A stretch of 64,000 nucleotides of DNA from Moniliella sp. 'wahieum' (lineage: Eukaryota), in contig RSEE01000094.1 in NCBI GenBank assembly GCA_003971905.1, forward strand, positions 1 through 64,000. Reading direction: 5' to 3'. The notes under the pieces are model-generated. The model was not told where the DNA came from, searched no databases, and saw only the letters and a program-made list of their open reading frames with translations. Within the stretch, counting starts at the first letter, position 1. Every line of letters starts with the position of its first letter. Below are positions 1-64,000 of this stretch, piece after piece. A program made the position numbers and the translations under genes.

Positions 1-26
1 CCCTAAACCCCTAACCCTAACCCTAA
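1..26 (+). repeat. Telomeric repeat (CCCTAA)n at chromosome end
   Basis: Four CCCTAA units (one interrupted by AC) at the start of the window, C-rich strand 5'. Confidence 0.9.
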
Positions 27-125
27 GGGAGAGAGTTATGCCGAGGCGATAGCTCGCTACGAAATCGTCCGCTCTATGCAGCATATGCCCTCCGTTTTCC
101 CATCCGACGCCCCGTTCAAAAGTTA

Positions 126-280
126 CACCCACCCCACCCTAACCCTCACCCCCCTCACCCACCCCACCCTAACCCTCACCCCCCTCACCACCACCCTAAC
201 CCTCACCCCCCCTCACCACCCCACCCTAACCCTCACCCCCACCCACCCCACCCTAACCCTCACCCCCCTCACCCACCACC
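126..280 (+). repeat. Subtelomeric ~30-bp tandem repeat with a variant telomere core (CACCCACCCCACCCTAACCCTCACCCCCCT)
   Basis: About five imperfect copies, each containing ACCCTAACCCT. Confidence 0.85.
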
Positions 281-1432
281 ATGCCTGACACACCCCCCGA
301 CACACCAAGACCAGGCGTCGCATCACAGTGAGAGTGGTATGGGTGGATAGCTACAGCCTTGGGCTACTCAAACTAACTCACTCCCGTGGTCTTCCAGTCA
401 AAAGTTGTCTCAACCCTGAATGGGTGGGGTGGGCATGCCCTTGTAAGAGAAGTGAGCGTATTGGAGAACGATCACTTCGGAGGCATGTAGGGGCATCAGA
501 GCCTGCTCCTCGACACAGCGCAAGGAAAAGACAACGGTTTTTTTCGCCCGCCAGCATACGAAGCTGTTGCCTCCCGTGATTACACCGCTGTGGCTCCTGA
601 CTGATCGAGAAAGCAGAAGGGCTTGATCAGAGCTGGAGGTCGGTGGTGCCCTCTAATCCAGCGCTCACGTTTCCTAACCACGGGCTCATGACTGGGTCGC
701 AGGACATTCCAGCCACTATCGTAGAGCCCGACCCATCCAACAATCCGGAGCGAATTGGACGTTCCCACGCCGATGTCACCGGCGCTGAGATCTCGATGGC
801 TAACGCAGGCGCTCCAAAGAGCCCATCCATATTGAACGGCCTAACCCTTTGGTCATTCGGGGACAAGACGCGCGACGTCTATCCTACGTCGTGTCTGCCA
901 TCCACTCGTTGCCGCCCCGCCGGCACACACGCTGTGCAAGAAGGAGATGATCACCTTGTTTGAAGCGGAGGCCAAAGCAAAGCACCACCATACAATTTTA
1001 GTGTAACAGGTGTCTAACTCTGTTCCCTTGGTCTTCCTTGAGAGTGACTACGCCTGCGGTTAGTCCAGGGGCTCTTGGCGCACTGCAAGTGGAGAGCAGG
1101 CGTTGGTTGTCATTCCTCATTTGCCTTGCCGCTCGGACTCTTGCGCTGCGCGAGCAAAGGTATAAGAATCACTCCATCCAAACGCACCACCCCTGTAAGA
1201 CATGGATCAAGGCGCTTTTGCTTGATTTCCTGCCGACCATGTTGCAAAACCACAACCTAGGAGCCGGACCAGGCATTTGCGGTGCTTTGACTTCCCAAGA
1301 ATACAAGACGAGCAAGATGTGTATCCGCAGAACGATCTGGACTGCGTGCTCTACTTTGGCCACCAATGTGTCCAAGGCACTCTTAGTGTACGACTCCTCG
1401 AGTAGTATGGAAGCGAGTTCAGTCAAATTGGT

Positions 1433-2782
1433 GTGTGGCCACTTTGTGCTCTGACATTTGGCGTAAGGAGGCTCGAGCCATCAACCTCGCCATCAGGACG
1501 GTACCTGAAAATGGCGAGATCCGTTGCCGACCCCGTTCCCATCACACCGCCGATTGCCAAAGCTGGGCCGAAAATAGCCAGCCAGCGTGGTGGACCGGGC
1601 GTGCCCAAGACCTGGTGGGCTGGACGGGATGAAGCGTTGTGTCGGTCGTCCTTGCTTGAGGGGCATGTTTGTGTGATGGTCAGCTCTGGCTCGCGACGTG
1701 AGGGACGGCATACACGGGTTCCCTGCGGTTTTCTTCGTACGTTCATCCCCCCCAAACAGCCGGTCGGCATGGAATGCATGAGAACCACACCCTGCCCGAC
1801 TGTTGTTCCTCTGGTCTACGCCAAGAGCGAGGGGAACGAGGCGATGGTGCGTAGTGGGATGTTGATCCCGTCTCTGGGCGGGATGTGGGTCGGATGCAGG
1901 ACAAACGCCAGCTGGCGGTGGCAGGAGACGCAGTCCGAGCGGCGCTTACCGAACCGGTTCGTGTGGGCGATACAGGCGGCGGGGGTCACCGGTCACCGGT
2001 CACCGGAGCAGGATTGAATATTGATTGTACGATTGAAACTTGAAACGATCCTGTGGCGGGTGAACCAACAAGCCGCTGGCGCCTCCTGACACGGCCAAGT
2101 TGAACTGATTCCTTCTCCATCTTTCCCACCACCTTCTCATCCGCCTTGCCCACCGCCTGGAGATCGTGGCGAATCGTGTCGCCTGCCATGGTGCGCGTGC
2201 TCGCGGCACGGTGGGAACTTGCGTAACATTGCCAGCCGCACTGCCTGGCAGTCGTGGACTCAGCCCAAACCAACGACGCGGACAACCTGGCAGTTCCGAT
2301 TCAGGACCATTCGAGTGGTGGAGCGCGCAGCAGCCTCGCGCCCTGGCAGCACTATGGTGCCCCGTCTATTCAAGCAGGCCGCGGGTTGCTTGGGAATTAC
2401 CTATCTAGATCATCTCGACGATCGCGATGCGTTTAACCTGCTTGCTTCTTCCGAAGGCGGGCTGACAGGGAGGCTCCTCGGTCGACGTTTGCGCCCCCTC
2501 AGGGGCGATCCCGAGGACGCCTGGCCACTAGCTATCGATTATTTGGTGCGTGCGCACCGCCAGGTCAAAGCAGGCGTCCTAGTGCGATCGGCGCGTCCGC
2601 CGCGTCCCCAGGACACGGCGCTGGGGTTGGGCCACAGGCGGCTCTGCGCCCGCGTTGCACCGGTTGCCGCTGCAGGACCGCCTGCTTTGTTGCGGGGGGC
2701 TCTGCAACCGACGATTCGGAATCTGCCCCGTCCAATTAGGGCGGAGGATCTGGCGGACCAGCTCCAACAGATGGACGAGTAG
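1433..2782 (+). mobile_element. Decayed 3' part of an L1/Tx1-like non-LTR retrotransposon ORF2
   Basis: Across shifting frames: QRGGPGVP (resembles the post-RT GGLG.P motif), LPNRF, then *FLLHLSHHLLIRLAHRLEIVANR followed by a PHC segment (zf-RVT-like W..FLWRL.H..L + CxxC), then AAGCLGI. No RT core is visible. Confidence 0.45.
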
Positions 2783-5488
2783 CTCTGGCGTGATGTGAAA
2801 AATCCGGGAGGGGGGGATCCGAGAGTGATGCGGCTGGTCAGAGGTGGGACAAAGCTCTTTTCTCCTTGCCATCCCATGTGGGTGCCTTAGGCTTTCGGGT
2901 GCCGACAGTGGTGGTATTCCGCTTGCTTCTATTCAAGGCACTGGTAAGACGAGGTTGGATATGGTGCCTTCCATTGCAGTGGTCCTGCTGGGATCCCTGA
3001 TGCGACTGGGCTCATATCGCACCTGTCCCTGTGGTGGTGCTGCGGTCAAGATGGGGTTGACGCTTCCAAGGCACTCTGTGAGGCGGTGAGGCATCTCGTC
3101 GGTCCGCTTTTGGCTCCTGTTCGCATGCGACACGCCTATGGCATCCTCGCCTTCCTTTCGGCCATACGGCTGCCCCGAAGGGCGAGACGTGCCAATGCAG
3201 TTTCGCTCTTTGTTCTACTACATCCACTTGTTCAACCCTTGCTCTCCAGTGACATACTGACCAGCGCGCTGAACAGGTACCAATACGTTAGGCGCAGGAG
3301 AATAGCCGATGGATTAAGCAAGTGATCGCCTCGCTATACTCAGAAGCATTTCCCCCGCCAGCGACCAAACACCCCTCCAGGCAATGACAAGCTCGAATGG
3401 TGGCGGGGCAAGTTGGGCAAGAGCCGCTGTCTACGATGACCGGGGGCGTGGGTGGTGAGAGCAACGGACAGGCGTTGAAACATATCGAGGACCATTATGA
3501 AGATGTAGATCGAATCTTGGCCGGCTTCTGCCGCGACCTGGTGCCGATGAAGAAGGGATCGCACACCTGCAGATCGGCTCGCTCAAGCCGAGGAATGTGG
3601 GTCAGACATGGGGGTGTGCGGCCAACAGGATGAAACGTTGTGCCGCTACTGGGTGTTCTTCGTGATGTGCTTGCCCGCGGTGCCCGCATCTCTTTGGGCT
3701 TACCGACCCAAGATGGACCCAGCGTGCCAATTGTGTTGGTGGAGATACCTGTACGTGGTTCGTATCCTTCTGCGGCGGCCCAAGTTGCTAACATTCCGCA
3801 TTGGCCAGAGGCAGTCGGAGCGCCCACATTTGTGCAGCTGCTGCGACAGCAAGTTCCCCTCGGCAGTCGTGCCCAGTGCCAAAGGAGGGAGTGCCCCCAT
3901 TGTGCACTTTGGCCAGAGGCAGCACTACTGCCAAAGGCAAGGACACTTCTCACTCCCCGCGACTGCGCCAACACGGAAGGTCCCGAAGTTGCTGCTGAGG
4001 AGCAGAGGCCATTCGATGCCGCTCTGTTGTGTCTGCCGTTATCCCCGTGACCGTAGAACGGGTCCGGGACGCGAGTAGCTGTGAGCTGTGATAAAGTAAA
4101 GCTTCAGCCTTGCATCTTCTGTTTACCACTCGCAACAGGGCTGTTCCCCGTTGCTCCTCTCCTTGTTCCCGCTGCCTCCACCCTCAGCCCCCTCCGGTGG
4201 CGCTAGGCCGGATGCCCACACGGTGAGCTCCTGATACGCCTTTTGCGGTATACCCTTGTGCAGTCAACGATTTGTGCTGCCACCGGCCCAGTCAGTTACC
4301 GAATTGTCTCGTTCTGCCTGTCTCGAACAAATCACTGTTCCCGCCAGCGCCTGTGCACTGCAGGTTGTGACCAAGAGAAGCAGGCCGGTGGGTATACCAG
4401 CCTGTTAATCTGGTCCATCTTCGTGGCCTCCGTGTTATTTTCGACCGAAGTGGGTATATGCTGTTTTGCCCGTGTGCTTGCGTGTGCATTACGTTCGCAT
4501 CCATCTAAGGTGCCTCATCTTGGAGAACTCGGTGCTGTCACCGCATCCCAGGAAAGCCAGGCATGTCCGTTCATCCCATGCGGCTGCTCGGTGTATATCG
4601 CCGATCCCCGCGGGTTAAGCGAGCGGCGAAAGAAAGTGGGGGGATACGATGGCAAAAAGGCGTCCAACCGCGGCGCAGGTTTGATGAATGGCGTGCCCAT
4701 CTCATTGTCGTTCCCCCCTGGTCAACCTTCCATTTGTGCCATCATCGACATCATCATCTCGGCAAAGGCCACGCCACCGGTCAGTCCTTCACCATCTTCC
4801 GCATCTCGTCAACAAGTGAGCAGGATGGGGATTGCCCCATTCACATCAGCTGTAAGCAGTTTCCCATTGTCCCTTCTTTTGTTATGGCTATAACCAGCCC
4901 CAGGGTCAACCCGCGCGCTTGTCGGAGCCCACGCATCGCATTTACTTTTGCCCAACCCCAGCCACATGACGCGCTTTCCCGTGTCTCTTCTCTCCAAATC
5001 ATCCTCCCATCTGCTGGTACGGAGACACGGATGAAAGAGATCGGCTTGTCAGCCATGCTTCTCGGGCTTGGAGACGCTTCGATAACAGCCAGGACAAGAC
5101 GGCATAGACGCCACTCAGGTCTGTGGCGCTTGGTCTACCCACTGCGCCTCTCAGTGTAGGGTGCCGACTTGTGGTTATACCGACTCTTCGGGCGTGTGCG
5201 TATAATTTAACTTCCTCGTGCAGATACTGTCTTGTGGATATATTGTGGTACTAAGGAAAGCGACTCGGGCAGTGTTTCGCGGCAAGCATCCGGTTTAACG
5301 TGAGATGGAGGAAAGGGAAGCAGATAGATTGTGGATACATCTATGGACAGACTGGAGGCAGTCGAGAGGTGAACACAGGATCTCCGAACTGATAGGAACC
5401 ACATCACAGTGCCCATACAGGTCTACTACTAATGGGACAAGACCCCCCTGGCACAGCGTGAGAGTCTGACACCCGGGCAATGCATACT

Positions 5489-5704
5489 TCACCGTCGATT
5501 GCATGACCTCCGTATCCGCAGAACTGGCCACATACTAAGGCAGTATCCTCTCAGGGCACGCACGGGGGCAGTATTTAATTCCCCCCGTAGTCCTGGTACT
5601 GGGCTGCTGTCTCCCCCCCATAAAGCAATGCACGCCCCCATATGCTCCGACTCTCCTACATCTCTCTTGCGTACTCCGAGACCCCGCCCCACCGTCCACA
5701 CCAT
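5489..5704 (-). repeat. Diverged subtelomeric duplication, copy 1
   Basis: Minus-strand MGACIALWGGDSSPVPGLRG aligns with MGECIGLWKDGESSPVRGIQG at 6444-6668; DNA similarity is also visible. Confidence 0.65.
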
Positions 5705-6443
5705 TCAACAGCTACACCTCACAGTACAACCCATCTTTACACACTCTCACCTCTGCTCAACACCCATGACCCGCCGCCGCTCTCGGTCCAGATGTACTTT
5801 CCTCTACCTTCTACACTTCGTGCTAATACCCATGTACGTCGCACCAATATAACCGTGGAGAGAAGCTGCGGTGTCTCCCTCTGCACCGTTGGCCATATAT
5901 GTGGGACAAGACCGAGGCGATCAGCCATAACACACACAGTCTCAAGAAAGGGAACGAGGAGTTTAACGATCATGGGTTTACGAGAAGGCTTTTGCGGCCA
6001 AGTTGGCCCATTCCTCGCAGCGTCCGTACCGTCCCGCCTCCCAGTCCTTGGCCGTATGATGCGACACGGAAGGATAATTCAGTCCCGGGGAGGTGAAGTA
6101 GGAGACGGTAGCGTTGGGCGAGAAAAAGGGCAGTTGTTTGGGCTGGCCGCCAGTCTGGTTGAGATTGAGCAGCATAGGTTCATGGTGTGTCCACCGGGGC
6201 GATGCATTCGAGTTGGCCTCTCCCGTGATGGCATACTGGTTCCAGATGTGCTTGAAGAGCGATTGAAATGGTGCGCCGAGCCAGTCAGCTTGCCGCGGCT
6301 CCACCGTTGGGCCAGGGAGGGTGTACACGTTGGACCGACCGCCCGTGGAACCATACGAAAACTTAGCATAGAAAAAAGAGTGGAAAAGAAAGTGAATTTG
6401 CTGTTTGATCCCCTCTCCCCCATTCATCTGTTGCCTCTCTCTG

Positions 6444-6668
6444 TTACGGAACCCCCCCTGTAAGGTTCCGACTTTGTGGATATACTAACCCTTTTCCGAC
6501 TTGTGCGTATACCAACCCCCGCAGATGCTGACTTACGAATATACTGTTCAGCCAGGCCACCTGGGCAGAGTGTCTTCCGGCAACGCGCCGAAGTAGTGTT
6601 CGATTCCCCTGTATCCCCCGCACGGGACTGCTCTCCCCATCCTTCCACAGACCAATGCATTCCCCCAT
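6444..6668 (-). repeat. Diverged subtelomeric duplication, copy 2
   Basis: Same orientation as copy 1, about 1 kb away. Confidence 0.65.
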
Positions 6669-9600
6669 ACTCTACCACTATCATCATCCGCCACCATATA
6701 GAACTGTGACCGCACCGCATCCCGTCCGATCGGCGACGGTCGCCACTGCATGGCTCAGTCAGTATATATATCGCAATGGAAGATGAACCCCCCATGAGAA
6801 TCCTCGGTGTTAGACTATGATCCTACAGCTGCTCTTATCCCGGCTCGATAGCGTAGTGGTAACTACGCATCCCTGGCCAATAAGCGATGACATGGGTTTT
6901 TGATTCCCATTGGTGTGCCTCTCTTTTCCTCATTATTTCCCCCGGGTTGTGCCTTCTCACACTCGGTGCCATTATTCTGTCTGCACCCTTCACCTCTCAA
7001 GATGCACCCCCCGCGCTTGTACAAGCGTGACCGCACCCGTCCGATCTACGATGGGCACCACAGCATCACTCTGTCTCAGTATATGATACCGCGATGGAAT
7101 AAGAAGAGGCCCACGTGGGAATCCTCGGTGCCCCGTCATTCTTTCTGTATTCTCCTCTGCTCCGGCTGCATTTCCGCCCACACATCCCCCGTCCAGAGCT
7201 TCATTGCGTTCTAAGATACCTCATCCCCACGGCCCGCCACGTAAGCAGCGATACACCATATATAGTACCTCCCAACAGTCCCCATGGCGCTTCTGCCCAC
7301 ACGACCGACCCCAGCACCTCTCCCCCGCCCTTACTCTCCGCCCAGCGGTTCGCCTATACCCACCTCTTCTATTGGAACTGATACCACTTGAATAGAACAC
7401 CACAGCCATATACTGGATCAATACCGTTCTTCCCTTAGGCGTTGTTAGTATGGCGGGGGATCTATTCCCACCCTACTCCCGCATAAGCCCGTGCACGCGT
7501 GTATCTGCCGGGTTGGCGCATCACAAATGGTCTCTGGTGTACCACCGGGCTGCTCCCTTCACCCCTCCACCGCCACCGCCACGTATGCCAAGCCAATGTT
7601 CCTGCCAGCACTTTCAGCATGTTCGTTATAGGCCGGCTAACTGCGGCTGGACGACCATTCTAGGGCCTTTCGAGGTACCGTGGGTGTTCAGCGCCGGATT
7701 GAGTGGCCGAAGGCGGTGCTCAATCCCCTCTCACTCGAAACAAATGGTATATGGAGGGGTGCCGACAGGGATGTTCAATTGCAGAAAGGCTGTTGGGGGC
7801 CGTTCCATCCTCACAGCCGCTACGTTCAACTCTTGGTCTCAGCCCGGCGCGAAGCATTGAGACCATCCTGCATTCCTTTCACACACACGCCCTACACGTC
7901 CAAAAAGGACATACCGACCGTGAGCTTACTCATCAGCTGCATACATGCAGTGCTTGCAGTAAGTCCTCACCTTTGCTTCTGTAGCGACGCGTGAAGGCTC
8001 TGACTTGGAGACACCTAGTCTCTAAACCACAGACGATCAGCGAGTAGGAATCAAGTAACGAGGTGAGCGAGAAGAAGGGGAAGGGGGAAGGAGAGGTGGT
8101 GGCGAAGAGGACAGAGCAGGCAGTGGGACAGGAATGTACACGTGGCCTGCTGGCCTGCGCGCGGCAACTCTAGGGTCTAGCTTTCACATCTACGAATCAG
8201 GCAAGGCACCGGTGGGTGACGTGGCAACACTTCGTTTGCTCATCACTGACTTCCGCATATGAAAACAGCATGTGGGCATTACAACTAATGTGCAACTCAC
8301 TAGCATCGACCCAAACTAGTTGGGAGCACAAGAGGCCTCGCTATGACAACTTGGGTTCACTCTGAGCTTCTAGAAAGAGGTAGGTAGTATGCTCTTTAAG
8401 AAACACCATCACCACTTGGCCACGCAGGTTTCTTCTGCACTAATACGTTTTCCTTATCGACACATAATAGACAACACGATGGCCAATGTGCCCTTGAGCC
8501 TTAGTTGCTAGCACCTCGTCGGGTCCACTTTCTTTATGTCGCCCCGCGAAGGTGCACCGTTTTCCGTGCATGTTTTCAACGGGGTGTGGGGCTACGTGCG
8601 ATATGGGGATTGCTGGAGGGTCATTCGTATGTCGGCCAACACTTCCTTCAAACGCCGGCGAAAGGAATGTTTATTGATGTTCGATTACTGCCTATCTGGC
8701 CTTCTACTTTTATGCCATCTCTTCCAAAAGAAGCAACACCCCTCTAAGTGGAATTTCCTTAGGGGTTGGTACAGTGAGACATAACTTTCAATGCGCCACA
8801 CTCAGTGCTTCATCCCGTGCGGCCCCATCTTCCTTGGGCCAGCGGCGAATACACTCGTCTGCCTTTCATTACGTATGGCAATGATGCTATCATCTTTGTT
8901 CGCTTTGTGGCCCTGATACGTTTGTGTGCAATGTTGTACGCCATGTGTGCATGCCTCAAGAAGGTGGCCCGACGTCCCCGCCGCTCCCAACAATGCGATT
9001 AGCTATTACCGAGATGTATGGGCGGTATATCTCTCTACAATACTTGGTGTGCGCACATGCGTTTCGATGAAGCTTACTAGCCTAACGGCCATGCCGAAGT
9101 ACTAGACGTGTTCACATGCACTTTCACGATATCCTCTGGCCGACGTTTCGGCACCGATATACTTACTAAATAATCGCCCTGCCACTAGCTGCAGAGACTT
9201 TCTCTCCGCACCAGATTAAAAGAAGCTGAGCCTCGCATGCCGTAGACATCTCATCCAATCACGCAGCGTCAGTCCCGTTAGACTAGCGAGAGAGAGCCAG
9301 AAGGAACCTTATCCATGCCGCGGATACTTTCACTAGCGCTTGCTCTTCTTTAGGACTCCGTCTGATTCTGCCGACTACAGCGCGCCGAGTTTGATGACAC
9401 TGCCGGTCACAGCGTTACCGGTCACCCGGAGCGCCTAGAGCTGGACCCATCTTTTCAACTGGTCAAACGATCTACGTATGCGGGTCCTACCTCGGAGGGT
9501 CCTAGCTGCGGCCTTTCACGAAGGCAGCCACCCAAAGTAGAGGGTATCTCCCTTACCCCTACACCCGCTCGATTCAACCAGGGTCTGAAGCAGGACCTAA

Positions 9601-10291
9601 CGTACGTAACTCTAATGCCATGTCCAAGGGCTTTCACCCCCTAAATTGCGAGGTCGAGCTCCGTCTCGGGGCTCGTCCATGAAAGAATCTCTGGACAAAA
9701 GAATCGACACTAGTAGCCTGCCGCACTGGTGTGTGCGCCCGGTATAGTATGGCCAACAAGAGGGACGTCTGAGGTGTGACATGTGATGGCTGTACATTTC
9801 CCCGAATGCCGCCGGCCGCTTCGGCCCGGCGCCATGGCCAAGTAGAGCGTCTATCAGTACTAACATATGACATTGTGGGACCCCGTCTAGTACTACGATC
9901 ATAGCCTAGAATCCACCTGTCGGCCATCGTGGTCACTGTACACGAGGAGACGCGCCAGAGCATCATTTTACTAGAGTAGGTGCCAGGCCCTGGAACGATC
10001 TATAATAGAGTGGTAGGACAACGACGAGGCAGCACGTCAAGTTGTGCTCGAGCACGAGTACAGGAGAGAACGTTGAACGCGTTAACAAGAGAGGGGTATA
10101 GTACACTAGTAGGGGCACAAAACGCAGGTACAGGGTATATACGAGTTGGAGAAGGAGAAGCCAGCGACCAAGTTACAGTACCTGTTGGCCTACCCTTGGG
10201 AAGCGTGGTGAGCAAGACTGAGAAAACGAACCATAAGAAACGAGAAACAAGAAACAAGAAAAAAAGTCAGCATCAAGAGGCCGCTGTGCAA

Positions 10292-13200
10292 TCACGGTAA
10301 CCAAAGACCGAGGAGTGTGGCGTACCTCTCTAGCACCTCTTCCACCACTTGGGCCGACTCAGTCAAGAGCGAGTGTCCAGCGCCCGGAACGCGATGAACT
10401 TGCACCCGTTCTCCCATCTCACGTTCCATCCATTCCACGCCCGTCTTGATCTTATCGTCTTTGCTGCCGTGCCAAACGAGGATGGGCAGGGGCACATCGG
10501 AAAGGCAAACCCCATGGTTTGGCTGTACGCCCCATGATGCGCAACAGATCCGCCGTGCCGGCTCGAGCGTCCATTTCCGCATGGGCAGCACGGAGAAGCA
10601 TCGTTCCCAGCGATCCCGCTCGGCCGTCGTGGAACGGCTTGGAAGGTGTTTCGAGAGACTCTGTGCGCGTGTGGGGGCTGAGATGAAGAGAACCCTCTGC
10701 CAAAGGTGAGCTGGCCCCGGGAGAGGAGGGGTGGATGGCTCGCGGGGGCACGGTGGGTGTGCCTGGTGAAATGGCAGAAGCGGTGCAAGGGAAGAGTTTG
10801 AGGGAGGGAGGGCTAGACACAGGGCGGTGCGAAGCAGGTGAAATATCTGATCGGGCGGGATCAGCAGTGAGGGACGAAGCCGAGGACCTGGAACTCAGGA
10901 TGGAAGAACGTGGCAAGCTGCATGGCGATAAGCGTCCCGAAAGGGAAGGCAGGGGTGAGGTAGAAGAAGGCAAATCAGTAGATGGGCTGAACCTGCATCG
11001 GGGGACAAGACTTCCTCCAATGCCTCTTCCTCGTTCCCCAAAAATGAACCATCCACTCCGCTCGACGTCATGCGAGGGATGAAGCGCGGGAGCCCGAACG
11101 ATGGGTGCCCAAGGGATCGTGGAACAGAAGGCGCGAGTCGTGGGATCGTGTTCGCTACCCCCGACTGAACGGACGGAATGGCGTCTGGTCGGAGGAAAGC
11201 GTCAAGGCGTCAAATGAAGATGAACGCACCATCGATCCATCCGGCCGAGAGGCCAGGGAGTTGGGTGCGACTGGGTGAGGGGGTGGGGAGCGGCCAAGCT
11301 TCCACCCTTGGACTTGCAACTCGGCAGCTTGGGCGGTCCGAATGACGGAAGGCGGGACATATCGCAGCCACTGCCACCCGGCTCCACCGTGGGGTCGGGC
11401 GACCCAGGGAGCGAGGAGATGCACGGGGCCTCGCACCCGATCCGAATACCAATGCCGTCGCCATAGCAAAGGGGGGGCACCAGCACTGTGCGCAAGGATG
11501 GAAAAGGACTGGATGCACAGTTGCTCCATCACCTCGCCCATCACGCTTGCCCAGTCCAGCACCCCAAAGGCAGCCGTCGGCACCTCATCCGTCCGACCCA
11601 GCCCCAACGGTCAGCACAAATCAGACGCAGCCCCAAAGCGCCGGCGAGATCATCGTAGAGCCCGATCAGGTGCCGCACGACGCCAAGACCAAGAAAGACC
11701 AGGACGGGGCTGCCAGCAGGATCGCCTACATCAGCAAAGGAGACATGCAAGCCCGCGTTGTGGCTCGTTCGAGACATAGGATGCGAGTTAGGTTGGGCTT
11801 GAGCAGGGAGGCATGGCCCCTTCGGGGCTCACCCCTCGTCAACAATTGCCGATCGTGGCCCCAGATCACTCGTCCGTCCTCGGTTGCGATCCGACAGGCT
11901 GATGCCAACGATTGGAACATGAGATACGCGCCGGCCCTGTCGGGTTGACGAACGGCGGGAACGGAGAGATGGGAAGCGAGTAAATCGTCCGGAAGAAGAA
12001 GGGGATACTGTGCTATGCCTTCGAGGGTGGATTGGATGGAAGTCCGCGCGGGCCGCCTTGAGATCCGCCAGTGCGGTATCCAAGGCACCCACAGGGAGCG
12101 TATCCTCTTGTAGATCGAGTCGGTAAACAGAGGATGTGATGCCCACCTTGCGTCTGGTTCAAGTGTCGTCGACGATCGCGTTCCGAGCGTGCGGCGACGC
12201 GGCGTGCAAGGCGAATATCTGCCATGAGGGAATTATCCGATTCGGACCCGCCCTCGTCGCTAGAGCACTCAAGCGCCGCCCGAATGGAAGTGGTGGCCAG
12301 ACTTGTGGGGAGTGAATCTGTGGATTGCACCGTACGGTTCGCCTCGTTCATGGCAACGGGTCGCGCTGGCAGAAAGATTCGTGCGACTTGGCTCAGGTCC
12401 GATCCGGACCGGCGGGGAGCACTGCGTCTCCGACCGATACAATAGAGGCGGACGACATGTGTCTTGCGGGAGGTACTCCCTGCCTTCCCGATGGAGCGCT
12501 GGGAAAGACCGATAGACGATTGAGCGCTGAACGAGCCATACGAGGAAATAGCAATGACGAGTCGTGCGATGGTGGAAGCGAGGCGCGGACAGGTGCAGGA
12601 GCTGAAGTGGAAGCATCTCCAGAAGCCGGTGGGGGGGCGGAGGGTTCCCGCTGAGCGCGGAGAGAAAAAACGAAGCAGCTTCATCTCCCGCCAGGAATGT
12701 TAGGCCCGTGGAGCTGTTGGGATCGGGGGAGAGCGCATCGGTTGAGCGTCTGACGCGCGCCGAGCGTCAGCCGGACCGGCAGCAAGAGGGAGCGCGGGTT
12801 TGATCACCATCCCAGGGATGATAATGGCAAGGAGGAGCGCGAAGGAGCGAACGAAGTGGCAGGGCGGGAGGTAGAAGAATATGGAGGGCAATCGAATAAG
12901 CTTGATTCGCCAGGGTCGTAGGAAGCCCGACAGGGGGGAAGTGGGGCAGGAGCTAAGCTCAAAGGAAGGATTGGCCAAACTGGGGGAGATGAGGCTGTTT
13001 CTGTTCCGGAGGGGCTGCCAGACTGGGCAGAGTGTGCTCGGGGGGGCGGGCAGCACACGGTGGGGCTGGCGCACCCAACCGAAGTCGGGTGAGATGAGCG
13101 GGATGCAATGAAGAGCGTCGGGGTGGCGTTTGTGCAACACTCTTGGGGGACTGTGCGGAACCACTTGGTCCAAGCTGGTGGAACGGGAGCAAGTAGCGGC

Positions 13201-13715
13201 CGGGGCAGGGGAACGTGCACGTGGGGGGCTGCGGAGGTTCCCCAAGGGGACTGATAAGCCGGGAGGTTGCGCTGAATGATCTCATCAATGGAAGGGACCG
13301 ATGGAGGATCAGCCCTCCTCTGGTCCTTCAGCGCAATGGGGTGGGCCTGCGGGGGCGTGGCAGCGGCGAAACTGAGGCCGGTCCCTCGGGAAGAGAGGAC
13401 GCGGGCCAGTGCGCCGGCAATGGCCGGGTGCACAGTGCGGCTTGCTCGCTAGGCCGAGGCGACAGCCCTCCGGGGTTGTAGGGTCGCCCATCACCCTGGC
13501 TGCATCCACGCTTCGACGAGCTTGCTGCACTGGAAGTGGTCTCGATGGGGTGCGAACAAGGCAACGGGCGGTCTGTCCTGCACAGCGAGAGGCTGGGAGG
13601 AGGCTGGGGGACGGCCGGCTGCCATAGGGTCGACAGGAGGAGAGGACTGCAAGAAGGGATCGTCGGGGTCGTCGCTCGAATCGGCAGCAGCGCGCAAGTT
13701 GGAGAGAGCCCGCAT
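10292..13715 (-). CDS. Fungal alpha/beta hydrolase-fold protein with a long low-complexity N-terminus (frameshifted; start uncertain)
   Basis: HVSFADVGDPAGSPVLVFLGLG..LRLICADRWG, nucleophile elbow AHSAGAP, C-terminal LVWHGSKDDKI...GAGHSLL. Confidence 0.8.
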
Positions 13716-15889
13716 GCGACTCAGACGAGCTCGGGCACAGACTCAGCGGTGGTGGAGGGCCATGGTGGGGTGGGAGATGTGGATGAGCGGATGGGGGCGG
13801 ATGGGGATGGCATGCTGTGGGGGCCGGAGGCTGGGCCCTGATGGGGGGGCCTGTTCCGGCAGGATTGCGGCAACGTCTGGGATGCCACAGCGCCGTGGGT
13901 GGGCGCAACAGAATGCACAAGAGAGTGTTGGCGTCGATGGTGGCGGCGAGTGGGGGAGGGTGAGGGTGAGGGTGAGGATGGCGTGAGGATGGGCGTGAGG
14001 ACGACGCTGAGGGCAATGGCGACGGCGATGGCGGAGGCGATGGCGGTGGCGATGGCGGCGGTGGCGTGGCGGTGGCTGTGGCGCGAGGCTGCGGCCAAGG
14101 GAGGAGTGGATGTGCCGCGGCTGCGGACCCAGAAAAGCTGGGCGGCTCGTCTGGAATCGGAAAAGCCACCTGATAAGTGCCAGGTCCCGATAGCGCCAAG
14201 CCCCCCCGCGCTGCCGCGCCACTCGTCACGTACTCGTCCCCGGCATTTCAAAATGCACTCTGCGACAGAATGGCCTGCAGCAGCACTCGCATTTTAATCC
14301 CCCCTCCCACCAGCCCATCCGCCCCTCGCGCGCAAACCCCATGCGTGCTCACATGTCACACAGGCATCCCCCCGGACCCCCCACCCTGGCAAGTCGCCAC
14401 ACATGCATTCGGCACGCGCGTTTTCCTGCCAAACTATGTAGTTTTTTTCGCCCTCAGATCCTCAGAAGGCCGTGCGAGACCCCGCGGGGGTGCTGCGACA
14501 CTCGCAGCCACTGGTGAGAGGGTAAATTACCTCATCGTCCTGAGATGTGGCTCCTTTTGGAGAACTGATGTCTCTTGCATCCAAAGGAATGGCTGGACAA
14601 GAGAAGCACATGCCAGCCCCAGTCGAGCCAAGAGCACAATGCCACAACCGAACTCTGTGTTGGGTGCCCCACAAGGAATAGACCGATTCCTGGGCCAGAT
14701 GAGCTCCCGCTATGGAGCTGGACGGTAATACCACCAAAATGCCGCCTAACCGCCAGCGGGGCATTCGTTCATCCAGGGTGTGCCTATCAGGCTCGGCGTC
14801 GCTTCATCATCCCTGCCACCGCTTAACACACAGCGTAAGTATTCGCGTCTGTCGCCGGGTCCTGGAGCAGGGATACCAGGAGGTCTAGCTGAAGCCATGA
14901 GATGTCTGGTAGCATGGCGAAGCCTCGGAGGAAACTCTCAGCTCTGTATAGGGGGATCGGTATGTCCTCCCTTCGAACTGCGTTTTCTTCTCGCTGTTGT
15001 GAGAAATGGACGTCTGCTCTCGTCCCGCAGGGGGCATCGAGGCCATCGTGCATGCTGACCATTTTTCTTGAAGCCAACTGCGACGGGAACCAGTATGAAT
15101 CCATTGCTTGAGATGCGTGAACGAGCTGAGACACTGAAGATCCTATCCAACCAGGATATGACAACACCAAACACCATCGGCAGCCATCCCTATGTTTGTT
15201 GCTGTACTACGTGCATCGTCTATTGAACTAGCGAATTCTCCGACTAGACCTTGAGCCGAAACATCCCCCCACACGTCCCCTCGCACCGGCCCTGGCGAGG
15301 ACGACGGCCGTCTAGATGTGCACATCGGCCAGGTAACTACGCATATGTGGGTGAAGTGGTGGAATGCACTGAGTTGGTAATGATAGGGGCTCGCTCACGT
15401 GAACCGCGTGAGCTGGCGGCCAAAGACGGTACTCTCGGGCCCACTTTATTTGGTGCCACTACCTTCATAGCCTGGGAGCGGAAGATTGATCACGATCACT
15501 ATGTAAAGAGAGTAAGTCGGGATGTCATCGATCACTCCTCCTGGGAATCTTCCTAGCTCGCACGTTTGCCTGTGGGGTTTGCGCTTCCCTTGGTCTCTAC
15601 CCCACTGCACGTCCTGCCACATGTACCTTCCACCAATCGAGTTGCGCCATGCTCGTTGAATCCTTGTTTGGCAAGGGGTAGCGACATATGCTGGGTGATT
15701 AACGCTGACGAACAGTTCCATCTGGCTCGGTTGGGGATCACCTGCTTTCACAAGTCATTGGGCAAACCTATCTTGGTTCTTCCTCTCAAGAGGGTGCGGT
15801 GCACACCTGACCTAGTAGCAAGGGGACGATCCGCCCAGGCAAGCAAAGAATGGTAATAGTACATGGATGACAATGCGCGCCCAACGACT

Positions 15890-16540
15890 TTAGTCGAGGT
15901 CCATCGACCTGTTCAAAACAAACATGCCGAGTCAGTATCGTATGGCAACAAACAATGGCCCAACCAAAACTGGTGGGAAAAAGTGTGGGGGGGGGGGGGT
16001 GATGATACGCACATTTTGGTGCCAGAGCCCGCTTGGAGCGCCGAGTTGGCAGCGCGGGCATTGCGGGCCTTGATTTTGATCTGTTCCAACTCGGGACGCA
16101 GCGCCTTCTCCTTGGCAAGCATGTCGCGGAACGTGGGAGTGGCGGGCAACGGCGAGACGGTCGCGGTTGAGCTTGCCCTTCTTGTTGGCGCCGGCGGCGG
16201 CCATGCGGGCACGGAAGAAGGCCTTCTCGCGACGGGCCTTGATCTGGGCAATGCGGCCCATGGCCTGGAGGGTGGCGGCGTAGAGCTCGCGGTTGTAGCG
16301 CACGGGCACGTTCCTCCGCTTCTCAAACTCGAGCGTGGCATCGACGGTCATCTCCTTGCCGGCGGCCTTGCGGAAAGCCTTGGTCCAGCGCACCTTGCGC
16401 GGGTTGCGCTTGAGCTTGAAGTTGTTGTGGCACTTGGAGCGGCAGAAGGCGAACACCTTGGCGTCGTTGCGCACAAAGGTGACGCCGTGGCCCGGGTAGA
16501 CGGGGTGGGAGCAGAAGTAGCAGTGCTGGATGCGCACCAT
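15890..16540 (-). CDS. RLP24: Ribosome biogenesis protein Rlp24 (L24e family)
   Basis: [46 protein letters not shown]; one frameshift near 16130; GT-AG intron 16012-15909 gives C-terminus KMSMDLD*. Confidence 0.95.
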
Positions 16541-16705
16541 GACGGGGAGAGAAGAGGTGGTGGGAGACGGGGCGGGTGGGGGGGGGCGGGCGGCAGCTGT
16601 GTCTGCGTCGGCGGCGATGGCCTGGGGTTTTCTCCTGAAGAAAAAAAAAGAGGAGCAGCGGCGTACGTAAGCGGGGCGGAAACTGAAATTGCAGCTGCTG
16701 GGCAA

Positions 16706-16798
16706 CCGCACGCAGGCGGGTGCGGGGTAGCAAGCTGGGCACCAACCCTACCCGCAACGCAGGCGGGTGCGGGTGCAAGCTGGGGCACCAACCCTACC
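16706..16798. repeat. ~46-bp tandem duplication in the divergent RLP24 / FAD-dehydrogenase promoter
   Basis: Two near-identical copies of CGCAGGCGGGTGCGGG..GCAAGCTGGG.CACCAACCCTACC. Confidence 0.8.
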
Positions 16799-17091
16799 AG
16801 CTGAGGCTTTAGTGCTAGCAGCACCCAGTCGGTGCAAGTGGCCAGAGGAGGCCGACCCCGAGACGGTGCGGCGGGCGGGGGGTTGGCGTTGGCTGCGCTG
16901 ATTGAAGCTCCAGCGCTTCCCGAGGCGCAGCGCAGGGTGCACTGCGATCGCACCACTCGGGCCATGCACACATGCGTGCGGCTGGCCGGTGGGGTGTTAT
17001 ATCTCGTGCCACCGCTTCCCCACTCGTGCCCCACCATCCCCCCGTGCCCCACCATCCCCACCCGCCCCACCCCCCCCACCCCCCCTGCCCC

Positions 17092-18900
17092 ATGTCGTCC
17101 TCATCCACCGTGACCGAAGACTTTGGTGCCGTGTTGATTGTCGGTGGCGGCCTGGCCGGGCTGGCGGCTGCACTCGAGCTCACCAAGGCCGGGGAGCAAG
17201 TGGTGATTGTTGACCAGGAGCCCGAGGCGAGTCTGGGCGGGCAAGCATTCTGGTCGTACGGCGGCATCTTCTTTATCGATTCGCCGCAGCAGCGCTGGAT
17301 GGGCATCAAGACTCGTACGAGCTCGCCCGGCGCGACTGGTTCAACTCGGCGCAGTTTGACCGTGCCGAGACGGAGGACAGTGGGCGATCGAATGGCGGAA
17401 GCGTACCTGCGCTTTGCTGCCGATCGCGACACGGGCATTTACAAGTACCTCGCTGACCTCGGTCTGGGCATCATGCCCTTGGTTGGCTGGGCCGAGCGCG
17501 GCGCCGGGTCCGCCTCGGGCCATGGCAATTCCGTCCCACGGTTCCACATTACCTGGGGGACCGGGCCTGGCCTGGTCGAAATTTTCACCCGGCCCGTGCG
17601 AGCGGCCGCAGCCAAGGGGCTAGTCAATTCCTGTTTCGGCACAAGGTGGAGCAGCTCACCATGTCGTCCGATGGCAAGAGCGTGATTGGTGCTACGGGCA
17701 CCATTCTCGAGCCGTCCGATGCGGTTCGTGGCAGCCAATCCTCCCGCATCTCGTCGGGACAGACGTTTTCCTACAAAGCTAGGGCGACCATGTGGCCACG
17801 GGTGGGATTGGGGGAAACCCCGAGCTGATTCGGCAGTTTGGCCTACCAAAATCCTGGGAAAGTGTCCTGATCACTTTGTCCTTGGTGTTCCCAATCATGT
17901 GGATGGCTCGGGCTTGGCCCTGGGCCAGAATGCCGGGGGTGCGATTGTGAACCCTGATCGGCTCTGGTTCTACACGGAGGTACGTTACTACCCCTGCCTG
18001 ATTGTAGGCTTGCTGGTGCGCTAGACTGACCACCATTCGACCCATTCCTTCCTTGATCAGGGGGTTCAAACTGGAACTCGATTTGGCCAGAGCACGGGAT
18101 TCGGATCATTGCTGGTCCCTCGTCCTTTTGGCTCGATGCCGAGGGCGAGCGCTTGCCTGCGCCGCTGTACCCCGGCTGCGACACGATTGCCACGTTCAAA
18201 CACATTTTGGCCACGGGGTATGACTATACGTGCTGATATGGACAGCAAGATTCTGAAGAAGGAGATGGCTTTGTCGGGCAGCGAGCAGAACCTTGATATT
18301 ACCAACAAGTCCATCTGGGGGCTGATTGATCGGTTGCGCTACGGTTCCAAGGGCGTTCGCGACTTTGTTGAGCATGGGGTGGATTGGATTCTGCGCGACA
18401 CACTGGAAGAACTGTGGAAGGCATGAACGAGTTGACGGCCAAGGACAGGACCGCAAGCACCCGTCGCAGCCGCTGGATGTCAAGCGGATTTACGACCAGC
18501 TGCATGACCGGACATTGAGACGGAAAATGCGTTTAGCAAGGATCCGCAGCTGGCGCTGATCAGTCAGGCGCGGCAGTGCCGCTCTGAGCGTCTGTTCCGC
18601 GTTACCCCGCCGCACAAGGTGCTGGACCCGGAGAATGGGCCGCTGCTGGCGATTCGTCTGTCGCTGTTGACGCGCAAGACGCTGGGGGGCTGCAGACCAA
18701 TCTGGATTCGCAGGTGCTGCGGGGCGACCACGAGACGCCAGTGCCGGGCTTGTACGCGGCGGGCGAAGTGTGTGGGTTTGGTGGCGGAGGCATGATGGGC
18801 ACAATGCGCTCGAGGGCACGTTTTGTGACGGGCTGCATCTTAATGGCATGCGCGCCGGCTCGCGTTGGTGCGTTCCCCCGCCGCCCCAAAGCCCGTAATC
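17092..18900 (+). CDS. FAD-binding dehydrogenase (PRK12834 / KsdD-like family), frameshifted, one intron ~17980-18060
   Basis: VLIVGGGLAGLAAA, LGGQAFWSYGG, VGWAERG..ASGHGNSVPRFHITWGTGPG, LSGSEQN, TRKTLGG, GLYAAGEVCGFGGGG; end approximate. Confidence 0.88.
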
Positions 18901-19735
18901 GGCGTAGCGAGGTGGATGTACGACGGTTTATTCAAGCATATATTAGTTGCCAACTCGGGTCATGGAGGGGGGCAACTGCCACAGTACGCAGTGGACAGTT
19001 ACATGAGTCGTCGCATCGGAGGGCGGTAGATCTCAAATCTCAGAAGAGATGACTTGGTCATGGACACCTGTGGGAGGCAAAAATGCAGGGACACAACGGT
19101 GCTAGGGATGCAATCAGGGGAAGGCAGCCCGGCCACAGGCAGGGGTGGAACAGAGACGGAACGGGCCCCCTCGCACAGCCTCTCCCCGAAAGAAGGGGGG
19201 GGGCAGAGGGACGAAAGAAAAGGAGAAAGAAAAGAGAGGACGAAAGGAAGCAGTGCGAAAAGGAGCCGAAAGGGAGGGAAAGCCAACAGGGAGAAAACCA
19301 CTGGAGGCACATTGGAGCAAGGGAGCGGAGGAAGCAAAGCCGCGCGACTCCAACGCCCCAGCAGACCATGGAGGAGGCGCGCAAGGCGAGGGGCACGCAC
19401 TGAAAAAAAAATGCTGATGCAGCACGCGCTGATGCATCCCACTGGAGTAGTCACTAGTCAGCGATACTTCGGCTGTCTGACCCTCACCCCACACTGCCCT
19501 GTGCCGCACGCCGTGCTTTCGCGCTCGTCCACCGCCCCGCCGCCCGTTCGCCTGCTTCGCGTCGCCGTCAACGTCAACGTTCAACCGTCAACAGACAGAC
19601 ATGTTCGGTCCGCTTCGCCTCGCCCCGGCGCTGCCTTCTTATATAACGGTAACGCATAACGGATACCCTGCCCTCTTTTGGTCGGTGCGCTTCTCAGCAT
19701 CGTATCCTCTCTTCCGCCCACCACTAAGTCTGCCC

Positions 19736-21895
19736 ATGCTTGCCCAGACACTTTGTCGCGCTGCGCTGCCCTCGGCCGTCTGTCGCTCGCTCGGGCGGTG
19801 TGGCGGCTGCAGCTGCTGCGCCCTGAGTGCCGCGCGGTTGGGCGCGGTACGCTTCAACTCGACCGGCAGTAAAGTCAACGGTCCGTTATTGGGATCGATC
19901 TTGGCAGTACGTACCTCATCCGCCTCAAGTCCGTCCTCCCTCTGCACCGACGGATGGGGGGGTTTGGCCCCACTGCGGTGCGTGCTGGGATTGGATTAGA
20001 TTGGATCGGTCCGATCTGATGGATACGATGATCGCTGACCGTGTCGTTCTCGCTTTCTGTCTGTCTGTTTTCGCAGCGACCAACTCGTGTGTGTCCATCA
20101 TGGAGGGACAACAGGCGGTGTGATTGAGAATGACGAGGGGGGGCGTACGACGCCGTCGGTAGTGGCCTTTACAAGAACGAGGAGTCTGGTCGGGTGCCGG
20201 CGAAGCGGCAGGCAGTGGTCAACCCGGAGGGCACGCTGTTTGCGACCAAGCGTCTGATTGGGCGCAAGTTCAAGGACCGAGGTGCAAAGGACATGCAGCA
20301 TGTGCCGTACCAGATCACGTCGCACACCAATGGCGATGCGTGGCTGTCGGTGCGTGGCAGACGTACTCGCCACAGCAAATTGGTGCGTTTATCGTAGCCA
20401 AGCTCAAGGATACGGCGGCGGGCTACCTGGGGAGGGCGGTGAAGCATGCTGTGATCACCGTTCCGGCGTACTTTAACGACTCGCAGCGCCAGGCAACCAA
20501 GGATGCCGGCACGATTGCCGGCTGGATGTGCTGCGGGTGATCAACGAGCCTACGGCGGCGGCGTTGGCGTACGGGCTGGACAAGGACCAGGCAGCGACGA
20601 TTGCCGTGTTTGACTTGGGAGGCGGGACGTTTGATGTGTCGGTTCTCGAGATGCAGAACGGCGTGTTTGAAGTCAAGTCGACCAATGGCGATACCCACCT
20701 GGGCGGGGAGGACTTTGACATTGTCCTGGTCCAGCATCTTGTGCAGCAGTTCAAGTCCGACTCGGGCATCGACCTATCGGGTGACCGCATGGCCATCCAG
20801 CGTATCCGTGAGGCAGCGGAGAAGGCCAAGATCGAACTCTCGTCGCACCTTCAACGGAAATCTCCCTGCCCTACATTACAGCCGACGCTACGGGCCCCAA
20901 ACACATTTCCCACAAGCTCACCCGAACCCAGCTGGAGGTGCTGGTGGGCAGCTGGTGGAGCGCACGGTGGAGCCGTGCAAGAAGGCGTTGGCCGATGCTG
21001 GCGCCAAGCCGACGGACATTGAGGCGGTCATCATGGTGGGTGGCATGAGCCGCATGCCCAAAGTTCTCACCACCGTCAAGGACATTTCAAGCGGGAGCCG
21101 AGCAAGGGCGTCAACCCCGATGAGGCGGTCGCCATTGGTGCGTCGATCCAGGGGGGCGTACTGTCGGGCCAGGTGACGGACATTTGTGCTCGACTGACGT
21201 GACGCCGCTGTCGCTGGGCATCAATACCCTGGGCGGCGTGTTTACTCGTCTGATCAACCGCAACACCACGATCCCGACCAAAAAGTCCCAGACCTTCTCC
21301 ACTGCCGCCGATGGCAGACGGCAGTGGAGATCCAGGTTTACCAGGGCGAACGGGAATTGGTCAAGGACAACAAGTTGCTCGGTAACTTTAACCTGGGTGG
21401 TCTTCCGCCGGCCGCGCGGTGTGCCTCAGATCGAGGTGTCGTTGACATTGACGCAGACGGCATCCTTTCCGTCAGCGCCAAGGACAAGGCGACCAGCAAG
21501 GATGCCAACATCACAGTCGCCGCCTCCTCGGGGCTGTCCGACTCGGAGATTGAGAACATGGTGCAGACGCGGAGAAGCACGCCGAGGCGGACAAGGCGCG
21601 CAAAGATTTGATCGAGGAGACCAACCGTGCGCAGTCGGTGTGTGCCGAGACGTCCAAGGCGGTCGGGGAGTTTGCCGACCAGCTTCCGCAGGAGGAGAAG
21701 GACAAGCTCACTGCGCTCATTCAAAAGACGGAGGAGTTGGCTGCCAAGGCGCAAAATGGCGATTCGGACCTCACCTCGGACCAGGTGCGGGAACAAATCG
21801 CGGAGACACAGCAGGCGTCGCTCGGTCTCTTCAAGCAGATTATGAGCGCAACGCTGAGAGCCAAGCGAAACGAAGGTGCGGAGAAGAAGGAGTGA
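19736..21895 (+). CDS. SSC1: Mitochondrial Hsp70
   Basis: Basic presequence ending [79 protein letters not shown]; intron ~19908-20076; several frameshifts. Confidence 0.95.
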
Positions 21896-22940
21896 AACAT
21901 GGCTTGACCTCTTGGCGCTGCTACCTCCTCTGATCCATTCTGTCATCTACAAGGAAAGCACATTCCTTGTCCATGTCGTTTGCTTCAACTCCGTTTCATG
22001 CCCACATTCTGCCGTCTCTGCTGCACTCACACCCCTCCCCCGCCGTTCATGTCCACCTGCCCCTCGCGACAGGTCTACTACTATCCACATTGCACTGCTT
22101 TGTTTCCATCTCTGCCATGGTACACTCGATCGGTGTAACAGTAGATACATAGATGCCCGGCGGAGAGGATGGGAACGTAGTGAGCGAAGGTGAGAGAGGG
22201 CCTCTGGTGATGTGGCATGGCATGCTAAAAGGGCAGAGAAAGAGGGGGCCGATGTGGGCTGGGACGAGGAATGATTAATGAGGCTTGCCAGAGGGATGTT
22301 GGGACGCTGGTCTTGTTGCGGGCGTCCTCAGCGAGGAGTGCGGCTGGCAGGACCCAGGAACGTAACGGAGGAGCACCGAGCGCCAACGCTAGGGCAGATA
22401 CGGATCGAATGGCAGAGCAGCGAGCTGGATGCCGGAACGTAGCAATGCCAAGGCGGGGAGACGGCCGATGCTTGCCTGGCGCATCACCTTCCCCATCGCA
22501 GAAAAAGTGAGAAGCGATGTGGGGCCGCCTTGTTGCCGCAAGCATCTCGCTTCGCTCCAGAGCGCCGGAGCCTTGGCGCTGGGCGGCACCAGATCGGCCA
22601 CCAACCATGTGGAACCAGGAGAACCAACCCACCTTTCTTATCAGTCCGGGGGAGAAACGTACATCGTTGTCCTCCCCCCATGCCCGCACACTTACGTGGG
22701 TGGGGTGTTGGGCGTGAATCTCCACGTCGCCTTCACTCCTAACTTACCCAGGATTGTCCTCTTCCTCGTTATCTGTCCAGGGCAAGTGGGTCGCAATCCA
22801 GCTAGACCTATGATATCCATGTCGTCTCGCGCTAAGAGTGTACAAACCTTGAAAAACGCGTAGAATTTCCCATGTGGGGGGAACCAGACGACTGAGCGGG
22901 CTGAGCTGGACAAGCAGCGGGCACATGGGCCCGCGGGCAC

Positions 22941-23589
22941 TTAGGCGCTCTTGATGGCCGCAACGTTGGCCAGGGAGCCCTCGTCGCCGGCAGCCTCGAG
23001 CATCTGGCAAACCAAGACCAAACACGCAGAGCAAAGGGATTCGAGGGTCAGTAGGAATCGATTGTTGGGACGTGCCGCGGAAGGAACACAAAAATACATA
23101 CCGAGATAAGCAGGTCGACGTACTGAGGCCATTGCCAGACGAGGTCAGTAAGGGCGTGCAGGCACCAACCACATCCACCAGACGGGTAAGAAACGTACCT
23201 CCTTCTGCGCCTCCTCGGTCGACTTGCCCTTGACACTGTTCCAGGCGTCCCTGATGGATGGAAGCATCGCAGCGTCAGTGGGAGAAGGTGAGGGGGAGGG
23301 GGGGGGAGAGAGTGGGGCAGGGGAGCAAACGTACCACTTGGCCTTGCCAGTCAGGTCAAACATGCCGGGGCGGAGGTGTTGACGTCGCCAACGGTGGCCT
23401 GCTTGTAGCTATACGCAGCGGGGCGGGGAGAGCAGAGCAGGAGCAGGGTCAGAACTCGGGAGAAGCAGGCAGCGGGGGTACGCACAGCGAGTAGAACTGG
23501 AGCTGCTGCTGGGTGGTGGGCTTGACGGGGCCGTCCTTGGGGAGGCTCTGGACAGTGGCGACGGCCTTCTCGAACTGGGTGGCAGACAT
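22941..23589 (-). CDS. ACB1: Acyl-CoA-binding protein (four introns)
   Basis: Exons join to MSATQFEKAVATVQSLPKDGPVKPT..FYSL/YKQATVGDVNT..MFDLTGKAKW/DAWNSVKGKSTEEAQKE/YVDLLIS/MLEAAG.. Confidence 0.93.
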
Positions 23590-24608
23590 GGCAGGTGGGG
23601 GGTGGTGGTGGGGGCAGGCAGGAAGGAAGAGCAGAGGATGGTCGGATAGCAGCCAGGCGTGTGGGGCTAGGGTTGGTGCACTCGGCCCTCGGCCCTCGGC
23701 CATCGACTATCCATCGACGATCGTGCTTCGCTTGGGCCGCCTGGCTTGCCGCCGCGTGGACGATGCCCAGGGCAGCCGCCCCACACTCCCACTCGCACTC
23801 TGGCACACACTGGCGCTGTGCTGCCGCGCATTCGTCACCGATTCCAGCGCTCATGCGTCCTGGTGGGTGCTGGCAAGTGGCCGCGTGGGGGTGGCCGGTG
23901 GGCTCTGGGATCCGGGACGCCCCGCTGGGTCCGTGCGAGCCCACGCAGCCCATCCACGCCCAGCACCAGCCACGCGGCGCGCTTACCTCATCATTCGCTG
24001 CCAGCCGTCGTCGGGCGGCGTATCCAGTGTAACGGGGACGGGCGGCTTCAGCTTCAACTGAAGGTTCAACGTTCAACTGCAATTGAATTGAAGTCAACCT
24101 GCAACCTCCAAGGTCTTCCCATCCCAGAGCTGGTGCGCATCGACAGCGGCAGTTTGGGTTGGGGGCGTCAAGTCGCGCATCAAGCTTCAAGGGGGTCGGC
24201 GCCAACATTCCTCGTGGTATGGCCAGTCCGGGTGTGGAGTCCGGGTACGGCAAGCTCCGGAACTGTGCTCGTGGGTACTGTGTACAAGTAATAATCCGCC
24301 CGTCTTCGGTCTCCGCAGCGGCCATAGCTTTGTGCGGGTGCAACGCACTGAGAACAGACAGACAGAGGTGTAAACAGAGCCTGATGGATGAAGAGAAGGA
24401 AGAGCGGAACCAGCCGGACGGGAAACGGAAATTGGGCGGAATCACCCGGGAGCCCGTGCCCGTCCGCACAAGCTTCCCACCACTCGCGCGCGGGGGTGGG
24501 GATGGGACACAACACCCTTTTGGGGGGAGGATGCAGAGCGTTTAAACCTCCCTTTTTGATTCCTCCCAAGATCGAATGATCCATGTCAAGGTAGCATTTT
24601 TGGTCAGG

Positions 24609-25590
24609 GATACTGGGGCGAGCATCCTGATCACAGTATGCAGCTAGTAGGGCATCCGGTGGCCACGTTGCTCGTGGAATTGTCCCAAACCCAAGATGAT
24701 GAGAGAGTGGCGATGGCACAACGGGCGGAGTGGTGATGGCTGGCGCGTTGCTCGAGCAGACTGAAAGGTTGCTAGACAAAGACATCTACTCCATCCGCAT
24801 GGCCGATAGGTCCGACCGCAGTACATGTGGTGAGATTGCGGTGGCCGAGCAGGAGGCGGGCCCAATTGGGTTTAGTCGGACGGAGAGGAGGGAATTGCTC
24901 AAGATGGCCAAGATGTCGTAAGGCTCCAAGATTGTCAACATGTCGAAGTATCAGTTTGGCCCGATGGCCGTGGATGCCGTTCTGTCCGTGGTCTGCCCGT
25001 GGCCGACTTGGAGCGAAAGGACGTGGACTTTGAGTTGATAAGGTGGATGGCAAAGTAGGTGGGTCGTTGGAGGACGGCGTCGGTGCATGGCTGGCGTGGT
25101 GTTGGCCAAGGACTTTAGACATTCGGAAGAATGCCTCAGAGCGTACACGAGGCTCGGCTTGCCTGCCCGTTTGAACCGCCGCGACCTAAGACGAAGCGCA
25201 AGCTGGACATTACCACGGTGGACGAGTACCGCAAGCTGCAAACGTGAGAGCGGGAGACGTTTCTTGCTCCAAAAGAACCTGCCCGCGGTCCGGTAAGTGG
25301 GCGCGGAACAGAGATGGAGCTGGTTGCGATCACGATGGGCGGGCTGCGTGTGTCTCGGTTTGAGGATCTGTCGCCTGCCCACCAGCTGGGGCGGAGTCTG
25401 GGTGGTGCGGCAGGGCTGGTGGCGAGCAGTACGCGATGCGCGCGTCCAGCCAAGCGTTGGACGGGGCACCGCTTGCACTTGCGGCCAGCAGTGGGCTGGG
25501 GCTCATCGAGAGTCCGACGGCCGCCAAGAGCAGGCAAATGCTCAAGGCCAACTCGCGGCTGAGGATTGACTGCATCATGGGCACCTCGGG
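24609..25590 (+). pseudogene. CCT5: Decayed, internally deleted copy of CCT chaperonin epsilon subunit
   Basis: [134 protein letters not shown]; in-frame stops at 24919, 25245 and 25294; both termini missing. Confidence 0.9.
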
Positions 25591-25974
25591 CTCGCCTGCT
25601 GGTCACCCAGCTGGTCCGCACCGTGCTGAATGTTGATTGACGATGTGATCCGGCAGCACGGCGTGGAGTAACCCAATCGCACTGCATCCTATTGCTCTCC
25701 TGGCTAGCCGAACCGAGCACACACCAACCCAGGTGACCGTCCGTGGCCCGTTCTGTAAATGGCGAGGAGGGATGGGGGGATGGATAAATGAAGGAAAGTG
25801 GATAGGTGTTGGCAGTATACTATTATCCAGAAAACGCACCATGGATATGCCCCTTAGAAAGGACACCTCACCACCAGCACAACCACCCCTACCTTCATGC
25901 AATCGTCGGGGACGAAGGACAACCAAAAAAACCAAGGCAAACCCCCTAAACGCCTACGATGCCGAAAAAAAATG

Positions 25975-26062
25975 TTCCCCAACCGGGAGTCGAACCCGGG
26001 TCTTCACGGAACAGCTGCTGGAGCTTGAAAGCGTGACATCATAGCCGTTGGACCATTGAGGA
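25975..26062 (-). tRNA. tRNA-Glu (TTC) with 16-nt intron
   Basis: Acceptor stem TCCTCAA/TTGGGGA, anticodon stem TCACG/CGTGA with CT-TTC-A, intron at the canonical 37/38 position, T-arm GGTTCGACTCC, downstream oligo-T. Confidence 0.95.
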
Positions 26063-26276
26063 CTGATACCGCAGTTGATTCCGCTGGGATCAGGTGCTGG
26101 TGACACGCGCCATCGGTGAGAGTAAAAAGAAGGAAATGCAAGGCTGACCTGGGCTGCTCCACCCTGGCACGCGCCGGGGCTACGGCAGAGGCATAGGCCC
26201 AGGCTTGGGATTTGATTCCATCCCCACCCCACCGACTGCCGCCTTTGCCTTCGCCTTCGCCTTCGCCTTGGCTGCC

Positions 26277-27157
26277 ATGACCGACCACCGTGCCGTTCTC
26301 CCCTCCAACGCTGAGGCCCAGGCGCACGCCGAAGCCAGCCTGCACGCCTCGTCCCCGTCTCCTCCTCCGCAGCAGGGCGACGCGCCCGACGGCGGTGCTC
26401 ACCCCCCCTCCTCCCGCGAGGCGGAGCCTGAGGAAGAGGAGAGTGACCTGGACGACGATGCGCTTCTGGATGAGCTGGACAGTGGCGCGGGTGGATTCAA
26501 TATGGAAGCGTTCCGGGAAGCGAGGATGGCGGAGATTCGATCGGATGCGGCGCGTCGTGCGACCGAAGCGGAGCGGGACGCGCGGGCAGCGCCCGGCGGC
26601 GGGAACGCCAACTACCGCGGTCGCTACACGGAAATCAAGACGGAGAAAGAGCTGCTCCATCTCTCTTCATCCGAACCCAACTGTATCATTCACTTTGCCC
26701 ATCCGGACTTTAAGCGCTGTGCGCTGATGGACCGGCATCTCGAGGTGCGTGCCCCCCCCCTTGCTCTGTTCCTGTCCCCTGTCTTGCGGAGAGGCTGCAC
26801 ATGCTAACAGCTGGCTGGCTTGTGCAGCGTCTGGCGCCGCGGTACCCGACCGTTTCGTTTTTGAAGATTATGGTGGAGAATGCGCCGTTTTTGGTGGACC
26901 GGCTCAAGGTGCAAGTGTTGCCGGCCGTGTTTGGGTTTGTCAATGGCGTATCGAGGGACAAGTTGATTGGGTTTGAAGCGTTGGGCAACAACGATGCGTT
27001 TACCACCTCGACACTGGAGATTCGGTTGCAATCGTCTGGCGTCTTGCCCAAGCCAGAGCCCAAGCCGATCTTTGGCGCGGCGGGCAACGCGGTCAACCCA
27101 GGCAAGACCATCCGCGGGCGGCAAGAAGATAGCGATGACGATCTGGATTGGGATTAG
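26277..27157 (+). CDS. PLP1: Phosducin-like thioredoxin-fold protein (Plp1/TXNDC9 type)
   Basis: FREARMAEI, CIIHFAHPDFKRCALMDRHLE, VENAPFLVDRLKVQVLP, LIGFEALGNNDAFTT, acidic tail; intron ~26744-26827. Confidence 0.9.
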
Positions 27158-27245
27158 TCTAACCAACCAACCCCCCGGCCTACCTCGGAATGGATTGTTG
27201 ACTCGATGCTATTCGGGCACTATGGTGCATATGGGTCCCCATAAT

Positions 27246-28420
27246 TTAACTTCGTTGGCGAAGCTGCGCGTCGACATTGGCAGCAGGTGTGGGGAGCGAC
27301 GATGTCGTCTTACCCACTGGTGAAGCTTGGTTGGTGGGCATGTTGGTCTCGGTTGGTTTCTTTGCTGGGTGGGACGGAACGTTGCGATAGGTGGGAGAGC
27401 TGGCATGAGCGTAGCCCACCGTACCGGCCAGCACCATCGCTGTGCCTGTCCATAGGTAAGCTGGGTTGGGTACCTCGGCGCCGCGTGCGCGCGCCCAAGC
27501 AATCGACACGGCCAAGGAAGCAGCCTTGCGTACGGCCAAGGTGAGGGTAACCCCCACCGAGCTGACCCGCGTGGTGAGCCGATTGACACCGGCAATGCAT
27601 ACAATCTGTGTCAGCGCATTGGCCAAGAGGGGGAGACCAAAGGCCGGGGTGGTGCGAGCCTCGTGGACCTGTTGGACAAGGGAGCTGCCAAAGAGTAGGA
27701 AGAGGGGAAGGGAGAGAGAGTGGGTGTAGAACAGCGATTCCTTCCAGGATGCCTTGCCGTACTTTTTGAAGGTGCCTTCTTGCCACAGCCCCATGAAACC
27801 GCTGACGACCAGACTGAGCAGAAGCAGGCTAATGCCAATCAGGTACTGGGCATACATCTCCTTGGAGACACTTAGGCCGTTGTCTCCCTTGCTGCCAGCA
27901 GCAAGCGTGGAGAGGGTTACCCCGCCAGTGACGAGAGCAGAACCGAAATGACTTGAAGGAGATTGTATCTGGGAGGAGGTGGGTGGGGGTCAGGACTCAG
28001 GACCGGGGATGGGGAGCAAGAAAGGGGGGAACACGAACTTTTTCCGGGCAATAGCCCAGCCCAATACCATGTTGACCACCAGGCCACCGGAGCGGAAGAT
28101 GATGTGGACCGACATGGGGACGTGGAAGGCAAACGCGACATTGTTGAGCAAGTTGGTGGTGAAGAAGAGAGCGACTTGGATGCCCCAGCGCTGGAGCGGA
28201 ACGACGGGCGGCACAAAGCGCGGCAGCCAGGAGCCGCTGGGCCGGGCAAGCTGGGGGGAGGAAGCAGAGAGTGACGGCGAGAAAGCCCATGGCCGTGACG
28301 AGGGTGCCGCTGGGGGAGGAGGACGGTGCACTGCTCGAGGGCGACGGCATTGGCCATGCAGCCGCCAAAGATGAGCGACATGGTGGTCGTCATGTCGGCC
28401 AGCTCGAGCGAGGGGAGCAT
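27246..28420 (-). CDS. YEA4: UDP-GlcNAc/UDP-xylose transporter (UAA family, Yea4/SLC35B4-like)
   Basis: SLIFGGC, LNNVAFAFHVPMSVHIIFRSGGL, WKESLFYTHSLSLP, TQIVCIAGVNRL, VRKAASLAVS. Confidence 0.9.
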
Positions 28421-29677
28421 GGCGGGGGGGGATGGGGGCACGAAGAGAGTTGCTGTCGTCCACGGAAGGCACACCGGCGGCGAGCGCAGCAGGGATGCCT
28501 AGAAGATAGCCGCACGTCTCGCCGCGTCTTCGGCCGGAAGCCAGCCCACGCGGGGCACCAAGCAGTGTTGAACTGTTCAACGTTCATGCAGCCCTGTGGC
28601 CGCTTGGATTGCTGGCTGGAGAAGATTAGGGTTGCACGTCGGCTGGGCATCCAGTGCTAGGGTTGCCCTCCCGCCCTGGCCAAATATAGACTCCAACCGG
28701 AGGGTAGGACTGAGAGCGGCAGAGCTCTCGCTGACCTTCCCGCTCATCTACACCGCCGTCCCTCTGATCCCCGCTCTGATTCGACCGCCTGTTCGGTACT
28801 CTCCAAGTTGGTATGACGCCTAGTAGAGGGCACAGAGGACGGCGCTTTGTGTATGGATCGTACGAAGGCTATATACGTGTGTGGCACGACGATGGTGTGC
28901 TAACCGTTCGGCCACTCATCACGGAACTGGATCTAAGCAGTCCAAACACACTCTATTAAAAAACGTGTCCTTCAGGATCAATGATCGAACGTGTAAGAAC
29001 CAAACGGAGAACCATTCACGTCCGGTAGTACGATATAGCTTGGCTGCTCTGGGCTCCCAGTTCCACTTTCTTCGTCGCGAGTGTCTCGCTCCTTCCCTGC
29101 TCTTCCGCTTCACACCCCATGTCCTCTGCTCTTGCTTCTTCCCCACGAACAATTGCTACATCCCTTGGCCTAGTTCCGATTCTGGTCTCCCTCTTCTTAG
29201 CCCCGACTGTGACAGTCCTCGCCTTACTATATCGATCGCTTCACTCCTCCCTCTCCGACTGCTCCCACTTGCGGGAGCCGCGCAGCGTAGAAGAATGGTA
29301 AAGTCACTCATACTGGGCCTTGCCCCCTTATTCCCTCGGGGTATACGGGCAGCAGTAACTAGTAACTAGTAACTAGGCACTAGCATCAGAGTAAAGTACC
29401 TCGGGTGACCGGTGATCGATGATCCGGGATCTGAATCGATGATCGAGTGATCTGGGCTTGCGCCCAGGGCGGAATTGCGCAGGGAACGCGTCATGATGCA
29501 TGATGCATGATGGATGATACCGGACGCCGGATGGATGACGTGCATGACACACCCCGCCCCCTTAAGAAACGCCAGGGCTGGGCTCGTCGGTGCGCTCTGC
29601 GCTCTGTGCTCGCCGCTACCAACGCCTCCCCGGTCCCCCCCCCCGCGCTTTGCCTTGGTGCCTTGGCCCATTCCCCC

Positions 29678-30611
29678 ATGTCTGCTGCCAGTCTCCGGCC
29701 TGCGCACGACGCACTGATCCACGCATTCGACACTTATGCCCCCGGCTCCGACCCGGCCCCGATTCGTGCCCAGCTGACCAAGCTCAAGATTGGCCTGACC
29801 CAGGCGGGGCTCTTGCTGCCCGCGTTTACGCCTCCACCGACGGCAGCGGGCCCGGACGCAGCGTCGGGCCACGTCGCGTTGCCTGCCGATGTCGACTCGC
29901 TGGTGTTGGCGCGCGACGTGCTGGAGGTGGGTGCGTTCTTCAGTGTGCGCATCAAGGACGTCAAAGCATTTGACCGCTACATGGCGCTGCTGGCAGTGTA
30001 CTACAACGACTATGCACCGCAGTTGCCCGTGTCGACGAACCATGAACCGTTGTTGGGCCTCCAGCTGCTCCGTCTCTTGTCGTCGAACGAGATTGCTGCG
30101 TTCCACACGGCCTTGGAAGCGATCCCCACCGAGTTGGTCCAGCAATCCTCCTATCTCCGCCACCCGGTCGACTTGGAGCGATGGTTGATGGAAGGCTCGT
30201 ACTCCAAGGTGGGCGTGCGCAGCGCGAGGCGCCCCGCCCAGAACATCGTTTCTTTATCGACAATCTCTTGGGTACCATCCGGCATGAAATTGCGTCGTGC
30301 GAGGAAAAGGCGTACGATTCGTTGCCACTGCAAGATGCGGCGGTATTGTTGTTTTTTGATAAGGTGGAGGACATTATGGCGTTTGCCAAGGAGGTACGTT
30401 TGTTCTTCCCATGTGCTGTGGGCCTGATTCGAGCGGGTACTGACGCAGGTGGTTGTGGGGGGCCCCCTTGTAGCGTGGCTGGTCCATCAACCCGTCGACC
30501 CAGACCATCCACTTTGCCCAGACGAGGGACGATGTCGCCAAGACTGTTCCGCGCAAGAACACCATTGCGCTCAACTTGCAGTTTGCCAAGGAGCTGGAGA
30601 CGATCGTATAA
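29678..30611 (+). CDS. RPN12: 26S proteasome lid subunit Rpn12
   Basis: ARDVLEVGAFFSV, LLRLLSSNEIAAFHTALE, HPVDLERWLMEGSYSKV, IRHEIASCEEKAYDSLP, terminal FAKELETIV*; intron ~30394-30473. Confidence 0.95.
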
Positions 30612-31160
30612 CGCGGCAAACCCATCTCGTGGCATCCTATGTACTCTTCGTATGAGGGCCACGTAGCATTAGATCGGCTCCCTCATGGCGGACATGCGGG
30701 CGGAAGGAGAGAGACAGGAGGCTGCATGTGCGTTGCATGACGGAACAGGGGGAGATTCGCTTGACGGTTGATGGGTACAATGCTAGTCGTGGAGAGAGTC
30801 GAGTAGCATGGGCATGGGCATTCTACCCTTCAGCACCTGGGCGAATCGACTGGATGCTCGAGGGTGTCTGTCCGAGCGAGGGCGGGGGCGGGCAGGTGCC
30901 AGGAGGTGTCCGCCGGGACAGGCATCAGCAAGTGGCTCATCACATGTGATGTGATGTGATGGCCAGCCGCACATGAGCTGAGGTGCGAGGCAGGCCGACG
31001 CACGGAGGCGCTGAGGCAGCCAGGCCCAGCTGGGAGGCGTGGGATGACGTAAGCGGTTCGCGTAGTTTCTAGCCGACGTGTTTCGGGCGAAGGATCATAT
31101 GGGCTGCTGTCTTTTCTGCTGCCGACAAGGTCGCCCCCCACCACCACCAACGCCTCAGGC

Positions 31161-34107
31161 ATGCGTCGCCCCCGCTTCTCGTCGCCGCTCAAAACGGTGG
31201 TTCGCCGTGCGCGCTCGCAGCGCAAAACCATCTCCGCATCCACCTCCGATGTCGAGGATGCGCTCGACACGCACGACAGCCCTGCCTCCCCCGCCTCGCA
31301 ACGGGCCAACCCCACTCCCGCTGCCCGCCTCAGCGACGGCTCAACCTCTTTGCCGACATTGAACCCAACCCACTCCAAGGAGTCACGCCCGACACGCTTC
31401 AGGCCATGCCCCGGCGCGAACTTACGGCGCTGTGCAAACGCCTGGGCCTCAAGGCGGGCGGGAAGAACGTGGCGCTGATTGCGCGCATTGAGTCCATGCT
31501 GCCCCCGCCCCCCTCGCGCTGCCCTAGTGCGCTAGACCGATCTGCTTCTTCCCTTGCAAGTGAAGTATCGCAAGCCAGCGCACCTGCCTCCCCATCTGTT
31601 CACGCCACTCCCGAGCCCTCAAATTTCGACTCAACTTTCAACCCTTCCAAAGCGGAGCGTTCCACTATTCATCCAATGTGGCAGTGAACACGAGGATGAG
31701 TCGGATGAGTCTGCCGATCCCAACGATTCCCAATCCGTCTCCTTCGCCTATAGTCACCACAGCGGCGCAAACGGGGATGTGGCTGAGCCGACTGCCCCTC
31801 TGGATTCCGCCCGTCCCCACACCTCCCCGTCTTCTGCATCGTCCCCGTCTTCTGCCTCAATGGTGATGGAAAAGGTCGCCTCGAGTGATGGAGGTGATGC
31901 CGAGATCATGGATGACAACCAAGATGAGCCATCTGATTCCAACGCAACCGTGGAAAGCGCCCAGAACGAGCCTCAGTTTCCTTCCTTCACGAAGGAGGAC
32001 ACACCTCATTGAGCCCCAAGACCCAGTGGACCCGACGGAACCCGTGCCCACCACTTCTCTCACATCTCGACCCGCAGCGGAGGAGATAACCACTCCTACG
32101 GAAGAGTTGGGGCACGCGGATGAAGACGGACCAATGCAACAAGACGACGAGCCCAAGTCGGAACAACTGGTCATGCCAGACGGTATGCTTGCCTCACCTC
32201 AGTGCGTTGACACACATCTGGGTCCGATTCCGTATCACCTCCAGCCCAAGACGCACACGCGACCACGTTGGATGTGCACACACCGATTGATCGCGTGAAG
32301 ACTTTGCTCTTCTCTAAGATCGCGGGCCCTTGCTGTCTCCGTCCCATCATCCTGCCCCCCCAAGAAGTCAAAGCGAACCAGTATCCGCACATCTCGCCCG
32401 AGGCCGTCTATGCCTGGCGGCTGGTCCTTTGCACCCTTGGTAGCCAAATCGGTGGGAGCAGGACAAAAGGCATCAGCCGATGAGCAGCAAACTGTGTCAC
32501 CCAGCCTGAAACGCCTGGCACCAAGGATGAAGCAATCGAGGGTGTGGCGTCTTCGCCTCCCCAGGCGCAAATTACCGAAGGAACAGGATCGCCCGCCCAA
32601 GTTCCTTCCAAGTCGGAGGAAAAAGTGGCAATGGATGTAAGCGATATTGCGCCGCCCAAGCAACGGTCCCCACTACGAGCAACTCCACGTTTAGCCAGGT
32701 GACGGCTAAACTGATGGACGAGTTGCACGCTCGCCTCGCCCGTGCAAGTCCCTCGTCCCGCCTGGCTAAGAGAGAGGGACACGATTCGTCACTCTCGAGG
32801 GAGGGAGTGGCTGCACCACTTTACCCTTCCATCCCCCCCGGGCGCAAGCTCACAGCTAGCACAGGAGCGCCGCTGATCCACGCGGGCTGGACCGCGCCTG
32901 CCCCAAAAGAAGGCAGTGTCAGCGCCAAATTTGCCGCGGCCCACGAGGCTCAATTTGGCAAGATGACCAGCATCACCGACACCGTCCGTCGGCCCACTGG
33001 TCATCCCGCTGCGGGACTGAAACGGACGCGGTCCGCAGCCTCGTTGGCCAGTGCCCGCACCGTGTCCGCATCGAGCACCAGCGAATCGAGTGACCGTCGT
33101 CCCGCCAAACGCTCTCGCCCTACCGTCACTCAGACCCGTGCTGCCACTTCCTCGGTGCCCCCCTCCCAGCCCTCCACTAGCTCTGCACCGCTCAACCGCC
33201 CAACTGCTCGTTCCCGCTTTTCCAATTTGATGACTGGGGCCCGAAGCGTGGCCAAGAAGACTCTGCCCGCTCGTCCCACACGTGCCGAGCTGTTGCGCAC
33301 GCAAGCTGTCGCCCAGCGAGCTAGTACGCGGAGCGCCAGTACCACCCCCCCCTCTCTCTTCGTGCCAGACCGTCCTCATCCAGTATAAAATCGGTTCGAA
33401 CGATGGACAAGCACACGCCCGCCACCTCTGCGCAGGACGGGGGGCCCCAGCGGCAGGTGGACCGAGTACGAAATTGCTCCCCACCGCCGTGGAGAAGGCG
33501 GCAGGGAAAGGGATGGGGACGGGGGGGACGGGGACGGGGAGGGGACGGGGACGGCGGCCGGATCGTGCGCCCCGTGGCGCGCAACCAGGCAAGCCGGCAC
33601 CTGTGGGAATGCCGGACCGTCACATGGCACTCTGCTTTTGCTCCCGTCCGTACGGGGGGCCAGAGTGATCAAACCGATCCCCAAGCGGACCGCGGCCAGC
33701 ACCAAAGCTCCCCCTCCCCTTTCCCAACAGGTTGGCGCGGCCCAACCCCGGTCCACACTGAGCTCAGCACCGCAGAAGATCAATGTCCCTGTCGCAGAAC
33801 GGCGGGCGGGTGCGCGGCCCGGCGGAGTGCCAAATCGAGACCAGCTACGGGAGGCCCTGGCAAAGGTGCCCAGGCCAAAACTTCTTCCAAACCGACCAAA
33901 CTCATGCCGGGCAGCGCCAAGAGCCGTAGCAGCTCGAGCCGATTGATCGGGCGGGCCGGCGCACGCTCGACCGTGGTGGAGGAGGCTAAGGTCGCTGCGC
34001 GCCGGAACGAGCTGGCTGCGCGCGCCAAGGCGCGCTGGGAGGCCAAGAAGGCTAGTGCGGGCGCGGGGATCGGTGAATCCGATCGTGTATACCATCATGA
34101 ACGTTGA
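31161..34107 (+). CDS. SAP-domain, Ser/Pro/Arg-rich hypothetical protein (multiple frameshifts)
   Basis: MPRRELTALCKRLGLKAGGKNVALIARI matches the SAP fold pattern; contiguous low-complexity coding blocks including KFAAAHEAQFGKMTSI. Confidence 0.6.
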
Positions 34108-35422
34108 ACCTCATGGGCACGGCGAGTGCGGCGAGAAGGTGAGTGCTGCGGTATGGTGTGCTGGGTGCAAGATGGCGCGGTGCTAGGGTGAGCCGCTTTG
34201 GTTTCTTCAATTGTTTGTCTTCTTTTTTGGGGGGGGGTTGGTGCCAACGTTCTGTTGCATGGTTCCATGGCAGAAGCCGAACAGGTTGGTCCGACTCTCG
34301 TTTCCATTCCATTCCATGTTATGTTATGTTATGTTGTTCGTACCCATATCCATGCAAGACGGCTCCGAGTCGGACGGACGACCGGCTCGGTCGCAACCGA
34401 GAGTGGGTGGTCGTAGTTCATCAAGTGTGTGTGTGTAGTGTGTAGTAGTAATGCGCCGTACTGAAGTCGCATAGAACTTAGACGGAGTCGTAGGATCCGG
34501 CACAGCGGCTTCTCGAGTGCCAAGTATACATACCAGCTGCCCCCGCAAGTTGAATTCGTATGCTCGTCCGTTCCGGCCCTTCGCTCACCGGCGCCGAAAA
34601 GGGTGGCGAGAGGGGGCGGGAGTTGGACTGCACCCCGACGGACGCAATGGGAAACTGTTGGCCTGAAGTTTGAAGGGCTGCTAGTGCAGCTACTCAACAG
34701 GGTAGTCGAACTACCGCATTTCGTGATGGGTCGTAGGTTCCTGCGGGGGAGCCCATGCGATCTTGACACTAGTTTCCCTTGGCGCGGCACGGCAAATTTA
34801 CCGCTCCCACGAGATATGTTGGGGTGCTAGATCGACTGTCGTTCGGTGCTGTCGGTGTCAGTATGTTTGGACGCGTGACTATTATAGTGACTTGACTTCG
34901 GTATGACTTGGCACGCAGAACGCATGGGCTTTTGAAGTAGGGGTATAGGTCCCGTCCAGGTTCCGCATATGGGCCGTCTGCGGTGCCAGTCTGGGTATCT
35001 ATCCGACGGGCCATGACATGTGACATTTGACAGTGCCACCAAGCATCGCCCCAACCAAATTACGGTCCCGGTTCGCTGCTGAATCGCTTGCTGTAGCCTT
35101 TCTCTAACAGGAACGCATGAGCCGTCATCTGTAGTTCACACAAATGGAGAGCAGGCGCACGCACGTTATAGATATGCAAAGTGGGTATGTATCATGTTGA
35201 GGGCTAGGGGGCAATGCCAACACCGCAGTCACGAGCGCAAAGCCGGGGGAGGATCCGGGGGGGGGGGGGGGAAGCGTTTGTAAACAGAAAGCAGAAGATG
35301 AGACTTTTTCCCCCTCTGGATGGATCAACGAAGACACGCGGAACAAGAAGAGGGCCGGGTGGCGAATGCCCCCCGGGCGTTTTTGTTGAGCTCTTGATTC
35401 GCCTATCAAGCTGTAGCAACCA

Positions 35423-35890
35423 CTAGCCTTCAAATATGGCCAACCAACTGGAAGGAATCCAAGAAGCAGCAGGGAAGAGCTGCTTCATCCTCCAAAAGGA
35501 GGCACTCCAGCCATACAGGTGCCAGCGGGTGAACACTAGGTGGTAAGGCGGGGCCGGAGGGGGGGGTAGCAATGGAGAAGTGGGGGATCAAACGGTCGTT
35601 TGGATCAGCCTCTAGCCACCCACGGCACACGAGCAAGTCCAAGACGCAACCAACGTACCATAGTAGCCAAACCGGCGTCCCACAAACTTGCCCGCATAGG
35701 GCAGCAGGACAGTCTGGATCACAGTTTGGAACTGCCGAACGGATGCATCCCACTCCTGCTCCAGCAGCGCTCTTCCTCCTCCGAGTCGTAGTACTCTGAA
35801 TCCCGATCGCTGCTGACCAAACTGGCAGCTGAGCGGTCAGCGCGGTCGGAAGCGGCGGGCTGCCCTGGGTCCCCCGCACTTGCCCTGCAT
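35423..35890 (-). CDS. MIM2: Mitochondrial import protein Mim2 (not captured as one ORF in the track)
   Basis: Acidic [11 protein letters not shown], then [36 protein letters not shown], a GTACGT..CTAG intron, then [12 protein letters not shown]. Confidence 0.82.
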
Positions 35891-35928
35891 GGCTGGGATG
35901 GTGGATCGCAACGCATCCGCCTGGCCAT

Positions 35929-36056
35929 GGGTGGATGGGTGGACGAGTGGACGAGTGGACGAATGGATGGGTGGATGGATGGATGAGTGGATGGGTGGAC
36001 GAGTGGATGGATGGGTGGACGAGTGGATGGATGGGTGGAAGGGTGGGTTGGTGGGT
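35929..36056. repeat. Degenerate (TGGA/TGGG) microsatellite upstream of MIM2
   Basis: GGTGGATG / AGTGGACG units repeated over ~125 bp. Confidence 0.85.
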
Positions 36057-36902
36057 AGATGGCTGATCCCCTGTCAGCTGCTACTCGGTGCTCTCTGGGG
36101 TCCTATTACTTGGCTCCACACAGCGCCCTCCGGCCTCCTCGGCGCAGTGTGGGGCAATTCATTCAGCCGCACCGAGCAGGTGTGGGAACCAAGTGGGAAT
36201 GGCTCTGTCAAATGTCACATTTCAAACGCTGCTACGCTGATTAACGATTGGCAATCAATCATCGTCATCGATCATCGATCATCCACCATCGACCGCATCC
36301 AATATCCACACCGCCAAAGCTGCTGCCTGTTCTGAGCTCTGAGATACCACCCTCTCACGCTCCAAGTCCATGGGTGCGGGGGACGACTAGCGACCGCCAA
36401 GGACCACCAGGGACGACTGCCCTGGCCAAAACCCATGCACATTGGTAGTACTGCGGTTGGCCTGCCAGCTTGGCGCTGCAAGGCAAGCGTGATACAGAGA
36501 AACGAATGGTGAGCGCTCAGGCTGAGCGACAGGCAGCTCCCAGCACGCCACACCCAGCTTTTAAGACAGGCGGGTACCCCCGGCTCCCATCGGCGCAGTA
36601 GCCGTTTGGAAACAGGACGGGGAACGAGGAACGAGGGAGGAAGAACGAGGGAAAGGGGGCAAGGGAAGAGGTATGTGGGAGGAAGACGCATGGGGTGGTC
36701 CAATAACGTGTGACATGTAACAAGCATGCGAGACGCCGACCAGCGAGACTCGGTCGGGGCGAGTGCGGCCAGGAAAGGAGAGTAGTCGGGAGCAAAGAGG
36801 GTGGGGGCAGTACCAAAGTTCACGACGGGAAAGGGAGCATGATCAGCGAACGCAGCGAACACGGCGAACGCCAACGCAGCCCACGAGCGAGAGGGGAGAC
36901 GT

Positions 36903-38477
36903 TTATTTCCTCCTGCGATACTTGGCCATTTCCTTCTTGAGCGCCTGGGCGTCCAGCGGTTTCAGCAGCTCAAACGCACACAGCAGGTCGGCCGAGACGG
37001 ACATGACGGCGCCAAAATTATCAAACTCGCCGCAATAATTGGGGGCGGAGAAGATGGTGACCAGGGTACGGTCGTTCCAGAATTCGTACCCATCCTCCAC
37101 CACCATGTGAGCGCGCGCTAGCAGATCGAAATCGTACTGGGCCAAGAATTGGGCAATGATCGACTTGCCAAAACAATACGACACCCCTCGCTCATTGTCC
37201 TCCCAGTCCAACGCAGTGTCCGACGGATCGGACCAGAGGAGGTCGTTGAGCAATCCGTAGTCCGGAACATCGGTCGGCCGTTCAATCCGCCGAATGTCAT
37301 CCATGTCCGACAAGGAAGGCGACAGCCCCCCATGCACGCAAAATATTTTGGACGCGACCACCGCAGCAATTGGGAGAGTATTGAAAACATCGACAAAAGA
37401 TTTCCAGATTTTGATGTTGGCGCGGCGCTTGCATCATCGTAAAAACCGTATAGACTATGCACAGAGCCGGAATGTTCGTTAGTTTCGATCGATCGCTCGT
37501 TCTTTGGCACCAAGAATAGCAGCGGAGAACGTACCTCGGGTAACGTTGGCGCACTCATGGTTGCCACGAAGAAGGAAAAAGTTCTGGGTATTTAATCTTG
37601 TAGCACAGCAGGAGCAGGATTTTCCAAGCTTTGCTTGCCTCGGTCCACATAGTCGCCCAAGAAGAGATAGTTGGCCTGGGGGGGCCAGCCACACATGTTG
37701 AACATCCGGAGCAGGTCCTGGTACTGCCCATGCGTGTCACCGACAATCTTGACGGGGGGACTCAGTTCGATCAGCGCCGGCTGGGACAGGAACACTTCTC
37801 GTGCGCTTGGCACACCGCAACAATCTCATGATTCTTCAGCGCTGGCTTGGGCAATTTGCCCACACTCTGGTACCCCGACTCGACCAGACGCGCAATCAAT
37901 TCGTCAATGTCAAACGTTCGAATCGGGATGGTCGAAGCTGTGCTGGCTGCCGTGGGCAACGCCGCCTGCGGGCCCGCGTTGGACGAAGGCGTAGACGAGC
38001 CCATGCCATTGAGGGCTGGGCCTCCATTGGGTGTGAACGGACTGGAGCGGTTGCCACCGGGAGCAGAAGGACTGGGGGCCATCGGTTCCGCAGGAGAAGA
38101 GAGGAGAGGACTCTCATGCCTACCGGATCGAAGGCGGGACCCACCGCTTGAGGGCTGGGGAACCGGTATGGCCGCGGCCGCGCGCGAGGTGGAGTGCGGC
38201 AGCTGGGCCGGTGGGGGGGCGGGTGTAGCGGCAGAGGCAGGAGGAGAGGCAGAGTCGTGGTGGTGGTGGCGATGGCGATGGGCTGTGGTGGCGGTGCGGT
38301 GGATGGCTGCCACAGCACGGCCAGAGGCGGCGGACGGGGCGGGGAGGGGGCGCGGCAGCATCGGCTAGCTCCGCCTCGTCGGCGAGCGAGCGGGGCATCA
38401 TGCCTGCGTCGTCCGTCTTGAGTGGGGCGCTGCTTGCGCGAGGATGCGCCCATGCGCTTGCTCAGCGACTTGAACAT
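36903..38477 (-). CDS. PPZ1: Ser/Thr protein phosphatase, PPZ type
   Basis: Low-complexity N-terminus, [63 protein letters not shown]. Confidence 0.9.
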
Positions 38478-39414
38478 GCTGCGGCGTGCGTGCGTCGAGG
38501 ACGAGGACGAGGGCGGGGGCGAAGAGGGCGAGGACGAGGGCGAGGACGAAGGCAAGGACAAGGGCGAGGGGGGCCGCGGAAAGCGCGATGGAGTGGGTGC
38601 GTCTGCCACCTGCAATGAGAATGCACCAGCGTTGCCGACGGGGCATGAGCATGACCGGTGACGTGGTGACGCAGCGTGACGCGGCGTGACGCGTGACGCG
38701 GCCTAGGAGGTTGGGGCAGGTGGGTTACGTCAGCTTCCCGTTCGGGAACTGGCGGTGGCTGGGCGTCACATGTCACATGTGATATCACAGCGTCGCACAG
38801 AGGCGCAGAGAGGCGCAGCCTAAGGCCTACCGGGTGGAGTTCACAATATCGTTCGCCCACCGCCCAGCTCCTGCGCCCTTGCCGCGCAGACCCAGACTAG
38901 TGTGGCCAGGTGTGATGCATGTGATGTGCTGTGGTGCGGCTAACAAGCAAAGGTCCCTATTAGTATCTCTACCGACTACCCCTGACGCACCCCACCGCAC
39001 GGCACGCTTGTCCCCCCACGTGCGTGCTCCAAGGGCGAGATGAAAAGATAGATGACGAGCAGGGGGAGGCGGTGACAGCCGAGAAGGAACGGGGACCAGG
39101 TCGTCCCGGGACCGTCGATCCAAGCAGCAAAACGGAAGCAAAAGAGGGGGGAAAGGAAAGGGAAAAGGAAAAGGAAAAAGAAGAACAAAAGAAGAAAGGG
39201 TGCGAATGTGCGCCCCCCCCCGTCAACACACTGCACAAGAACCAAGGGCGGGGGGGGGGGGTGAAAGTAAAAGTGCGACAATCAGGGCCGTCGAATCAAT
39301 ATTCAATCCAACGGCCTTCGTGCGAGAAAAAAAGGGGTTAGGCAAGCGGAGAAAAGTGTCCATCCCATCCGCCTGCGCCTGCGCCTTGACCACGCCTTCG
39401 ACGCGCCCTCAATG

Positions 39415-42400
39415 TCACACCTCCAGCAGCCGCTCAATCGTGGCGATATGCTTGGGAGGATGGTCCGGTTGGAGGGGGACGCGAGCGCGGGCGCGCGGGT
39501 ACGCATGTGGATGTGCATGTGCATGTGAATGCGGATGTGCATGCGGGGCGAGGGGCAAGCCCTGTGGCTGGGGCAGCGGCGGTGCACTGCGTGGACTGGC
39601 CATGGCCGTAGAAGGGCAGGGGCAGTGGCAGGGGCAGGCGGGACCGGAGCGAGGGCTGGGCTGGCGCGCGCACTGGATCCCAGCGCGGGCGACATGGTCA
39701 AAGGAGCTGGGGACGAGAGGAGAGGAGGAGGAAGCGTGCAGGGCCGCGGCGGCGGCCTGGGCAAAACTTGCGGTCCCGCCTGGTCCGACGGGAGGCGGGC
39801 CAGGCACGCTGTGGCCCAATAGCGGCGATGGGCGTGTGGATGCCAGTTCGCGCGTCGAGGAGGCAAGGTGGGACGCAGGTGCAAGGGCAAGTGCAGGTGC
39901 AAGGGCAGGGGCAAGTGCAGGGGCAGGGGCAGGGGCACGTAGTGCCGGGCGCAACACGTGGGCCAACTGCGCCTTTTCCCCCGCGTCGACGAGGTTGAGC
40001 ACGCGCTGCAGCACATAGTTGGCGTATTGGTCGTGCAGGAGCAAGACTACCGTTGCTTGCTCGGTTGGTCCTGCCGTCTTGTCTGCCGCTAAGGGGGCCA
40101 ACAAGATTTCTAGAATCAAACGGAAGAAGGCGCCGGGCGCCACGTCGGGCCCAGCGCAGTAGGCACAGCAGAAGCGGGAGTGTGGGTCTTGGCGGTGGAG
40201 ACTACGTACTCGAGCACGTTGGACGCGAATTTGTGCCGGGCCAGACGCACAAAGCGGTCGGGTCCGCCAGTCTCATGGGACAATGGATCGGGCGACGACG
40301 CCGGGTCGAGCACCAGCCGCAGCACTGTCTCATGATCCGCCATGATGACCGCTGCTTCCTGCTTGTCCACGGCGGCACTGTCTTTCCCACGCGAAGGGAG
40401 CGAGTGAGGCGAGGTGCGTTGGAGCAGCCACTGCACCACATAGTTCCCATACGCGTCTTGCATCAACGTGAGTGCGTTCTCGCGTACTTCGTCCACCAGC
40501 GCACGTGTTGTGGCCGAGGGCAGGCGTTCGAACAGACGCTGCAGCACGCGGCATGCATAAGCGTGCGTCGCGAGCACATGAACCCGGGTCAAAACGCGCT
40601 TGTACCAACGTCGTCAAAGCTGCATCGGCCTCGGCACAAGGCGCAACCACGCCATCGGCCGAGTCCATCGACGGGGCCAAGACGGCGACAAACTTTTGCA
40701 GCACGTGGTTCGCGTTTTGGTCGGTTGCCAAGGTGCGCACATGATCTTCCGTCGTCTGGGCACCCAGAGAGGAGGCCAACAACAGGCGAACGGCCAAGGA
40801 AGCTGCCTGGGGCCGGCTTACATAGTCCAGCGCACGCTGCAGGACACGGCAGGCGTAGGTGTGCCGCGCGATGGAGGACAGATCTCCATTCGAAGGGTCC
40901 TCCTCCTCGCCCTCGGCCGGTTCCTTCTCTTTCCCTTCACTGGACGTAAGGAAGCCAAGCGCGACAAGCAAGCTCGTCCGCTGTTCCAACTCTCCGTGCT
41001 CGAGAAGCTTTTGAATTACCTACAGGCCAGAATGAAAAAAGGGTCAGTGGGAGTGGATGAATGCGGACACCAGTGTTGGGGATCGACCAAAGGGACCTAC
41101 ATAATTTCCAAACACATCATGCATCGCTTCTTGGCCTGCGGCAGCACCTCTGCCAAGATGATCGATCGCGCATCCTCGCCTTCGTCCGGTTGCGAGTGGG
41201 TTGGAAGCGCCGCGGTCCAACGCATCTTGCAGCCGGCGGGAGCCCGCTGGTCCTGAGCCATCCGTACCACCTCCCCCTTGAACTGGTCCGGGCGACGGAC
41301 TCCAGCCGCTCGGGTTGGGTGGGTGGAGGCAGTACGTGGGAGGACCATGGTGCGACGCCATGGGCCGTGGGTGCGGGTGGGCTGGAGGATAACCCGGTGG
41401 AGCGGCACCAAGAGGAACGCCACCAAAGGGCACGAGGGGGGCTGCCATCGGCGGCCAACCCGAGGGTCCGCCGGAGCGAGAGTGGCGATGCCGACGCCCC
41501 GGGGTTCCTTGGTTGTTGGCCCCTTGACCTTGGCCTTGCCTTGGCCCTGGACTTTGGCCGCCCTGCCTAGGCGCATCAATGCCCAATTGGCGGAGGCCGG
41601 GTCCCGGACAATGGGAGCCCAGGGGGGAGGCGGTGGGTGCGGGAAAGGGTGCGGGTGGTCATTGGGGAGGGATTTCGGTTGTGGCCGCCAGGGGGACCGG
41701 TGGGGACGGGCATGGGTTGTGGGGCAGCACCGGGGGCGGTGGGAGGCAGGTTGGCCATGGCAGGGCCGGGGACCAAGCGGTTGGATCGGGGTAGGTGGGC
41801 ACAGCAGGCCATGCCACGCCCACCATTGTGCTGGGGGTTGGGGAGAGTAGGGAACGGCGTCGTCACTGGTGGGGGAGCCGATAAGGGGGGAGAGAAGAGC
41901 TAGGGGCGGGGGCCAGTAGAGTTCGTTGCCTTCCGAACGAGGCGAGCGCGGCCGTGTGGGGTCGGATGGTCCAGCTGCAGCGCAGGCGGGGGCGGCGGGC
42001 TCATGGGGTACGGGTACATGTTCAATCCGTACCCCATCGGAAGCGGACGACAGGGGTGGAGAGGGTGATGCTCTGGCGCGAACGGCGGCTGGCACGGCGG
42101 GGTGTCGGCCGAACGCGCCAGGGGGTTGGGACCGCCGCGGGATGCGGAGGCAAGGCGGCGACGGGCGGAGGGGAGCTGGCGATGGAGAAGCGGGGCCCAG
42201 GATACATGTCGGCCAGCGCACCAGGGCTGAGGGGGTCGGTGTGCATCGACGCGGTGGGGGAGCGGAGCGGGGCGGATGGGGAGGGAGCGGCGGTGGGGGA
42301 GATAGCGGGCGTCCTGGGTGACGGGCGGGGGCGCGGTGGGAGTCGGTGGGAGGGGGGCGGGGGGGAAGGGTCGGGGGCAAGATTGACGTTGACGCGCAGA

Positions 42401-42573
42401 CCGAGGCCGGCTTGGGCGGGTGGAGGGAGGGGGCGCGCAGCGGCGGCTGGGCTGGTGCTGGCGCTGGCGCTGGGCCCCGGGCGGGCGGGGGTGGAGGCGC
42501 TGCGGACCATGCTGGCTGCGGACGTGGCGGGGGAGGAGACGCCGAGCTCGCGTCCACGCTGGGCAAGCGCCAT
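39415..42573 (-). CDS. PUF3: Pumilio/Puf3-family RNA-binding protein with eight PUF repeats
   Basis: Repeats DQRGSRRLQ, HDVFGNYVIQK, RHTYACRVLQR, TDQNANHVLQK, THAYACRVLQR, QDAYGNYVVQW, RHKFASNVLE, HDQYANYVLQR; start approximate. Confidence 0.88.
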
Positions 42574-43384
42574 GGGGGGGGGGGGGGAGGGGGGAGGCGG
42601 AGGAGGTGTGGTGGTGAGGAGGACAAGAGAAGGCGATGGCTGCGCTGGATGGGCGTGGCGGCGGCGTGGTGGCCGGGTGGCCTCCTGGACGGCCTGCTGA
42701 GGCAGCAGCTGGCCGCAGCACAAACCTTGAGCTAACCCCCTGCCCACCCAAGCGCCGCTTGCAATGTTGCAACTCGCCTGCCCCCTCTCTCCCCTGCTGT
42801 CTCTTCAGATCTAACCAGCACCTGTCTTCGCTTTGGTTGCTGCCTCCGCAACCCTGGGGCAGCTGCCTCTCTCCCGCGCTACATCCGCACCAAGAGGACG
42901 CCGGAAGACCCCTGGTTGTGACAACTATCAGCCATCCGGCACAGGGCAGATCCTGTGATCTAGCACCAGAACCGCTTCTACTGCCCTCAGTGAGGCACCA
43001 TCCAGATCTTGCGTGGAAGTGGGAATGGTAACGAATGCAGGAAGGACGGTGCAGCAGGGCCGCGGATGGGGTAGATTGGATGGAGAACGCCGCGTGGCCA
43101 ATATCGTCCGTCCGATCCAAGATGCGAATGGCGAGGTAGACAGACAATGAATGGCCACGCCTTCGTTCAAACATGGCTTGCAATTGGGTTCCTTATAGAT
43201 CTCGCTATTCAATCCCCGCGTCTCCCGGCGGAATGCGGGCGCGGCGAGGTGAATTCCGCCCAGGCGCCCAGCCGACGGCAGGGGCAGGCAGCGGCTGACG
43301 TAATGCGCCGCTGGCCCGGACGCGTCGTCAGCGGGAGGCCGACCGACGGCGGCCGGCTGCCTCCCGCCTCCCACCGCGAGCAGG

Positions 43385-44749
43385 ATGGAAGAGCTTGGGA
43401 TCGAGACCACCACGCTCCAGGCCGTCGAGCCTACCCTGACCGATGCGCTCGCCGAGAAGCAGGCGTGCACCACGAGATGGCCCAGGAGGAAGACACCTTT
43501 TTGCGCTACAAGAAGCTGCAGCGCCACCTCGACTTTCTCAGCACCATGGAAGACTGTGTTGTACGTCGTCGCTTGTCCCCCTCCCCATCCCATCCCATCC
43601 CTTCCCATCCCTTCCCATCCCATCTGGTCCGGTCTAGCCACTAACCCTTTCCCCGTCTGTCGTGCATTGCAGAAAGACGAGCAGCGCAACTTGAAGCGCG
43701 AGCTGATTCGGGCGCAGGAGGAGGTGAAGCGGATCCAGAGTGTGCCCTTGGTCATTGGTCAATTCCTCGAGGCCATCGACGAAAACACTGGCATTGTCGG
43801 CAGCACCACTGGATCCAACTATGTCGTGCGCATTCTTTCCACCATTGACCGCGAGCTGCTCAAGCCGTCGTCGAGCGTAGCGCTGCACCGGCACAGCAAC
43901 TCGCTGGTGGACGTGTTGCCGCCCGAAGCGGATTCGTCGATTGCCATGCTGGGCGAGCACGACAAGCCCACAGAGACGTACAACGATGTGGGTGGGCTGG
44001 ACGTGCAGAAGCAAGAGATTCGGGAAGCGGTCGAATTGCCGCTGACCGAGTTTGACCTGTACAAGCGCATTGGCATTGATCCTCCACGTGGTGTGCTGCT
44101 CTACGGCCCGCCCGGGACAGGCAAGACCATGTTGGTGCGGGCCGTGGCCAATGCGACGACCGCTTCCTTCATCCGTGTCAACGGGTCGGAGTTTGTGCAA
44201 AAGTACCTAGGTGAAGGCCCGCGGATGGTGCGCGACGTGTTCCGTTTGGCAAGGGAGAATGCACCGGCCATCATCTTTATCGATGAGATTGATGCGATTG
44301 CGACCAAGCGATTTGATGCCCAGACGGGTGCGGACCGGGAAGTGCAGCGGATCTTGCTCGAGCTACTGAACCAGATGGATGGGTTTGACCAAGATGCCAA
44401 TGTCAAGGTCATCATGGCCACGAACCGTGCCGACACGCTGGACCCGGCCCTGCTCCGTCCCGGTCGACTGGATCGGAAAATCGAGTTCCCCAACCCATCG
44501 CGTCGGGAGCGGCGACTGATTTTCCAAACCATCACGGGCAAGATGAACTTGGCGCCAGATGTGGACTTGGAGGACTTTGTCGGTCGCCCCGATCGCATCT
44601 CGGCCGCCGACATTGCTTCGATCTGCCAAGCGGCTGGGCTGCAAGCCGTGCGCAAGAACCGCTATGTCATCCTCCCCGCCGACTTTGAAGAAGCGTGGAA
44701 GCAGACGGTCAAGAAGGCGGATGCTGGGCGGCTGGACTTCTACCAGTAG
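43385..44749 (+). CDS. RPT3: 26S proteasome AAA-ATPase Rpt3 (subunit 6B)
   Basis: [54 protein letters not shown]; intron ~43561-43671; N-terminal frameshift. Confidence 0.97.
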
Positions 44750-44976
44750 CTAGTCCGAGCCTGCTTGGTTTCCTCCTGGGTGCTGCTGCTTGCTTTCAAC
44801 GTCAATGTATTCATCCCACATTCCCCGCTTGCTTTGCTTTGCTATGACCAGGATCGACAAGGGCAGGGGGTACTATTTATCTAGGCTAGATTGTTGGATG
44901 TGCAATAATGGCATGGGAGGCTTGTGCATGCGAGCAGCCAGAGGCAAGTGGACAAGAGGACAAGGACAGGGGGTCG

Positions 44977-45597
44977 TTACAGATACCTCCGTGCGCTGGC
45001 ACGAACGCGCGAATCAAACGAGGCGGACAAGACGGGTGAGGTGGGCTCGCGGAGCGGGTTGAGGTTCAATTTGACCCACAGTTCCCACACGTCGAGAAAG
45101 AAATTGCGAATACCATCGTCATGCTTGTGCTCGTGCAAGATGAGGAAGCGCGTGCCGCCCGGGACGACAAAGGCGCTGGTGGACCATTCGTTGATCCGAT
45201 CCACCCCACGCAGGTAGAGCGCGCCGTCGTACAGCGCCACATCCTCCACCGCATCAAGACTGCTGTGCGCAATCATCTGCAACACATCCTTATCGTTGTA
45301 CCGTCCAAAACTCAATCCGGCGCGCGTTCGCCCACCAGGACTGGCGCCGGCCGTCAAAGCCGTCACGCCGCCGGGCAACGATCCCAGTGGCTGGCCAAAC
45401 CCAAACGGGCCCGCCTTCTCCTTCTCTGCCGACACGCCCACCTTCAACTTGGGATCGGCTCGGTTGGTGCTCGTGCTGGGGGTGGGGCTGGTGGCCAGGA
45501 GCGACGATGGGCCGACCGAGCCGCCTGAGCGCGCAGCCAGGTCGGCCTCGTACAGCGGGTCGTCACGCGGACCGACAATGACAAAGTAGTAGCTCAT
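44977..45597 (-). CDS. TRS20: TRAPP subunit Trs20 (sedlin)
   Basis: MSYYFVIVGPRDDPLYEA, LQMIAHSSLDAVED, HDDGIRNFFLDVWELWVK, FDSRVRASARRYL. Confidence 0.95.
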   Translation of the reverse strand: MSYYFVIVGPRDDPLYEADLAARSGGSVGPSSLLATSPTPSTSTNRADPKLKVGVSAEKEKAGPFGFGQPLGSLPGGVTALTAGASPGGRTRAGLSFGRYNDKDVLQMIAHSSLDAVEDVALYDGALYLRGVDRINEWSTSAFVVPGGTRFLILHEHKHDDGIRNFFLDVWELWVKLNLNPLREPTSPVLSASFDSRVRASARRYL

Positions 45598-45659
45598 CGG
45601 AGGGCGGGGATGGCGACGCTGCTATTGATGGCGGTTGCGGCGGCTGTTGTGGTGTGGTT

Positions 45660-45719
45660 GTTATCGCCGTTGCGGTTGCGGTTGTCGTCGTCGTTGTCGT
45701 TGTCGTTGTCGTCGTCGTC
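45660..45719. repeat. (GTT/GTC)n trinucleotide microsatellite upstream of TRS20
   Basis: Direct inspection. Confidence 0.85.
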
Positions 45720-46159
45720 AGCGCGGGGCGGGGCGGGGCAGGGCACCGTCGAGCTTCAAGCTTGAAGGCAGGGGCGCCCCGTCCCGCATCATCCATCACA
45801 GTGGCCCTCACGCATCATCCCTCACCCAAGCTGAGGCGGGCGGAACGGACGGGGGTTCCGCCCTGGCGCACCACGGGGAAGCCGAGCAGCGGCGGAGGGA
45901 GTGGGGGACGTGTCACGTGACGCGCGTGATCAGACAACATGATGCGCAACGTGATGGGTGGCGGGCGAAGAAAGCGGGCTGCCGACCCCGCCGCCTTCAT
46001 TGAGGTACTGTCGGTCCGACCACCTTCGTTCGTTTGGGACCGTTCGCCGGCGCAACTACATGAGGGCACGACGATCTCCTGACTTCTACACGGCCAGTTG
46101 TTTGGTATGGGTAGGCAGGCATGAATATGAATATGAATATGAACATCGACTGAGATCAG

Positions 46160-47500
46160 TCAGTGTGCTGCCATTTTGGTTCCCGTTGTCTCCTCTTGTT
46201 CCCGACTTTGGATTTCCCGAGCGAGTTGGACCAAGTCTTCGCCGGTAGCCATCGAGGGATCCACAACGTCGCGCGGGACCATGTTGGCCGCGTATTTGGG
46301 CGCCGCTCCGCCCGCCGCTTGTTGTTCTGCAAAGGAGCGGATCAGACGCAGCATCGGCCGGCGCTCCTCCTGCTCTTCCTCATCATCCTGGACCTGGTCC
46401 TGGCCTGGTCCTGGCTCGCGTCGGGATCGGGGAACGGAGAATTGGGGGTGTGGCTGTGGCTGTGTCTGGGAGCAATGGACGCCTCGGTGTCGACCGATAG
46501 GCTAGCCGTGTCGACCGATAGGCTAGCCGTCTCGCCCACGGCTCTGTAGCGGAAGTAGCTTGGAAAACGGAGGGCTTCCAACTCGTCCCAATCAAACAAG
46601 AGCGCATCGGTGCGGGGCAGGTAGGGATTGAGATCAACAAGAAAGACCGAGGCCATGTTACGGGTCACATACACATCCGCTGCATAGTCAGCAATGGGCG
46701 CGCCCATTGTCGTCGCACCAGCGGGCCCGGAGGCGTCGACGGGGACAGGACGGCGCTTGAGATGGGTCTTCCAAAATGAGAGAGGAGATTGATAAATTCA
46801 TCTTGCCTCGGTTGAGGCTGGAGGTGTTCGTAGTACACCGTATCCCGCTGGCAAATGGCAACCAACTGGTTGGCCCGGACAAAGAGGCGGAATTCATGGG
46901 AAGGGGGCATGCTGAACCACTTTTTGAGCGTCAGCCATAACGTTGGACGAGTCGGGGTTCCATTTTGCGACTGTACAGCGCCATCTGCCTCGGCAGGGGC
47001 CGGGAAGGAGGCAAGCTCTTGCGCTTGTTGAATGTCGTTCGTGATAAAGTCACTTGACTTGAGCAGGAGGTATACATCTGAGGGTGACATGCACTGGAGG
47101 TCGTTCCCGGGTAGCATCCACCCAGCATCCTGAGGGGCACTCCAGTTGAGTTTCGGAAAACACGGCCATCGTACTTGTCGAGGACAGAGCGGATGTGGCG
47201 ATTGAGAGGACCAAAATCATAGTGGCGCACGCCAGAGTCGTCCGAGTCGGAGGACGTGGGATCGAGGCCAAGGGTCGTCCCAATCTCTTGAAGGGCGGCA
47301 GTCCCATTCACACCCTCCGCACCTGGGGGGATGTGCAGGCCATCCTCCTCGAACCAATCGAGAAAGTCAGGTTGGAGGGCAGAGAGGTTGACAACAGTAG
47401 CTTTGGGGGAGATGCGCTTGAAGAGGGGGAACCAGTTGTGGAACTCGGTCTGCTCTAGTGCGGTTCGCACAGGAGTGAGAGGGACGGGCGAGGTAAGCAT
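46160..47500 (-). CDS. CDC123: Cdc123 (D123) eIF2 assembly protein, frameshifted; end approximate
   Basis: FHNWFPLFKRISPKA, CMSPSDVYLLLKSSDFI, LKKWFSMPPSHEFRLFVR..AICQRD, LVDLNPYLPRTDALLFDWDEL. Confidence 0.9.
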
Positions 47501-47736
47501 AGCGATGGTGATCCGGTGATGGTGGTGGCGATGGCAATAGCAATGGCCATGACGGTGGAGGTGGCGGCGGCCTTAGCAATTAAAAGCATGCACCTTCCCG
47601 ATGCGGGCAACGGCGTTTGCTAAGGGCTCGGTTCAATCTTTCGGGGGGCACCCGGCTGTCTTCGGCTGGATTCCAGTGATAGTGGCAGATTTAATTAGTC
47701 CAGCCCGAGTGGGCTGCCACCACCTTCCTCAGCTTG

Positions 47737-48422
47737 ATGATGCAGCTCCCAGTCGATCCTCACGACGACGCTGAGCTGTGCATGGCCATCCGGGGTCCCG
47801 GCGCGCCTGACAGCTAGCTGGCACGCGCATGGGCTGCCTCTCCAGCGCCGATGTGTTCTGTGCGCACGGCATCCTTCTGCCCCCAAAGCCGCCTCACATG
47901 CACTCCCCCTGGCTCGAGCCCATGCCAACCAGCGCGCAGCGCACCGACCAGCTTCGAGCGCGTTCGCCGGACCAGGTCACCGGCGCGCTGGACGAGGGTG
48001 TGCTTTCTTGTGCGCGTCGCTCGATCAGTCCGCTGGGTAGCGATGAGAAGGAAGACCTGGACGCGATCGGTAACAAGGCGGGACGGCTGAGCGATCCCGG
48101 TTTTCGGCATTCTCAGGGCCCATCCCACAGCCATTAAGGCCTGCCCGGATCATAAGCATGCCCCCCTTGCTCATCTACATCGAGGGGCAGGTGCGCGGCC
48201 GAATCGTCCGACCTGACGCGCCCAGAAGTTGGTTTGGTGGGCATGACAACCCAGGGAGCGGATAAGGAGCTCTTGCTGGCTGTCACGGGCGCTGTCGTCC
48301 CTACGGATGCCGATCCTCTCTCCGCCGCGAACGAAAGTAGAGAAGAGGAGTATGTCCAAGCCACCCCCTAAAACAGCATCCGCCAAAGCACCCTTGGTGC
48401 CAATAACGATGATCTCGGCTGA
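47737..48422 (+). pseudogene. PLP2: Decayed, internally deleted copy of phosducin-like Plp2 (PDCL3/VIAF type) retaining an intron
   Basis: MQLPVDPHDDAEL, GT..AG intron 47778-47845, ADVFCAHGILLPPKPP; later AIKACPDHK..PLLIYIEGQVRGRIV, GMTTQGADKELLLAVTGAV, NSIRQS..NNDDLG*; central thioredoxin segment absent. Confidence 0.75.
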
Positions 48423-48732
48423 GACTATACACCTACGCGCCAAGCGCCTATACCTACGTCGACAATCACCTATGCTCTGCATTTCTGTTATGGAAACGAC
48501 CGTTTGCGGCCAGATACGGGGAGATCCCAGCTCGCACACACGTAGTAGGAAAACATGCCAGCCCATCTATCAAGACACCCCCCACAGAACGACCACAGAC
48601 ACACTCGGCGTCACATACGAAACAGAACCGACGCGCAAGGAATTGCCCATGTCCCGCGGGGGGCGAGCACCGTGCACCGTGCACCGTGCAGGATAGAAAA
48701 CAAACAGACAAGAGTATAGTAGGCACCCTGAA

Positions 48733-51263
48733 TCAATTGGCCTCAACCGCAGCTGGAAGGATGCGGTGCAGTATGTCGATGCGGGCGGCGATGGAGGTCA
48801 ACGTCTCGAGCGCTTCGGCGGCGTGGGCGGCGGGGTGACGGTATGGCGCAGTGCATGGGGGCTGAGGTGCTTGATCTCGTCAGCCAAGGCCGAGTAGACG
48901 TTGCGTTGGTGGAAATAGGCGTCGACCCAGTGGGCAGTGAGGGTATGCAACCGTGCTTGGTCCTCGGGCTGCAAGTGGGCTACAAAGGCCAGGACGGGGT
49001 CCATGTCCATGCCCGTGTCCATGTCCATATCCGTGCCCGTGTCCGTGTCGTTCTCAGCCAACAGGGCATCAATCTGGTCCACAAGCGCATCCAGCGCCTT
49101 GGCTTCCGCCTCGACTTGACGCGCTTCTGCCTCGGCCGCTTCCGCACGCGCCTTGCGTTTACGTTCGGCACGGCGAGCGCGAGTGCAGGTGGCACACTTT
49201 TTCGGGTCGTGCGAGTGGTCAATGGCGTGGTCGTCAGCGGCGTGGGCAGGGGACGCAGCGGACCGGACATCGACCCCACTCGTATCCATTGACCGACTCA
49301 ACTCGAGCTGGGAGGGCACTGGGGTGCTCACTTCGTCGCTAGCGACCGACCCTCCGGCCCAATGGTTCGAGGTCAGACTCGAAGAAGCAGGGGGGTAGAG
49401 ACGCGATCATCAAGTGCCAAGAAGGGAGGGGCCGGAGCTTGGGCTTGTCCTGCCAATAGGCCAACCCGTCTGGATGCCGCTACCGGGGGAGACGAGAGAC
49501 GGCAGGGCGCGGAGGGGGAAGGTGCTAGGGCCGTAGGACGAGCGGGGGAAGAAGCTGCGTGTCTGGAGGTGATGTAGGTGTCTGGCGAGGCAGGCCGAGT
49601 GTTGGTCTCGATGCAGTGTCCAACGAGGGAAGGCGACGTGGGACTGGCGTTGACACGCCCCAATCCCACTAGAGTCGTGGGAAAATTCCTTTGAGCCTTG
49701 AGCTCGGCCACATCGTCTTGCAGCTGACGAACCGCAATACGAAGCCTGGCCACCTCGGCCGTCAAGTCGGCTTCGCGTAGTCGCTCCTCAGGTGTAAACT
49801 CAGAAGGTGATTGCGGTGCGGTGCCGGTCGACATGGCCCGCATAAGGTTTGGGCGGGCGCAGCGTGAGCTAAGAGGCGAGGGGACGACGAACGAGGGCGA
49901 TGGGAGCGGTGACATTAGGGAAGTTGACGGCTCTGTTCTCACAGCAGAACGAATGGGGGGGTGAAGCTGTTGGTGTAACAGACTGGACACGTGCCCCCTC
50001 ATCGCATCCACCGTAGCAATGATCTCTCTTTTCCGCCAGGGCACAGGGGTGCCGTTCGCGTGCGGGGGGGGAGAAGAAGGTGGCAGGGCGTGGGGACCAC
50101 CGGTTGCGAGACCGGCGGGAAGAGAGGTGCTGAGAGGCAGTTGGGCCCTATGGTCCCGGAGCCATTCGTCACGCGGACATGAAAGAGAGGGAGGCATGGC
50201 AATAAGCGGATGGGTCAAGGTCGGACCCTGATCCTGACCTTGGGTCTGGGTCTCACTTTGAGCTTGGTCCCCAGCCTGAGCCGCATGTTTGTCACGCAAG
50301 CCAGCGGCGGCAGACTGAAGAGCATTGATCGGAGCGGCCGCTTGAGCATCACGATGACGCACCTCGGAGGGGTCGTGGAGCAGATCAGAGTGAAGCTGGT
50401 CCAGCTTGGCTTGAATTTCGTGCAACTGATCGGCACGGAACGAGTCGTGTCCTTGTGGTCGGGACGTAAGCGGGACGTGCTGGACATAGAGTTCGTTATC
50501 AGGACTGTCCAATGCGTCCGACACGCCAGTGACATTGGGAAGATGAAGACCTTGGAGCGGGATGCCAGCACCAGCGTTGGCACCCGAAGGCAGAATCAAG
50601 TGTTCTGGGGAAGTGCGTCCACCGTCCCATTCGACCGGCTTGGTCGATGCGTTAGAGGCCGGCGGCACGTGCACGCGAAACGGTGTGGTTAAAAGGACGG
50701 GCACGGCCGCGGAAACGAAACCGAGCGGCGGCAGCGTCCACCTGAGAGTTCTGGAGACGCACAGGACCAGGGGAAGAAACATAAGGAGAGTCAGAATGGG
50801 TACTATACAGAGGGAAAGTAGCCCACTTGAGAGGAGCGACAACGGACTTCTTTTTCAACCATCCGCAAGCGATCGAAGCTGTTGATGTGGTCGCCGTGGG
50901 GCGCAGGACGTGTGACCGTGCGCGACAAAGTTGCAGAAGGGCTGCGGGAAGCGGCATGGAAGGCCGAGGAGCGGGGTTCGCGCAATGCTTCTGCCCATAC
51001 TCCGTTGTCTGCGGGCGGGTCCGAGTGGGAGAGATGGGTAGAAGTGGAGGTTGGACGGAGCCGGTGGGCAGAGCGGCGGAGGTTGGGAGGGGGGAGGGGT
51101 ACGGGGTGGAGGAGGCGAGTAGGGGCAGGCGGGAGAGCGGGTAGCGGCCGCGGGGACCGCGCCGACGGGGGGCGGGGCCCTGCGTCTTCGCTGGCTGATG
51201 GAGCGTTGGCGAGGCAGGCGGACATGAGCGGAGAGCGCGGGCGGAGAGGCTCTGGTCTTCCAT
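48733..51263 (-). CDS. Ppc89/Cep57-like spindle pole body protein (frameshifted; start approximate)
   Basis: Coiled coil AEVARLRIAVRQLQDDVAELK, HDPKKCATC motif, C-terminal DAYFHQRNVYSALADEIKHL..AAHAAEALETLTSIAARIDILHRIL resembling Cep57_MT_bd. Confidence 0.65.
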
Positions 51264-52292
51264 GGCAACTCTACACTCCAACAGCAGCAGGTGGTGTTGT
51301 TCAACCGCCATCATCCACTGCTTTTGGGAGGCAACATCCCATACCTCTATAGTTGAGTAGTATCCACCTCTTATAGTTGCCGCAGGCGAGACGCACGCCC
51401 AACAGCCCGTCAAAAAACTAAGGGATATATATAACAGAGCCTTAAGCGACCACATCTACTACGCTTCCTCGCTTGTGCCCCACAACGGCCTGCTGTGACA
51501 TGTGGCACGTGTGATACATGATGGTTGCGCATCGATCGTTGCCCGGGCAGTTCGTTATACCGTGGGTCATATAAGGCCCGATCCTTCCCATAGCCTCCTG
51601 TACCTCTCCTCAGAACCACATCCTCCATTCTCCTCTCCTCCTTGAGCAAACTAACATCTTGCTCGCCGTCGTAGTGTGGCATAGTATCCTCGCGTCGTCT
51701 CATACCCAGAGGGAAGAACTAATGTTCATTATAACCTTAAGGTAGTACTTGGCGTTATTGTCGGCACATTCTGCTTTTGTTCCAACAGCAATCGAAGCAG
51801 CCCCTGTCTGAGTTCTTCCGGCGGTCCCAAGGCGCTTTTGCGGGGCTCTGTGCACCACCCTCCGGTACGCAGACACGCAGTAATGAAACAGCCAGGAGCA
51901 CGTGCAGCGCCGCCAGGCCCGCTAATAGGGTAACGCTTTCATCTTTAATTTTTAGGTGATACAGGAAGGTGATGGAACGGTGGGCCGATGGTTACCCGGT
52001 TACGCGTTACGGTCGCTCAGCACGGCCAGTAAACATGGGAATTGTAGACGATGGCACGGTGGCCCGCTAGTGATATTACAGACTTTGAACATTCAATGAA
52101 GGGGAACCAAAGGTAATAATAAGGAAAAACGAAAGAAAGGCAGGGAAAACGAAAGTGAGGCGGGGCGAAGCTTCTTCGAAGGTGCACACAGGGGGGACAG
52201 GGAGGGGAAAACAGGGCGGAACCACATCATGGAGGAGAGGTGAAAGGGATCATTCGATCATCCTCCGTGGACCGGATCCACATCCGACTCGT

Positions 52293-54239
52293 TCAGCGCA
52301 GGTGCTTTTTGAAAAAGTCACGGACAAGGTACGCTGATCCAAGGTAGGTGCGGGGCAAGGTAGGTTGGTTATAGTCGACGGATTGGACGCCGAACCGAGG
52401 CGTCTTGCCTACCTCCCATTCTACGTTACTGGTGGCGGACCAGATCCAGGCGCCGACAACCTTGATCCGTCGGTATGAATGGACTCGAGGATTTGGAAGA
52501 GGTAGTTGCGGTAGTACAGTTGCCGGCCCGTGTCCATGATCAGTTCCCAGTACGAGTTCTTTTGAGCTTCGTCCTTCTCCGCCCAGCCAAACTCGGAGAC
52601 GACAATGCCTTGGGCGCGGGCCAGCGCTTGGCAATGTACTTCAAATGATCGCGGAACGCACCAGCCGTGTTGGCCAACCAGCTTGAACACGTCTCGTCCG
52701 GGTACGCCGTCGTGAGAGGCCACCCGTCCGACATGGTCATCGGGCCATAGGAACACCAGGGCCAGTTGGGGTGGGCAACGTTACCGTAGCATGCACTTGC
52801 ATCCTTGGCAGGCATCGACTGGGTGATCCCACTCGAGTAGTAGTCCGTGTTGTACACGTCGGCCGAGCCTTGCAGACGCCGCTTGTCGGCCGCAGTGAGT
52901 GGCGGAAGCCACTTGGCAGGCACCTCACGCTTCACCACGGGGGGGTAATCGTGGCGTGTCGGAGTGGATGGGGTCGCTGTACAGACCCAGGCCAAAGTCC
53001 ATCCCTCGCTGCACCGCGCCTTGTCGGCATCGCTGTTCGGGTCGAACGGCACGCTCAGCGACCCGCTGTTTTTGTAGGAGAGCACTGCCTTCTTGGACAC
53101 GGTCCCATCGTTTTGGTACTTGCGGAACAGCTCGTTCATCCGTCGTGGGCCTTGATCATGTACCCGGCGCATTTCACTGCGTCGACTTGGGCGGGGAATC
53201 GTAGCCGTAGATACCCTTCAAAGCGAGAATGTACCGGTCCGTGCAGTGGACGCTGGGCTCGTTGTGGGAAATCCAGTGCTGATGCCAGAAAACAACAAAG
53301 GGGGACGGGTTACTCGTCAGCTCAATGAAATCACAGGTAAAAACGAAAGAGGGGGAGAAGAGAGGAGTGAGAAACATACGTGAACACCCATGGGGCCCAA
53401 GGCCTTGAGCATCACATCCGCGTATTCGGCAAATGCGTCTACATAGGTGTGGTTCTGCTGGCCATTTTCGGAGATTTGAAGGTAGAGAGGCAGGTCCCAG
53501 TGCTGCATGCTGCAGGGTAACTGCTGCCTGCATCCCGTTCTTGTGGATTTCGGTAACCAAGTCCTTGTAGAACTGCAGACCCTCTTGCGATACATACCCG
53601 CGTCCCAGCGGCATGACGCGGGACCAGGACACACTGAAAGAGTACAGCTTGGCACCCATGGTGGCCACACGCTTAATGTCAAGGGGTACATGTAACGGAA
53701 GTTGGTAGCCACGTCAAACGTGTCGCCGTTGCGCATGTTGTTGGTGCGGTGGGCACCAGTCCCAGATCGAGGGGCCACGGCCATCGGCTTTGACTGCGCC
53801 CTCGACCTGCGCACTGGCCGAGGCGTACCCCCACAAAAAGTGCTCGGGGAGGGGTGACGTTGTCGCGACAAAGCCGAGCCCCAGTCGGGCTGATAGGGAC
53901 GGTGGGTGATGGATTGGGGCATCATCTCGTACTCGCTCTGGCTAAAGTTGCGGTACTCATACTGGATCTTGGCATACTCGACCGGCTTGTACCGCTCGAC
54001 CTCGGACCAGAGGAACTTGACTCGGCCCTGGACGGCAGCAGGGTTGTTGAAGTCGATGGGCTCGCCGCCCGGCGGGACATGGCCGCCAGCCTTGACATTG
54101 GGGTTGCCAGAGGTGGCATGGGAGGCGTGAGGGGAGGGGTGGGACTTGGAATGATGAGCGGATGCGGCAGCGGCAGGGGCAGGCGCAACCAGTGCGACGA
54201 CCGCCAGGCTGGCCGCCCAGGCGGAGGACAGAGACGCAT
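52293..54239 (-). CDS. Glycoside hydrolase family 1 beta-glucosidase with putative signal peptide
   Basis: [43 protein letters not shown], acid/base HNEP, nucleophile [23 protein letters not shown]. Confidence 0.92.
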
Positions 54240-56287
54240 GGGGGAGGGCGAGAAGAAGGGCACGGCGGGTGTATTGGGCGAGGGGGTGGGTATATATAGC
54301 AGCAGCACACCCGCCCTGGACGCGCTCGGGCAGGCATGGATGGGGCGGATCCAGCGGTCGATCCGACGTGGCTGCCGCCAGCGCAGGCCAGCGCACACAG
54401 CAGGTGACGAGTGACTGCAAGCGTGTCGGTGGCCTTCTGGATGGAGAAGTGCGGGGCAGCGGCCGGCACAGCAGCGCACAGCAGCGCACAGCAGCGCTGC
54501 CCTGCCAGGCCGCGTCCCGCACACTGCCCCCGTCCTGCCCTTGGTGGTGCCAATCTTCAGATCAGCGCGTCCAGCACTGCGGCCAAGTACCAAGTACTAA
54601 GCTCGCGTCCATCGTCACACGTCCCGGCCGCCCAGGCAGCCTGCTCCCTGCGCCCGCCTCCGCGCTGAGCCACCTCGCGCGGGCAGCATCGACACATGTG
54701 GAGCCCGACGCAAGGAGGTTGAAGCCGTTCAAGCAGGTGTAGTGCGTAACCGCCCCCAGTCCCCAGTACGCAGTGCGTCAGTACTCGCCCCTTGACACGA
54801 TCAAGGATCGTCAATCACCAACCTCAGATCTGTCCGGCCCCCGACGGCAGCTCGGCTCGGTCCTGCAAGGGCGTGCTGTGGTGGGTGGGAGTAACTAGTA
54901 ACTGGCAACTAGCAACTAGCAGAAAACGAAAGAATCGGGCTGAAGCTGAGGGCAATATGCCCCTGCAGGGTAATCGATGGTGTGAACGAGTAGGTGATCC
55001 CCGGGGATAGCCTAAACCGCGGTTGTCTGTTAACGCGTTACCACTTGAGACTGAGAAAGTAGCTTGTACGCTATTACCAAAAGTCAAGGACGATTGCACT
55101 GTGCAGGGCGGAAACAGTCAGAGCATCGCATCTTGTATGCTCCGGATGCTAGTCCGACGTGGCAGCAGGCAGAAGAAGGAAGGAGGAGAACGAGGCGCGA
55201 CGGTACCTATAATCCGGAGCATGCGAGTCGCGCAACACCGTAGCCACTGTTCGGCTTGCCAGCGACAGACACATGGCCCTTGTCGATCAAGCCACGCCAA
55301 GTGGTGTCACAATGGCATGCCACCGGTCACCTGTCACCTGTCACATGCCACCCCACCCCAACAGTATCGAGTATCGCCGCAGCACTGGCCTTTGGCCCGA
55401 TAGGGTTGGTGCGCCGGCAGCCGGCACGAGCTGCGCGAGTCCGAGCAGACGCGGCGATTCTGAGACGGTGGCGATGGCACATGGCATGGATAATCGATCA
55501 TCGATCATCAGCAACATCATCGCCCAGCATCATCGACCATGTTTGGTAAGGACGTGGAGCGGACTGGTGTGCCGGTTACATGGAAGTCTTTTAGTATCCA
55601 AAGACAGGACGATCAGGAGCTCGGATCCATTGCGCTTCTTCCCCTCGACCCCCTCATGGTCGTGGGTGGGACCTTCTTGGTCGCAGCCAAAGTCCAGCCC
55701 ACGTTATGTACTCGGGTGGAACAGAGGCGGAGAAAGGAAGGATCGGCATCTGGTGTGATGCGTGATCGCGCCTTCAGCAAGGCGCAGGCCCTGAAGGGCC
55801 TGAAGCGTGTGGAAGCGCGCCAGGGTTTGGCCAGGGTCGCCGGTCCTGACCAATTCAAGTCAAGGGATCTGGGGAAAGGTTGCAAAGGAACGTGGCACGG
55901 AGTGGCATGGCGGCAGTCTAGCCTCCGTCTGGATTCCCGTCTGGTCAAATTACGGAAAGCAGAGCGTTGAACGTTGAACGTGTTGAACGCGCTGAACTCC
56001 AACGTGGAAAGGTGGCATGTGACATGGGACATGGGACATGTGATCGGGATCACCTGGTGGGGCAGGCTAAGCGGCTAAGCGCTTAGGAGCGCTTAGGCTA
56101 AGCTTAGCGCTATATAATAGCCGGAACTGGTAAGAATAAGCCGGTAGGTAAATCTGAAGGGGCCAGGAATACAGTCTAAGTATTTCCTGATCAATATAGG
56201 CCTCTTCATGCTGAAAGAAGGATTGCTGGTATTATAAGGTGGACAGAGGATCAGAAAACTGGTAGCAAGCGGGTCAAGGTGATACAA

Positions 56288-56865
56288 TGGTGTAACAGCT
56301 GGACACGTGTCCCCCCAATAAACGGATTCACGCCGGAGTTATGATATCTCTTTTCCGCCAGGGCACGATGGTGCCGTTCGCGCGCAGGAGAGATGAAGAA
56401 GGGGCAGGGCGTGTGGCCTACCCGTTGCGAGACCGGCGAGAAGAGAGGTGCTGAGTGGCACTTGGTACTTGTGTGCCCTATGGTCCCGGAGTCATTCGTT
56501 CGTACTGCGGAGGCTGTGAGAGAGCGGGAGGCATGGCAAGCGGCGCGCCCACCGCGGGGCCAGCAGGAATACGAGCGCAGTCAAGCGGATGGGTCAAGGT
56601 CGGACCCAAATCCTGATATTGGGTCTGGATCTGACTTTTGAGCTTGATCGATGATCCCCAGTCTGAGAGCCACATGTTTGGCACCCAAGCCAGTGGCCGC
56701 ACTGAAGATGTTCTGACGTTGAGCATCACGATGAAGCACACGTCGGTGGGGTCGTGAGCAGATCAAGTGGAGCTGATCCAGCTTTGCTCGAATTTGTGCA
56801 ACTGATCGGCACAGAACGATTCGGGTGGCTTTGTGGGCGCGATATAACGGGGACGTGCTGGACAT
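56288..56865 (-). pseudogene. Decayed duplicate of an internal segment (49971-50487) of the Ppc89-like gene
   Basis: Collinear blocks shared with 49971-50487: TGGTGTAACAG, CTCTTTTCCGCCAGGGCAC, GTTGCGAGACCGGCG, GCCCTATGGTCCCGGAG, AAGCGGATGGGTCAAGGTCGGACCC, TGCAACTGATCGGCAC, GGGACGTGCTGGACAT. Confidence 0.9.
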
Positions 56866-57918
56866 GGATGTATGGCTAAGCTGGAGCGGGGTGGGATGAC
56901 GCGGAGGAGAAGGATTTCATGTAGTGCACCATACGTTTTGGAAGACCCGACTATCAGACAGATGAGATCTGAGAGTGTATGGGCCGTTGGTTACAAGGAG
57001 GTAACCCAGTTCGGCGTCATCTTGTTTTGTAAGTCGTCAATCCCCCGATGTACGGGGGACAATTGATAAACGCTATATTGGTGTTGAGCCACCGGGTGGG
57101 CCTTGCTTTGGCCAACGTCTCTTCAGCTCCGCCTGTTGAGAGGCCCAGGAGTACCGTTGTTTTCTCTCTCCCGTTTTTCCTTATGCCACAGCTTACCCCC
57201 TGGTGACGACCTGAGGCATAATGTTCCTTTGTAGGCGTTGCTGGTGGTTGGCTTAGATTACAACTGCAACACCACTAGTGCGATTGCATCACTCTGAATG
57301 GCCATCTGGACTCCAGGTCTCCGTCATCATTGATGCTATAGGTATATATTCACAGTTTTCACGAGGCATGAAGACAGTAGGGGCACAGAAACTACCGGCC
57401 GCCCCAACGCTCGCTCATCCGGCGTCTACTTAAGGCTGGTAGTTCGTGCTAACCCAACCTTCTCCATTGGATGACTCTATATCTTCCGAGGTTCTCGGTC
57501 CAATACAGTACTTTTGCTTCTTCGGTGGTGCTGTGATAACGTCGAGAACGTCTCCTTGGTTTACACGCCTGTCCTGTCCCGCATTCCATTACCCTTTGTG
57601 CCTATTCACCAAGGGATGCTTGAAAGACTGGTACGACGACGGATGCAAACGGGATTGAACACACATATATCTGGATATAATAGAATACGAACGAAGCCAA
57701 GGAAGGCTAGACAGGGTGGGGAGACACGTGGAAGAGAGAAACGGAGCCAGCGGAGAGGTGGGCGGTGATCCAGTGCAGCGAGGACAGAGCGTGGACGGGG
57801 CCCGTGTGACATCACAGTTGGTGTGTAGGCCCTGCTGGTTATATAAGGGAAGAAAAAGAAAAAGAGGCGACGACGCCGAAGCGAGAGAACGCCAAACTTG
57901 ACTGTCTCTCGCAAAGGC

Positions 57919-58738
57919 TTACGGGGTCCTCATGTCTAGCACAGAACCCGGATAAAGGGGGTAGGAAAGGTTAGGAACGATCTACTGACCCGGTGATGGT
58001 GCGGGTGAGGGGGGACAGGGGGGGGGGGGACGTACAGGAATCCATATAATCCTTGTAGGACATGTATCCGTACCCTGAGCACTGTGGGTCAAACCGCTGA
58101 AAGCTTTCGGTCAAACTTTTGACCACGACGCATACGCGAATGAAGCGATCAAAGGTGAGGTCGGTTTGGGACTCGATGCTAGCGTACTTAATCATGATCA
58201 TGTGCAAGGTGGTCGGGTCAAGGTTGAAGCCAAAGTTGCGCAGTGCGATTCCCAGATCCATCTCATTGATCCGCCCGGACCCCGTGCGGTCGGCAATCCG
58301 AAACGCATCGGACCATTGGAGGATGTAGGTATAGAGGGCGGAGAACTCGTCGAGCGTGATGAGCCCCGTACGACGCACGTCAAATTGGCGCAACAGCATC
58401 ACAATCGTGTCGCGATCAAAGTGGGACCAATCGCCATTGACCAGCGCACGCTGCAGATCGTTCACGTCAATGGCGCCCTGATGGTGCTGGTCGACTGCGA
58501 CAAAGTATTTCCTGGGAATAGAGGGGAAAGAAGGGGAGGGGGTCGGTGGTCAGTACACGGCGAGCTCCTCTCGGTCTTAATCTGGAGATGCCACCCATCA
58601 TTGCACTTGGGGTAAGAGGGACGGCCAGAGATAAGATACGCACCAGACAGTGGGGTTGACTCTGGCGGGGGAGGGGGGATAGAAGAGCGGACAGGGGGTA
58701 GCCCCTGGGGCGGTGTAGGACTGGGCAGAATAGCTCAT
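57919..58738 (-). CDS. PEF1: Penta-EF-hand calcium-binding protein (Pef1/ALG-2/peflin family)
   Basis: LQRALVNGDWSHFD..FDVRRTGLITLDEFSALY, DRTGSGRI, FDRFIRVCVVVKSLTESFQRFD; last intron gives SYMRTP*. Confidence 0.9.
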
Positions 58739-59713
58739 TGGCGGTGGGGGCGGATGGGATCGGGGGGCGGGAATGGGAGTGGGAGTCGGACGGGAAAATG
58801 CCAGGGGGCGATGGAGGGGAGGAGACGTGGCGCAGCAACAACCAACAGAGGGGCACGGCAAAAAAGAGCAAGGCGGAAAGCAAACGAACAAGTGCGGATG
58901 GAGCTGCGCAGCTGACGTTTGGCCCAGTCCGCACCGCGAGTGTCAGTGTCTGCGCACGGGGGGCAAGGCTGGGAGGCCGAGGTGCTGAGGAAACTGTGGT
59001 CGTTGCTGCGCCCAGGTCACATGGACGTTAGATCCGCTTGCATTGCTGAGGGGGCCGCCACCGGCCAGCGCGAGGCCGTCGGGGCCGCCCCGCTGGTTTA
59101 ATGAGTGGGCGGGCGCTTGTGGCGCAGGGTGGGCATGCACATGTCGCCGGGGCAGATTTGAATGCGCCAAAGTCCGACGTCAGTGCGTCAGCGCGTCAGC
59201 TGACGACTCAGCCGGAGCCGCGACCGCGCTGAGGCTCAGCCCTGCCCAGCCTGCTGTCAGCATAATGTCAGCTGTCAGCGCTGAGGTCAGGCGACCAGCA
59301 AGGCTCCCCAGTCGCCGTCGCCCGGTCATCAATGCACTGCGATGCTTCAGCCCTCGGCTTCCGGCTTGCGGCATCCCGCCTCCCGTCGCTTCCCCCGCTC
59401 CCGGCCGAGATGGCATGGCTCTAGTGCTCTTGGCACGCGCCGTCCATCGACCGACGAGCCACCACCCGTGGTGTCCCAGTGCTCCCGAAACCCCCTGAAG
59501 CTTCCCCTCAGTCTGTGCACGAAAGGGGGAGAATGCAACATTGAAGATGCGCTGGCTGCGTAGTGCTGCCCACCTCCCGCTGATACGATGCTCTCTCTCG
59601 GGCTTTGCAGACCGACACTATGTAGGCAATGCGCAGGACGCATCGGTAGAGTGTGCATTGTCGAGTAGATAGCAGAAGGGACATGCACATGGTGCATGTC
59701 CCCATGTGGCCAC

Positions 59714-61263
59714 TTACAGCTTTGCCTCGGCCATCTTGGCCTGGAGCACCTTGGCAACGTGGTCGAGGAAGCCTTCGGTGGTCACATAGTCCTCGCGCAC
59801 TGTCCTTGCCCTTCATAATGAACGCCAAGTCCTTTGTCACCACATTGTCCTTATCGATCGTGTGGATGCAGGCGTCCTCCAACAGCTGCGCAACTGCACC
59901 AGCTTCTCGTTGCCATCCAGCTGGCCTCGGAACTTGAGCCCACGCGTCCCGCGTAGATCGAGGCGACCGAGTTGGTCGACGTCTCCTTGCCTTGCTGGTG
60001 CAGGCGGTAGTGCCTCGTGACCGTGCCGTGCGCCGCCTCCGACTCCATGGTGCGTCCATCGGGCGTGATCAGCTCCGAGGTCATGCCCAGCGAGCCAAAT
60101 CCCTGAGCCACAATGTCGACAACACGTCGCCATCGTAGTTCTTGCACGCCCAGACAAACCCGCCGTGGCCCTTGATGGCCTGGGCAACCATGTCGTCAAT
60201 CAGGCGGTGCTCGTACCAGAGCCCGAGCTTTTCAAACTCGGCCTGTACTCGGCCTGGTAAATCGCTTCAAACGTGTCCTTAAACTTGCCATCGTACGCTT
60301 TGAGAATGGTGTTCTTGGTGGCCAGGTACAGCGGCATCTTTTTGCTCAGTGCCATCTTGAACGATGCATGGGCGAATCCCTCAATCGACTCGGTCGTGTT
60401 GTACATGCTCATTGCGACGACACCGCCCTGTTCAGGGTACTGGTATACCGGCCACACCTTCTTGGTCCCATCCGCTGCTTCAAACGTCATCGTCAACTTG
60501 CCCGGGCCATCAATGACGGTATTGACACAACGGTACTGGTCGCCAAACGCATGACGGCCAATGCAAATGGGCTGTGTCCATCCGGGACCGGTTTGGGAAT
60601 CTTGTCCAACACAATCGGTTCGCGGAAGACGGTGCCACCGAGAATGTTGCGAATGGTGCCGTTGGGCGAGAGCCACATTTTCTTTAGCCCAAACTCCTTT
60701 ACCCGTGCCTCGTCGGGGGTGATGGTGGCACACTTGACGCCCACAGCATACTTTTGATGGCATTCGCTGCATCAATGGTGATCTGGTCGTCGGTGGCATC
60801 ACGCGAAGTGATGCTCAAGTCATAGTACTTGAGATCAATTCGAGGTACGGCAGGATCAGTTCCTCCTTGATCTTTTCCAGATGATCCGCTGCAGAAAGGA
60901 AATCGCTCCAGTCAGTTCCACTGCTTCCTCACTCAAGCGCATTCCAACATGACGAGGGGGAGGGGGAGGGAGCAAACGCACATACCGTCATCTCGTCGCC
61001 ATCCAGCTCAACCACAGGCTGGTCAACCTGATCTTGGATACTGTCATATGTACAGCCCCCGCATCGTGAGGTTAGTCCGGCTGCGTGATAGGAAGCAAGG
61101 GGGACACGAAAACGTACCGGCCGACGTTGAAGCAAGCGAAGGAGGCCTTGACGAAGGAGAGCGGGGAGAGGGAGCGGGCCGGCGCGACGGCACGCAGAGC
61201 GCCCCGGCCGAGCGGAGTTGCAGCAGCAGTGGCCAGGCGGGCTGAGGGGGCACGGAGGGCCAT
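59714..61263 (-). CDS. IDP1: NADP-dependent isocitrate dehydrogenase with mitochondrial presequence
   Basis: [82 protein letters not shown]. Confidence 0.95.
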
Positions 61264-61515
61264 GCTGCATGAAAGGCCGGCACTTGCGCGGCACACCGAT
61301 GTGAGGGGCGTAGCATGGAGCAGAGTGGAGCAGAGGATGTGGTGGGCAAGCAAGCAAGAGCGCCGGTCGGGCTTCCAGCTACTTGGCCCGAGCCGAGCCC
61401 AGCTGCTCATCTGATCTCCCATCTCAGATGTTGCCGTGGTTAAACCCGCCTGGACCGCACTGGGGCCGTCTCCGTCGCCCAGCAGCGCCAGCCGGCTGCC
61501 CCGGTCGATAATTCA

Positions 61516-61567
61516 CTTCAAGCTTCAAGCTTCAGCTTCAAGCTTCAAGCTTCAAGCTTCACGCTTC
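61516..61567. repeat. (AAGCTTC)n heptamer array upstream of IDP1
   Basis: About seven imperfect copies of a HindIII-palindrome-plus-C unit. Confidence 0.9.
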
Positions 61568-64000
61568 GAGTCCGAGAGTCCGTGCCATCTCCGTCGACGT
61601 CAGCTTCCCATCGGAGAAGTTCATCCGTCCCGAGGGGCGGAATACGGGTTTGGGCGGAATCAAAATGCCGTGGAGGCGCTGACTTGCCCATAAGGCGGTC
61701 TTTTTTTTTCCTCGTTCGTCTCCACCCTCCCACCACCATCCCTGATCTGGGCGCAGTATCATTGTTTGGCTGTCTTCTGGACACCGGACGCATCCCATTC
61801 GGTAAGTCAACCAAACTTCCAACCTTTTCTCCCGTCAGTCTTGGGCCTTGGGCTCTGCCCGACCCAGACAGGACTTCGATGATGAGAAAACATGCTGGCA
61901 CCAGTCGTACTTTTTATGCCGACAAGCTATTGCGGGGCGTCTCTTAATACGCTATGTCGCCCCCTGACCTTCCATTGCTCCCTTACTGCAAGGGAACATC
62001 GTACTGACCTCCTCCTTTGTGTCTTTTTCTCTTGATTGCTGCTGCTCCCCTCACCTTTGCCTCGTTTGCTTCGTTGTTGCTATGCATCCCCCCTCGCTCA
62101 TCCTTGCTCTGTCGCCGCCTATACCTTCTCGAGTAAAGTTCTCATCGCCGCATAGTGTAGACCCTGCCAGACCCCATCGCACAGTTGGCAGCTCGCCTGC
62201 TCCTCAGTTGCATATGAATCGGCATCTACCGTCCTCGTCTATTACTACGAAGAACGAACATCGGCTCTTTCGAGATTACTCGCTAGTTCTGCGCCGATCG
62301 TTTTCACCTAGCTGGACCAGGTGTTCATACCAAAAAACTAGGCCAACTGACTGCCACATGTCAGCGCAGATGTGACATGGTCGATGGTCGATGGTCGATG
62401 TCGATGAGAGGGGAGGGGGGAGAAGGGGAAAATGCGCTGAAAGGGGCGCTGGTTGGTCGTTAGTGGCCAGATACTAGCACTAGCTTTTCCGAGTAATCCT
62501 TCGGGTCCGTTCGATTATCGTTTCCGCCGATATGTTTCACGGCTTTTCGGTATAGCCTTTCCGGTGCTGCGTGGGCACCGTCTCATGGTCCAAAACTAAC
62601 AGCACGCCGATTCGCACTGTATTGTGCTGAACCTTTCGCCATGATGGCCACGGATGACGTACACCTCGAGTCGAGTCCATCTCGAGGAGAACTCTGCTTT
62701 TGGTTATCGCCTCCAGCGGGAATTGTGGGGACAGGCTCCTGGCAGCCCCGAGTTTTCCATGGCTCTCATCTCTCTTGACACATGGCACTGCTACGCGAAA
62801 GCTATTACAGAGCAACTCGTGCCATTCACCATTTTGATGCGTACCAGTCAAAACACACTCTTCCTTCGTATTGTAGCATACGCTCTCTCACCGTCTTCTT
62901 GTTCCTATAGCCACAACGAAAGCGAGAGCAGATTGCTGCCCCTTTGGGCTATATAAAACCTTCTCGTCACAGTGGTTGCTGGGGGAGTCAACGCTGGGTC
63001 TCACCAGTGGGCTCATCCAGGTATTTGAGAGATACAATCCTTTACAGGTCGTCCGAACGTCAACGACGCACGACTCACGGTTGTTAGTACTTGAGCTGGT
63101 TGTGGTGGATCTGCATGGGGCTAGGAGCATGGAATGACCTCTCTCGCGCGCGTGAGGTAGAGCGGCTGAAAGTGTGGCAAGGTTGTGTACGCACCGGCTT
63201 GGGCAGAGAAGTAGCAGCGTGTGTGATTGAAGCCTTCGGGCTCAGTCGGGGTCGAGGATGAGTGGCAGTGGAGGACACAAACGCTGCCACAGCTGGGACA
63301 GAGAATGCTTGGCACGCCCCTTCTCCCTTCAAGCTTGGGGGATGCAGGCCAAGTACTAGTGTCCTTGTGTGCAATGTGGTGTCTGCGTGTGTGTATATAT
63401 CAACTTGATGATCAGTGATTGCTACTACAGTGTTCTGATCCTCTGTCAGCCTATCAGCAACCCTTCCTGCCTCAAGAGCCCTAGGCATCAGGAAATATCT
63501 CCAGATTAAAGAGGCGTACCAAAAGGTATAGTATGGAGATGGTTCATATCATCATCTTGAGTGTGTGTGAAGACGCTTTAATTGCAGTGCACCTCAGGTG
63601 TGGTCTGGGGGATTGGTGATAGAAGAGGCGGGGCGGGGGTATTATCTGGCAGAAGCGGCGCGCGTCGGTGGTCTTACTGTTCCTGAGGCGATGCGGAGTG
63701 TTGATGACGTTGAACATTAACGCATGGCGGTAGGGCGCTTGGAACCTACAAGGCGAGGGGGACAGACATGGTGATGATGTACATGCGTGTGGGTTGTTGG
63801 GGAAAGGGAGGATTATTATGAGGAGTTTGGTCGTTGGATGAGAGAGCCGAGTACGTTATTGCTGTTGTGCGGGCAGTTGCGGGGGGGATGGTACACGTAG
63901 CTACTTTCTATACAGATCTCCTTTGGAGGGGGGAGCAAACGGGATATAATCAGTTACGGGGTTAGGTTCAGGGCCAAGTGTACTGAGGGAGAATATGGGC

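Follow-up and report, generated by a model that had tools for sequence, protein, structure and literature searches.

Dead copies of essential genes standing among intact neighbours are known from Saccharomyces, in which a whole-genome duplication was followed by reciprocal gene loss and left ohnologue relics. Within the Ustilaginomycotina, hybrid genomes occur in Malassezia, where hybridisation provides two copies of every gene, which are then able to decay; to our knowledge, these hybrids are the only case of polyploidy or hybridisation described in this subphylum. Intergenic degraded gene copies with stops, frameshifts and deletions, seen only by translated similarity, have also been reported in hemiascomycete yeasts, mostly as the outcome of lineage-specific duplications, in the survey by Lafontaine and Dujon (2010; PMC2876123).

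Comparable remains were found in the window, i.e. the whole stretch of 64,000 nucleotides analysed here, in which two, probably three, spacer stretches are decayed leftovers of duplicated genes (Table 1). Judged from its sequence, the host is a Ustilaginomycotina basidiomycete, and it belongs to a lineage other than Malassezia, since its RPT3 is only 86–87% identical to Malassezia proteins. Unlike the hemiascomycete relics, those described here come from the Ustilaginomycotina, are not visibly subtelomeric or members of adaptive gene families; moreover, two of the three concern CCT5 and PLP2, which are essential and normally single-copy in fungi. The dead copy of an essential gene among intact neighbours, a situation to be expected as duplicated regions shed genes, is shared with the Saccharomyces ohnologue relics, but one of the relics has its parent nearby. 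With the Malassezia hybrids the locus shares the subphylum, although no two subgenomes are visible here.

Table 1. Relics, candidate relic, parent gene and neighbouring genes in the window, in order of position
Feature	Position	Strand	Basis
ACBP (ACB1-like) gene, to the left of the CCT5 relic	23148–23706	−	Pfam ACBP in two ORFs
CCT5 (TCP-1 epsilon, chaperonin) pseudogene	24546–25650	+	Pfam, PDB, tblastn
PLP1/TXNDC9-like gene (presumed name), intact, with a single intron, to the right of the CCT5 relic	26277–27154	+	translation
CDC123 (D123) gene, in pieces in three frames, to the left of the PLP2 candidate	46163–47572	−	Pfam D123
Thioredoxin-fold (phosducin-like, "PLP2") gene, candidate relic	47737–48422	+	Atlas features of one ORF
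Parent gene of the 56.3-kb copy: Ser/Pro-rich protein, coiled-coil-like stretches, without family assignment	49376–51455	−	ORFs 49376–50854 and 50655–51455
Parent segment of the 56.3-kb copy, within an open 493-codon frame	49971–50490	−	self-blastn, translation
Partial, decayed copy of the parent gene's middle part	56288–56868	−	self-blastn

The copy at 56.3 kb was identified together with its parent when the window was compared with itself by blastn. The two segments paired at 73% over 598 columns (E = 3e-96); 421 of the 504 aligned bases were identical (83.5%), with 83 substitutions and 17 gaps, and the Jukes-Cantor distance of the copy from its parent was 0.19. At the mismatches, the copy was richer in A+T than the parent (40 versus 23). 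Stops were present in all frames of the copy, the parent segment being open. The parent lies 5.8 kb from the copy, on the same strand. This pair, with its E value, identity, gaps and A+T drift, is direct evidence that small stretches of DNA are duplicated in this region and then decay, and thereby supports the duplication and subsequent decay put forward in the initial annotation.

The same segment had been labelled Ppc89-like. Its nature as a decayed copy holds, but the label is that of the initial annotation: no Pfam family was found in either of the two parent ORFs, and a search for homologous proteins with the 493-amino-acid parent ORF returned no relatives at E ≤ 0.001. Tandem duplication was considered as the source of the copy and rejected, because, apart from a 90-nt inverted match, a sensitive blastn of the 44–56.3 kb interval against the 56.3–64 kb interval brought up no further segment common to both.

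The relic between the ACBP and PLP1/TXNDC9-like genes corresponds to CCT5, of which residues ~55–540 are represented, i.e. nearly the whole length, in a badly degraded state. The frame starting at 24541, in which one stop was entered as X, matched positions 58–153 of the Pfam Cpn60_TCP1 profile with 44.5 bits (E = 1.1e-11; gathering score 34.3), and profile positions 193–240 and 395–445 were matched in other frames. A 72-amino-acid ORF (24703–24918) gave CCT epsilon as its top match in PDB (E = 2.6e-8), with CCT delta at 2.8e-4; TCP-1 epsilon accounted for the best 13 of the 17 PDB sequences matched, with E values from 2.6e-8 to 7.2e-6. As the best PDB matches are all epsilon, the relic is assigned, on sequence similarity, to CCT5 rather than to another CCT subunit. 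A search for longer homologous proteins with this ORF found none at E ≤ 0.001. In a local tblastn with CCT5 protein queries, residues 88–354 and 449–536 mapped collinearly to 24647–25637 (summed E values of 3e-29 to 4e-40), and weak collinear pieces extended the relic back to 24546. The CCT5 relic initially placed at 24609–25590 is therefore confirmed by Pfam, PDB and tblastn, with a slightly longer extent. On its right side, the intact gene gave thioredoxin and phosducin matches in PDB, which were weak; it is presumed to be PLP1/TXNDC9-like, in keeping with the name PLP1 first given to it.

The CCT5 relic carries at least seven frame switches and at least two in-frame stops, one of them a TAG within the conserved "SLGSKIV" and another after "RKLQT". 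Three large internal deletions were observed, of ~30, 95 and 24 residues (~70–285 nt); residues 354–449 are among those missing. A block of 96 codons stays in a single frame, yet contains many replacements and a TAG stop, and outside the frameshifted stretch changes affect 18 of the 66 positions at which six CCT5 references are identical. These two observations point to a decay dominated by substitutions rather than by indel noise. A coding-type pattern is retained at the three codon positions (GC1/GC2/GC3 of 0.54/0.45/0.73 over 24703–24990), and the rough age of the relic is ~0.14 substitutions per site. Where tested in fungi, CCT5 is essential; since the copy described here is dead, a live CCT5 would be expected elsewhere in the genome.

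The flanking genes presented a different picture. HSP70, the PPZ phosphatase, IDP, CDC123 and GH1 all contain indels of 1–2 nt in protein sequences that are otherwise well conserved, in line with the earlier statement that the flanking genes carry only small indels. In the PPZ phosphatase, four gaps of 1–2 nt were counted in ~450 nt of otherwise conserved sequence; HSP70 is broken into seven ORF pieces, whose Pfam coordinates are contiguous and whose scores per residue are high; and IDP and CDC123 show a similar indel pattern, the D123 profile of Pfam being matched at positions 1–91, 90–206 and 217–257 in different frames of CDC123. Because the surrounding protein sequence is otherwise conserved, these indels are most likely base-calling or assembly errors rather than products of evolution. 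GH1 and IDP were also considered as further relics and rejected: with stops read through, their pieces score well, as in frameshifted but conserved genes.

For the stretch to the right of CDC123, which had been described as a PLP2 relic, stops were found in all three frames. One ORF (48074–48262) was placed by the Atlas language-model features in thioredoxin/HyaE clusters at 0.89–0.90, and its ten best matches all belonged to one clan. No Pfam match was obtained in 27 small ORFs or 3 read-through frames, and phmmer against PDB returned nothing relevant for two frames and one ORF, with tools that barely detect the intact PLP1. The N-terminal ORF gave no usable Atlas match, tblastn showed no similarity between the candidate and the PLP1 of the window, and the codon-position signal was weak. 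The claimed relic shows thioredoxin-like Atlas features, but was not confirmed statistically by a significant Pfam or PDB match. A dead thioredoxin-fold, phosducin-like gene at this position is plausible, and a functional PLP2 would then be expected elsewhere in the genome.

Regarding the origin of these stretches, we give about even chances to ordinary, non-processed pseudogenes arising from DNA-level duplications of limited extent. Duplications spanning one gene or a chromosome segment would leave redundant copies, which would then decay neutrally; in the window, a 0.58-kb piece of the parent gene was copied 5.8 kb downstream and subsequently degraded. In yeasts, most pseudogenes come from species-specific gene duplications, according to the survey mentioned above (PMC2876123). 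The initial annotation had offered two options, an old whole-genome duplication or hybridisation and an active process of DNA duplication, and the second fits the local copy better than the first. The relics would then be ordinary genomic fossils, which by themselves are no proof of a whole-genome duplication.

An old whole-genome duplication or hybridisation with subsequent fractionation, in which the window would be one homeologue and CCT5 and PLP2 would survive in a sister region, is a less favoured reading, which we consider unlikely while noting several points on its side. Both the CCT5 relic and the PLP2 stretch represent normally single-copy genes (the latter being only a candidate) and are approximately of whole-gene length. 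Lying 22 kb from each other among intact genes, they occupy positions like those of genes, with gaps the size of a promoter. Their length and arrangement run counter to duplications of limited extent, as does the similarity of the rough ages, which are of the same order for the CCT5 relic (0.14) and the local copy (0.19); a single large duplication, even of the whole genome, would explain the gene length, positions and similar ages as well or better. Conversely, no sign of a sister region was found within the window, and this model does not predict that one of the three relics should have its parent in the same window, close by and on the same strand. Nor did Pfam reveal further relics in eight other spacer regions, where 150 of the 154 ORFs of 40–84 amino acids were scanned with limited sensitivity. 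The frameshifted neighbours, with their otherwise conserved proteins, resemble assembly errors and not early pseudogenisation. Somewhat more doubtful still is the fuller form of this reading: a Ustilaginomycotina lineage would have passed through a hitherto undescribed whole-genome duplication or an ancient hybridisation, CCT5 and PLP2 would have become pseudogenes in a homeologue undergoing fractionation, and their slow deletion would have left an unusual number of relics that can still be read.

The only product of the Pfam scan of spacer ORFs was Mim2, a real small gene. As for gene order in other genomes, none of the neighbouring genes of the window (Sedlin, CDC123, PUF, PPZ) occurred at the 80 metagenome loci found with RPT3. 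The available parts of the Ustilago maydis supplements (PMC8306574, PMC4917244, PMC9767968, PMC10532341) give gene numbers for acb1, a phosducin homologue and CDC123, with no annotated neighbours, and a text search found no paper for the neighbouring U. maydis gene numbers.

The stretches could also be fragments of cDNA or DNA inserted into the spacers by retroposition or break repair, the originals remaining untouched elsewhere, an explanation we regard as improbable. It would account for the 0.58-kb copy, an internal gene fragment sitting in a spacer, and for the CCT5 relic consisting of coding sequence only, without intron-sized interruptions; but genes here have few introns, so that the absence of introns from this relic says little. 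Against an insertion, the CCT5 relic extends to ~residue 55 and so is not 5′-truncated in the usual way, no A-tract follows it (25637–25860), and no direct repeats of the target-site duplication type were found to bracket it, although such marks, if old, could have decayed. Finally, garbling of real single-copy genes by a noisy or collapsed assembly, suggested by the many 1–2-nt indels in conserved genes, is highly improbable, as the CCT5 relic stays in frame over 96 codons despite replaced invariant residues and substitution-type stops, its deletions of ~70–285 nt are unlike the type of error in neighbouring genes, and substitutions and gaps separate the 56.3-kb copy from its parent within one contiguous sequence.

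If the relics are ordinary, as with pseudogenes from limited duplications, their value lies mainly in annotation: the CCT5-like stretch should carry a pseudogene label, and the assembly needs polishing, as the frameshifts in nearby genes indicate. If, on the other hand, paired regions with complementary losses were present throughout the genome, they would testify to polyploidy or hybridisation in this fungal group, and the loss of genes after a duplication could then be followed, as is rarely possible, in the relics that survive.

The CCT5 (TCP-1 epsilon chaperonin) copy, described as decayed in the initial annotation, is a dead, formerly complete gene. In a Pfam scan of small ORFs (68 of the 86 listed), forward-strand ORFs at 24560-25633 matched Cpn60_TCP1 profile positions 40-58, 58-94, and 394-446; with stops read as X, a single frame matched positions 58-153 with 44.5 bits (E = 1.1e-11), above the gathering score. 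TCP-1 epsilon accounted for the 13 best of the 17 PDB sequences matched. When the 72-aa ORF at 24703-24918 was searched against 1.84 billion representative proteins, 109 were listed, mostly short fragments; seven of these were taken and six used as CCT5 references, P0088 being excluded because of its unrelated tail. Local tblastn with these references placed their residues collinearly on the relic, with stops and large deletions (see table), and weak collinear pieces stretched it to 24546 (residues 55-83) and ~25650. Excluding the frameshifted stretch, 18 of the 66 positions invariant among the six references were altered in the relic; for example, the block 'GIHPIRIADG' was replaced by a different run of 10 residues. 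A coding-type base composition was kept in the relic pieces (GC2 0.45-0.55, GC3 0.71-0.82).

Genes and CCT5 relic segments located in the window
Feature	Position	Strand	Basis or remark
HSP70	20134-21892	+	Pfam
ACBP	23148-23706	-	Pfam
CCT5 residues 88-106	24647-24703	+	tblastn
CCT5 residues 106-201	24703-24990	+	single frame; TAG at references' Leu of 'SLGSKIV'
CCT5 residues 201-354	24993-25373	+	frame excursions, second stop, ~30 residues absent
CCT5 residues 354-449		+	lost, only ~50 nt remain
CCT5 residues 449-499	25424-25576	+	tblastn
CCT5 residues 523-536	25596-25637	+	tblastn
PLP1/TXNDC9-like gene (presumed)	26277-27154	+	intact, one intron
UAA transporter	27249-28583	-	Pfam
CSN8/PSMD8-family gene	29504-30663	+	Pfam
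SAP-domain ORF	31073-31684	+	Pfam
Mim2 family (mitochondrial import 2)	35615-35836	-	Pfam, 49 bits; small intact gene
PP1/PPZ-type phosphatase	36906-38364	-	Pfam
PUF protein	39418-41019 and beyond	-	Pfam
RPT3	43385-44746		open 454-codon frame
Sedlin	44980-45621	-	Pfam
CDC123	46163-47572	-	Pfam
Family-less gene	49376-51455	-	no Pfam family
GH1	52296-54561	-	Pfam
EF-hand protein	57974-58549	-	Pfam
NADP-isocitrate dehydrogenase	59854-60814 and beyond	-	Pfam

Comparison of the window with itself (blastn) revealed 56288-56868 to be an equally oriented copy of 49971-50490, with E = 3e-96 and a match of 73% across 598 columns. The parent segment lies within an open 493-codon frame encoding a Ser/Pro-rich protein with coiled-coil-like stretches, while the copy has stops in all frames. 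The decay of this 'Ppc89-like' segment was thus borne out; its name could not be verified, since the parent gene has no Pfam family and a search for relatives found none. In a MAFFT alignment, 421 of the 504 aligned bases were identical, with 17 gaps, and mismatches showed A/T in the copy and G/C in the parent 40 times, versus 23 times for the reverse. The copy also holds 42 nt (14 codons; alignment columns 326-367, copy 56.6 kb) absent from the parent at ~50160-50165, for which an in-frame deletion in the parent gene after duplication may account. A large decayed tandem duplication was not visible, as 44-56.3 kb and 56.3-64 kb otherwise shared only a 90-nt inverted match. This match pairs 56181-56268, immediately to the left of the copy, with 63419-63497 (72%, E between about 1e-5 and 3e-7) and may reflect chance or a minor repeat.

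The third proposed relic, a phosducin-like PLP2 gene at 47737-48422 (+), is plausible and unproven. Stops break all three forward frames of 47737-48435, as claimed; Pfam and PDB phmmer searches gave nothing significant, and the candidate did not resemble PLP1 of the same window. These negatives are weak, because intact PLP1 was itself barely detected (exons without a Pfam family at E ≤ 0.01; PDB thioredoxin/phosducin matches only at E 0.16-0.5). In Atlas features, a 63-aa ORF (48074-48262) had clusters of thioredoxin and HyaE as its closest neighbours (0.89-0.90; recognition 2596), its ten best matches all belonging to one clan; the N-terminal ORF had no usable match. The codon-position signal was weak. 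Several motifs presumably resemble phosducin-like protein 2/3.

All results are based on the window sequence itself and on protein libraries. Genes were mapped by Pfam searches of stop-to-stop ORFs of at least 85 aa (three sets of 140, 140, and 119 ORFs), 13 ORFs outside the 119-ORF set being covered by the small-ORF scan instead; the name PLP1/TXNDC9-like is assumed from the initial label. RPT3 was closest to Ustilaginomycotina: its conserved part shared 90% identity with Sympodiomycopsis, Parajaminaea, and Tilletia and 86-87% with Malassezia, and identity over the full length was 72-75% to Thecaphora, Ustilago, and Jaminaea; one partial protein reached 99%. G+C ranged from 0.53 to 0.66 per 2 kb. 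Within 1-10300, where G+C was among the lower values (0.53-0.60), none of the 46 ORFs of at least 85 aa had a Pfam family at E ≤ 0.01. Direct repeats were observed in the unannotated left part (6714-6809/7030-7130, 76% over 102 nt; 129-195/216-280, 94% over 68 nt). Pfam NAD-GH matches at 20101-21707 (-), antisense to HSP70, are presumably a known artefact of its opposite strand and no gene.

Flanking genes carried only 1-2-nt indels in otherwise conserved protein sequence, close to the single-base indels noted initially. HSP70 was spread over three frames as seven high-scoring ORF pieces whose Pfam coordinates are contiguous; in the phosphatase, which has one normal 82-nt intron, four 1-2-nt gaps in ~450 nt parted perfectly conserved blocks (indel stretch 37433-37804). 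Frames switched between adjoining profile positions in isocitrate dehydrogenase and CDC123, and GH1, with stops read through, scored 125.8 bits over the first 120 positions. RPT3, PLP1, and the UAA transporter were free of indels. Since indels without substitutions in very conserved proteins are the pattern of an unpolished long-read assembly, those in the five affected genes are most likely errors; not every frame change inside the relics can therefore be counted as decay, although substitutions, stops, and deletions of 70-285 nt can.

Eight other spacer regions (22.0-23.2, 28.6-29.5, 33.4-36.9, 51.5-52.3, 54.6-56.3, 56.9-58.0, 58.5-59.9, and 60.9-64.0 kb) were scanned with Pfam (150 of 154 ORFs of 40-84 aa). 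No further relic was detected in them, the sole real match being the Mim2 gene, and the scan does not suggest a fossil in every spacer; Pfam would not pick up relics in a state of decay like that of the PLP2 candidate, so the count is a lower bound. A tandem-like short repeat (35927-36062, 75% over 76 nt) translates on the forward strand into repeated 'WMDGW/WVDEW' units.

Because the CCT5 relic is dead, a live copy should exist elsewhere, and duplication came first. We rank first, at about even chances, DNA duplication of limited extent, after which redundant copies would have decayed neutrally. Small events are favoured by the only visible parent-copy pair being local and partial, by the absence of further detected relics in the scanned spacers, and by yeast precedent: lineage-specific gene duplications are the source of most yeast pseudogenes, according to one study (PMC2876123). 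The whole-genome duplication or hybridisation initially proposed ranks second and is rather unlikely. In favour of a large event, both the CCT5 relic and the candidate for PLP2 have about the length of a gene and occupy gene-like positions, and rough ages are of one order (~0.14 substitutions per site for CCT5, from altered invariant residues; Jukes-Cantor distance 0.19 for the local copy). Capture or retroposition is less probable still, as neither a poly(A) tract nor flanking direct repeats were found at the CCT5 relic. An assembly artefact is very improbable. On synteny, RPT3 retrieved 80 metagenome loci, none of which had the neighbour genes of the window, and Ustilago maydis paper supplements yielded gene numbers and no annotated neighbours.

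The CCT5 relic and the 56.3-kb copy are certainly real, and the PLP2 relic is probably so. Nothing in the window speaks for or against a genome-wide event; its relics are an ordinary kind of feature.
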